Assembly: GCA_965178125.1 (NCBI GenBank)
Contig: OZ237741.1
Coordinates: 62,001 to 126,000 of the forward strand
Reading direction: 5' to 3'
DNA length: 64,000 nt
Origin: Bilabrum cf. latius
Lineage: Eukaryota
In this document: piece by piece, positions 1-64,000 of the stretch
How positions within the stretch are numbered: the first letter of the stretch is position 1
Layout of the letters: the number at the start of each line of letters is the position of its first letter
Notes under the pieces: generated by a model
Databases searched by the model: none
Told to the model about the DNA's origin: nothing
What the model saw: the letters and a program-made list of their open reading frames with translations, nothing else
Translations under genes and position numbers: made by a program

Positions 1-1078
1 TTGGCCTCCGCCAGAAGCCCGCAGCGGACAGCGGCAGCCGCACCCGCGAGCCGAGCCGCCTGCTGCTGCCCCGGAGTGAGCCTGCCCTGCAGCTTGCTGG
101 AAGCCAGCAGCCGCGCCTGCCGCACCCCAGCCGCAGCCGCCCTAGAGGGCAGGACCGCCCCGAAGTGCGCGGCCCTGGCCCTGGCCAAAGAGGCCAGCCC
201 AGGGAGGGAGGCGTCCACGGGCCTCGAGGCCTCGACCTTCTTGAGCATGTCCCGGGCGGCCTCGGCGTATCTGGCCCGGGCCAGCAGCACCCCACGCAGC
301 AGCCTGGGGAGGGCCAGGCTGCCCTCCACAGTCTTGGGGGCGCTGCCCTTGGCGGCGAGGACAGAGGCGCGGAGGGTGGCGGCCGAGTGGGCCAGGCGGG
401 CCGCAGCCCGGGGGTCGCGGTCGGCCACGGCGCATGCGCCCGCGTAGGCCGCGTCCCAGTGCTTGGACTGCTCCTCGTCTGCCACCGCCGGAAGGGAGGC
501 GGTGTCGGCGCCCTTGCCGGCGCACACGAGGGATGCGGACGCGTTGATCTCAATGAGCCTTTCCTGCTCTTCGGAACCTTTCACGATGGCCGCGTATCGA
601 TCGGCAGCTTCCCTGAACTGCCCGGAGCGGTACAGCGACTGGGCCACGAGGCGGCTCGGGGCTCCGGTCGGTGACTGGTCCTCCGCAGCACCGGCAGCTT
701 CGATGGCCTCGTCGGACTTACCCAGCTTGTACAACGAGTAGCCTCGCTCAAACTGCAGCGGGACGCCCGCCTTCTCGGCTGCCTGGCAGGCCGAGACAGC
801 CTCCTGGAATTTCCCCAGCCCAATCAGAACATCAACCTTCGTCGTATGCACGTCCGCATCGGCCGCGTACTTTGCAGTAGCAAGGACTACGAGATAAGCT
901 CAAGAGAAGCACGGAATACTATAAAACAGTTGGCCCCGATTGCCCTGCATTGCCCAGCAACACCGGCGCCCACGCTCGGGTCCATCTTACGCTAGTTACA
1001 CACAGCGACCGCCCCATCATCATCATTGTCATCAAGACATTGCACCAATTGCTTCAGATCTTCTTCTACTTCAGCCAT
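1..1078 (-). CDS. SRP72: Signal recognition particle subunit SRP72 (TPR), 5' portion; runs off the window start
   Basis: ATG at 1078; exon 1 MAEVEEDLKQLVQCLDDNDDDGAVAVCN[TAG]; GTAAG...TAG intron 887-990; then FERGYSLYKLG, LVAQSLYRSG, WDAAYAGACAV, resembling the SRP72 TPR region. Confidence 0.75.
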
Positions 1079-1204
1079 GCTCTCAGCAGCGCAGAAACCA
1101 GTGCATCAATCGACGAGTGTGAATTTATTCATGAAGTAACGTGCTATTTATCATGTTGCCGCGAAGCGGGACGTGAAGCACCCTAGCACCTGTATAATAA
1201 TAAA
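1079..1204. promoter_or_regulatory. Putative bidirectional promoter (SRP72/CS)
   Basis: 126 bp between divergent ATGs; AT-rich tataataataaa next to the CS start. Confidence 0.5.
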
Positions 1205-3150
1205 ATGTTGGCCCGCTTTGCCCGCAGTGCGACCAAGGTGAGTTAAGTTATCGCGTGGTTGTGTTGATTGTCGTCTGTGTTGCCCCGGACTGCCCAGCCA
1301 GCAGGTGGTGCGAAGCGTACCACTGTGATCAATGCGGGCATTGCTGCACGACTGGCAGGTCGGAAGCCTTTAATGTACCCATGCTATGCACTACTACTAT
1401 AATGCTTATTGACTGGCGGGTATGCGCACTCAGTACATGCTGTTCACAGTTCATTTGCCGGGAGGCGTGGCCAGCACACGTCACGTTGTGCACTGGGTCC
1501 GACCTCCCCGCTGGCATGTCGCGTGCGCTGTAACACGCCCTATAGCCAGCCAAAAATGCCTCGTTCGTGTACGTTCAAGAATTTACCTTCGCAGACGATC
1601 CGCCCTATGGCCTCTATGGCCGGTTCCCGCAGGTTTATGTCTGCGCGATCCGTGAGATCCAGGCTGCAAGTGTTCTTGCGACCCACCGTCTCGCGTTATT
1701 GTCCCTACTGGTATTGTCACTGTTTACTACTAGATTGCTCCGCTGGCGCTGCCACGGCACTGGACTCCATGACGGCTCTCCCCAGCAAATTCGTTCGTGA
1801 CTGCCTGTGTTGACCCGCTTGCTCGCCACTTTCGTCTCGCAGGCCCTGACGGAGCGCCTGCACGAGCTGGTTCCCGTGAAGCAGACCGAGCTCAAGGAGA
1901 TGATGGCTGAGCACGGCGACAAGAGCCTGGGTGAGGTGACCGTGCAGCAGGCAGTGGGCGGCGCCCGCGGCATCAAGTGCATGCTGTGGGAGACCTCCCT
2001 CCTGGACGCCGACGAGGGCATCCGCTTCAGGGGACACTCCATCCCGGAGCTGCAGGAGAAGCTCCCCACCGCCGTGGAGGGCGGCGAGCCCCAGCCCGAG
2101 GGCCTCCTCTGGCTGCTGCTCACTGGCGAGCTGCCCACGAACGAGGACGTGGCCAACCTGACCGCGGAGCTGCACAGCCGGGCGGCGCTGACCGAGGAGG
2201 AGGAGAAGTTCATCACCTCGTTGCCCTCGGACATGCACCCCATGACTGCCCTGTCCACCTCGGTGCTGGCCCTGCAGCCCAAGTCCAAGTTCGCCAAGGC
2301 TTACGCTGACGGCGCCCACAAGAGCGAGTACTGGAAGCACACCCTCGAGGACGTGCTCGACCTGACCGCCAAGCTGCCCCGTGTGGCTTCGCTCATCTAC
2401 CGCACCAAGTACCACGACGGTCGCTGCGCCAAGCCCGACACCTCCCTGGACTACTCTGCCAACTTCTCCCGCATGCTCGGGTTCACGGACCCCAAGTTCG
2501 ACGAGCTCATGAGGCTCTACCTGACCATCCACTCGGACCATGAGGGCGGCAACGTGTCTGCGCACGCCACCCACCTCGTGGGCTCTGCGCTGTCGGACCC
2601 CTACCTGTCTTTCTCTGCAGGCATGAACGGTCTGGCGGGGCCCCTGCACGGGCTGGCCAACCAGGAGGTGCTGCAGTGGGTGCTCGAGCTGCAAGCCGAG
2701 TTCGACAGGAGGGGCATCGATGTAACCCATGAGACCATCAAGGAGTTCGCGTGGGAGACGCTCAAGGGAGGCAAGGTCATCCCCGGGTACGGGCATGCAG
2801 TGCTCCGCAAGACGGACCCCAGGTATTCGTCCCAGCGAGAGTTCGCGCTCAAGCACCTGGGCGAGGACCCGCTCTTCAAGATCGTGTCTACCATCTACGA
2901 GGTGGTGCCCGATGTGCTCCTCGAGCACGGCAAGGCCAAGAACCCCTGGCCGAATGTCGATGCTCACTCTGGCGTGCTGCTGACCCACTACGGCCTGGAC
3001 CAGCACAACTACTACACGGTGCTGTTCGGCGTGTCCAGGGCCATGGGCGTGCTGTCGCAGCTCTTCTGGGACCGCGCCCTCGGTATGCCCATCGAGAGGC
3101 CCAAGTCCATTACCAGCGAGTGGATCAAGGGACAGTTCGGCAGCAAGTGA
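1205..3150 (+). CDS. CS: Mitochondrial citrate synthase (3 exons)
   Basis: Exons 1205-1237 and 1595-1651 encode a transit peptide ([30 protein letters not shown]); exon 3 is 1843-3150; motifs [45 protein letters not shown] stop; no TAG used. Confidence 0.97.
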
Positions 3151-3421
3151 TAGCGCTTGATTGAATGAGTTATTGGATAGGGGCAGGGACGCAGACTTGA
3201 ACAGTATTGGCGAGACTCGATAACCGAAACCATGCGACTCTCATCCAATCTTTTTTCACGGAATATTAAATGTCCTTGGAGACATTGCTCAGTATCACGC
3301 TGCGATTTCGGGAGGGGTTGGATTGACCATCGCTGAGCACACGAGAATCGCTGCAACACATGGTCGCACATGGCAGAACGCGAATCGCACAAATAATAAT
3401 TCCATAGGCAGCTCAAATCAA

Positions 3422-4573
3422 TCACGAACTACCTGCACCTCCCGAGGCTGCTCCCCCGCTCTTCGGCTTGTCGGCAGCTGCTACCTTCTTCGCAAACGGA
3501 TCTGATGTCTTGGCCCTGTTGAGCACCTGCTGAAACCCCTTCAACCTGTGCCTCATTCTTACCTGCAAGTACGTCTTGGCGCTCTTCATGTGATACAGCA
3601 AGAAAGCGCGGAACTGGCTCAGGCGGCACACGGCCCGGTCCAGCTTGCTGTCGTCGTCGATGTGCGTCGGAAACAGGGTGACGCTCATGAAGCCAGTCCC
3701 CTCCGGAAGGTGCTCCACGGCCGTCCCCTCCAGCTCCTTGGGCACTCCAGTGCCTGGCTCCGTGAAGAGGTAGGCCGGAGACCCCGGGAGCTTGTCCACC
3801 ACGGCCACCAGCTCCTGCGCGATGACGCGCGCCATGGCCCGGTCCATGCGGTCCTCGAACCGAAGCTGGTAGATGACGGTGCAGCGACTTTTGCCCGGGA
3901 CGATCCAGAGCACCTCCCCTGTGGCGGGGCGATCCGCAATGCGCCTCGGCTTGCTTGCCTTGCCTTCCCTCAGCTCCAGCAGCGCCTGGCGGATGGGGGC
4001 ACCCATGATGACCTATCTCGCCTTTGCGAGCGATTTAGCCAAGACCGCTGGTTTCTCTGGCAGCACTGTAGGATCGCCACATGGGATGGCCAGTGTCACA
4101 TCGGCAGTCTCGTAATTGCGAGCCTGCACCAAATCCCCGTACGCTGCCTTGAGCGCGTCGTCCAGCCCGTATGGTCGCAGCTAGTCAATGCATGGAACGT
4201 GGATGCAGAAATAGAGGGTACCTAGATTCTCTGGGTTGACAAGTAGTCTATACTATACTGCGAACACGAAGACGGAGATGACAAGCGGGAGGCGTACGTT
4301 GAACGTGCTCGGCTGGGTCGCATCCGTGCACCCAAAGCCAACGCTGTTGAGAGTCTCACTTCCGTCAAAATCACCTGCCTTGATATCAAGTGGGCGCTCA
4401 ACTAGAGGTCCGCTCAGTCGTTCCAAGAAAGCTGATCGCAGGATCGGTGAGTACTCGTCCAGCTGAATCATGGGTGGCATTCTGATCTTTGACTTGCGGT
4501 CGACCATCGAGGAGGTGCTCATCCCGGTACCATCTAATTCCTCTGCTGCCTTAGCTCCACCGATTGCCGCCAT
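3422..4573 (-). CDS. ARPC2: Arp2/3 complex subunit 2 (p34-Arc)
   Basis: GDFDG, intron 4258-4359, FRAFLLYHMKSAKTYLQVRMR...VLNRAK; 3 in-frame TAG; TGA stop; start ATG at 4573 or 4522. Confidence 0.88.
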
Positions 4574-4680
4574 AGGAACCCAGGATGCAATCGTTACGAC
4601 GAGATCATAGAAATCCGAGTTAATCAAACCATCACCGTACAATTGCATCTTGAATAATTGGAAACCCAACTATTGGCAAA

Positions 4681-7619
4681 ATGCCGTCCAAAAAAGGTGC
4701 TGCATCCAGCGGGAAAGGAGAACAAGTGAAAGCGCGTAATCCAGCCGAGTTCTTCGCGGAAAACCAAAACATCGCTGGCTTTGACAATGTATGAGGATGC
4801 CCAGTTGCAGTTGCTTCGCTTTGACAACGTGCGCCATGGTCCCAATTGCCAATAACGCTGGACTCCATTCGGCATCAATCCGCAGCCTGGAAAATCACTG
4901 TACACCACAATTCGAGAACTTGTAGAGAATGCATTGGATGTAAGTACTTTGGTGCGGCATCAGCGATAGCGAGACGAATGTGAGCGAACTGCAAGCTAAG
5001 AAGAGCGCTCATGTAGAATCTTTCATGGCACCGCAGGCGGCAGAGTCAGTGGAGAGACTTCCTAGAATTATTGTAGAGATCGAAGAGTTTTCAAGCCACC
5101 GGTTTGCGGAATCGAGGCCCAGACTGGCTGCTGGAACATTTGTTGGTGCATTCGATTCGCCGATCGGGCTTGCCACAGCAGGTCGGAAGAGAGAGAGAAA
5201 CGGCAGCCTTGGAACCGAGCCCGGTGCAGCAGAGTCTGATACCGCCTCACTGTCCTCCCAAGGGCAGTCAAAGCGGCCCCGTTCCACTGCGACGCCGGCC
5301 GCTGGTGAGATTCCCCTCACTGCTCGCACCCCAACCGCCCTGCTGACCGTGCCCGCGGCTTCTCAGTCCTCCAATGGGTCGAGCAGTGGGAAGGGTGGCA
5401 AGACTTCTTCGTCTTCTTCCTCCTCCAGTGCCGCCAGATCCACCCCCTCAGGCTCGCACCTATACTCGGTGCGGTGTACGGACAACGGGTGCGGCATGCC
5501 CCACGACCGAGTGCCGGACATGCTGGGCCGCGTGTTGTCGGGGTCTAAGTACGGGGTCCGGTAGACCAGGGGCAAGTTCGGGCTGGGCGCCAAGATGGCG
5601 CTGATATGGGCCAAGAAGAGCACGGGGCTGCCCATCGAGGTCACAACGGCACATGCACCCACCCCTGCACTGGCGGCTGGGGCACCCCCAGCCCGACTAA
5701 CAGAGTGCCGCCTGGACATTGACGTGTTCCGCAACGAGCCTCGTATCCTGAGGCACGAGTCCAAGCCGAATCGGGGCGGGTTCCGAGGCACGTCTCTGCG
5801 CGTGGTGGTGGGCGGCAGCTGGGCCACCTACCGCTCCAGGGTCATGCAGTACATGCAGCAGCTGGCCGTGATCACGCCATACGCGGAGCTCGAGCTGAGG
5901 TTTGCTGCCCCGGAGGCGGCCCGCAGGTCGTTTCACTACCGCTGGCGGCGCCGCTCCGTGGCCATGCCGCCTCGCGCCCTGGAGATCAGACACCACCCCT
6001 GCAGCGTGGACAACCTCAAGGTCAGGCAGCTCATCGCTGCTGCCACCGACAGGCACAGGGCCAGCAGGGGCGAGCCTGCAGGTACCGCTGCGTCGAATGC
6101 GTCGGGGGCATCAGGGGCATCAGGGGCGGGGGGCAGCAGCCCCAAGCTGCGGGCCTTCCTGCGGGAGTGGTTCTGGGGGGTGAGTGCGGGCGCATCCAAG
6201 CAGCTGGCCGAAGGGCTCGTGAAGAAGTTTCCAGGATTGATGGGGGGCAAGGGGAAGGCCAAAGCTAAGGGACGGGCCAAGGGAAAGGCAGGAGGCGATG
6301 AAGCATCATCCGCCCGCGCCAAGGTGGCTGACTGCCCCGTGGGCTCTCTGGGCGGCGAGCACGTGCACTTCCTGACGCAGGCACTGCACCGCGTGGATGC
6401 ACCGGCGCCCGATGGGAGCTGTCTCAGCCCCGCGGGTGAGTACAACTTGAGGCTGGGCATCCTCAAGGAACTGGCTCCTGACCTGCTGGCCACATTCGCG
6501 GGCCCCGCCTCCGTGTGCGAGGGGCATCCCTTCGTGGTGGAGGCGGGTGTGGCGCTCGGTGGCCGCGCCGCGCAAGAAGGGGTGACGGTGCATCGGTTCG
6601 CGAACAGGATCCCGCTCTTGTTCGAGGGGGGCGCGGATGTGTGCACGCGCACTGCACTGCAGCGCATCCCGTGGGCCTAGTACAAGATCGATCCTCGCAA
6701 GGACAAGGTGGGCGTGTTCGTGTCAATCGTAAGCACGCGCATCCCATTCAAGGGCACAGGCAAGGAGTACGTAGGGGACGATGTGGTGCCCATCCGGAAG
6801 GCGGTCCGACAGGCGCTCATGGGATGCGCCGCTCAGCTCCGCGCGAAGCTGGCCCGTCGCAAGGCGCTCAAGGAGGCCCAGGACCGGGCCAGGGCGCTGA
6901 GGAGGTACGTGCCTGACGTGGCCAGAGCCGTGGCGGGTGCCCTGCAGCAGGCGCTGGCCCGGAGGGAGCAGGCCAGGGAACAAAACGGTGAGGGGGCCCA
7001 TGGGTCTGGAAGCAGCAGTGCGGCAGCAGTAGCTGGAAACGGCAAGGGCAAAGGCAAGGGCAAAGGCAGGGACAAGGGCATGGGGGAGGAGAAGGGCCTC
7101 GCAGCGGTGCTCAAGGGCAGACCGGGGGAGGCCACGGACCCGCTGGCAGCAGTGATCGGGTGCCCGCTGTCCTGGAGATCTGCGGGGGAGAGACGCGAGG
7201 CCGTATTGCGGGCTGCAGGGGCGGGGCAGGTGGATACGAGCCGGCTACAGGGCGAGCTGGAGGCGGCGGTGAAGCGGGCCGATCAGGAGGCTGCGCTGGA
7301 CGCGGCGCTGGACGGAGTGGAGCACGGGGCGTCGATGGTGCGGGCTCAGGCTGGGGGACAGGGCCGGGGTGGCAAGGGTAAAGGAGGTGGCAAGGGCAAA
7401 GAGAAGGGCAAGGGGCCCTCGTATACGCCTTTGCCTCTGGCTGTGGCGATGGGTTCCCCGCATTCTGCCAGCTCCTCCGGGGCGGGTGCTGGTGCCGCGC
7501 CGGAGGAGCGCAAGTTGTGGATCCCGGGGGCGGCTGAGCTGCTGCTAGGCGCGTAGGGTGGGGGGACCAGCGCGGGGGCAGGGCGTTTTGCGCTGCTTGG
7601 GACTGCCGTGGTGACGTGA
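4681..7619 (+). CDS. TOP6B: DNA topoisomerase VI subunit B (GHKL ATPase), plant/algal type
   Basis: Exons 4681-4788, 4886-4939, 5037-7619; [40 protein letters not shown], KYGVR[TAG]TRGKFGLGAKMAL, LSPAGEYNL, RFANRIPLLFEGG; TAG at 5562, 6678, 7554; TGA 7617-7619. Confidence 0.95.
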
Positions 7620-7775
7620 ACCTGGAACCGATGACGAGCGGACCCACCGATGGACTCTGTTTGTTCGGTTTGTGATCACCTCGCTGGCAGATTTATCTCA
7701 GGAGCAAAGACTACATATACAGTTCCCAGCTGGTTTAATTCTTGTACAGGGCGTGGTTGATTCGAAGCCAGCTGG

Positions 7776-9966
7776 ATGAGCAAGCGGCAAGAGGAATCTG
7801 GACAATCTGGACATGCCTATCGCTACGTAGCTGCAGCGGGTGTTGCAGCCGGAGCATGTGTCGGTCTCGCTCTGTACATCAGGATGTCCTTGGGTAGAAG
7901 GCCAAAAGTACTGAGGCGAGTTGCTGGACATTCAAGGGATCATGGCGCGCATTACACAAGCTCATCCATCCGCGGGCTGTTAGTGCAACCAAGCCCTGCC
8001 TGTCTGCAAAGCACTGGAGGCTTGTCCCTGCCAGGATACTTATAGTAGCTGCAGTTTGATGGCACAGATAGCAAAGCTGGAGCAGTTGAAGCACTCATGC
8101 ATGTGCTTGGGGGTCCTGCTTGGAAAGGTTTTGCGACGTACGTGATGCCGTGGATGCCACAGCAGGTGCAAACGGCGACAGGGCGCGTGTCATCGGCAGC
8201 CAGTACTCGATTTGATCTACTCCTTAGACACCTAGGCGTATCAACCGCACCGGACGAAAGCAGCAAGGAAGCTGAGCAGGAGGCAGAGATAGCCCGCGAA
8301 GCTCTCTCACCGGTGGACCTGCTGACGGCCGTCACCGCGGCAGCTATCCACGCGAGGCAAGCCAAGCTGCTGGGAAAAGGTCCACCAAGCCGACCGGGTG
8401 CATCTGATGGCGGATCACGGTGCGCTGGGGAGGAGGGCACGGCCAGCGCGAAGCTGCTGGCGGGTGGATCGGGGCTCCGCATGGAGGGCAGGCAGGGCAG
8501 CACCTAGCCTGGCAGGACAGCTCGCTTGGACACAGAAGGCGGGAGTGGTGATGGAAAGGAGGCCCATACCGATGCCAACGGTGCTTCTGATGATCGCACA
8601 CCACTGGCAGGGGTCAAGCGATCTGGATCATCTTCGCCACGGGCACCAGAGGAAGGGCCCGACGGCAGCGGCACAGGCAGCGGTGGGCATGTGGACGAGG
8701 TGCAGGCGGCTGTCCTGGACCTGCTCTCTTCCCCTTCCTCCTCCTCCAAAATGCACTCCTCTACATCACTTGGCCATGTACCCCGCTTTATGGAGGTTGT
8801 GGAGGCGGCTGCAGACAGGGCGGTGGAAGCCATGGGCCCGGCCGCAGACCGGCTCGACCCCCTGGGCCCCGATGACTGCCCGCCCGTGTCACCGCTGCTG
8901 CTGCCGGGCCTCAGGGCGGGTTTCGGGGGCGTTGCTCCCCAGAGAACACCGAGACAGGACGCTCGGTCCCAGGCCGCAGCTGTCATGCTGAACTTGCTCG
9001 CGGGCAACCTGCTGCTGCGAGCATGCCCGGCCCACGGTGTTGAAGGGGAATGCAAAGAGGCTGAGTAGGGTGATGCGACTGGGTAGAGTGGCTCGAGTGG
9101 CAGGGCAATGGGAAAGGACGGCCGGGACAGCTGTGTCCAGTGGCTGGAGGCTACCCCAGGCGCGGCAGTCAGCACGGTAGGTGAGTTGGTGCATTTGCTG
9201 CAAGCGGCGGGCTTTGGTGTGAGCGCCAGCATCGAGACAGGTCCAACTACCTTTGGGATGGGTCTGTGCGTTGATTCACTGCCGGATGACGCGGGGGAAG
9301 GGGACGAGGAGAGAGAAGAAGGCACAAGTGGATCCCCATCCCCATCCCCATCGTCCTCTACATCCTCCGCCAATCCGCCTGCTCTGCAGCCTGTCCCATT
9401 CGCCCTTGCAAGCTCCACTGGACTGGTGCACCCTCAGTCGGGGAAGGCCATCTCTGTCCTGGCCACGCACTCTGCCCTGTGTCTAAGGATATGGAGACCA
9501 GTGGGATCCGAACTCGAGGTGAGCTCATCCACGCGAGATCTCCCCAAAGTCCCCTCGCGCAGTGCCGACGAGGACCCCCCTTGGGTGGACCTGCAGTGCT
9601 ACCAGGGCGTGGAGGGCTTCTGGGGGTGGCACTCCAGCGGGGCACTGAGGCCGCCTTGGCTGGCGGCTCGTCGGCTGCACCCGGACGGGCAGCGTCTGCC
9701 GGCCAACATGGTGGCCAAAGCGGCGGAGGTGGCCTCGGTGGGAGCGGCTGCGGCTGCCGCCACTGCGGATGACAGAGGCATGCCGCTGGGCGGGTATGGT
9801 CTGCTTGGCACTTGCGCCACGTCGGCTGCGCTGGTGGAGGCGGTGCTGTTCCCCAAGGCGGGCCCAGTGGGAGGCGCCGTGTCGGTTCCTGGCGTGGTGG
9901 GTGCAGGCGAGGCCCAGCAGCGATTTGTGATGCAGTGCTTGCGCATGGCGGGAGAGGCAAAAATGA

Positions 9967-10005
<39 letters not shown>

Positions 10006-10349
10006 CCACCACTGGCACTAGCATCGGCACTAGCACTGGTACTGTTAGCGGAGAGGCTGGGACGGAGGGCGGGGCGATGGCAGGAGAGGGGGCTAGAGGG
10101 GGGGTGCTTGAGGGGCAAGCCCGCGTGCTGGAGGAACTGGCTGTGGCAATGAGGCGCCTGCCGTGCGATATAGTCGTCACACCAGGTACCACAACCGGCG
10201 CGGCGGCTCGCTACGGCTCGACAGCGCGTGCTTTGGCCGAGGGTGGCAAGGGCGCCTTTGCCGAGACTGGCCTAAGCCAGAGCGCTGACCAGCTGGGGGA
10301 GGCTGCCAGGATTTGGGAGAAACAGTTTGAGCCCGAGCATAGAGACTGA
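7776..10349 (+). CDS. Hypothetical protein, 857 aa, with N-terminal hydrophobic segment
   Basis: Four ORF-track fragments (7776, 8097, 8526, 9108) share one frame and are separated only by 5 TAGs; ends TGA. Confidence 0.75.
9969..10004 (+). repeat. (GCA)12 microsatellite encoding poly-Ala
   Basis: Direct read of the sequence. Confidence 0.9.
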
Positions 10350-10478
10350 TCTTCATGTTCATGGGCTGTACACTGGCAGTTGCACAAGCCAGCCAGCCAC
10401 CGGTGGACTGCGCGTTCGTCATCTCAGCGCTGCCAGTTTAATTGGGCGGCCTCCCTACACTGGTCCGCAGGAGAGGCC

Positions 10479-11333
10479 ATGCGTTGGTTTTTAGTCAGCA
10501 TGATGTATGTAGCGTGGCACAGCTCTGCAAGCAAGGCTGTACAGCCCTGGATGTGTCTGGAAAGGTGCGGTGGGAATGCTAGTTCAATCGAAGCTGCACT
10601 GAAAGGGATCACAAAACACAGTTCCACCAGCAGAGTGGTAGCTTTCGAAATGTTTAATCTTGGGAACGACTCCTAGCTTGTCGCGAACAACTTAACGGAT
10701 GTCTCTTCGGGTCTCGCCCGTGCAGGCATCCAGCCGTACGCAATGATTTCAAGCTACCCGTACCCGCCTTACTTTCTGGAGTCGATGCGCCAGGTTTTCA
10801 GAAACCCGTCTCCATTCATCCAGTAGTGCGTGAAGGCCGCCCAGTAGCACGGCCTCGCCGGCTTCAACATCGATTGGGAGCCATAGGGTAAGGAGGACAG
10901 GCCGACAGAGCAAGACGCCAAGGACTACGCGGCTTTCCTGCAGGTGTTTGCCGATGCCATGCATTCCCGCAAGCTTGGTGTGACAGTCGCCGTGGCGCAC
11001 TGGTCTCCGATTTGGAACCTGACGCTGGTTGGGGAGACAAGCGTGGATGCGGTGGGATACATGGGCACGTATGTTGCGGATCCAAAGGTGTGGGAGGAGC
11101 AGTTCCAGGTGGCCACGGGCAGTATACCTGCAGAGAAGCTGTGGATCGGCTTGGAGACCACTGAGCAGCCTGGTGGCGCGGCGTATCCTTTGGACGAGGT
11201 CGAGAGGAGGCTGGCTCGCTGCACCCAGGCAGGGGTATCGGGCGTCGGCTTGTGGAAGGCACCCGTGCCGGACGACTGGTGGCCCATTTTGGAGCGGTTT
11301 TCTGACGGAGGAGGGGAGTTCTGGGCACCTTGA
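10479..11333 (+). CDS. Secreted glycoside hydrolase family 18-like (chitinase-like) protein, 284 aa
   Basis: Signal-peptide-like MRWFLVSMMYVAWHSSAS; GLAGFNIDWEP motif; PAEKLWIGL and GVGLW; 4 in-frame TAG; TGA stop. Confidence 0.75.
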
Positions 11334-11430
11334 TCGTAGCTAGGTTCGGCAGTTTAAGTTTGTTGCGTGTACATTGAAACGAATGCGGCCGCTCTGCCAA
11401 ATTTTGCACACAAAACGGCCGTCTATCGCC

Positions 11431-13028
<1,598 letters not shown>

Positions 13029-13202
13029 TTGGTTTTGTTTTTTGAGACAATTTCGTCGCGATTCGCCTCAAGCAAGCTGCAAGCAGATGCGGAGGCCACC
13101 TTCACGGAATGCATCGCACTGCCACGCTGCGCCGGCCACTGGCACCGGCAATGTGCCGGCCCAGCTGTCCGGTGCCTATCCGACTGCGCCTGTATCCGCT
13201 GC

Positions 13203-14843
13203 ATGGCGGCTCAATCAAGCAGTTCCACTGATGTGGTTCGATAGGCGGCGCTACATGCCGTGAATGAAGAGTTTGCTGCTGCTCTAGATGTGCTCGGTGA
13301 AGCGCAAGGGCTGGATGAGGACCGAATCCGTGCATCAGTTCTGCTGCAAATGGATCGCGCAGATGAGGCCCTTGATGTGTGCAACCGAATAATAGAGCAG
13401 AGTTCCGACTCGCTGAAGGCGATTGATTTCATCAGGAGAGGGTAAGAACGACACTCCTGGGCCACGTGGAGAATCCGACCAGAATTCAATCTTTGTGTGA
13501 CCACTAGCTCTCAGTGCAACCGCACCTGTAGGTGAACTCGTGTAATTGTTTTGATCCCACGCAGGGCCGCTCTCTTTGCCCTCGATGAATTCGAAGAGGC
13601 CCGGACATCGATGCAGCGAGCAACCGCGAAAGGAGCTAAAGGACGCACAACGCGTATCGAAATGCAGGCCAAAGCCTGGATTGGGCGATGCGATGCAGAG
13701 TTAGAGTTGGAGGCTAACGATGGCGCTGAGCCCGAGCTCCTTGAACCAGAGGGTCGCCCAGAGCCGACCAAACAAGCCGCCGCCCCGGCGGCTCCAGTCG
13801 TCGTAGCTGCACCTGCACCTGCACCTGCACCTACACCTGCTCCGGTCCGTTCAGCCGTGAATCCCGTTGTCTAGCAGAGCGCTGCCCCGTCCACGGCTAC
13901 CTCGAGCGCCGCAGCCGCCTCGCTGCCCCCCGCCGCCGCTCCCGCGCCCCAGATCGAGTCCGAGCAGGACCCTGCCCCCGCCATGCCCGTGCCCTACGGA
14001 TACGTGGGCAAGCGGATCTTCGAGTGGGACGAGACGCCGACTCACGTGAACCTGACTGTGCTGGCCAAGCAGACAGACCCCTCCAAGAGCAGGGTGTAGG
14101 TGCAGGACGTGAGGGCCAGGGCGTGCGAGGACAGCGTGTCAGGCAAGCCGCTGAGCACGCTGCTGGGGGTCTGCTCGCAGCTGCAGGTGCACCTGTGGCG
14201 CCCGGAGGAAGAGGGGGGTCCTCTCAACATGGTGCTTCCACTGCGGGGGCGGGTGCAGGGAGGCAGCAGCGTGCGCGTGTCGCACCGTCGCATGGCGGTG
14301 GAGGTTGGGCTGGTCAAGGACACGCCTGGGCTGGATTGGGGGGAGCTGCAGCAGCCCAAGGAGGAGGAGGAGGAGGAGGATGAGATGGCCGGCGAGGGGA
14401 AAGGCGAGGACAGCAGTGCTGCGTCGGGGGCGGGGGCGGGGACGGGAGTGACAGAGGCGATGGGGGTCGATGGCGAGGACGACGACAGGGAGGGGGGGGC
14501 TGAGCGAGGGGGCGGGGAGGACGAGGAGGAGGATGACGAAGAGGGGGCAGGCGCGGGTGCCGGTGCCAAGCAGGCGAAGAAGAAGACGATCGCTCCCCGC
14601 ACGTATGACGAGTGGGAGGCGCTGGCCGAGGAGGCCGAGTAGGAGGAGAAGAGCGCCAAGCCCGAGGGAGATGAGGCGCTCATGCACCTCTTCAGGGACA
14701 TTTACGCGAGGTCGGATGAAGCAACCAGGCGCGCGATGAACAAGTCTTACCAACAGAGCAACGGGCTGTGCCTCAGCACCAACTGGAAGGACGTGGCTAA
14801 GAAAGACTTCGAGGACGAGAAAAAGAAGTACGGCAAGGGGTGA
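13203..14843 (+). CDS. SGT1: SGT1 co-chaperone (TPR-CS-SGS)
   Basis: Intron 13442-13564; CS-like [20 protein letters not shown] domain [14 protein letters not shown]...[20 protein letters not shown] lies after an in-frame TAG at 14640; TGA 14841-14843. Confidence 0.88.
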
Positions 14844-15180
14844 GGGGTCCCGGGGTTGGCGGGGTGTTCTTGTCCCTTGGTGCGCAGCTGTACATACTTG
14901 CTTGCGCTCAATCTCATTGCAAATAGTATCCACAGCTTGTTACTGATTACGAATGGTTGAGGCCGGATCGCAGCCTCGCCACGCAGCTGTCGATCTCTCG
15001 GTTGCGTGGGGTTTTTTGCGAATCTGATTTTGAGTTGATCCGAAAGCGTGGGTGACTGTCACGGCGAACGAGGCGCACCGAACGGCAAACGGGTCCTGGC
15101 TGGTGTTTAACTAGGACATAGTCAAGGCGACAGCCCAGTAAAGCGCTGCGCAGTACCTTTCCGTCTGTTGCCTGCACAAA

Positions 15181-16661
15181 ATGGTTGACCCCCAGGGCCG
15201 CTATGCTGGCGATGATGCAGACGTAGTAGACTCTGACGACGTGTCTCGGTCCGGAATGTCCAGGTGAGTGAAGTATGGTTATAGTTTCAACATCATGTAG
15301 ACAGACTCTTGGCTGGATGTGCATGTGTAGGATCCACTAGCGTTTCAAGACATGGCGCACGCGAGGCCGAACTGCTTTGAACCTTCGAGGGTATTTCTCA
15401 CCATGCATGCGTGATCGGCAAGCTGATTTGATCCATTTCTTATGCAGCGATATGTCCGAGGAAGATTCAACGTGGACGTCGTGGTTCTGCTCGCTGCGTG
15501 GGCACGAGTTTTTTGTTGAGGTGCCCGAAGATTACATCTAGGACGAATTCAACCTGACTGGGCTGTCTTAGATTGTTCCATACTATGACTACGCCTTGGA
15601 CACGATTCTGGACTTGGACTCTGGTGCGGAGGACATGACCGAGGAGCAGCAAGAGCTGGTGGACAGCGCAGCTGAGTTCCTTTATGGCCTCATCCATGCC
15701 AGATACGTTATTACAAGCAGGGGTCTTCAGCAAGTGTTAGAAAAATACTAGGATTTTTCGTACGGCCGGTGCCATCGAGTGCACTGCGAGGGTCAGCCGA
15801 TGCTGCCTTGCGGCAGAAGCGACATCCCTCGCAAGAGCGGCGTGGTCCTCTACTGCCCGCGCTGCAGCGACGTGTACTACCCGAAGAGCAGGAGACACTC
15901 TAGTGAGAACACAATGCGACAACACATCCAAGTGTCCAGCCCTCCCTAACCCACCCCTCCCGCGCGCACCCCCCTCTTTCCCTCCTCCCCGCCTCCCCTC
16001 CTCCACCGCAGAGATCGACGGGGCCTACTTCGGAACCACTCTCCCGCACCTGCTCCTCATGACTTACCCGGAACTGGTCCCCGCCGCCCCGCAGGAAGCA
16101 TTCCGCCCGCGCGTGTTCGGGTTCAGGGTGCACTGCCCCGCCCCGGACGCCATCGAAGCGGCCTCCTCGGCGCTGGCGGCGGACGGGTCCGCGGTCAGGA
16201 GCCGCAGCCTGCGGTCGATGCTGGCCGTGCGGGAGCTGGTGGAGCGGGCGGCGAAGGCACGGGTGGAGGCGCTGGTGGACGGCCGGGTGCCTCACATCAC
16301 GGTGGAGGGAGGCGCGATGCCGGTCACGGTCTAGGGGGGCATTGACGTGGCGGGCGTGCTGGCTGCGGCTGCCAGGGGGGACGGGTGGCGCGGGGGCGCG
16401 GCGGGGCCCGAGGCCCCTGGAGATGCCGGTTAGGACGCGGGCCAGGCGCGAGGGGGCGGCGCGGGGAGGGCGTCGGATGGGACAGGGGCAGCGGGTACGG
16501 GTACGGGTGCAGGTGCGGGTGCGGGTGGTGAAGTGGGGGGCAACGGCATACCGGAGGGTACCAGCGCTGATGGGAAGAATATGGAGAACGTAGAAGAAGG
16601 GCTGGAGATAGGAGATGATGGTGGGGCCAAAGCAGACCCGGGGGCTGGCGTGAATGGGTGA
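15181..16661 (+). CDS. CSNK2B: Casein kinase II regulatory subunit beta with a Gly-rich C-terminal extension
   Basis: Introns 15264-15447 and 15903-16011; [22 protein letters not shown][TAG][17 protein letters not shown], Zn ribbon CHRVHC...[14 protein letters not shown]; 5 TAG; TGA stop. Confidence 0.95.
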
Positions 16662-16926
16662 GCCGCGGGTTGGGGTGGGGCGGCTGGCGTTGGCAAGTCC
16701 AGCTTGCGTGAAGCCCATGGGTGCTTGCATCGAACCAAGCCATCCATCCACGCATGTTAGGTCATGTATAATGCTTGCTGCCCGCATTGACTCGAGTCCA
16801 AAAATCTCTCATTGCCTTCAATTCATGGAGTACGCCTGTGCATTGCATTGTCCGTTTTGAGCTCCACCGCACCAAGCAGCACTCTTGATCCGATCCTTGA
16901 TCCGATCATCCGATGAACCCCATTCA

Positions 16927-18285
16927 TCACGCGGCAGGCACGGCGTGTTCCCCGAACACATCCTGTACGCCACCCCTCACCGCCTGCACCATGGTCTGCA
17001 CGTCCTCTTCTCCGATGGTCAAAGGGGGAGCCAGTCGGATGATGTCCCCGTGCGTTGGCTTGGCCAGCACCCCCCTCTCCTTCATGGCCAAGCACACCTC
17101 CCAGGCAGTGGGCGCGCCCTCCCCCTCCCCCGGCCGGATGACCACCGCATTCAGCAGCCCCTTGCCCCTGACCTCGACCACCTGCGAGCCCTCGCCCAGC
17201 AGAGAGGCAGACAGCTCGCTCCGCAGCAGATCGCCCATCCTAGCCGCGTTCTCCACCATACCCTCCTCCTGCAGCACTGCCAGCGCCTCCATGGCCACCG
17301 CGGCCCCCAGAGGGTTGCCCCCGTACGTGGACCCGTGCTGCCCCGGCCTCACCGCCAGCATCACCTCCGAGGAGGCCAGCATGGCGCTCACAGGGAACAC
17401 GCCTCCGCTGAGGGCCTTGCCCAGCACCAGCATATCCGGCCTCCAGTCGTCCGAGGGGTCCTCCTCATTCCTTTCGTAGTGGGAGGCGAGCCACTTGCCC
17501 GTCCGGCCGAGCCCCGTCTGCACCTCGTCCGCGATCAGCAGTGCGCCCCTCGAGTGCAGCAGCTCCTGGGCCCCGCGCAGGTATCCCTCGGGAGGGACCA
17601 CCACTCCGGCCTCGCCCTGGATGGGCTCTGCCATGAGGGCGATCACGTTCGGGTCCGCGTCCAGCGCCCGCTCCAGGTCCTCGAGGCAGCCGTACTCGAC
17701 CGTCGAAAAGCCGGGGGTGAACGGGCCGAAGCCCTTGCGCGACTCGGGGTCGGTGCTGCTCGACACGGCCGAGATGCTGCGGCCCCAGAAATTGTTGGCG
17801 GGGAACAAAATTGTGCCCTGGTTCTCTGGAACCCCGCGCACATCGTAACCCCAGCGACGCGCGAACTTGACGGCGCTCTCGCAGGCCTCCACGCCGCTGT
17901 TCATCAGGAGGGCCCGCTCATACCCAAACCCCTCGCATAGATCCCTCTCAAGCAGACCAAGCTGATCGTTATGAAATGCCCTGCTTGTCAGGGTCAGTCG
18001 ACTGGCCTATTCTTGCAACTTAGCGATAATTCTAGGATGGCAGTGCCCCTAGTTGACCGCCGAGAACGCAGAGAGACAATCCAGGTACTCCTTCCCTTCT
18101 ACATCCACCATCGTTTTACCCTTGGCATGTGAGACCACCACTGGAATTGGGCTGTAGTTCTCAGCGCCGTACTTACGCTCGAGATTCAAGCACTCCTGCG
18201 ACGAGCTCGCCTTCTACTTGCCAAACTTGTAGGACAGCTACCTCAAACCCAGACCAGCCCTTGGTCTCAGTGCTAGCCTATGCAT
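16927..18285 (-). CDS. OAT: Mitochondrial ornithine aminotransferase
   Basis: Intronless; YGAENYSP, SAFSAVN[TAG]GHCHP, LTLTSRAF, EPIQGEAG, ADEVQTGLGRTG, LGKALSGG, HGSTYGGNPL; 4 TAG in the first 127 codons; TGA stop. Confidence 0.96.
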
Positions 18286-18899
18286 GCATTGACGAACTCC
18301 AGCCATCGTACTTTCGCGTTGGTGCGGTAGAAATGTGTCGGAACAAAACGGAAATTCGCGCGCGTTCGCCACCGTTCCGAGCGAACCCAGGGCCGGGCGG
18401 AACGTGAACTGAGGCAGGATCGTGTGGGCAATAACCAGCGAGGCACTAGATGGGTTGGGGGGGCATTTATGGCGAACAGAGAGAGTGTTTGCGGGGTGGT
18501 GAGTGTTTCGTGGCTCGCGGAGAGTGAGGTGAGGGTGTGGGAGTGTGGGATCTTATTAGGGCCGGTGCAGTGGTGCTTGCCTCGCTGTATACGGTTGCGG
18601 ACGAAAGTCCACCGTCATGGTCATGCTGTCTTTGCACAGCACCCATTGTTCGGTTCTGCTTGACCTTAAATCAGATTTCAGATTTCAGAGGCTGGACTGG
18701 TATCAAGTGGCTCCGCTGACTTCGTAAGCTTGGATGGTACTATAACTATAGGCCCTACAGCGTGGTTAGACTCTCTGCGGACATAATCATATTTTCATCG
18801 TCAAGCATGTAGCACCAGCCCCCACTCACCGACACCATTTGCTCGGCCTTCGCAAGCACCGCTATAACCCCCGGCCGATGCCCCCATGCACGCACCCAC

Positions 18900-19709
18900 T
18901 CAGTCCTCGATGCCCCTGGCCTGGTTGATGTGGAAGATGCGCACCCCATGCATCTCGGGCAGCTTGGCCACGAGCAGGATGGCCACCTGCACGAAGCTGA
19001 ATGCGAGGTGCCACGTGTCGTACTTGGTCATGTGCGCCGTCACCATGAACCTGCGAGGTGATGCGGTGAACGGATCGCGCCGAGGAAGCGAAGGCCATGT
19101 GGCGGCTGAGCGATGCACGGGGGTCCACGGGCAGCAATCATGGAACACGTCCACTTTACCAGCGGCGGTTCGAGCTCTCACAGCACTACAGGAGCAATCA
19201 TGAGGAATTTCTTCGTGTCGGTCCACATGACGCCATTATCTATCTGCTCCCATACTGTCTTGTCAATCTTGTCGCCCTAGTCCTGCCACGCTGGCGAGCC
19301 GCGCTTCCAGTGCAAACCAGCAAACTAGATCTGCGAAAGGCGGATATGAGTGGCACTAAATCAGTACATGGATGCATGTGCTTGCCAACAAGCATTTGCC
19401 TCCAAAAAAAGGAGTTGCATCGCGTGCCTTCTGCTCCATCCGTGGAGTTCCATTTGCTGATACTGGGCGCCAAAACATCTGACGCTGACTCACGACAAAA
19501 TGAACAAAGTGAGTTAGGCTCCACTTCATTGGCACAGTGAGAACCTACTCCGGGACAAAAGCGTACAAGAGAAATCGGAAGAGTACCACAGCCAAGATGT
19601 AGAAAATCCAGGTTCCTGGCTGCCCAAAATACTCTACATTCTGGTCGAAGAGACTTTGTGTAGATAAAGCCGATCTTGAAATCGAACGTTTAATGCCTGC
19701 ACTAGACAT
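18900..19709 (-). CDS. ORMDL: ORM1-like (ORMDL) sphingolipid biosynthesis regulator, 3 exons
   Basis: GTWIFYI, LHWKRGSPAWQD[TAG]G...TVWEQIDNG..WTDTKKFL, KLPEMHGVRIF; two GT-AG introns; TGA stop. Confidence 0.92.
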
Positions 19710-19797
19710 GATAGACTGTGGTCTCACACGGCGTTTTCCCTTGGCGCCGCGCATCGACTGGTTCCGCAATACCGACCCACGGATCGGACGCACTTCA

Positions 19798-21990
19798 ATG
19801 TCCGCCGCATGCGGCACATCTTCAGATGACATGATGCAGGAAGTCCCTGTGCCATCTTGGATTAAGCGAGTTGACAAGCGACTGGATGAGGAGGACCGGC
19901 GGTTGCTGCGTCGAGCTGCCGAAACGGCATCCAAAGAGATATCTTGGAGGCGGTGGGCCTACTTTGTTGTCGTTGGTGCCCGTCCTGGAGAGTGGGTAAT
20001 GCTCGCAAACCTGGTCAGCGCATTGATAGCGGGCTCCATCGTCGTGAATACGATTGCTTTCGTTCTATCTACAGATGACGCAATTAACGATCGATACGGC
20101 TCCGCCTTCGATGGAATTGAGGCATTTTGCACTGTTCTGTTCACGCTGGAATTTGTTATTCGGCTTTGGACTGCTCCAGAGTCGAAGCGGCTCCGGGCGG
20201 TCAGGCCTCGTCGAGAGAGGATGCTGCCACACATTTGCCAGTGCATCTACTTTCCGCTGCTGCAGTGCATGCTGGAGCAGTCCAGTCGCAGGCACCCGCG
20301 CAGTCGGGCATCGCGAACTCCAGCAATGGCCTTAAGCGCGGCTGCGATCCGCCGGTCGGGGCTGGCCCCTCTCGCCGGCGGCCTCAGTGCCACGCATCCA
20401 GCTGCCGCTGAGGGCCCGCTCCTGGCGCTGGTGGCGCTACAGCCCCCCACTTCCACTGGTACTGACAATGGCAACGACAATAGGAGCAGTGGGACACGGG
20501 ATGCGCACGGACCGGGGGGCAGCAACGGCGCTTCAACCAGCCTACAGTCCCACGGTACTTCCAATGCATCCAGCGCCAGCACAGCCTCAGCCTCACGCGC
20601 GCACAACCACTCTGGCCCCGGCCAGCCTCTGCTGGAAAAGGCACACATACTACCAGCTGGCATTGGCAGCTCCGGGGCCTCTGCCCGGCAGATGCAGGGA
20701 CACAATGGGGGCAATTTACCTCCATCATCACCGTGCGGGAGCTCCTGCGGATGGGCAGGCATGCTGCAAGCCTGCCTGTGCGGGTGCTGCGGTCTCAGCG
20801 GGCACGCCGGGTGCTGCGGTCTGGCCCCACTGGACCACCTGGAGCCCGAGGGGGCAGAGGCGGGAGGGAGCGGCGGGCCACATTCGTCACACTCGGCAGT
20901 CCCCACGCGCGTCCGAGTGCCCCTGGTACCGCCCGCCTCCCGCAGCTGGCAGCTGATGGACAGTCCCGACAGCTGGGAGCTGCCCGAGTGGGGGGCCCGC
21001 GCCCGTTGGTTGCTCACCTTTGAGGCCCTCATCGACCTGGCCTCCGTTGTTCCCTGGTACGTGGCGCTGGGGGTGGCGGCGGGGCACGGGGGCAGGGCGG
21101 CTGCGGACGCCGCCTCGGGTGCGGGCGACTCTGTTCCCTCGTTGGCCTTCCTGCGGGCCCTGCGGCTGTTCCGGATCCTCAAGACGGACCGCTGGACGAC
21201 CGCGTTTGAGAGTGTGACGAGGGTGCTGTGGACCAACCGGGAGATACTGCTGGTGGGGCTGTTCGCCTGCCTGGTGCTGCTCGTGTTCACGGCCACGCTG
21301 CTCTATTACGCCGAGCAGCTGTCCTCGGGAGGAGGCCGTGGGCCTGCCGATTCGAGGCTTGACTCGATTCCCAACACGCTGTACGTGGCGGTGATGATGC
21401 TGACGGGACAAGGAGGACCCGATGGGGAGTTGCGGACGGGGACACAGGTGCTGGTAGCGGTGACGGCCGTGTTCTCTGTGGGTGTGTTCGCCATTCCTGC
21501 TTCTATGCTTGCCTGGGGCTTCGAGGCAGAGGCCGAGCGCATGCTGCGGGAGCGCAAGGCGAGGAGGAAGCTGAGGAGGAGGCTCAGGAGACTGAGGCTC
21601 AGGGAGGCGCAGGTGCAGAGCAGCTCGTCGGACTCCAGCTGGGTAGAGGAGGAGGAGGAGGGGGAGGAGAACAGGGAGCTCGAGCACATTGGGGATGACA
21701 GTGACGGTGGGGAGGGTGCGAGTGACGGTGGAGAGGACCAGCCTGAGGGAGGTGACGGGAAGGGACCCACTGGCAGCAGTGAGGGCGCAGATTTGCAGGT
21801 CGACGGCAGGATGAGGGATGCCCTGCATTAGGCCGCCGGGAGGGCGCTGCTGGACGCCATGCGGCAAGGCGGCGAGCCCGCGTGCGGGTCCGCGGCGGTT
21901 GCTGTGGCGAGGTCGGGTGACGAGGGCGGCGGCGGGTACACGCTCACGACCACCGTCACGTTGCAGAAGCGGCAATCGCCCGCGCCTTAA
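19798..21990 (+). CDS. Six-TM voltage-gated ion channel (Kv-like fold) with non-canonical pore motif
   Basis: IEAFCTVLFTLEFVIR (S2), LIDLASVVPWY (S3), FLRALRLFRILK (S4), SIPNTLY-pore-MMLTGQGG, GVFAIPASMLA (S6); reads through TAG at 21829 to TAA 21988-21990; start ATG uncertain. Confidence 0.8.
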
Positions 21991-22092
21991 ATTTGTTGAA
22001 TACGTGTTTGTCTCACTTCATCTGATCGCTCGGTTTTCGTGTCGCTGCGGATAAGCTGAACCAAAATAGGTCCTGGAAGCTCTGCCACAATT

Positions 22093-23286
22093 ATGGATCC
22101 ATCGAGCTCAGCTCTGGTTTCAAGCCGGGTGTTGAATGCCGCTTTAAGCATTCGTGCAGTACTTGCGTTGCTCATCGCCGGTGCAATGGCTGTTCGCGGA
22201 TACAAGAAGAATAGCCTGGATCTTAGCGGTGCGCTTGCCGCGGCAGCAGTCGGGTTCGCGTCAATGCTTTCGGGCTGGCGTTTTGGGCTTACGCTGATAT
22301 TATTCTATGCATCGTCATCTGCACTTACTCGAGTTGGTAACAAGCGTAAGGCGCAAATAGAGTCTGGGCACAAGGAAGGCGGTCAGCGAGACTGGATCCA
22401 GGTGCTGGTGAACTCTGGCCTAGCGGTAGCGGCAGCGTTGAGCTTCCTTGCGTTGCACGGTGAAGATGTCGCACCACCCGATGCACAGCTTACCCAGTGG
22501 CTCCTGCTTGCCCACGTTTGCTTCTTTGCGACGTGCGCTGGAGACACGTGGTCCAGCGAGCTCGGCGTGCTCTCGACCGGCGCCCCCACGCTGGTGACCA
22601 CATGCCGCCGTGTACCGGCGGGGACAAATGGTGGTGTCTCGGGACTGGGGCTGCTCGCTGCAGCTGCCGGTGGCCTCTTTGTAGGCGCGGTGCACGTGCT
22701 CGTTGGGGCTCTCGCTCACGGGTTCGGGGCCGGCGATGGTGGGAGTGTCGATGGCCCGTCGTTCTCCGCGGATGTGTTCGCTGGCAGCTTGATGCGAGAA
22801 AAAGGCGTGCTGCTGCTAGGCCTGGTGTGCGGGCTGCTGGGCTCTCTACTGGATAGCGTGCTGGGTGCAACCTGCCAGGTCACGCTGGCTCGGCGGGTCG
22901 TTGGCGCAATCCGCAAGGCCGATTAGGGAACAGGGGGTGGGAAGGGGGGATCGGCGGGCAGGAGCGGGCTGCGGCAGAGGAGGGGCAGTCGCCAGGACGG
23001 TGGGGGGCGAACTGCGGATGATGCGTGCAAGGGGAAGGAGGGCGAGGATGACGAATAGTACGAAGGGGTGGAGCAGGCTGCTGCCATGCAGGTGCTGACG
23101 GGTCATGACATGGATGATCACTGGGATGACAAGGAGGGGAGGGCGGTTGGAGAGGCTGTGGTGGTGTCAGGGACCGCGTGTCTGAGCAATGACGGTGTCA
23201 ATTTCGTGTCAGCTGCCTGCATGATGGGGCTGGGGGCCACCTGCGGTGTCTGGCTCGGGGTGGGCGCTCTGCCCGTACATGGATGA
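22093..23286 (+). CDS. TMEM19: DUF92/TMEM19 family membrane protein
   Basis: KEGGQRDWIQV, GDTWSSELG, VPAGTNGGVS, GSLLDSVLGATCQ; conserved C-terminal LSNDGVNFVS lies beyond 2 TAGs; TGA stop. Confidence 0.9.
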
Positions 23287-23329
23287 CCCATACATGTGCA
23301 TACGCCTGCAGCCGTTACAATACCAAGTC

Positions 23330-25414
23330 TCAAGACCCGACCCCACCGCCACAGGGAGGCGGCACGCCCCCGTGTGCTGGTCTGGGGCACCCCTCGTCCT
23401 CCCCGTACTGCTCATACCTCCACCACTGGTTCTTGATTGACTGCGCCGTGTAGTCGCACACGTCCTGTTTCGGGGCCGCCCCCTCGTGCAGCGGGTAGTT
23501 CTGCACGAACCCGAGGTACCTGCGGGGGGCCGCCAGCACCTGCCTGAACTCTTCGTCTTCAAGGTTGCGGTCGATCGCGCCACCGTAGGCCGAGGCCAGC
23601 GGTGTGACGAGCGTGAGCAGCACGCTGTTGTTCTCCGGAAAGTACGGCAGCTTGAGGATGGGTATCTGCGGCCACTGCAGCGCGTCTCTGTCCCTGCATC
23701 CCTCCTTGACGAGGAACAGGCCCGGGTGCCTCTCCCTGACTCGCTGCAGGAAGGCAGTGTCCCCTGGGCAGCTCATCGCGTCCAGGTAGAAGCCCCTCAC
23801 CCCGCGATCGAGGAGTCCCTCTAGCCGCTGCAGCTACCTAGAGGCTGTGGCAGGGTCCCTCAGGTCAGCCGGCCTGCAAAAGCCCTTGCTGCTCACGTTG
23901 AAGGAGCCAGGCGAAGGGCCGTACTGCACGCTGGCGCCCACGATCTCGAGGCAGGGCCGCGCGAAGTGAAAGAGGTCCATGCCCTGCCTGCTGTAGGCCG
24001 CGGCTAGGTCATCAATCCTGGAGCGGTTGTACCCGGCGGGCAGCGCGGGGTCCAGAATGTCGATGTCTGGGTTGAATTCGCAAGGGCTGCCGTCTTGGGT
24101 GAGGTACTGCGAGTTGAGCGCGGTGGCCCAGACACCAAACCCGCTGATCCCGATGGCAGACATGGCCTGGGGGCCCGTCTCTTGCGCGAATATGTCCGCG
24201 AGGTTTGTCTTGTTCCCTGGTATGTACCTGTGGGACGAGTGGTTGTAGGCGGGCATGTCGTTCGAGCCCACAAAGTACATGAGGGGGCCGGTCTAGGGGC
24301 AGTACCTCGGGATCAGGGGAGGGCCAGGACGGGAAGGGGACCAGGGGCCTGGGGCCCCGTGCCTGGCCCTGAATGCCTTGACGTACGGACTGACTGCGGA
24401 CTTCCAGTCGGAGGCCCTTGCGATTCCGATGGCCATACGGCGGGTGGCGCTCCACCGGGGGGAGGAGGAGGAGGGGGAGGGGGGAAGGGACCCACCACCG
24501 CTAGGACCACTGGCAGGATGCGAGCTAGGCTGGGCGCCGATGAGCAAAGTACAGTTTGCGACAAACCCAGGCGTGAACTGCCCCCTCGGGTACTGCCAGG
24601 ACCCGATTGATTCCGGATGGTCCACGTCCTCGGTGGCCTGCAGCGCCACCACCATCCCGTCCTAGGTCCACTCCCCCAGGGCGGCCAAAGGGGCGAACGC
24701 GCCGATGGAGACGGGGTACTCCACCGTGTGCCCTGTCTGGTTGAAGCCCCCCTGCAGGACGCCTCCCTTGTCCCCCCACAGCTGGAACATCCTCGAATCC
24801 TTCAGGTCCAGCGGGCCGGACCCGTCAGCGCCCTGGTTGCCCATGCGGAGGGCGCCCAGGTTGAACGGGATGTTTACAGTTGCTTGCCCGGGGAGCAATG
24901 GGTATGGTACATCTACTGCATCGCTGCTTGAAGTGCCAGTCGATGCGGTTGTCCTGCTGGCCTCCTCGACTGCTTGCCTGAGCGCCGCGCTAGCAGTGAA
25001 CGTCGCGTTCCATTCGATGGAAGCTACGAGCGTATCATCGTCACCGTTATCAGCTGGCACAATGAACCACGAGTCTGTCACGTTTCCGACCCACGCGGAG
25101 GACCGAATAGACGCAGATTGAGTGTCTTGATTCACGGTTGCAGTTTCGATGTCATGGCCGCTGATCTACAGGAAAGTGCCATTCGGGAGAAAGATCTGCC
25201 ATCCTTGTCCCGTAGATGATGAATGCGGATAATGGTTCACCCAGGCTGGTCCAAATCTACCTTTTTCACCCCATACGAGCCGCCTGGATCCGGATGGGAT
25301 CGAGACATTGAGCTCTTGCAGAAGACCCTGATCATCGATCTTCCATGTAACATTGCTGCTCGCATTTGATTGCACGATTTGAAGCACAACACAACCCAGT
25401 ATTGCGAAGAACAT
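23330..25414 (-). CDS. Secreted hypothetical protein, 694 aa, possibly a TIM-barrel glycoside hydrolase
   Basis: Five ORF-track fragments in one frame joined by TAG; signal-peptide-like N-terminus MFFAILGCVVLQIVQSNA; GVRGFYLDAM resembles GH nucleophile motifs; TGA stop. Confidence 0.7.
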
Positions 25415-27089
25415 TTCGTTTCAGCTCTAGTGTGGCAGAGAGTGTTCAATAGTTTATATCATTCTTCTTTCGAATTCAGAACACTCGTCACACATTGAAT
25501 TCGAATTTATTGCATTGCATTGCCGCAATACAATATGCGGCCGCCGGCCGCAAGGCATATTTAGCTGTACCGATGCCGAATTGAAGCGCCAGTCGTGGTT
25601 TTGATCCACCCAATCGAATTATTATTTTTCGATGAATTTGAAAAACTGGTGCAAACGTGCGCACGAAGGGCAGAGGTGTGAGACAATTTGGAGCCACAGA
25701 AACAACAACAGAATCGCCAGCTTGCCACAGCCGCACGTTCCAACTTCATGACCCAAACGTGGTCATGCGGATTAACGTGAAGTAGCTGCCAAGGGCTTGC
25801 GAAGATCAAACCGCAATCTCCGGAGACGAATCAACTTTAGGAGGTTGAGCGGATCAAACCGAAAGGCCCACCTCAATGAGTCCATCGGCATGATACTGCT
25901 GTACATCCCAAGCGATTTCGCAGGCTGTTACTTTTAAACACATACCTGAATGAAGGACGTCGTCTGGCAACTGTGGTGAGAATAGGGTTAAACTGCCTCT
26001 TGGCGAGGGTGTGTGCTCCGGCGTTGGCAAGGATGACATAGCAAGCCTCCCGCCTATCTTTAGTCGCGGTCCCTCGGCCATGAGTTGGGGGGACCCACCG
26101 TGAGCAAGATAGGCACTTTATGGGAGATACGCGTGCGGCGCTCTGCGCGGCTGTCTGAGCCCCGAATCGGATCACATTTCTATGCTCGTGTTGTTTGCAG
26201 ATTGCCGTCAGCCTGCAAGTCGCTCCATGTTTGAGCTGGCCGTGGGATTGACTTGAGCAGTATCTTTATCACGCTACTTGCTTTCCGTGTCAAGGATGAC
26301 AGGCTGGCCGGCCCTTCTCTCGGTCGCGCGCGACGGGCCATTCGGGGTAACGCCCGGGGCCCACACCGTGGGTGCCAACTATGATATAATGAGCCTGAGG
26401 CCCGGCAGTAGCGTGCCTTTGTGCTGCTTATTTGTAGTCTGCGTGTCTTTGCCATACCAAACGGCCAGCTTTATGTCTTGGTGATTGGTGTGTGTTTGCG
26501 TCAATTGCGCTTGCGTGCGTCCCGGCCCGCAAGCGGACCTCGGCGGCGCGGCGGCGCGGCTTTGCCACTGCCCGCCGCGCCTTATCTAACTATAGGTCTG
26601 CGAGAGAAAGCTGAGCTACCGTGCCCTCGCGGGGCGCTTGGACCCGTGCAGGCAACTGCACGTGCGGCCGCAATCCGCATTTGGGGGCCCGGCGGCGAAG
26701 CGGCATGCAATTGCGACCCGGCCGGGCAACTATCACCGCCTCTGGCCTTTTGTGACTAGGCAGGCAAACATTCCTCGCTTGATGGGGCATTTGATCTTTT
26801 ATTTGATCCATACTCGCTCCGTCTTGCATCGCAGCTGGGTATATCATGTCCCTGTGGATCGGACTCGTGGCGGCGCTCTTCTCCTCGACCACAAGTCTTA
26901 GTTCCGAGTAGGGTTCAATTGTGATGTCACCCTGCATTGGGTCCGTACATCGCCCTGCAGGTGGCTCATGCCACCCCCTAACCTAAACTGTGCTCCAGCC
27001 AGCTCGTGATTGCGAATCAATATCCATCAGGTTTGTGCACCCAAAGGCACTCACAAAACCATGCACAAGCAAGCCCGACACGCATGGCC

Positions 27090-28062
27090 TCACTGTACGC
27101 CGTCACGCGCACCGCCTTCCCTGCTCCGGCCCTGCCGCCTCCGCGCCTACCCTCCGACCCCGGCGCTCGTTGGGCCAGCCCCCGTCCGCCTGCCTCCATG
27201 CACTGCACCCGACTCCGACGCGGTCCCATCTTCACTCCCCGCATGCATCTTCCCCTTGCCCCCGACACCCCTGGCCATGGCTCGCCCCGCAACCAGGGCA
27301 AGCCCGGCAAGCAGCTGCCCCGCCAGAGCCCCGCCCGCCAGCGGCCCCGGCCACTTGAGCCAGCCGAAGCCCCAGTCCATCGGGAGCACCAGGCACCCGA
27401 ACCACGCTCCTATGCCGGCCATGGCAGCGAGAGAACCTGCCTCCACGGCGCCCCCTTGCCCGCTGGTGCTGGTGCTGCTAGGGCCGGCCGTGCCAGCCGC
27501 CTCGCTGCTTTCATCCTCGCCCACGGCCAGCAGCTCGCTCGAGGTCGTGGCTAGCCGCATTGATCTTGCCCAGGTCGCCGCATTTGGGCCATACTCCCAG
27601 ATAAATGGTAAAATTATCATCTGACCCAGCAGAGCCGCTGCGCTGTGTGTTTCCACAGATCTGCGTGGGACGCAAAATGGATTCAGCATGGAATGGAAGC
27701 AATTTGTGCCGAGCCACGCCCCGATGGAACCTGGAAGTAAGAAATGCTCACATGGGAAACATTGGAGCTCCCAATGCTATGATTATGGTTAGCGCAATCG
27801 AAAACCCCCAGAAGGACATAGAGACTGCAGCCCCGGTGGTCAGCAGTAGGTCATAGATGGGCTTTCCTTTGTACGCCTGGCTCAGGGCCCATATTAGCAA
27901 TCCAAAACAGCCATATGATGCTGGTATCAGCCACGCTGGCGCCTCAACAAGCTCAAGATATGTGCTGCGCAGCTGGGAGGAGGACATTGATGCACCTATA
28001 CATACCGGAGCACGGCCAGTCAACCCGATTTTTATGCCCAGCTTGCTCACCATGACATCCAT
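27090..28062 (-). CDS. PIGF: GPI biosynthesis protein PIG-F/GPI11
   Basis: IIIALGAP, one intron, GAWFGCLVLPMDWGFGWLKWP; TAG at 27147-27149 read through to TGA at 27090; start approximate. Confidence 0.75.
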
Positions 28063-28214
28063 AATGCAAATGATACAGCACAAGGAAGAATCGTCGCAAT
28101 CATTTTGAATAGTGCCGACGAGCAAAATCGTGCAGCAAATCGGCCCTAAAACCGGAACCGTGTCCCGTCGACAACGGACACGAGGCGGGTTTATTATCTT
28201 GCTTTTACGCGCCG

Positions 28215-29524
28215 ATGCCGGTTCCTTCCATAGTCAAGACGAAACGAAAGACTCCCAAGGATTTCACCAAAGCCAAGGTTGGAGTTGGATCGATAAAGAT
28301 TCGAAGTGACTACGATGAGGACGAAAGAGCCTTCCATGCATCAGAGATGCCGCGGTGGAGCAAATCTAGGCGGATGCAAGTACTAGAATGGAAGAAAACT
28401 AGTGCAGATTAGCTCGGACTGCTCAAGCCGTTCTGGAATGCAGACTGTAGCATTGAACGCCCACGTGGTGACAAGCGATAGCGATAGATTGCAGAGGTGA
28501 GACCTCGCGCAAGTTTTACCTATTTGGGTTGACTAGAGCACGTATATGCTTACAGTGGATCTATCCATACACGCAACTCATCTCCTTGCGCAGTTTGACA
28601 GAACCGAGTTTAAGTACAAGTGAGAGAAGGCGCGGCTCGTCTGGAAGCCGGATCCTGCAAGGTATTCGAGTGCACCCATGCTCCCTCTTCTTGGCCCGTT
28701 GATCGCTGCCTCGTACACGCAGCTATCGATCTGAAGTATTGCCTCGATCGCGACCCGTCCAGCGGGACGCGTTTGGCCGCATCGTCAAGCTGAGCCACGC
28801 CGCTACCAAGCGCGTGGAGGAGATGCCGGTGCACCCGGCGCTGGCAGGCAAGCCCAAGTGGAACGTCTCGACACAGATCACCGACGAGGAAAAGGAAACG
28901 GGCCTGGACGCAGTCACCGCGCGATCAATGGCGTCCACGCGCAGGATGGCCCGCGGGTTGGCAGGCTACGTTGGCCCCACGGAGCGCGAGAGGCTCCGGA
29001 TGACCGAGCTGAGGGGCTTGCGGGCAGCCGAGGGGGAGGCCAGGCGAACGGGGCAGACGGGGGACGAGCTGACGGCGGTGTCGGCCACCAGCAGGGACAT
29101 GCGTAGGGCCCTCGCGGCGGGTCAGGTGGTGGTCCCCGCAGTGACGTCAGAGACTCGCGGCCGGCAGGGGTTCGCCCTGCTGCCCACGGAGGCGGCTGCC
29201 AGGAGGCACAGGGAGCTGCAGGAGGAGGCAAGGCAGCGGGCGGGGGAGAACGCGTGGGTGCGGCAGGGCGTGCATGCTGGAGAGACGGCGCAGAGGGCTG
29301 GGGAACAAACAGGGCTGGACCTGGGGGCTGCGGGGATGGGGATGGGGGCTTCTGCGGGGAGCATCCCGGGGTCTGCGGCTAGGGCAGGGTCGGTGGCGGG
29401 CGCTGGCCACAAGCACGCTGGCGAAGAGGAGGAGAGCGATTCGAGCGACGAGGAGGACGACGACTCGGGACCCTACCCTTCCAGGCCGAGTGCCAGTCGG
29501 CAGATCGTTGGGCTGGGCTCATGA
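28215..29524 (+). CDS. Hypothetical protein, 3 exons including a 26-nt micro-exon (28594-28619)
   Basis: Phase-compatible GTGAG/CGCAG junctions link ORF 28215 to ORF 28739; 3 TAG; TGA stop. Confidence 0.6.
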
Positions 29525-29567
29525 TTGGACCCATCGATGATGAGTCTGGTTGGTTGATGTGCGGCAA

Positions 29568-30503
29568 TCAATCCGTCAATCTTGATTCATTAGCACTGGC
29601 TGCACGCTCCCCGGCATCACGTGTCTTTTCAGTGCCAACACCCTCACTGGCCTCACTGCCCTCTGAGTCATCCGGGACCAGCTGCGGCCCCGTCCACTGG
29701 GACCCCTCCCTGGGCCCCGCCCCCCTGCCCCCACCTTGGGGGGCCGCCTCCAGCCGCAGCTCCTCCCGCAACTGCACCACCGGAGTCATCAGCTGGTCCT
29801 CGTACCGGACACACATCAGTGGCCGGGCTGCCAGGCCGGCCCTGCATGCCCAGGGAACAAGGCTGCGGGCGAGCAGCGCCCTGTCTCTAGCGGGGGCCCG
29901 CAAGGGGCCGACAAAGGCGGCAAGCGCCGTGGAAGGCAGGCCCGTCTGCGCCAGCTCGAACCATTTCAGGGCCAGCTCGCCTGTGATGGAGGGAGGCACC
30001 CCGCACAGCACGTGCCACATGTCGTGGCACTCCCGGTACCGCTGCATCACCCACCGCAACTCGGCATCCCCGCCGATCGCGTCTGGCTTCACCTCTGAGC
30101 GGCTGTTCGCGTCCCAGCCGTGCGACGCCATAAACTCGAGATACTCGCGACCTAACGTGCCTCTTGGCATCTCTGCAAGCCTCCATGATTCCACGTCTTC
30201 GCTTCGAATTCTGGGCCGGTCGCGGAGAAGCGATCTGCCGACCGCATCACTCCGCATCTGGTCCCGCATGCGCTGAACCGCGACGTCCGCAGTCAGGTCT
30301 CCCAACTGCGCCACCATATCCCCACGTTCGGGATTCACCAAAGCAGTTGATGCTGTTTTCACGATGTTGAACAATCGTGTAATCGGCCCTTGCGTTGCCC
30401 ACCGGATTGCTCGCTTCGTCTGCAAGCGTGGTGCCGTGCGTGGCGCAGATAGCCGGCCACAGCCACAGCATACCCGCCTTAGAACACTAGAAAGCCGTGG
30501 CAT
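29568..30503 (-). CDS. COQ4: Ubiquinone biosynthesis protein COQ4
   Basis: NPERGDMVAQLGDLT, GTLGREY, RYRECHDMWHVL...GELALKWFELAQTGLP; transit-peptide-like N-terminus; TGA stop. Confidence 0.95.
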   Translation of the reverse strand: MPRLSSVLRRVCCGCGRLSAPRTAPRLQTKRAIRWATQGPITRLFNIVKTASTALVNPERGDMVAQLGDLTADVAVQRMRDQMRSDAVGRSLLRDRPRIRSEDVESWRLAEMPRGTLGREYLEFMASHGWDANSRSEVKPDAIGGDAELRWVMQRYRECHDMWHVLCGVPPSITGELALKWFELAQTGLPSTALAAFVGPLRAPARDRALLARSLVPWACRAGLAARPLMCVRYEDQLMTPVVQLREELRLEAAPQGGGRGAGPREGSQWTGPQLVPDDSEGSEASEGVGTEKTRDAGERAASANESRLTD

Positions 30504-30627
30504 TGCCACTTGATTGTTTGTGTGCCACAGAATTGTCGCATGCGCCACCCTCATCATCACACACATGCGACGCCTTGTCCGCCGGATGATAGCTTGGCAA
30601 GTGCCCCAGATTCTGCGAGCATCTAGC

Positions 30628-31938
30628 ATGACGTACGCCCACTTTCTACTAGTTGGCTCCATGTCTCTCGCCCCAGTAGTGCTCTACTTGCGAACATCCA
30701 AAAAGCTTCGAGTGGACACGCCAATGTCAACTCTACTGCCGATGATACTGCCGTCCCTGTGCATGCGGCTCGGTCTAGAGATGCTGTTGCTGCTACTGGA
30801 TGCATTTTGCGGCGATGCATACAGGATATTATGGGGGGTTTGGCCGGCTTAGCTTGCGCTGGTTGTAATGCGGCTGCTCTGCCTGGTGCTCCTTGAATCT
30901 ATCGGCTTCAGGCTTGCAACCTCTTACAGCAGCTTTCCAAAGTCCGAGGAGAGAGAATCCAACATTATCGGGGTAGCAATAGGTGAGCTGCATCGCTGGA
31001 TTCTTCCCGCATTCGAGCATACCGCCCCAAGACTGCCTTCACACGCACACTCTGCACCGCCCATGATGTCCGCAGGCTGGGTCCTTGGCCACGTGCTCGC
31101 GCGAAGTAGCGTGCCGTTCATCCAAGGAGCACTCTTTGGGCCAGCAAGCCTTGAATTCATCGATCTTGCGGCACGCTCCAACATTCTGCTGCTCGCATCT
31201 GCCGCAGCGTTTCCAGCCGCCGCCGCGGAGCGAGCTTTGGTAGAGCGGGATCTGGCAGCACGGGGAGAACTGATCGAGGCAGCAGAGAGAGAAATCAGAG
31301 CATCAACTCAAAAGTCGGGCGCTGGCGCGGCGAATCATGGGGTGCTGGCGCGAAGTGGCTGGCTGGCAGCGCCGGAGCGAGCTCCAGGGGGCTGGTGCGA
31401 GCACCTGCGGCGAGCAGTTGCTCTGTGGGGGCCGGCCGGCTGGCCGGAGTTGTTGGAGACAGGCGTGGGGGAAGGAACACAGGCCCAGTGCCTCGCGGGG
31501 GACCTTCTGCTGCAGCGGAGAGTGTAGGTCGCGAGCGGGCCGCGGGTGACTGCGGCCTGGGCGCTGGGGCTGGTGGCTGGGATGAGGGACCTGGCCGGTC
31601 TTGCGGTGCACAGCGGGGCGGTGGGGGCGGCGAGGGGGGCGCTGGGGATGCATGGGAGCGGCTGGGACGGTTTGGAAAGCAGCGAATGGGTGCTGCCTGC
31701 TCTGGCTGCGCTGCAGTACGCTGCATGCGCATTGCTAGCGCTTCGTGCCGTTGCGTGGGTGTACCGAGACCTTGCCCCATGGCTGCACCCGGCTGAGTTG
31801 GAGGCCGCTTGTGACCGGTGGAGCGAGAGCACATTAAGGGCCAGGGGTGAGGTTGGAGGTGGAACTGCTGGCGAGAATGCTCGTGGATCGGCGGAGGCAT
31901 CGGACCCCGCCCCCGCTGGTACCGCTGGCAGGCAATGA
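30628..31938 (+). CDS. TMEM147-like multi-pass membrane protein
   Basis: MTYAHFLL start; after removing the in-frame intron 30983-31075 it reads IIGVAIGWVLGHVLARSSVPFIQGA...SNI, similar to TMEM147; 2 TAG; TGA stop. Confidence 0.55.
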
Positions 31939-32279
31939 ACAGATACTACTAGTAGTACTAGTAGGAAGATTCTGCAGTCTAGCCTGGCGATCCATCCATC
32001 CAGTCCGGCTGGGTTGGCTGGCGGGCATACATGCAGGCTTAGGTCAGGCCAGGCCGCCCAGGCCACAGGCCGGGCAGAAAGATGCAAGGCGAGGCCTGCT
32101 AGCCCCTCGCCCGATCCTCACCGCTCGTCACACCCATTCTAGCATGCTCTTTCCCGCCGGCCCGGGGTGCTCACTTCATTCGACGGCGTTGGTCTCGACT
32201 AGATAGCCAGAGAATGAATTGAATGGGTGCTCGCTTCGACACTGCCTGATAGGCCAACTCTGGATCGTCGCAAGCAGAG

Positions 32280-35200
32280 ATGGACATCATACTAAGCCTG
32301 TCCCAGCTAGACGTTGAGTAGCTAAGAGCTGCATTTCTCCGATCTTCCAAGGGAGGCATGAGCGAAGAAGAGTTTGTGCAGACTGTTTTAAAATTAGAGT
32401 CTGCTTCCCTTGAGCTGCCGAGTGCATCGCGTGCGAGCCTGGCCATGCTTGGCACAGACGAGCACGTCGATCTGTCCAACGACAAGCCAATTGTGGAGCT
32501 GAGCACCAAGCTAGTGCAATTGTTTGATGACGCAGACACGAGTGGTGATGGTATTGTTACATGGGAAGAGATGTTTGCAAGCATCGTTTCGCGTGGAGCT
32601 GCCTTGGGGTCTGACGGGGCCGAGTCGGCGGCGGGCTCGGGCGCGGCCGGCACCGACAAGGTCGGGTTTCGACTGCACCGTGCCGAGCAGGTGCGATAGA
32701 ACACAAAGGCGTCCACGCACGTGTAGCGAGTTCGATTTTTCCCTGCTCTGCACGCAGTCGCAGTCACCGAGCACGGCGCTGGCCGGCTGCGGCTGTTCCG
32801 GGCCGACGTGTCGGACCAGCGCCGCGGCTTGCCCATTCTAGCGGACGCTGTGCCGAGCGAGGGCGTGGATGTGCAGGACGCGGACTACATCCCGGAGCAC
32901 GGCCTGCTGTGCTGCGCCTCTGCCGACTTCTCCATCCAGGTCTTTGACGCCTCCCCCGTGGCGCCCTCGAAGGCCAGGTTCCTATCACTGCAGGGCATCG
33001 CCATGGGGGATGTGGCGGGGCTGGCCCGCACCGCGGACGAGGCCGTGGGGGCCGATTCGGGCCCTGGGGAGGGCCTGGATCTGGCGGGGGGGCTGGTCAC
33101 CGACGCGCAGAGGGGCTACCTGGAGAGCATCCGGGGGCGCGCGGTGCCAGAGGAGCAGGAGCAATACGCCAGGGCACACGCAGGCAGGATGGGGGAACAG
33201 CGCGGGGCTGTGCCTCGGCTCAGGGTGGTGACCCGCGTGCACACGCCCCGATCGCAGTCCACGATTCGGTGGATGCCCGGCCCCTCCCGACTGCTGACTG
33301 CCGGAATGGACCACCGCCTGTGCGTGTGGAGCTGCGAGGTGTTCAAGACCCAGAGGGGAAGCAGGGAGATTAGGCTGGCCATGGCGGGGACTCTGGATCC
33401 GGGACCTTCAGCCGGTGTGCTGGTGGACATCGTAGACACCACCCCGGTGCGCAGCATGCGGGGGGGGCCGGGCGGCAGAGAGAACAGGCTGGGGCGGCGA
33501 GGGCAGGGAGTAGCCCCAAGAGGGGGTCAAGGAGGTGATGTGGGGGGCCCGCGGTCGGGATATCCCGCTGTGGACGCGCCGCCCGATGCTGTGGGTCAGT
33601 TCGTCACTGTGGGGCGCTCCCGGGAGGTGCATCTGTGGAAGCACAGGGGCAGCAAGATGAGGCATTTAGGCGTTCGATCGGAGCACACGAGCGACATCCT
33701 TTGCGCCTGTCGCCTCCCCCGGCGGGACGTTTTGCTGACCGGGGGCCTGGACAGCTTCGTGCAGGCCTGGGACACTGGAGGGGGTGACGTGCTGCCCATC
33801 TTCAGGCTCCCGCAGCACGGGGCAGCCCCGGTGGTGGCCGTGTGCGGATTCCCCAGCGGACGTCTGGCCGCCAGCACGGATGCCCAGGGAACAGTGCGCC
33901 TGTGGAGCACCTCCCGCAGCGATCTCAGCGGGGATGACGCCCTCCGTCTCGTGCAGACGCAGCCGGCGCCTTGGGCCGAGCGCAAGCCGCCGGCCGTGCT
34001 GCAGGGGGTGACCACGACCCCCGCACAGGCGGCTAGGCACATCCTAGGGACTGACGCAGACAGCAGGGGGCTTCATGTGCGCGGCGCCGTGGTGGTTCCG
34101 CCCGTGCACGACATGGCGACCGGGCTGCTGGGTGCCGGCTGGGAGGGCCTGCCTCTGCTGCTGGCGGCAAGCGCAAGGCGAGCGGCGGGGTCCGGCTCCG
34201 GCGCCCAGCTGTCGGATGCGCTTGCTCTGGTGAGGAGACTGGCGCGCGAGTGGGCGGCGAGTGGGCTGCGGGTGCCACCTGTGGCTGGAAGCGGCCAAGG
34301 GCACGGGATGGGCAAGGTGCTTGCCAAGGAGGGTGGTAGCGGCAACGAGGAGGAAGAGGAGGAGGACGACGTCCTAGATGGCTCCTCTGCAGCAGAGCGG
34401 ATCGTGCAGCAGCTGCAGGGAGTTCTGGAGCAGGGGTTGCTTCTCATGGGGGGCAGCGTGTTCGAAGGCCTCCAGCTGCTGCCGGCCACCGACTCACAGC
34501 TGGAGCTGGTGTGCGCGTGTCCCGCGGGCGCGGACTCGGCAGGCTCTCTGCTGCTGGTGACATCCGCCGGTGCTTGCGTGCTGCATGGAGACGGGCCCAG
34601 CGTGAGCACGACCGTCAAGCCGCTGCAGATGACGCCTCTAGTAGATCTGAGGGGCAGCAACCAAGAGACCAAAGGAGCCAGTGAAAGGGGGGGTGGAGCG
34701 CAACCTGAAGCTGGCAGACTAGGGGATGGTGGCATCAGCACCAGCTCGGCGTCAGACCCCGACACCATCACCTGCGCACTCCCCATTCGCGATGGAAAGC
34801 TGGTAGCCATTGGCACGCACCTCGGCCGTGTGCTGCTGCTGCAGGCAGACACGGGTCGGCCCCAAACCGAGTACAGCCCCCACAGGTCTGAGGTCTCAGC
34901 CCTCGCTGAGATGCCCGAGGACGCCGTGCTGCTGACGGGGTCCTGGGACGGGTCCTGGCGCGTGTACTGCGACCCTGCAGAGCTGCGGACCGCCATGGAG
35001 GGCGGTGCGACGGGTGGTCAGATCGACGCCGACCTCACCCTTGGAGACGCAGTGCTGGCCAGGGAGGTAAGGGGGGCCCACGGGGGCGGGCCGCTGTCCT
35101 GCATCGCGGGGAGTCATAAGCTGTCTCTGGTGATTACTGGTGGTACGAATGGCACGATCCGGGCGTGGGACTTTCAGTCGTGCGAGCTGCTGGGCGAGGT

Positions 35201-38200
35201 GAAGCTGCAGGGGGGCGGTGGGCCGGTCCCTGGCAAGGCATCAACTCGAGGTACACACGCGGTGCATGGAGAAAGAGGAGGAGGAGTAGCACGGGACCTA
35301 CAGAAGATGGTAGGCAGTGGCGAGGTGGCCACGGCGCTATGTTTCTTGCCTGGGCTGCTGACAGTTGCAGCGGGCACGTCGCAGGGTAGAGTGCTGCTGC
35401 TGGGGACGGACTATGCCGATAGGGAGTGCCACCTGCGGTGCCTGGTGCAAGTGCGGCTGGGTCCTGAGCCTACTCCTGGCCTTGGTCTTGAGCCTGGGCA
35501 AGGTCGCGGGTCCATCACGTCCATGGGCATAGTGTGGGGCATTGAGACTTCGCAACATCGCCGATTGAGGCTTCTGGTTAGGGCGGGGTCATTCAGGGTG
35601 GGCGCGGACCTCGGTGGCGAGACCGATGGGGTCGAGGAGAGCGAGGGAAACCAGGAATCTAAGACTAATATCGGCGCCAGCACGTCCGAGGTCGGGGTTG
35701 AGGAGGGCACGCGCGATGACGAGGGCAAGGTAGTTCAAGATAGTGGCACAAGCGGCAACACATACGGTGTTCATGCCAGCTCACATGCGGCTCGAGACTC
35801 CCCTGGCCTGTACACACCCAAGCGACAATCTGGTCTGGCATCCACATCTGCATTCCAGCACAGCTAGGACAGGCACGCAGTCAACAGGCTGAGGCACGCG
35901 GCCCTCGCCGTAGGATCATCGACTGGCGAGTGCTTGCTGCTGGGCCTGGCCGACCTGCTGACAGAAGCGGAAGCGGCAATCCTGGCACGTAAACAGGACA
36001 GTGAACGGGAGAGGGAGTCCGTATTGGGGACGAATGCTAGCCCTGCCAAGCGGAAGATCCGCCGGGTGAATCACATCCGAGCCATGGGGAGCGCAGCCGG
36101 CCCCCCGCAGCTGCCGTCCTACGACCCATTCAAGCGGCAGCGGCTTGTGCACCTTGCTCGCCGCAGATCGGTCGTGGCAGTTCAGCTGGAGAGACTTGGC
36201 GGCAGTGCCAGGTCTGCACCCAGTGTGAACAGCACCGATTCACTGCTGTGGAGCCACAGGCTGCAGCGGGCCTCCGTGGCTCACCTGTGCCAGGGTGGCA
36301 CGCTAGCCAGAAAGCAGATGCTGGTGGCGGCGGGCAGCGACGGTATGGTATCAGTGCTGAAGCTGCGGGAAAGGAGCGGCATCGGCGGGGACAGCGTAGA
36401 GCTGCGGTGCCAGTGCCGCGTGCGCGCCTCTGCCTCCAAGTCCAGCGCCAGCGTGCTGACCGAGGCGTGGACCTTGCGCCAGGACGCCGGTGCCAGCCTC
36501 GACCTCGCCCAGCTGAGGGCGAGAGCGGTGCTGCGACATGCGGCGGGCTTGGGGTCCAAGAGAACGATACAGCCCGGTGTGCTGCAGCGCAGGGACAGCG
36601 CAGCCAGTTTGATGGCGCATACAATGGCGGCTGCCTCAGCCCACCAGAATAAGATGAAGTAGCTGAGGAGGTAGCACCAGCGGAGCACGCAGCAGCGGCT
36701 GAGAGACGCTCTGGGGATGCATGGCGCAGGGAGCGACGGCACAGAGTACAACCCCCTGCATGCTCTGGCGAGTATTAGGAACGATGACGAAGAGATGGGG
36801 GTGGGGGTCGCTGGTGCCATCAGTGGGGATGCGACGGGGCATGTAGGCAGTTCGGACACTTTGGCAGAGGCGAGTCAGCGCCAGCCCCGTCTCCCTCGCG
36901 CCGATGGGGTGTCTGCTCCTGCAGGACAGGACCAAGACGATACTCCTCGGTTCCTCGGGGGGATCCTGCTCGAATCGGCCCTATGCAAGGATGAGGATGA
37001 GGAAGGCAACAGTGGCGGGACCGAAGCGGGCTCGCGGATCAACATCCTCGCAACTAGCCCATCCAGCCCGGTGCTATCTCGCCCGTCGACTGGCGGGGCA
37101 ATCCCCGTGTCTGCCGTGCTTGCAAGCGTGTCACCTGGCAAACAAAGGGACTTGCATGGTCTTAACAGCATGGATGGCCCTGTGCCCAGACCCAGACGAC
37201 GGCCAGGCACACAAGACACCGCCTTTACCGGCGGGGAGGCAGAGCGCCGCAGCGAGCAGATCAAGCGAGAGGTCAAGCGAGAGGCGAGCTCGGCGCTGCA
37301 GCGCGCCAGGAACTTGCAGCTGGCCCGACAGCGGGCACTAGTATCCCAAGATCGCGTGCGCCGGGGGCTCACTCCCGGCCCGTCCATGTCGATCCTGGAT
37401 CAGAGCAGCAGGGTGCTGGGGTGGACTAAGCAGGGGTGGGGGCAGGAGCAGCAGCTGTAGCAGCGCATGGGATCCGGCAGTGTGCGTGCTGGCGGGGCAG
37501 CTGCATCACCGAGTCGCACTGGTTCCACAGATACGAGCACGTACAACACTCTGTAGGCCCTCTGGTCCTCTGGAATCATCGAGCCACCTGGAGCACGGCC
37601 AGTCGGATCAGCTGCAGGCAATGGAATGCATATTGGCGGGTCCATCGACGGTGCAACTGCTGGACGTCCCGTGACTGCTGGCTCTGCAGCTCGAGATAGC
37701 GTGTTCCAGCGCCAGTCAAAACAGCTGCAGGCCAGACTGTACCCCGAGCTTGCAGCCCAGCAGGCCAGGTAGCAGCACCTGCACACCGGCAAAGGGGCCA
37801 AGCCTGGCGACCAAGACGCAGATGCACCCTACCGACTGCTCAAGCTTCGCTTCGGCCCCGCCATCCAGGACGCCAAAGCCGAGCACTTGCGCAAGCTGAA
37901 GCGAAGGCAGAAGAGGAAGAAGAAGAAAAGCACAAAGAGTGTCAAGGCAGGCCAAGGCAGGGGCCGCCCACCGCAAGGAGGCCTGCCGCAGTCCAGGGTG
38001 GGGACGGCAGGGACGGCCAGCGTGCGCTTTGGCCACTTGGACGAACAGCAGGGACGACATGTCGCTGCGTCGGGCGGCCCGGCAACGTAGATGCAAGCCA
38101 CAGTCGCACGACTGGGCCCCGCTCCCAGCCTGCTGTCACTGGACCTCAGCGGGTCTCTTGACCTCGAGCTCGATGTCGATGGGGGTGCGGTCGCGGGCCT

Positions 38201-40418
38201 GGGCAATGGCAATGGCAATGGCAATGGCAATGGCAATGGCGATGGTGAGGGTCTTACAGATGACGAGTACGACGCGCATACTCATGGCAGGACTTCTGAT
38301 GATGATGACGACGACGCTGGTGTCCCCATAGAGCTGCATGGTCTCGCGGAAGGCAGCTCAATGATGGCGCTGGGGTCAGGTGAGGTGTTCATGGACCACT
38401 CGCAGCTAGACTAGGAGGGCTTGGCAAGCAGAGGTGACGCGCTTGGAGTAGAGCGAGAGGCAAGCAGCTCTGCAGACGAAATCGACAGGCAGCAGGAGAA
38501 CAACATCGAGTCCCAGCTCAGAAGGGGCCGGCGAGCCATGCAGGCCGTCACCACGGGGCAATCTGTCCGCCTGCGGGCCAGGCTGAGAGCCATGGGAGCC
38601 CCCGCCACACTCGTCACACGGGGATCCGTCGCGGAGCTGAACATGCCGGGGAGGGGGATACGAGCGGGTCAGAGGCGCAAGGGCGGCGGGAGATCCTCCA
38701 CGCAAGCGGTCCACTGGCATGACTCCATTGCGTCGCAGAGCGAAAGCAAGCTTCGGTACTCTAGCATGTCCAGCCCCTAGCTGCAGCGGATGAGCTAGCG
38801 GGCGCTGCTGGTGGCCGAGGCCCGCCAGGACCAGCGGTAGGCGGCCCGGTCGCGGTCTGAGGGTCCCTCTCGTGGGCCTGATCCTGGTCCTGGAGCTGAC
38901 CGTGGCTAGGGGGTCGGGAGCAGCGTGCCGGCCTTCAAGCTGCCCGAGGTGTCGCAGCTGCTCGCTGGGGAGGCGGTGGAGGAGGAGCGGAGGCTGGCCC
39001 TGCCAGAAGCCAGGGAACAGCGGCACGCGAGGATGCGGGATGTGACGAGGCGGGGCGCTATCGTGCGTGGGAGCACGGCCGTGGACGTGGCTCTGGGGGT
39101 AGACGAGATCGACGAGATCGAGGCAGGGACTGGGACAGGCGCGGAGGCACGAAGCCAAGGCGCTCCACGGCTGCAGTCACCCCCCGGCTCGCCGTCCAGG
39201 CTTGTGCTGTCCCCTAGGCTAAGCGTGCTCAGTGCTCGAAAAGAGGCCAAGACACCTGAGGGTCCTGCCCGCAGTCCGAGCGCCAGCAACAGCAACAGCA
39301 CCAGGACGGGTGGGAGAGACCAGGGCGAGACCCTGCAACAGGTGGGCCAGCTGCTGCGGCTGGCTCGGAGGAAGACCTTCGGCCCGTACACTCGTGATGA
39401 AGTGCTGGCCTTCAAGACCACCTGGGTGCGCATGGACCGCAATGAAGACGGCCTGATCCAGCGCGAGGAGTTCGAGGCGGAGGAGCTGGTGAAGAGGGAG
39501 GGTCATCTGAGGAGGCACCTGTACGGCATGTACGACGCGGCTGACGTGGACGGGTCCGGGGCCGTGTCCATGGCCGAGCTGGCCCGGGTGTCGTTTCCCA
39601 AGGCAACGGCGGGGCAGCTGCGGGACATTTTGGCCCTGGCCCGGTGGAAGCCCGAGAAGCAGAAGGAAGTGGCCAAGGCGCTGCAGCGCGAGTACAGCGC
39701 GGAGACGAGGCGCAGCCTGGTGGAGCTCTTCCGGAGCTATGATGCCGATGGGAGCGGCGTGATCACTCGCTCTGAGATTCTGGAGGGGCTCAAGGGCATG
39801 ATGCAGGTGTTCTCCATCGGGGAGCAGAGTGTGCTGACGGATAGGAGGAGCGGGGGCGGCGGTGGGGACAAGGACAAGGACAAGGACGGTGGATCTGGCG
39901 AAGGGTGGGATGGCTCGGGTGCTGCTGGTGCTGCTGGTGGTGGTGCTGGTAGCAGACCGAGGACAAGTGGACGGGGGAGTCGGTCCCTGGGCTTGTTCTC
40001 CTTGGTCGAGGCAGACCTGCAGCTGATGGTGCAAGCTGCCAACGAGGGCGATGAGGCGGCTCTTGGGCAGTAGGATGGGAGCGGCCCTGGTGATACAAGC
40101 GGTAAGAAGGTCGGTGTGAAGGCCGCCGCCAGGGAGGTGGGCATCGATCTGGAGGCCTTCGTGCGCATGATGGGGCCTGCCCTTGAGCCAGATGCGCCCC
40201 TGGCCGAGGACCAGGAGCTGGCCATGTCAAAGCTCAGGCAGGTGCAGGAGAGGGCAGAGAGGGTGAGGTCGAGGGCAGGAGGCGCGCGCACAGGCGGACA
40301 AGGTGGGTCGTTGGGGGCACCGGGACGAGGGACCAGCGTGCGGAGGAGGTCGCCTCGATCTCGAAAGCGAGCACCGGCAGCTCGCCGCAAGTCGCTCTCG
40401 GTTGCAGGCCGGGTTTAA
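32280..40418 (+). CDS. Giant EF-hand + WD40-repeat protein (~2712 aa)
   Basis: One frame broken only by about 16 TAGs; N-terminal EF-hand DTSGDGIVTWEE, WD repeats (LLTGGLDSFVQAWD, ITGGTNGTIRAWD), C-terminal EF-hands DRNEDGLIQREE, DVDGSGAVSMAE, DADGSGVITRSE; ends TAA; start approximate. Confidence 0.8.
38202..38237 (+). repeat. (GGCAAT)6 coding microsatellite (Gly-Asn)
   Basis: Direct read of the sequence. Confidence 0.9.
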
Positions 40419-40532
40419 TCGTGAATGGGACGGCATGCCAGCAGCATCTCGTGTGCTACTGGCGAGCTATCGCAATTTAAGTAGTAAGAGAAATGTACGA
40501 GTTCTTCCATTCAATGGGTACTTCTTTATCGA

Positions 40533-40995
40533 TCAGCCAGCACGGGGTGGCGGGCTAAGTAACACCACAACATCTCCTCGGACAAACACCATCTCCATAG
40601 CTCGCTTCTCTGTCTGCGGTACAGGACGAAGAAGGTCGTAAGCACGCAAATGCGAAGGCTATCCTTAGAAAAACGCGCAGATGCCGCGATATCTCACATT
40701 TGTAACTTCCTCTCCTGTCGCTTCGTCCTTGCTAGTTCTTGTAATCGTCTCTTCAACCTCTCCCATGACCAAATTCATATGCTCATCGAAGGCCTGCGTT
40801 AATACAAGCGTCCGGTAGTCTAGCAGTACCAAAAATAACAAACACTGAAGACTAGGCAAACTGGAGTATCGGAAGATGCCTTACGTGCAGCTTTCCCCGG
40901 AGAGTGCGACCTCCCCTGCACTTCACAAACACCCTTTCATCCAATGACATCCGAACCAAGTCAATTGGGCGCTTCACACCGGTAGTAGCCGACAT
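40533..40995 (-). CDS. LSM3: U6 snRNA-associated Sm-like protein LSm3, 3 exons
   Basis: [28 protein letters not shown] / [17 protein letters not shown] / [18 protein letters not shown] stop. Confidence 0.93.
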
Positions 40996-41124
40996 TCTGC
41001 GACAAATATGTGATCTTGCCGATAGCTGTGGCGCCGCGCACTTTTGCAAGTTGCGGAACTTACGTTCCGAGCTTGAACGGGTGCCAACAGAAGTACGGCC
41101 CCAGCGCTACCATAAGGTAGTCTA

Positions 41125-42285
41125 ATGGCAGCTGCCGTAGCTACTGCATCTGATAAGGCTTCAACTGAAGACTCCAGGTAGTGGCAGTTGAAATCACCAC
41201 CATCAGATGGGATCACAGCTGTCAAGTTTGCCCCATCTGGCCACAACCTTGTGGCTAGCTCTTGGGATTGCAGCGTTCGCGTGTACGATGCTGACAAGAA
41301 CATGGTTATTGGTTCGTATCAGCACAAAGCTCCAGTGTTGTGCTGTGACCTTGCCTCTGCGACTATCGCCATCAGCGGTGGACTAGACCACACAATCCGA
41401 CATTGTGACATTGGGCGAGCAGAAAGCCAGCGCGTGATTGGATCCCACAGCGGTGGAGTTAGGTGCTTGTAGTGGAGCCAATCTCTGAATGCGGCAGTAT
41501 CGGGAGGATGGGACAAACAGGTCGCAATTTGGGACCCTAGGGCAGCGGACGCAAAGCAAGCATCCGGAGAGCTCTCGGAGCGATGCTTCGCGATGTGCGT
41601 GGCCGAAGCAAACCCTTCTTCCTCATCCAGAAGCAGCAGCAGTAGCAAGTCGAGCAGTTCTTCCGCGCCCTCCTCGGTGCGTATCGTGGCGGGGTGCGCC
41701 GACCGCAAGCTGCACATCTTCGACGCCCGGTCCATGGCCAAGCCCCTGGAGACCAGGGAGTCGCCGCTGAGCCAGCAGATCAGGAGCCTGGCTGCATTTC
41801 CGTCCGGGGGTGCCTTCGCCATTTCGAGCGTGGAGGGCAGAGTTGCCATCGAGATGCTGGACGGGACACCCTCGGCACACGGCAGCAGCAGCAGCAGCAG
41901 CAGTGGTAGCAGCTCGGCAACTGCGGTCCTGGAGCCCTCCCTCTCGCAGTTCTCATTCAGGTGCCACCGCACCAAGGTGGAGGGCGCGCAGGTTGCATTC
42001 CCGGTGAACTGCTTGGCCTTCCACCCCTCGCTGGGCGGGTTTGCCTCTGGTGGTTGCGACGGGGAGGTGTGCACGTGGGACGCCTACCACAGGAGGAGGC
42101 TGTCGCGGTGGGGAGACTTCCCCGCCTCGATCGCGGCCATCGATTTCTCGTCCGATGGCGCCCTCGCGGCGATCGCCAGCTCGTACACGTTCGAGGAGGG
42201 CGAGAAGGAGCACGAGGCGGATGCCATCTTCGTGAGGAGAGTCGAGGCAAAGGAGGTAACGCCCAAGGCCAAGAAGGCCAAGTGA
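41125..42285 (+). CDS. BUB3: Mitotic checkpoint WD40 protein BUB3
   Basis: PPSDGITAVKF, SSVEGRVAIE, FRCHR, PVNCLAFHP, FASGGCDG, AIASSYTFEEGEK; 2 TAG; TGA stop. Confidence 0.93.
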
Positions 42286-42448
42286 GCAGTGACATGATGA
42301 ATTCAAACTAGGGTTTTTGAGATTAATCGATAACGCTGTATCTGATCGGAATCAACTCAACCATTGCGATTCATGCCGAGCCACAGCTGGCCACTAGATC
42401 TGATCTAACTATCTATGCCTACACCCACCGCGCTCTACGGGACACGCC

Positions 42449-45107
42449 TCACATGTGCCCCTCCAGCACCCCCTTCGCCCAGGCCTTTCTCACCAGCACG
42501 TGATACGCACCCATGGTGACCTTCCCCTTGTTCCCCAGCATCCCCCGCACCCCCTCCGGCATCCAGAATGCCCGACCGAGGGACGATGAGGACCCCGAGT
42601 CTAAGAAGGGCTAGGCCCCCGCGCTCACCCAGCCGCCGCCGCCGCAGCGCCCCTCTTCCAGCCAGCCAGGGCTGCTGAGATCAGTGTCCGACACATCCCC
42701 GCCGCAGCCCGCCCCAGCACCGCTCTTGCTGGCCTGCTCCACCTCGGACCACAGCCTCCCACCGAGCACAGCCTCACCTGCCGTTGTATTCGGGTCCAGC
42801 CCCAGCCCCTCCAGCACTCCCGGCCCCACAACTTCCTCGGGGAACAACTCACCCAGGGTCAGGCCGCGGAACCACGGCTCCAGGTCCCCCACCACTGGGC
42901 CGACCGCCCGCCCGTCCCCTTTCCCACCGCCCCCTCCCCTGCTCCAAGGCAGGGCATAGTCTACCAACACGTCGCACTCAGACAGCGCCACGAAGCGGCG
43001 TGTGCTCTCGGCGCGGTTGGCGTCGTTGAAGCCCGCCAGCGCAGCAGAGGCCCCGCCCGCGGATCGGCTGAAGGGCTGTGGCAACTGGCCCCCGAACCCA
43101 GACCGCAGGAAAGCGACCTCTGCGGGGCCCCCGGGGATGGCGCTCGAGCTGCGGGGCTGCGCCAGCACCTCTCCCGCCCCTCTTGCCCTTACCTCAGCCT
43201 GCCTCTACCTCTGACTCTGACTATCGTCTGCCTGTGCCCCGGCTGCGTTCCCCCCCGATGACCTCGTCACGTCCGGAAGCAGGAAGCTCGTCCCGAACCG
43301 GTACCACTCCTTCCCCACGCACACCACGGCGCCGTGAGGCCGATCCATCTGGAGCACCGTCTTCTCCTTCCCCTCTACCTCTCCCCCCTCCAGCGCAGCA
43401 CGCTCGTCAGCGAGGTGCCAGACCCCGAGGCCCCGCCCCAGGCCCCCGGCCCTATGTGCCCCCAGCAGCGCGTCGATGCTGCTGAGGCGAGGCCCGTTCG
43501 CCCCTGCCAGCGCCTCGGCACCTTCTTTGGAACCAGGCACCAGCAGCTGGTGCACCGTGCTCCACGCAGACCGAGGAGCACCGTAGTACCTGGTGAGCGC
43601 GAGCACCCGCGAAGCAGCCAGCAGCCCCTGCAACGCTGCGAACGCAAGCACTGCCACCAGTGCCACAGATGCCCCGGGGGTGTGCCCTGCCTGCCCCTTG
43701 CCTGGGGCAGAACTGCTTGGTACCTAGCCGTTTGAGGGGCCGCTCTGCTGCCCCGCCCCATCATCGCCCCCGCCCTTCTCGCCCTTGCCTGCCCGCTGCC
43801 TCAGTCCGCGCTCGCTGCTATCATGCCCATGCGTTCCTTCAGAGCCCTCCCTGTCCCTTGCATTACCCTTGCCTATGCTCGAATCAGTCCCGTCTGTCTT
43901 TTTGTCCTGCCCCAATCCAGCGGCCTGGCTGTGGCTGCCCCTGCAGCCCCCCATCACGCACTCCAGCAGCGCCCACCACTCGGCCAGCGAGACGCCCGCA
44001 GCGGCCGCCATCAGCGGATAGGCAGGGAACAGGAACCGCTCCTCTTTGTGCGCGCGAGCTGACATGAAGCCCAGCCACCCGAGCGCGGGCAGGACAAGCA
44101 TCCCCGCCCACACCAGCCTGTCTCCTCTCACGCCCTCCCTGATCGCCCCGGCTACCAGCGCAACGGGCGCCGCCAGCATCAGGGGTAGCCACAGGCCGAA
44201 GTTGAGCGCACCGTTGAGCAAGTACCACTCCGGCGGCTCCACTCCGTAGAGGTCGCTCCCCTGCCCCCCTCCTCCCACCCCAAGGGCGTTGTACAGGAAG
44301 ATGTTCAGCACGGCCACGAGCGGCTTGCCGTACATGAGCCAGTCCACCGCAACGCTGACAGCCACCAGAGCAGCAGCAGAAGCGACGCCCGCCCCGAGCA
44401 CGCTGAGAGTAGAGTGCCCTCCCAGGCCCAGCAGCATGTGCAGCCCCATGGGCACGAAGAGGAGGGCACAGAACGGCCAGCCCAGCAGCACGGCCACTGC
44501 GCCTGCCACGATCGAGGCGCCCGTCCGTCCACGGAGCCACTCCGCGTAGCTCCATGCCACGCAGTACATGCTGAAAGAAGAAGGAAGCAGCGCGCTGGAT
44601 GCATGGGTTGGGCCGGCTGCCAGCAGGAGGGCCAGCGCGGTGCCAGCGGCGTAGCGCCAGCCGAAGCGGTGGCGGATCGCAGAGACTAAAGCGGTGTCTG
44701 CAACCGTCGCGACCAGAGCAAGAACGATCTGCGTCAAACGCAGTCCTGCAACCTTACTCAAGCCAAGTAAGTTTGACGACAAGAAAGCAGGAATCTCATT
44801 TATTCCGATGTATAGCCAGGATCGGAACGCGTACGTCGGGCTGCGATGCAGGTATTGAGTGAAGATGTTCGCAAGCCTGTAGCACAGCAACAGCAAATAC
44901 ATTAAGTGGTTCGGAATTAAAGAATACTCACCTGTATTCCCATGTCTGATAGCCCCTGCCATGCAAACCGTAGTGAATCTGCTCCCAATAATTAAACTGT
45001 TCATCACAATCACTGAAGTGTAGGCCAGATAATGCTACCACCCTCCAGATAAACAATATTGCACCAATTATCTATGGGGGCGGTAAAATTACGGGTTGAT
45101 CGACCAT
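42449..45107 (-). CDS. ALG9: Alpha-1,2-mannosyltransferase ALG9 (GT22)
   Basis: SDCDEQFNYWE...QTWEYS/PTYAFRSW across one intron, HKEERFLFPAYP, VCVGKEWYRF, FGGQLP, PFLD...RAFWMP after a TAG; TGA at 42449. Confidence 0.93.
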
Positions 45108-45224
45108 ACTACCAGAGATTATCAATGCAATGGATTGTTGCAGTTCGGTTAATGGGTCTATAATATCACGCAACAATTCACTAATCACACACACCTTCCA
45201 GCTCGTTGCTCACAAAGACGCTGA

Positions 45225-46502
45225 ATGCTCCGTAATGCAATCGTGAAATCCCGTGCCACTAGGATATGTTAGAGATTAGTATATGATTCGTAGTCACATG
45301 TCATTATTGGCCGGAACAGACCACTATTGCGTGGACGAAGTGTTGTGCAGCGACAAGCTGATCGGTGCAAATCTTCAACTGGGTTCTGGGGCAGCGTATT
45401 CGGAACTAGTGATGATGATATGAGTCGGTAGCATAGAGAGAGAAGATTGTTGAAGTGAGGTGAAACATCTCTCAGGGATCGCTCATGGCGTACACGGTAC
45501 AATCTGTGCACAAATGCCACGCAACTGCTTCAGCATCCACCTATACGCAGGTTTGAACCGCAAGAGATATACGACGTCGTAGCATCTGTAGATTAGTACA
45601 AGGAATTCGTGCCATGGTGCGTGTCATCACGCATTATCAGCCAGGAACCTGACGGCACGCGAATGGAGGCGGAGCTTGCGGTCGGTTTCCAGATGTTCGT
45701 GGAGCGGTACGTCTCGGTGGTGACCCTCGAGCCTGGGCGACGCGTTGAGGCTGTTGCCAGGGACACGCAGCTTTTCTCCACCCTCGTGAACGAGTGGCGG
45801 CTTGAGCCAGGCCCGCAGCCGGGCACATGCTGGCTGGACTTCAGGGTGGATTTCTCCTTCCGCTCCCCTCTGTACACGGGCGCCGCAGACATGTTCTTCG
45901 ATGAGGTGGTCCGCCGCATGGTCGCGGCCTTTGAGAGCAGGGCGCGGTGGATCAGGCAGCAGCGGGGGCGAGGGTAGTCCGGCGGGCAGGATGACACGGC
46001 AGTGCGTGAGCAAGAGAGCAGCGGTGCTAGTCGACCGGAGAAACAAAAGCGGGCAGATTCAGATGGGAATGGGGGTGTTGTCAAGGATACAGGTGACCGC
46101 GGTCCTATGGGAGCTAGAAAAGAGCGGGCAGAAGGCAAGCAGGCAGCAGCAGGGAGTGGCAGGCGTAGCAGCGGGTCAATCGACACCCGGCAAGACGGCA
46201 CATAGGGCGCAGGTTTCGGCATTGGAGCCCAAGACGGCATATAGGGCGCAGAATTCGGCATTGGAGCCCATGATGATGCTTAGGACCGGGATGAAACCAC
46301 GCAGCGTGCTGGTACACAATCACGAACGGTAGAGCGCCTGCAGCCTCCAAGGCTGAAGCATCAGCACGGCCAGGGGCACGGGACAGCTGGACAGCGGCAA
46401 CCGGCGGATACCCCAGACCACGGCCCCCGTATCAGGCTCAAGCCGAGAGGGGTGCGCGGGTCACGGCCTCCACCTCTGCCTCCCGTGGGCGGGCTATGGT
46501 GA
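45225..46502 (+). CDS. COQ10: Coenzyme Q-binding START-domain protein COQ10 with low-complexity tail
   Basis: Transit-peptide-like start; intron 45455-45550; YDVVASVD[TAG]YKEFVPWC, LAVGF, ERYVS, MVAAFESRA; about 8 TAG; TGA 46500-46502. Confidence 0.85.
46191..46268 (+). repeat. 39-bp tandem duplication in the COQ10 tail; both copies carry an in-frame TAG
   Basis: caagacggcacatagggcgcaggtttcggcattggagcc / caagacggcatatagggcgcagaattcggcattggagcc. Confidence 0.85.
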
Positions 46503-46982
46503 GCAGAGCTGGTGCTCGTGCGATGGGCCCCGTGCGTGAGACCTGCCCGCGTGCTGCAGACGACAGCACAGCACAGGGAACAAGAGGCCCACTCCAGTGG
46601 TGGCCAATTGGTGGGCGAGCCTAAAATAAGACGCCGCAACCGCTACATCAGACTCCGCTACTCCTCCCCGGGGCTTGCTTAGGCCTCGGCCACGCCAACG
46701 CCACTGCCAGTGCAGGTGTGGCTTCAGCTGCAAGCTCCACGGGCAGATCGCACACGACTGGCAGGCTCACTAATGGCTTGGTTCGTGGTCGCGAACCAGG
46801 ACGCATAGGCTGGATCCGCTGGCCTGGTCCTCCCAGTGACAGGGCGCACATCACCTTTCGTTGCGGTGTGCACTCCACGCTGCCGACCGGCCCTTCGCTG
46901 GTGGCAGCTAGCTGCTAGCCAATGGCATTGTGCGCCCATATGCCGGCTAGTTTCGCCATGGGTCTGATCGGTGATTTTCAAT

Positions 46983-47360
46983 TCATCCCTTGGTTGGAGA
47001 GGGGTGAGTAGCCGGTCGTCTCCACAGCCTTAGATTCACTATTGCAGGAGGTGGTCCGGCGGGAAGGCCGGACCGAGCGACCGACAAGCGCAGCCGTCCC
47101 AGCGGCTCGCGGCGGAGATGATGGAGGGACGCCGCCGAGATGCAGTGGTCCGCATGTAGTACGGAACAGTCTGGCTCCCCTTCGGGCTGCATCAGCTCGA
47201 TGGTTGCTACGGTTTGAAACACGCCGTCTGCATCGTTCTCAATCTTGATCTAAGCGGCTCCTCTGTTCTTGAAAGTTATCAGTTCGAGCCTCCTCGTATC
47301 AGCGAAAATTTCTACATTTCCACGATCATCCTGCTTCACTTCGAATGCCAGCGGGTTCAT
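46983..47360 (-). CDS. Small hypothetical protein (weak nicolin-like ELITFKN motif)
   Basis: ATG at 47360, one TAG, TGA at 46983; head-to-head with DCTN2; 3' end may be spliced. Confidence 0.4.
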
Positions 47361-47450
47361 GGTTGTCAAGAATAGCCGCAGCTCTTTTCAAATGAGTTGC
47401 ACTTCCGGCCTGTGCACCTGCGGCCGTGAGTGTCCACTCCTGCGGTGAAA

Positions 47451-49006
47451 ATGTCATCATCGAAGGCGTCTGACCCTCAAGATGATGAAATTTTCGAATC
47501 CCCTGATGATGATGCCCTGGAAGACGATGGCATTGGGCGGCATATTCCAGTGCTTGGCATGGAAGGGTTGGAAGACCCCGAGATGCTGGAGGGAGATTCG
47601 TTGCAGGAACCGAAGATCGACGCACTGCATGCTTTTGAGACATTCATGGGCAGAACGTACGATTCTGCAGAGCGTGAGTCGTCGAACCCGCGGTACCTGA
47701 ACTGGCAGATCTCTCATGACCGTCTTTGCTTGAAGCACGCCCGCTCTCTCTCCACGTTACAGGCTTGAACACGAAATCGAAGCAGTAGCTGGCATCTGAT
47801 GCCGAACTTGCCAAGCAGGCTGCCTCGCGAGGGGCAGAAGTTGCTGCACTAGCCTCTGGAGACTCAGCTGGGCTCCCGCGACTGCCGGAGGCCCAGGCGA
47901 GCGCGAGCGAGGCTCGGCGGGACGGGGCCGCCAGGAGCGAAACCCCCTTGCAGAGAGCACTGCGATTACAGGCAGAGTTAGCCGAGCTGGCAGGCGATCT
48001 TGCCGAGGCAGAGCAGGCGAGAGCTGCAAAGCGCACCGCCGCCGCTGACCCCGCCGAGGGGACATCCTCGGCGGGCCCCCACGACACCCTGGGAGTCCTC
48101 TCCCGGGAGGTGTCCCGCATGCAAGCCAGCATGGAGGCTCTGCAGGGGGCAGCTGCGCGCGCGGGAGACGCGGCGGCCGGCCAGCTGGCCCGCGGGAGCG
48201 GCCCCTCGTCCTCCGCTGCAGCTGGCTCTGTGCTCGCTCTGTCCCAAGGGCTGGGAACGGCCCCTGCTTCCTCGGCAGCTGCCGTGGGGCGGATTCTGGA
48301 GGATCAGGGGTAGGATGAAGGTACGGACCCTGGACGCGGCCAGCGCGGGGGTGCACCACCATCCTCCTCATCCTTCTCCTCCTCCTCGCTGGATGCCGCT
48401 GCCCTGGAGGCCCGGCTGGCTGCACTCGAGCAGGTGCTCGGCGGGGAGGGGGAGGGGGAGGCGAGCATGGGGCGGGCCATTGCCGGGGCCGGGGCAGCTC
48501 TGGGCATCGCTGGGAGGCTCTCGAGACTCGAGTCCCAGCTGGGGCTGCTGCGGCCCGCCGCACTGCAGGCGGCCAGGGGCAGGGCGAGGGCGGCGGCAGC
48601 AGAGCTAAAGGTGCTCGAGGCCCAGGCGCGTGCCGCCGCGGCAGCTGTGACGTGTGGGGACGGTCCCGGGGCAGTTGACGGGGCGGGGGCGGCGGTGCGG
48701 GAGGCCGTTGGCGTGCTTCGCCGCCTAGACGCGCAGGCCGCCGCTGTTCCGTCGCTGCTCGGGCGGCTGCGTGCTCTGGCCGTGCTCCATGCCGAGTCTG
48801 CCGAGTTCTCCGGTCGATTGTCCGCTGCCGAGGAGGCCGTCGGGGCGGTGGAGGCGAGGCTCGCGGCGGATGCTGCCGCGGTGGGGGCCCTGCGGGAGGC
48901 ACTGGAGGCGGCGGGGGGAGCTCTGGAGGGCAGTCTGAGGGCGGCGGAGGGGACAGGCGGGGAAGGTGTGGAGGGGGAAGGGGAGGGGGACCCTGAAGGG
49001 GAGTGA
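47451..49006 (+). CDS. DCTN2: Dynactin subunit 2 (p50 dynamitin)
   Basis: EIFESPD, AFETF, ETPLQRALRLQAELAEL, LEARLAALEQVLG, VPSLLGRLRALAVLHAESAEF; intron 47674-47762; 2 TAG; TGA stop. Confidence 0.8.
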
Positions 49007-49192
49007 GTCGTCCCCTGCAAGGGGTCACTTGGGAGGAGGTGGAATGGTGTGGAGATGGTCCGGCGCAGCTAGAATACTACCGGGCAAGGGTGATGCGCAT
49101 CCACCCGCCGGAACCTGAAGGCTCAGCAAGGCTTCCGGTTTTTCAAGCCGACGTTGACTTTCACTCACTTTTTGATACCTTGTGTTTGTCCT

Positions 49193-52100
49193 ATGCCAGA
49201 AGAGGATACGGCGGCTTCGTCTCCAAAATCTCAAAATACCAAAAGCGAGAATGCTAGTGACTCTGACCAGAGCCAGGACGAGCCGTGCTTTTGCGCACCA
49301 TTCTGCTGCGAAGCTTGCAAGCCGTTGTGTGGAAGCTACGTTATCTCGATCCTCCTACTCTGCTCAAGTGTGATATTTACTGCGGTGCCCTGGGGCTATG
49401 TCAGCTTTTCTGCTGATTCACTGCGAGAATTTGAAGGTGAGACCTACGCGGCCGGTTGTTCGCGAGCGATAATATTGCCTCGACCGGTTGCTCGTATCGC
49501 ACTAGACCCACTTCAAGATAGCGCTCTCCGCAGGGTACTCAAACACCGAGATAGGGTTAGTGCTGCTACTGCTTGTTGCTGTTTTTGTCCACTTACATGC
49601 CGTCATGCGTGAGCTTGGAGTCAAACACTGAAATCCACCATGCTTCACCGTAGGTTCTTAATACCGTTCTTTGGAGCGGCCAATATGGTCATGGTGAGCA
49701 TTCAACTAGCTCTTAATATGCAAGGATATAGGGAGTAGCCGATTGCGGCCGCTACTTGCTCGTTTTGCGGGCCACTTCGTCAAGATCTTCGAGCTCAATA
49801 ATGCCCGCAGACGGTTATGGTGGGAAACTTCGGGCAGCATTTTCATCCAAAGCTGCTCATTATTGGGGCGGTGGCTCTCATGGGAGGGTGTGAGGCAAGC
49901 ATGCAGGAAATTCGATGCTTGATGCCAGCACGACTATGCCCAGCCGACTGGGGCACCTGTTCATGCCCTTGCACCTCAATCGTTTCGATTCTGTCGCAGC
50001 TGCTGCAATCATCGCTTTCATTCCAGCCTATGTGGCGCTGCTTGGTGGATTCATGCTGTTTGGTGCGGGGTATGCCGTGTTCCGGGTGATACCGTACGAC
50101 CGTGAGAGATTGCGATCAGATGCGATCCACCGATCCCTGCGGGCTTAGTGGGCTTGATCAATTGGGATCGGCCTGCAGGGCGCATCAAGAGATGCTCTGC
50201 TTACAGCTTATGCGCGTACTGTGCTTGCGACCAACTGCAGCTGGCGCTGCAGGCCATCGGAGCACTTGCTCCGTGCTCCTTTTTGCTGCTTGCTCCTTGC
50301 CTCTGCGTTGGTCCGCGTCCACGCGCATGCTTCCCCAACGTCCATTGCCTACTATCTCTAGCTGGAATTCCCGCAGAGGTGATCGCGCTGATCAAGAACC
50401 CGTTCGCCCAGCGCGTGTGGAGGCAGGGCTTCGAGATCTCGGCCCAGACTCTCGGACCCTCTGGCGGTCGGCTCCTCATGATGCTGTCCACGAGCCTCAT
50501 CGTGGGGAGGTTCGGATGGAGGCTGCCCTGGATCGTCACGGCGGTGGCATGTGGAGCCAACTGCGCGCTGATCTTTGTGTTCGCCGACTACGCTCCACAG
50601 GCGAGCAGCGCGGATGTGGCCAAGGCCCAGGGGCACGGGGCCGAGCACACCGCTGAGGAGGAGCGCAAGCAGCTCGAAATGGCGGCCAAGCAGGCGGGGA
50701 AGGATGACCCTGACGTGAGAGGACCGCACAAGAGCGACAAGGGTGGCAGTGGTAGTGGTAGTGCTAGTGGTAGTGCTAGTGGTAGTGGTATTGGTAGTGT
50801 TGGAAGCAACGAACAGGACAAGGACAAGGACAAGGACAAGGACAAGGAGTCAGAGGGGCGTAAGGTGGACGGCCATGGGGGCGCTGCGTCCAGCGACAGC
50901 GGCGATGATGACCATTACGATGACGATGACAAGGACCTGACCCACGAGACCCAGGAGCAGCTGCAGCTACGCGCCCTCAAGGCAGACAACCTGACCTACC
51001 TCGAGATGGCCAAGCTCTTCTACTGCAACCCGACTGCCGTGGTGCTGCTCGCTGGGTGCACCTCCATCGCCTACTTCTCCAACGGATCCAGCGTGTGGGC
51101 CCCCTCCATCGCCAAGAACCTCTTCTACAACGAGACGGTGACCGCCTACCTGGATGAGGGCAACTCGCTGCAGCAGGCAGAGCAGCTGGCAGACACCGAG
51201 ATCAAGGGATCCATCAGCGCGGCCGCCATGATGGCGTTCCCGCTCGGGGTGGGGCTGGGTACCGCAGCTCTCATCCTGGTCTCCGGCGTCATCCCTGCCA
51301 TGCGAGTCTCCTGGGCCTTCGTGGCGGTGGCAGTGGTGCCTGCGGTGTTCTATGCCACTGCTGATAGCTTCATCCAGTTCGTGCTGTCCTTTGCGTTCGC
51401 GCTCGCTTTCGCCAACTTCCCGCTGCTGTTCCTCAAGTCTATTCCCACGTACCTCCGGTTTCCCCGCGCCCTGGTCAAGTTCGCCATCTCGAGGTACTCG
51501 GCCTTCTACTCCGTCATGGGCGACGTCATCGCGCAATTCACGCTGGGCATCCTCCTCGACAACGCGGGGGCGCGCACCACGCTGCTGGTGCTCTTCAGCG
51601 CGCTGTGCGTGGCTTTCGCGCTGTGGAGCGTGCCGTTCGTGTGGTCTTTCCTGGCGGAGAGTCCCGTGAGCATCATCTACACGATGGAGCTCAGGAAGCT
51701 GCAGGACAGGAGAGCCAAGCTCAGGCGCGCCCTAGAGTCGGTGCGGCTCAGGACCAAGAAGAGGGCCCACCTCCTCGGCATCATCCACCACATGCACCCG
51801 CATCCTGCCGCCAACCAGACCGACAGGGAGGCCCAGGAGAAGGACGAGCACATGGTCAGGGTGGCCAGAGAGCGCATGCAGCTGCACAGATCCAGGGGCA
51901 AGCTGGATGAGCTTGCTGAGAAGAGGCGTGAGATTGCCGAGAAGGAGCGGGCCAAGAGGTCGGCGGACTGCTGCGGGGGCTGCTGCCACGATGAGCTGCA
52001 CGAGGAGGACCCGGAGGACAGCGAGTCCATCGGGCTGACGGAGCGGTTCGGGTTCTGCAAGTGGTGCGAGCTGAGCGTGGACGGAAACTCGATCCTGCCT

Positions 52101-52361
52101 TCTGTCCGGGAGCAGGTGTAGGCGATCGAGCACGACGAGGAACACGTAGGGGTGGGGCAGCACTGCGTGAGGGCCTCGGATGTGCTGAGGGACAGCATCG
52201 GGGGTGGGGAGAGTGGGAGTGGGAATGGGAATGGGAGGGTGTCGGGGCCTGCCGCTGCGGTCCCGCGAGGAGGACAGAGGGGCAGCGGCGAAACCAGTGG
52301 GGCAGCTGCTTCAACCGAGCATCCGGGCAGGACAAAGAGTGGCGTTGCATCGGCCGTGTGA
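49193..52361 (+). CDS. MFS-type multi-pass transporter with several small 5' exons
   Basis: About 12 hydrophobic segments, QTLGPSGG and FGWRLPW, large central loop; predicted 22-nt exon 49534-49555; TAG at 52119 read through to TGA at 52361. Confidence 0.7.
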
Positions 52362-52805
52362 TGCCACAGCTCTCTATAGGCCTAGCGGGCCGTCACGAAC
52401 TATCAGATCAGCTCAATACCTGCACCATCCACCAAGAGAGCCGCCGGCGATGCCACATGGATGCCCGTCTTGGGCCACGTCCTTGTCAGTTCGCTGTTGC
52501 CCCCATTGCCCGTCCGTCGAGGGGCACCGTCCTGTGGCATGGCTCCTCTGAATGGTATCGCCGTATCTCGCGCCTGCCCTGCTCACGTCCCGCCGTGTCT
52601 GTCACGCTGGCCTCTCGCTCTCGTACCGGCTCCCCCACCCTGCCCCCAGGAGAGAATCGTTTTTTTCTTTTTTAGAATCCGTATCCTTTTTTTTTCTCGG
52701 ATTCCACTCGTGAGATCATGGTGCACCGTGCACGGATCGTAAACCAGTATTGGCACGCTATCAGTGGACTTGGAGCTCTCATCTCTCATCCCGGAATGTA
52801 TACCA

Positions 52806-55136
52806 ATGGCTCACACTCTTTCATGCCTCACCAGTATACAATCATTTGATCTACTGGAGTTTGACATTAATCGTACTACACAAATGTTGAGAGCTATTGT
52901 GCGAGGTGACAAGGAAGCCTTCATTGCTGCTCATGAAAGCGGCGTTGCAATACAGGGCGTTTTCGAAGAGGTAGTCGACGAGAACGGAAAGCGAATCGGC
53001 GAAAACCTACAAGCAGTGCACGTAATAGCAATGCTTGGACATACTGATTTGTTGGAATTCATTTTGGGCCACGTTGATCCGAACACGCAGTGCTGCAGTG
53101 GCAACACACCGATGGTGCTAGCCGCAAAGAATGGTCATGTTGAAGCAATCCGAATTCTCTTGTCATTACATGGTAATCCATCGCATGTAAATGAGCACGG
53201 GGAGACTCCGCTGTTCTGGGCCTGTGCCAATGGGCACGAGCAGGTGGCGGCCGCACTGCTGGAAGCGTGTCCGGACCTGGCTGTGATCAACAGGGCCAAC
53301 ACCAAGGCCGAGACGGCCCTGACACAGGCGATGGCCAAGCAGCATGCGGGCGTGGCTCGCCTGCTGGTGGATGCAGGGGCAGACGTGCAGCATCAGGGGG
53401 AGGGCGGGTACACCCCACTGCTGGTTGCTGCAGAGGTTGGCCACGTGGATCTGGTGCGCATGCTGCTGGAAGCCGATGCATCTGTGTGCGGTACGCCTAA
53501 CGAGCACGGGGAGACTCCGCTGTTCTGGGCCTGTGCCAATGGGCACGAGCAGGTGGCTGCCGCACTGCTGGAGGCGTGTCCGGACCTGGCTGTGATCAAC
53601 AGGGCCAACACCAAGGCCGAGACGGCCCTGACATAGGCGATGGCCAAGCAGCATGCGGGCGTGGCTCGCCTGCTGGTGGATGCAGGGGCAGACGTGCAGC
53701 ATCAGGGGGAGGGCGGGTACACCCCACTGCTGGTTGCTGCAGAGGTTGGCCACGTGGATCTGGTGCGCATGCTGCTGGAAGCCGATGCATCTGTGTGCGG
53801 TACGCCTAACGAGCACGGGGAGACTCCGCTGTTCTGGGCCTGTGCCAATGGGCACGAGCAGGTGGCGGCCGCACTGCTGGAAGCGTGTCCGGACCTGGCT
53901 GTGATCAACAGGGCCAACACCAAGGCCGAGACGGCCCTGACACAGGCGGTCTTCTCGCAGCATGTGGGCGTGGCTCGCCTGCTGGTGGATGCGGGGGCAG
54001 ATGTGCGGCATCAGGGGGAGGGCGGGTACACCCCACTGCTGGTTGCTGCAGAGGTTGGCCACGTGGATCTGGTGCGCATGCTGCTGGAAGCCGATGCATC
54101 TGTGTGCGGTACGCCTAACGAGCACGGGGAGACTCCGCTGTTCTGGGCCTGTGCCAATGGGCACGAGCAGGTGGCTGCCGCACTGCTGGAGGCGTGTCCG
54201 GACCTGGCTGTGATCAACAGGGCCAACACCAAGGCCGAGACGGCCCTGACATAGGCGATGGCCAAGCAACATGCGGGCGTGGCTCGCCTGCTGGTGGATG
54301 CAGGGGCAGACGTGCAGCATCAGGGGGAGGGCGGGTACACCCCACTGCTGGTTGCTGCAGAGGCTGGCCACGTGGATCTGGTGCGCATGCTGCTGGAAGC
54401 CGATGCATCTGTGTGCGGTACGCCTAACGAGCACGGGGAGACTCCGCTGTTCTGGGCCTGTGCCAATGGGCACGAGCAGGTGGCGGCCGCACTGCTGGAG
54501 GCGTGTCCGGACCTGGCTGTGATCAACAGGGCCAACACCAAGGCCGAGACGGCCCTGACACAGGCGGTCTTCTCGCAGCATGTGGGCGTGGCCCGCCTGC
54601 TGGTGGATGCAGGGGCAGACGTGCAGCATCAGGGGGAGGGCGGGTACACCCCACTGCTGGTTGCTGCAGAGGTTGGCCACGTGGATCTGGTGCGCATGCT
54701 GCTGGAAGCCGATGCATCTGTGTGCGGTACGCCTAACGAGCACGGGGAGACTCCGCTGTTCTGGGCCTGTGCCAATGGGCACGAGCAGGTGGCGGCCGCA
54801 CTGCTGGAAGCGTGTCCGGACCTGGCTGTGATCAACAGGGCCAACACCAAGGCCGAGACGGCCCTGACACAGGCGGTCTTCTCGCAGCATGCGGGCGTGG
54901 CTCGCCTGCTGGTAGATGCGGGGGCAGACGTGCGGCAAGCAGGACACGGAGGGTACACGCCGCTGATGGTTGCTGCGAAGGTGGGCAGTATGTACCTGGT
55001 GCGCATGCTGCTGGAAGCTGGGGTAGACCACAGGCACGCTGGCCAGCCACAGCTTGAGTTGCCTGTTGAGATTGCTGCGAGAATGGGACACGAGGATGTG
55101 GTCCAGATTCTCGAGCAGTGGCATCCGACTGCGTGA
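52806..55136 (+). CDS. Ankyrin-repeat protein built from near-identical 103-aa units
   Basis: GETPLFWACANGH and GYTPLLVAAEVGH motifs; three ORF fragments joined by TAG at 53634 and 54252; TGA stop; start approximate. Confidence 0.9.
53190..54935 (+). repeat. 309-bp tandem repeat, about 5.6 near-identical copies
   Basis: Equivalent codons at 53325, 53634, 53943, 54252, 54561, 54870 (period 309). Confidence 0.95.
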
Positions 55137-55264
55137 ATGCCGCAATTAATTGCCATCGGAGCCAGCCAAGGATTGCCCAGCAACTTTAAAATCGGCTCCA
55201 AGCTCAGCGGTTGCACAAACGATCACCATTCGGTTCATTTGGATCCTATCATCACAGACACATC

Positions 55265-56755
55265 TCAAGAGCTCCCTGCACTACCACCGCCCCTAGTCCT
55301 CGCCCGCATCACCTCAGACCCAGGCCCGTCGTACTTCCGACTCCGGATGGCCCCACGCAATGCTCCCAGCTGCCCATGTGCCGCCTTCAGCTCGGGCAGC
55401 TCCTCCGTTGCCTCCTCCACCGTGGGCAGACTCCCCATGCCAGCCATCTCAGCGGCCTGCATGGCCTGCTGCACGGCCAGAGGCCCCTTCTTGCTGGCCT
55501 CCTATACCGCCACGCAGAGTCCCCTGCGCTTGTCGATGAGCTTGCCCGCCTGCTCGATCGTGTCTAGCGCTGCATCAGGGTCTGCCGTGCCCACGCACGC
55601 CTGTGCCAGCCTGTACCACGCCTCCCAAGTCTGCTCGTCCTCTGCCAGCACCGTGTGCAGGACCCCCACTGCGCCCTCGTACTCGCCCGCCTCGAGGCAG
55701 GACCGTCCCAGCGACATCCTCGCGCCCACATCGGGCACTGCAAGGGGCCCTAGCACGTCGTCGTCATCGCCCTCCTCCCCGCCGCTTGCCCCGCTCCCTT
55801 TGCCGCCAGCACTCCCAGCGCCTGCCCCCTCCCCTTCCATGGCCGCTGCACCCCCAGTAGCAGCGCCCGAGGCTGCCCCGGCCCCTGCCCCGGCCCCAGA
55901 GGAGGAAGAAGCCGTGGACGGACCCGACGACGAAGACGACGCACCCTCACCAGCCCCTGCCGCAGCCAGCTCCGCCTCCGCCTTCTCTCTGGCCACGAGT
56001 CTCGCATGCGCGTCGACCACGAGCTTGGCTGCCTGCCTAAGGAGCGGCCTGGCGTCTTCGATCCGCTGGCGCACGAGGCGCAGTGAGGCCAGCGCGAGCA
56101 GGGCGTCGGCACAGGCGCGGTCTGCCTCGACGGCCATGCCCGCGGCCTTCTCGCACTGGGACTCGGCGTCTGGCTCGTCGCACAGATCTGTCATGTACAA
56201 CTCAGCTATCGATGCAAGAGCTTGGGAGAGCTATCTTCGCACCAGGGCAGCTGGTCGTTCGCGCGTTGATGCCCCGAGCTCCTCCCGCAGTCTGGTGACT
56301 GCTGCGCCAAAGTGAGCGACAGCCTCCTTTCCGGAACTAAGCTGGGCCAGCTGCAGGAAGCGAGTTGAGCCGCCAGATGACCGCGCTTCGACGCTGGCAT
56401 TAAACGCAGCTTTTGCCCCTTCCACATCCCCAGTCTCCATCTTTGCTTCTCCCAATCGTTCCAAGATATCAGCATCCCCTGGCAGCTACCTATCGGCTAG
56501 TTCTAGTAATCGTACAGCTGCTTGGGGTTCAAACCTATCCATACATGCTTCTGCATCAGCAACTAATTTCCTTGGCCCGCCAATGGCAGCCTTCGATGCG
56601 GCAGCGTGCTCAGCAACGGCAAGTGTTGGCCTAGCTCCCCCTTTCCGATGTGCTCCGGATGCAGTATCCATCGCAGCGCGCGCATCATCGATTCGCCTTT
56701 GCTCAGGAGTGCGTTCCATTGACCCTGACGAGGAGGACGCACTGGAAGCCGCCAT
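55265..56755 (-). CDS. ACL4: TPR protein, assembly chaperone of RpL4 (ACL4-like)
   Basis: FLQLAQL, IAELYMTDLCDEPDAESQCE, LASLRLVRQR; four fragments joined by 3 TAG; TGA stop. Confidence 0.8.
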
Positions 56756-56987
56756 TTTTTGCTTGAGGAGTTCCTTCTTGGCGCCGCGCACTAGGGCGGA
56801 CTGTTGGTTCCGCTGGCCAAACACTAGACGCTAGACATTCCATCGGTTGACTAGTTTCCGTGTAGACTCAACCCAGACGATAAAGTTTGTGATAAGCATA
56901 AGTTTGCCCTAAGATTCGCTTTTGATTGATTATCCAAGGCAAACACACGAGTTTTGCGCGGACCACTCACGTGCAAGTAACGTTGCG

Positions 56988-57800
<813 letters not shown>

Positions 57801-58108
57801 TAGACTATGGGCCGTACCAGTGGCTGCTGCCATGATTGGGTGCACTAGAAGCTTGGTGTGTTTAACAACTATGTCATTCGGTGTGTGTCCACGCTGCTAC
57901 CCCAAGCTACACCCCTGAAGTGCGCCCTGTGTACCCTACACCGGCTGCTTGACCAGTGCAAGCATCGTCACCGGCTCGCCAAGCATGGTGTGCACTGTGC
58001 GCTGCAATCGGTAAACCGGGGGCTAAACAACTAGCCGAGGGTAAGGTGAGCAGGAATTCAAGCCGTCAGAGCGACCAAAAGACGCCAGCGAACCTTGCCA
58101 AGGCTGTC

Positions 58109-59497
58109 ATGGGTGAGGGACCTCTGAGCGAGCAGAGGCCTTAGCCGAAACCCGGAACTGCTCGGCGCCATTGGACAGGTCCTCGACCTTGCGATGTTTC
58201 CATCATTTTAGGTGCGTCCATTTCTTGAACACGGCATAGCATCATTAAGAGTGTTGTCTGGTCAACCTAAGCGATGGGAGCAGGAGCAAGCCAAGAGAAT
58301 CCTTAGCCCGCGGCGTTGCGAGTACGCGATCCAGACACGGGAAAGCTGCACGTTGCTCTACTCGGACTTCGCGCTCATACTTCGGCGGTTTGGTACAGAG
58401 CGCTTTTTGATGGAACTTGGAGGTCTGTACCTGGTATCATGCCGGAATCGCTTGGGCTTTCTAAGCATGGGGGTCCGACATCTGCATCAATAAGCCTAGG
58501 GATAGCTGCAACGGTTCTGCTTCACAATGACATGCGTGAGCAAGGTTGTATCGCCTCCCAATGTGCTCACCGTAATCAAAAATATATATGTGAAGAGGTA
58601 GACGCAGTAGAACCGCTCACCACAAGCTCACTCGCAGTTGCACAATTTCGCTAGAGCGGCATCTATCGCATTCGCCGGGTCGATGCCTGCTACGAGAAGG
58701 TGGACGCTGCCGTTCTTCTCTTTCGCATGAGCGAACCTACCTCTTTGAGTTTGTTGCACGATGAATTGCAGCATTTGCGGGCCGTAAGAGCGCGTGCCCT
58801 GCGCAAACCAGCAGCTGAGCGAGCACCCGCCAGGGGCGCAGAGCTGTCCTCCAAGTCAGAGCAGCCCAAATCTCCCGCCGCTGAACGTGAAGCCAGTGGC
58901 ATTGTCAACGATCTAGAGCTGCCTATCACGGTGCTTGTGGGCGTGCGGGGCACTAGCGTGCCCCTATTCGAAGCACTGGCAGGAGGGGGAGAGGAGGGCA
59001 GCGGAGCGTCTCCTTTGGAGGTATCGGCGGCTACAGCCAGGGCTTGGGCCGCAGAGCACGGAGTGGAGCTGGGGTTTGTGGAAGTGGACGACAGGAGTTA
59101 GGCGAGTGTGATGAGGGCAATCAACCTGGTGCTGCGGGGCGTGGCCTCGAGGTGCGGGCTGCTGCAGGATAGGCCCTGCCCGCTGTGGCCAAAGCTGCGC
59201 GCATCGCGGGGCGCAGAGGGCAGCAGGGGGGCAGCAGCCGCGCCCCCTGATCTGGAGGATGCGGGCAGCATGGGAGCAGCAGCCGCGCCCCCTGATCTGG
59301 AGGATGCGGGCAGCAGGGGAGCAGCAGCCGCGCCCCCTGATCTGGAGGATGCGGGCAGCAGGGGAGCAGCAGCCGCGCCCCCTGATCTGGAGGATGCGGG
59401 CAGCAGGGGGGCAGCAGCATCTCCCGGCGAATTGAGTGTCACTGATGGTTCGGGTGGCAACAACAGCTTGTTCGATGACGGGTGCACTGTGAGTTGA
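58109..59497 (+). CDS. Degenerate Ras-superfamily-like protein with CaaX end; 5' end uncertain
   Basis: KLHVALLG, CYEKVDAAVLLF, PITVLVGVRG, VSAATARAWAAEHG..GFVEV, terminal CTVS-TGA; fragments joined by TAG. Confidence 0.55.
59218..59419 (+). repeat. 45-bp coding tandem repeat, about 4.5 copies (GSRGAAAAPPDLEDA)
   Basis: tgatctggaggat recurs at 59248, 59293, 59338, 59383. Confidence 0.92.
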
Positions 59498-59591
59498 ATT
59501 GACTCCACTAGACTAGGCATGTACAGACCGGTGACAGTCACGGTTCAATCCGCCCCGACCAGCCCTTTAGTTCGTTCAACGAACGAGTCGA

Positions 59592-60602
59592 TCAATCGGT
59601 CCTCGGCTTCCACTTCTCCTTCCCGTAGTCGCTCCGCTTGAGGTTGATCCACCCGCTGGTGCCCGCCTTGGGGTTGGCGAAGAGGGCCCTGCTCTTGCGG
59701 GGGCCTCTGCGCTTCATCTCGTTGCGGACGTCCTTGGGGAACACGACCTCGTCGTACGAGGTCTGCGGGATGGTGGCGATGCCTGCTTCCCCGTGATCGA
59801 CGACGTTGTAGTCCCAGCCCTGCCTCTCGCAGAACTGGACAGCCTGCGCGGCGTTGTCGAAGCGCATCTTCATCTCCACCATGCTCATGATGTCACCGCT
59901 GCCCACCCACCCCATGAGGTTCATGTTCCACTCGTCCTCGTGGTTGAACTTGAGCACCCAGGTAGCGTCGATCTCGCGGGGCGTCTGCTCGGCGGGCATG
60001 GGTGCGCGCTCGATCCTGACCCTTCTGCTCTTCATGTAGTCGTATAGCTCGCCCTGTGCCGGGGCCATCTTCCTAACCTCTTCAAGAGTAAACGTGCTCG
60101 GGTTCTTTCCTTGGAATGCGAGCCAATCGAACTTCCTAGAGTCTGCGCGACGAAATACAATCGTGTAACAAGCATGAAGACAAACACGGTTCGTAGAGGC
60201 ATCGAGATTCGCTCGCATGCAACAGATCAGACGCTGTTTCTTGCGAATACTACCTCGGTAATCGTTCAAGAGCGCCAAGAAACGATTGCACCAGCGATAA
60301 GCCAGGCAACCCAAAAGGTTGATCACCTCACATGGTCCAGCTCGGTCTCTCCAGGCCTTGATTGGCCTAGACTAGGTTCGGAACTGCTGCAAATACGCTT
60401 CTGCCTCTCGCACAGCGAGAGCGGTGGCCTCTTCCTCCTTTTTCTTGGCAGCAGCTGCCTCAGCGTCCTCATCCTCTGTCTTGTCAGACATCCATCGCAC
60501 AGACTGCATGAATGGAGCAGGTGAGCGCAGTACTGGGGCATATCGACTCGCCATGAGTCCCAATTGGAGTCTCCTACCGCATGCTTGCACGACACGAGCC
60601 AT
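59592..60602 (-). CDS. NDUFS4: Complex I subunit NDUFS4 (18 kDa) with transit peptide
   Basis: RRVRIE, WVLKF, WNMNLMGWVGSGD, FDNAAQAVQFCERQGWDY; intron 60143-60331; 1 TAG; TGA stop. Confidence 0.88.
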
Positions 60603-60780
60603 CCTTAGCCAGCAGAGGCACTGCAATCGAAACCATTTTCGGCCGAGTATGCATTGTTCAGTGCCAATTCTGGTAATCAATGAATGTTGCGTGCAAACAC
60701 TTGTAAAACCACACAAAAATCAACAGGGGGCTACAGTAGGCCCCGTAGCAGCACCTGGTCTTTCCCTCGACCATTTGACG

Positions 60781-62874
60781 ATGCAAAAGGGTTCTAGATA
60801 GGCACATGATTGCCTGGAGCTCGCGGTTAGATCCATGGTTAGGTAGAGGTCTTCAATTCAGTCCATTCGACGATGTCTTGCTCTGCCTCGCACCGTCCGC
60901 CATAACTGGACCGCTGCAGCCGCCGCTATGCCATAGCACGTATCTGTGAAGCATTCAGACTCAGGTTATGCAAATAGGGCCGGCGATGGGAACATGACTG
61001 AGAGGAATCGCCAGGTAAGCACGACCGCTGCTGCAGGCCAGGTCCTGGAGAGCACAGAGTTAGCATCGCCTGGCGCCTCGTCCGAGTGGGCAGGCAGTCA
61101 TTCAGCTGACATTTCATAGGATTTTGATACGGACGCTGGGGGCATTGACGGGGAGACGGTTGCAGACAGCACCGAACCGATCGTAATGGGCGACTTGCTG
61201 GAGCGGTACGCCAAGACGGTGCTTCGCGCAAGCTTCCACGCAGCAAAGCCATTTGACTATTTGAGCCGCACAGACGCAGTCCTGGTGCCACGGTATCACT
61301 ACATTCGTTTCCGCGAGCAAGAGCGCGACGAGCAGTGGCAGACGGCGTGCGCCCCGTACGCCGTGAACCACGCCACCGTACGTGGCGGCCTCAGATAGCA
61401 GCACGCGGAGTGGGTGGCGGCTCGCAGACGGTACACTGGCCCGTCCTCAGCCATGTTATATGTGAAGGAAATGCAGCGGCGGGCCCAGAGGGTCATCCGC
61501 CTCCGCCGCGCGCGGTCCCTGTCCATCCCCCTTGCCCTCCTCGACCTGTCCATGGCCCTGGGGGAGATCAGGGCGGACTTGGCCGAGCTGGAGGGGCATA
61601 TGGAGGACATGCAGGGCGCGGGTGTCAAGCGCCAGCTGCTGCTGGCCCGCGCCCAGGACCAGGTGCAGTCGATGAGCGCAGAGGCAGCCGAGGCCGTGTC
61701 CCCCCCCGTGAACCCCCTCAAGGACAGCGAGGAGGCCATCCAGGCAGATCTCGAGGTGCCCGGGGAGCTCTTGAGCGAGGAGCACGCGAGGAAGGAGGAG
61801 GCGAAGGAATGGGACGGGGCCAGACCGGGGGCGCGGCCCGACTGGGACCTCGATGCGCAGCAGCACGTGCCCATCGTGGACGACTGGCCGGAGACCGTGG
61901 CGGAGTGGAGACTCAGGTACGTGGCGGCCATGGAGGACCTGCAGGCGGTGCCCATGGTGTACGCAGGGGCCTCCCCCGAGGACTTCGCCAACGCGCCGTA
62001 CAACCCCGGTCTGCAGCTGGCCCTGGCTCCCAACCCGCGCGCCCGTGACGAGGCCATCGACAGGGCCAACATGTATCCTGGGAGGGCCCTCCCCGCCCAC
62101 CTGCAGTTCAACGCGGCGCTGGAGGGGGAGCAGGAAGGCCCGCAGACTGGTTTCACCGACTGGGACGCATGGAACGACGACGCCCCTGGCTCGGCCCGCC
62201 GCATGGAGGAGGTGTCGGGCGCGCTCCAGGACGCCCTCGGGGATGGAGGCTTGCCCAAGGCAGTGCTGCCCAAGGGGCTGGAGGACGGTGCGCCCGCCGA
62301 GCTGCGAGACGCTGCCCGGGTGCTGGACCAGAACCACATGATGTCTGGGCCGCACAAGGCCGAGGTGATGCAGCACTACGGTGACCTGCTGGGGCGGTTC
62401 CGGGGCAAGCACAAGGACGACGGGGACGGGGGCGCTGGTGCCATCGAGCTGGAGGACCACGAGTTCGCTGACCAGCAGGTGGAGTCCTGGCTCGGGGAGC
62501 AGAAGGGTGACCTGCAGGAGAGCTGGCACGGGGGTGGCGTGGTGGACCGGGGGGGGATGGGCACGGCGGCCAGCACGGACCACGCGTTTAGGGAGGAGGC
62601 TAGGAGCAGCGCCATGTGGGAGGACCCGGACAAGGACCGCGTGTTCCCCACGGCCTCTGACGTGGTGCGGCTGGGTGCCTCGGAGGGGCGGCAGGAGCTG
62701 GACGCGGGCTTGGAGGGGACTGCTGGGTCTGCGGCCGGGACGGGTGGCCTGGGGCCCAGCTCTTACGCCAGGTTGCTGTCCCAGCTGAAAGGCAAGGGCA
62801 ACCGGGACGCGATCGAGGCGGCGGCAGGGGCAGTGCAGGAGGGGCTGGTGCGAGGGGACGGGAGCAGGCAGTGA
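60781..62874 (+). CDS. Hypothetical protein, ~697 aa, possibly mitochondrial
   Basis: Single frame from ATG 60781 with 5 TAG to TGA 62874; Arg/Ser-rich N-terminus. Confidence 0.65.
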
Positions 62875-63146
62875 CCGAGTAGGGGGGATGGCAGGCCGAC
62901 AAGAGGGTTGTCATGTGCAAGCAGTGGAGGCGGCCGTGGGCTGGTCCAACAGCTGATTTGGAATGCAGTGAATAGATACAGACAATTCCACGATAAATTG
63001 CCGAAGAATTGCTCCGACTCAGCACGCTCGACTGCACTTCGGTAGGCGGTTGCAACCTCGTTTTCACGACGGTTTGAGCACTATCGATAAATACTGCAAA
63101 GATTCGAAACTCTGGGACTGATAAGACCGCGCATCCCAGAAATCCG

Positions 63147-64000
63147 ATGTAGGGTATTTAGACACGACATCACGGTGAGTTTTCTGCAGCCCAAACCCTT
63201 GCTGTACCGGTGCTCTGGCGTTTCGAAATGAATGTCGCTCTACCTTTGTTCTGCATATCGCCGCCCGTTTGTTCGTTTCATGCTTGGTAAATTCGGCTGT
63301 CAAATGTATTGCTCTTTTAGAGGTTTTCCATCCCGTTGCAGAGCTGGAGGATGACATAGATGACCAGGACTTGAATCGTGATAGCGCCGAGTTTACATCG
63401 ACGGCAACAGATCATATTCTACACAATGGCACGGACGGAGTCAGCAGCAATGCGGACATTATTGATGTTCACATGGACAGTCTTATCCCCAAAGGGGTAA
63501 CACCACCCAGAGTAGCTCGGAGACGGCCGCCTGCGCAAGGGAGAGGCATTGAGAACGCCCCCCCAGCACGATTGGATGCAGCGCCAAGCATGCACGAGCG
63601 GCGAGCGAGAAAAGACGTGGGTCCCCGCCAGGCTCTGCGATCTCCAACGGGAGGATTGCGTGTTCCCTCCCTCGTGCCAGGCAAGGAGCGGCCCGGCGGG
63701 CGTCTCAGCATTGCGGACCTCGAGCGGAATCGTCACGAGGTGAGCAGGGACTTTTGTGTGCGCGCGTGCGCCGTTTGTCGGTCGCCCAGCAGATGGGCGC
63801 CACCCCAATTGAGCCTCTGGAGCGCCAAGCGCCTCCTGCCTCCACCGCAATGCACCTCGAAGCATGTCAACTCGCTACGTTCGCACTGCACTGCACTGCA
63901 CTGCACTGAACCCTCGCAGAGATCCGCGCACGCCGCCCAGCAGTCCAAGACGGAGACCGAGCACCGGAGGCAGCAGCGGGCCAGGGCCAGGGAACTGAGG
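63147..64000 (+). CDS. Hypothetical protein, 5' portion; runs off the window end
   Basis: ATG-TAG-GGT-ATT-TAG exon 63147-63174, GTGAGT donor, open frame to 63739, second intron 63740-63919, then RSAHAAQQSKTETEHRRQQR. Confidence 0.5.

Follow-up and report, generated by a model that had tools for sequence, protein, structure and literature searches.

The stretch of DNA analysed here (64,000 nucleotides, called the window) raises the question whether UAG is read as glutamine while UGA and UAA still terminate translation, as a sequence-only reading had proposed. UAG and UAA nearly always change their meaning together, and each uncoupled case tests how eRF1 and tRNA-Gln discriminate between the two. 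The window is very probably nuclear DNA of a compact, aerobic eukaryote of 62% GC that uses UAG as a glutamine sense codon, UGA as its main stop and probably UAA as a rare stop. The assignment of UAG to glutamine is supported by invariant glutamine columns, by the alternation of TAG and CAG in an ankyrin gene, by codon interchange with a syntenic relative (L001), by spliced RNA contigs and by TGA ends common to both species.

In-frame TAG codons in the window and in a syntenic relative

The gene content was confirmed with Pfam, and the main features are listed in Table 1. The genes are closely packed and their introns are short (100-185 nt, GT-AG). The suggestion of an aerobic host agrees with the presence of citrate synthase and of Coq4 and Coq10-like genes in the window. 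The contig carries many genes over a length of 64 kb or more.

Crude ORF models were bounded by TGA or TAA. The 24 models contained 83 in-frame TAG codons, with at least one in 22 of them. Introns and leaders contribute a minority of these, such as the TAG at 57237 in the predicted Rab18 intron, and further TAGs lie beyond the 24 models in ORMDL, RUVBL1 exon 2 and the ORF 15684-16661. The original estimate of about 100 TAGs in about 30 of 33 models was therefore of the right order of magnitude, but its exact figures were not reproduced. The six coordinates named individually (57330, 18049-18051, 15539, 11593, 5562 and 19277-19279) were all in-frame TAGs. Against 427 CAG and 108 CAA, the 83 TAGs made up about 13% of the glutamine codons in the 24 models.

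The absence of internal TAA and TGA, also claimed from the letters, was borne out in 4,506 codons aligned to Pfam or PDB entries, where 25 TAG, no TAA and no TGA occurred in frame. The other frames of these spans held 40 TAG, 31 TAA and 153 TGA, so that chance is a very unlikely source of the TAG-only pattern. The length of ORFs by itself is no evidence, as dropping TGA as a stop yields even more ORF than dropping TAG. With the standard code, the 2,712-codon WD40/EF-hand ORF falls apart, and no piece exceeds 954 codons.

For three genes, conserved domains at the C-terminus had been proposed to lie downstream of TAGs, and this was confirmed in all three. In SGT1, with TAG at codons 88, 163 and 344, the Pfam SGS domain covers residues 334-402. 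A single Pfam DUF92 alignment spans residues 28-377 of TMEM19 (profile 2-250 of 251) and includes both TAGs, at 278 and 322. In ALG9, TAG 427 and TAG 600 have conserved blocks downstream of them. Of 150 homologues, 101 matched the block at about 555-580 and about 124 the block at about 630-690.

The relative L001 is syntenic with the window from 2394 to 17700 at 66-83% nucleotide identity and has 37 in-frame TAGs in 10 orthologous ORFs. Compared with L001, the genes are under purifying selection. Since the trait is common to at least one diverged syntenic relative, it is a property of a clade and not of a single strain.

Table 1. Coordinates of the genes and exons discussed in the text
Feature	Position	Strand	Exons and introns	In-frame TAG	End	Remarks
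Citrate synthase (control gene)	1900..3150	+		none	TGA, common with the L001 ortholog	Pfam Citrate_synt, E=2e-98
ARPC2 (p34-Arc)	3422..4837	-	intron 4258-4359	first bases 4255, 4183, 4015 (and 4672 upstream)	TGA	Pfam P34-Arc, E=5e-38
Topoisomerase VI subunit B (TOP6B)	5025..7619	+		5562-5564, 6678-6680, 7554-7556	TGA	Pfam and PDB matches
RUVBL1	11563..13031	+	exon 2 11563-11695, exon 3 11800-13031	11593-11595, 11653-11655	TGA	Pfam TIP49, E=1e-140
SGT1-like gene (SGS domain)	13611..14843	+		13872, 14097, 14640	TGA	Pfam SGS
Casein kinase II beta (CK2beta) exon	15445..15902	+	upstream intron 15261-15444	15539-15541, 15569-15571, 15749-15751		
Ornithine aminotransferase (OAT)	16927..18306	-	single exon over the RNA-covered part	18238-18240, 18214-18216, 18049-18051, 18007-18009	TGA	Pfam Aminotran_3, E=2e-104
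ORMDL middle exon	19180..19330	-		19277-19279; second TAG at exon codon 2		
TMEM19/DUF92 membrane protein	22093..23286	+		22924-22926, 23056-23058	TGA	
WD40/EF-hand ORF (2,712 codons)	32280..40418	+		16	TAA	
ALG9-like mannosyltransferase	42449..45004	-		43724-43726, 43205-43207, 42611-42613	TGA	Pfam Glyco_transf_22
Ankyrin-repeat gene	52806..55136	+		53634-53636, 54252-54254		six near-identical 103-codon units; Pfam Ank_2, E=2e-143
Rab18-like GTPase	56988..57800	+	predicted intron 57205-57327 (GT..AG, 123 nt, sites from sequence)	exonic: 57150, 57165, 57330-57332, 57432	TGA after a C-terminal CC	

Termination at TGA and probably at TAA

UGA is well supported as a stop codon. The 24 models ended 21 times in TGA and three times in TAA, and one of the three TAAs (CK2beta) sits in an intron, so that two window ORFs have a credible TAA end. 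Nine pairs of orthologs from the window and L001 were compared; 7 had TGA as the stop in both members, and matching TGA ends were found for citrate synthase, ARPC2, TOP6B, a GH18-like gene, RUVBL1 and SGT1.

A true TAG stop cannot be revealed by ORF-based models, because these read on to the next TGA or TAA. Codes in which the same codon is stop or sense depending on its context are known from Condylostoma, karyorelicts and Blastocrithidia, and UAG could here likewise be sense inside genes and stop near some 3' ends. Several TAGs do lie within the last 20-115 codons (TOP6B 844/864, ALG9 798/851, an ion channel 745/797, the giant ORF 2598/2712), and the standard-code gene call of the TOP6B homologue P0241 stops exactly at the position of TAG 844. 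The 20 codons that follow TAG 844, however, are conserved with L001 in length and in part of their sequence up to the common TGA, and L001 has a serine codon at 844. Similarly, the L001 SGT1 gene has a TAG of its own 13 codons before the common TGA, within the conserved SGS tail. At ALG9 798, an ORF fragment of a relative with about 90% identity reads a sense codon, TGG, and the identity continues beyond it. The nine genes whose C-terminus is anchored by homology all have a TGA end, in a scope of 64 kb from which rare UAG stops could escape. A dual UAG is therefore unlikely, though it is the alternative that we take most seriously.

The role of UAA as a stop is moderately supported. In the 4,506 homology-backed codons no in-frame TAA was found, whereas the CAA:CAG ratio predicts 3.8 (P = 0.02). 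Besides the two TAA-ended ORFs of the window, one L001 ortholog ends in TAA; the C-termini of these three ORFs have no independent anchor. If both UAA and UAG encoded glutamine (NCBI table 6 type), TAA could be too rare to be seen at 62% GC. It is indeed the rarest stop triplet over all six frames (416, against 874 TAG and 1,562 TGA), few credible ORFs end with it, and reassignment of both codons together is described as the usual pattern (PMC5304391, PMC11687900). Nevertheless, the 24 ORFs should then contain about 21 in-frame TAAs, and long ones like that of 2,712 codons are unbroken. The open segments that are joined when TAA is read through match no known gene frame, except for the CK2beta intron and 5' leaders. 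This makes a joint reassignment improbable, and UAG as the only reassigned stop codon is the preferred reading.

Amino acid identity and UAG in spliced RNA

All six TAGs at glutamine-conserved columns paired with glutamine, three of the columns coming from large alignments and three from the PDB alignments shown. At OAT X86 and X100, where X denotes the TAG codon, glutamine was present in 118 of 118 homologues each, and at TOP6B X180 in 120 of 120. CK2beta X89 faced glutamine in all three PDB sequences shown, Rab18 X115 paired with the catalytic glutamine of the DTAGQE switch II motif (E=4e-52 to PDB Rab18), and ORMDL X18 paired with a glutamine of the ORMDL family protein in PDB 7yjk. The proposal that TAG sits at conserved glutamine sites thus held for OAT, TOP6B, CK2beta, Rab18 and ORMDL. 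It was weaker for the RUVBL1 motif T-Q-RI, where the column of X11 is mixed in 57 homologues (A 28, Q 25, S 3, one gap) and therefore not an invariant glutamine. In the ankyrin gene, the codon at one position of the six near-identical units was CAG, TAG, CAG, TAG, CAG and CAG.

The comparison with L001 gave the same picture at the level of codons. The 23 window TAG codons compared faced TAG in 6, CAG in 5 and CAA in 2 cases, and the 33 L001 TAG codons faced TAG in 6, CAG in 6 and CAA in 1 case in the window. As a control, 122 window CAG or CAA codons were compared; these faced CAG 46 times, CAA 15 times and TAG 7 times. A glutamine codon in the ortholog is therefore faced equally often by TAG (13/23) and by CAG or CAA (68/122).

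At variable columns TAG also faced other residues. These were S/E/E at CK2beta X99, K/R at Rab18 X55 and D at X60, E at ARPC2 X219 and N at X275 in PDB homologues, and H in Rae1. CK2beta X160 faced K/Q/Q. TOP6B X552 is mostly S, N or T in homologues and Q in the closest relative, P0241. Such positions are compatible with glutamine and are no demonstration of it. Taken by themselves, the E, K, S, N, D, H and R residues at variable columns and the tryptophan codon of the relative at ALG9 798 could point to another amino acid (Glu, Lys, Tyr, Leu, Ser, Trp or pyrrolysine), and UAG read as leucine or as serine is described for other eukaryotes (PMC11687900). With glutamine at all six conserved columns, the exchange of TAG and CAG among the ankyrin repeats and the equal pairing in orthologs, a residue other than glutamine is very unlikely.

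The presence of UAG in mRNA was confirmed with Logan contigs of two runs that belong to two studies; these are contigs and not raw reads, with rare variants dropped. Of these runs, one bears the flag 'probably DNA' yet contains spliced joints. Contigs spliced at GT..AG kept the TAGs of ARPC2, RUVBL1, OAT, CK2beta and SGT1 with no other letter at any of them. For ARPC2, spliced contigs of two runs bridged 4257/4360 and retained three TAGs; for RUVBL1, the joints 11442/11563 and 11695/11800 were present in contigs of two runs. CK2beta had the joint 15260/15445, with a contig spanning 15445-15902. RNA-type contigs covered OAT (16423-18151 and 16817-18291) and SGT1 (13564-14405 and 14440-14829). 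In ORMDL, the CT..AC joints 19048/19180 and 19330/19494 were observed in two runs. The listed contig differences were confined to 18454-18656, outside these five genes. Since the spliced contigs keep the TAGs without base differences, editing and assembly error are excluded at the level of contigs.

The standard code, with the TAGs as assembly or sequencing errors, pseudogenes, sites of U-to-C editing or missed introns, had nothing positive in its favour and was the default to exclude; it has next to no chance, given DNA-type contigs of run X1 that match the window over the genes with no other letters, TAGs kept in spliced contigs of two studies and lying inside exons with observed joints on both sides, an interrupting codon that was TAG in all 25 cases although TGA outnumbers TAG about fourfold out of frame, and the purifying selection against the relative.

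Known code variants, mechanism and lineage

The codon table found here is that of Iotanema spirale (Fornicata), for which UAG as glutamine with UAA and UGA as stops is described (PMC5304391). In both, UAG occurs in frame at conserved glutamine positions and UAA and UGA do not. Iotanema is, however, an anaerobic metamonad with UAA as its main stop, whereas the window has 62% GC, an aerobic gene set, TGA as the main stop (21/24) and a lineage that looks stramenopile. For Iotanema, the same report gives a predicted tRNA-Gln(CUA), no other anticodon being able to read UAG without also reading UAA, and an eRF1 whose GTS motif carries the change T32G (PMC5304391). Among the ciliates, Protocruzia tuzeti and two phyllopharyngean lineages are reported to have reassigned only UAG to glutamine (PMC11687900). 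The change is shared with these ciliates and has arisen independently more than once. The window is not from a ciliate; it is a GC-rich multigene contig with GT-AG introns of 100-185 nt and a TOP6B that groups among stramenopiles.

NCBI translation table 15 ('Blepharisma'; TAG as glutamine, TAA and TGA as stops) translates the window correctly. Its number is a convenience that implies no lineage, and its attribution to Blepharisma is an error according to PMC5304391. The window represents a new lineage with an already known rare code variant, and a literature search found no published report of UAG as glutamine in this lineage.

Both UAA and UAG encode glutamine (table 6 type) in many ciliates, hexamitids, ulvophytes, Streblomastix and Amoeboaphelidium protococcarum. 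These codes and the present one have in common that a stop codon was captured for glutamine, presumably via mutated tRNA-Gln genes, and differ in TAA, which has no in-frame use here against an expectation of 3.8. Amoeboaphelidium was excluded as the source of the DNA, as Table 1 of PMC10608142 gives genomes of about 40% GC, against 62% here.

In the mechanism that we propose, UAG would be decoded by a tRNA-Gln(CUA), which is one mutation away from tRNA-Gln(CUG) and would pair with UAG and not with UAA, and the recognition of UAG by eRF1 would be weakened. GC pressure may have made TGA dominant and TAG stops rare, and the capture of the TAG codon would then have been cheaper. No tRNA genes were found in the 64-kb window, L001 or L064, and eRF1 is not encoded within the window.

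The named matches of TOP6B were nearly all stramenopiles, the best being Cafeteria roenbergensis, and those of OAT and RUVBL1 were of mixed taxonomy. In the TOP6B tree, a tree of one gene with flagged composition bias, the query and P0241 were placed on a long branch in a 14-row clade with Cafeteria (SH-aLRT 99), far from fornicates and ciliates. Based on this single, compositionally biased tree, the lineage is probably a stramenopile. The position far from fornicates and ciliates also makes the independent reassignment of UAG, as put forward in the sequence-only reading, plausible. We give an even chance to a more specific scenario: an independent, clade-wide change of UAG to glutamine in an unsampled GC-rich, aerobic, heterotrophic stramenopile near the bicosoecids, captured under GC and not AT pressure and the first in stramenopiles. 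If true, stramenopiles would have their first case of a reassigned nuclear stop codon, and GC pressure instead of the classic AT pressure would have opened codon capture, via TGA-dominated termination and abundant tRNA-Gln(CUG).

A GC-rich, aerobic, non-ciliate lineage with a diverged relative and public spliced transcripts would allow the change to be dated. The same clade, of which public data show three or more related taxa, would help to find the eRF1 substitutions involved and to test the capture of codons under GC pressure. When this assembly and metagenome bins of its relatives are annotated, TAG needs to be translated as glutamine. Standard-code gene callers have fragmented the proteins of this clade in the databases, where OAT is represented by 304 of 459 residues (P0002), TOP6B by 675 of 864 (P0241) and the L001 TOP6B by a fragment of 137 residues (P0361).

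TAG codons in the gene models

The window has a GC content of 62% throughout and is densely packed with eukaryotic genes on both strands. When the long ORFs were read with TAG as glutamine, matches to Pfam families were obtained for citrate synthase, ARPC2, topoisomerase VI-B (TOP6B), RUVBL1, SGT1, casein kinase II beta (CK2beta), ornithine aminotransferase (OAT), an ion-transport protein, TMEM19/DUF92, Coq4, a Rae1/Bub3-like WD40 protein, a WD40/EF-hand protein of 2,712 codons, ALG9, Coq10-like, ankyrin-repeat and TPR proteins and a Rab18-like GTPase, with a weak GH18-like match. The citrate synthase, Coq4 and Coq10-like genes fit an aerobic mitochondrion.

In 24 ORF models bounded by TGA or TAA, 83 TAG, 427 CAG and 108 CAA codons were found in frame, and 22 models contained at least one TAG. 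The models ended with TGA in 21 cases and with TAA in three, one of which, in CK2beta, is an intronic TAA. The length of an ORF alone is no proof of a code change in GC-rich DNA, where TGA as a sense codon opens more ORF than TAG does, and the test therefore had to rest on homology. GC3 was unreliable for recognising coding frames because the antisense frames of genes are GC3-rich as well. A six-frame comparison with the syntenic contig of a relative, with all stops as X, was also uninformative, since the underlying DNA is homologous and the alignments ran through UTRs, introns and non-coding frames.

When the count was limited to the codons with a Pfam or PDB alignment (4,506 in all), 25 TAG but no TAA or TGA were in frame, and the same spans held 40 TAG, 31 TAA and 153 TGA out of frame. 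Random damage or frame errors would be expected to yield mostly TGA, unlike this TAG-only pattern. The sequence-only reading had proposed that UAG encodes glutamine while UGA and UAA remain stops, and all six of the sites it quoted are in-frame TAG codons.

Residues at the TAG sites and their retention in transcripts

To keep the searches from favouring glutamine, each TAG codon was translated as X. Wherever the column is conserved as glutamine, the TAG was aligned with it. The claim that TAG occupies conserved glutamine sites was thereby upheld for OAT, TOP6B, CK2beta, Rab18 and ORMDL, but not for RUVBL1, where the column is mixed. Most of the variable columns hold polar or charged residues, one is mainly alanine and one mainly hydrophobic; by alignment they are compatible with glutamine and do not demonstrate it. 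An internal control was provided by the ankyrin gene, in which one position reads CAG, TAG, CAG, TAG, CAG and CAG in the six repeat units.

Positions of TAG codons and other features (X with a number, codon position of an in-frame TAG; other positions are window coordinates)
Feature	Position	Observation
OAT	X86, X100	Q in 118/118 homologues each
TOP6B	X180	Q in 120/120 homologues
TOP6B	X552	S 55, N 24, T 17, Q 6 and others (n=120); Q in closest relative
CK2beta	X89	Q in 3/3 alignments shown
CK2beta	X99; X160	S/E/E; K/Q/Q
Rab18	X115	aligned with Gln of the DTAGQE switch II motif
Rab18	X55; X60; X149	K/R; D; N/Q
Rab18	57330-57332	TAG in frame given predicted intron 57205-57327 (GT..AG, phase 1)
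ORMDL	X18	aligned with Q
ARPC2	X219; X275	E; N
Rae1	X116	H
RUVBL1	X11	A 28, Q 25, S 3, gap 1 (n=57)
ALG9 codon 798	42611-42613	TAG
Ankyrin gene	52806-55136 (+)	six near-identical tandem units of 103 codons (309 bp); TAG/CAG alleles spread among units
Spliced joints (runs X5/X6)	4257/4360, 11442/11563, 11695/11800, 13440/13564, 15260/15445, 19048/19180, 19330/19494	
Long ORFs with TAG	23330-25414 (-), 7776-10349 (+), 58274-59497 (+), 60508-62874 (+)	no Pfam family
Regions in otherwise gene-dense contig	25500-28700, 46500-47700, 49100-50100	no Pfam-backed ORF or clear coding frame
Region between OAT and ORMDL	18400-18700	contigs of all runs break; variants cluster (18454-18656); summed depth up to 623 in run X1

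Conserved C-terminal domains had been said to lie beyond TAG codons, and this was found for all three proteins named. In SGT1 the SGS domain (334-402) follows TAG 88 and 163 and itself contains TAG 344; in TMEM19 a single DUF92 alignment crosses both TAGs. A search of SGT1 against PDB gave no matches. ALG9 continues beyond TAG 427 and TAG 600 with blocks at about 555-580 and 630-690; among the best 150 homologues, 101 match the first block and about 124 the second.

The near identity of the ankyrin units points to concerted evolution or to an amplification in recent times. The three regions lacking a clear coding frame may be non-coding or may contain genes that are rich in introns or specific to the lineage.

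For four public runs, Logan contigs rather than raw reads were compared with the window over 3400-23399. Run X1 gave an unspliced DNA match with no other letters across the genes. None of the listed runs is recorded as RNA; nonetheless, contigs of X5 and X6, two runs from separate studies that are filed under other organism labels, skip GT..AG (or CT..AC) intervals and derive from spliced mRNA. Five TAG codons lie in contigs spanning the ARPC2 and RUVBL1 joints and the TAGs of OAT, CK2beta and SGT1 are covered by further contigs, in every case with no other letters. As far as contigs allow, which lose rare variants and, for X5, are flagged as probably containing DNA, this excludes U-to-C editing, errors of assembly and hidden introns. 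At the contig level, UAG was thus retained in mRNA in two runs from two studies. The only listed differences between runs and window fall in the repeat at 18454-18656, and the surrounding region probably represents a dispersed repeat or an element of low complexity.

Comparison with relatives

The syntenic metagenome contig (L001) corresponds to window 2394-17700 with a nucleotide identity of 66-83%; at the protein level RUVBL1 is 97% identical and TOP6B about 65%. Ten orthologous ORFs of L001 contain 37 in-frame TAGs. The window TAGs (n=23) were aligned to TAG 6, CAG 5 and CAA 2 times in L001, and the L001 TAGs (n=33) to TAG 6, CAG 6 and CAA 1 times in the window. For a control, ordinary glutamine codons of the window (n=122) were aligned to CAG 46, CAA 15 and TAG 7 times. 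The share aligned to any of the three codons was therefore the same for window TAGs (57%) and ordinary glutamine codons (56%), and lower for L001 TAGs (39%, 13/33). The reassignment is common to both and thus a trait of the clade.

Matching TGA ends were found in both species for citrate synthase, ARPC2, TOP6B, GH18-like, RUVBL1 and SGT1. The TOP6B tail can be aligned with L001 for about 20 codons beyond window TAG 844, where L001 has a serine codon, and L001 SGT1 carries a TAG 13 codons upstream of the stop common to both species; judging from these alignments, these late TAGs are probably read through and do not serve as stops.

Of a closer relative, the protein database shows nothing but gene fragments called with the standard code: an OAT entry (P0002; 98% identical, 304/459 residues) and a TOP6B entry (P0241; 90% identical in the best local alignment, 675/864 residues) with Q at 180 and 552. 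Another entry (P0361) is a 137-residue piece of the TOP6B of L001. Gene callers that apply the standard code have cut the genes of this clade at TAG, and fragments are all that public protein collections contain of them. At ALG9 codon 798 one such fragment from a relative, itself approximately 90% identical, has Trp, a one-base TAG/TGG difference and a single non-synonymous change at an unconserved site. The ORF at 7776-10349 is only 37% identical to its L001 ortholog, and its product is therefore taken as a fast-evolving, lineage-specific protein.

The observation of the sequence-only reading was thus confirmed, and its interpretation is supported by homology, the RNA contigs and the comparison with L001: UAG is very probably a sense codon for glutamine, with UGA as the main stop.

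Termination, decoding and placement of the lineage

If UAA were also glutamine (UAR = Gln), 3.8 in-frame TAA would be expected from the CAA:CAG ratio in the homology-backed spans, where none was seen (P=0.02), and about 21 over the 24 ORFs, where again none was seen. Except in the CK2beta intron and 5' leaders, no TAA was found to link coding segments of any known gene. TAA terminates two ORFs of the window and one ortholog in L001. The missing in-frame TAAs and the TAA-ended ORFs make UAA a likely stop, with moderate support.

Our results show the outcome of decoding, and the machinery is what we infer. A CUA anticodon is described as the only way to read UAG yet ignore UAA (PMC5304391). A tRNA-Gln(CUA) would be one mutation away from tRNA-Gln(CUG), the reader of the dominant glutamine codon here, and eRF1 would have to lose its affinity for UAG; T32G in the GTS motif has been proposed as the eRF1 change in Iotanema (PMC5304391). 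In a GC-rich genome with TGA-dominated termination, few UAG stops would be left to read through. A tRNA scan and an Rfam scan gave no tRNA genes and no RNA-family matches in the window, L001 and L064, a near copy of part of L001.

A reassignment of UAG alone to glutamine has been described for Iotanema spirale, for Protocruzia tuzeti and for two lineages of phyllopharyngean ciliates (PMC11687900, PMC5304391). The attribution of translation table 15 to 'Blepharisma' was an error (PMC5304391). No report of UAG as glutamine in a stramenopile or a GC-rich non-ciliate was found in full-text literature searches, and one may exist in subscription journals or supplements, which lay outside this scope. 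The code table is already known, while the lineage and the genomic setting appear to be new. Amoeboaphelidium, a parasite of algae with a non-canonical code, was ruled out as the source by its GC content of about 40% (PMC10608142, Table 1) and its published code, UAR = Gln.

Beyond the near relatives, the best named matches of OAT and RUVBL1 were taxonomically mixed, with at most 60% and 78% identity, respectively. TOP6B was more telling: its named matches were nearly all stramenopiles, with Cafeteria roenbergensis as the best. In a tree of 37 TOP6B sequences, the window and P0241 were placed on a long branch within a clade of 14 rows (SH-aLRT 99) that also includes Cafeteria and unnamed metagenome sequences; the diatoms, the brown algae, one oomycete and one plant fell outside it. 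Composition bias was flagged for precisely these GC-rich rows, and the stramenopile placement is therefore provisional.

Eight runs (X1-X8) with four coded organism labels from four studies contained at least 64% of the sampled words of the stretch, and in two of them there are spliced transcripts that match the window exactly. The organism may be a contaminant of other organisms that were sequenced, or may have been grown together with them.
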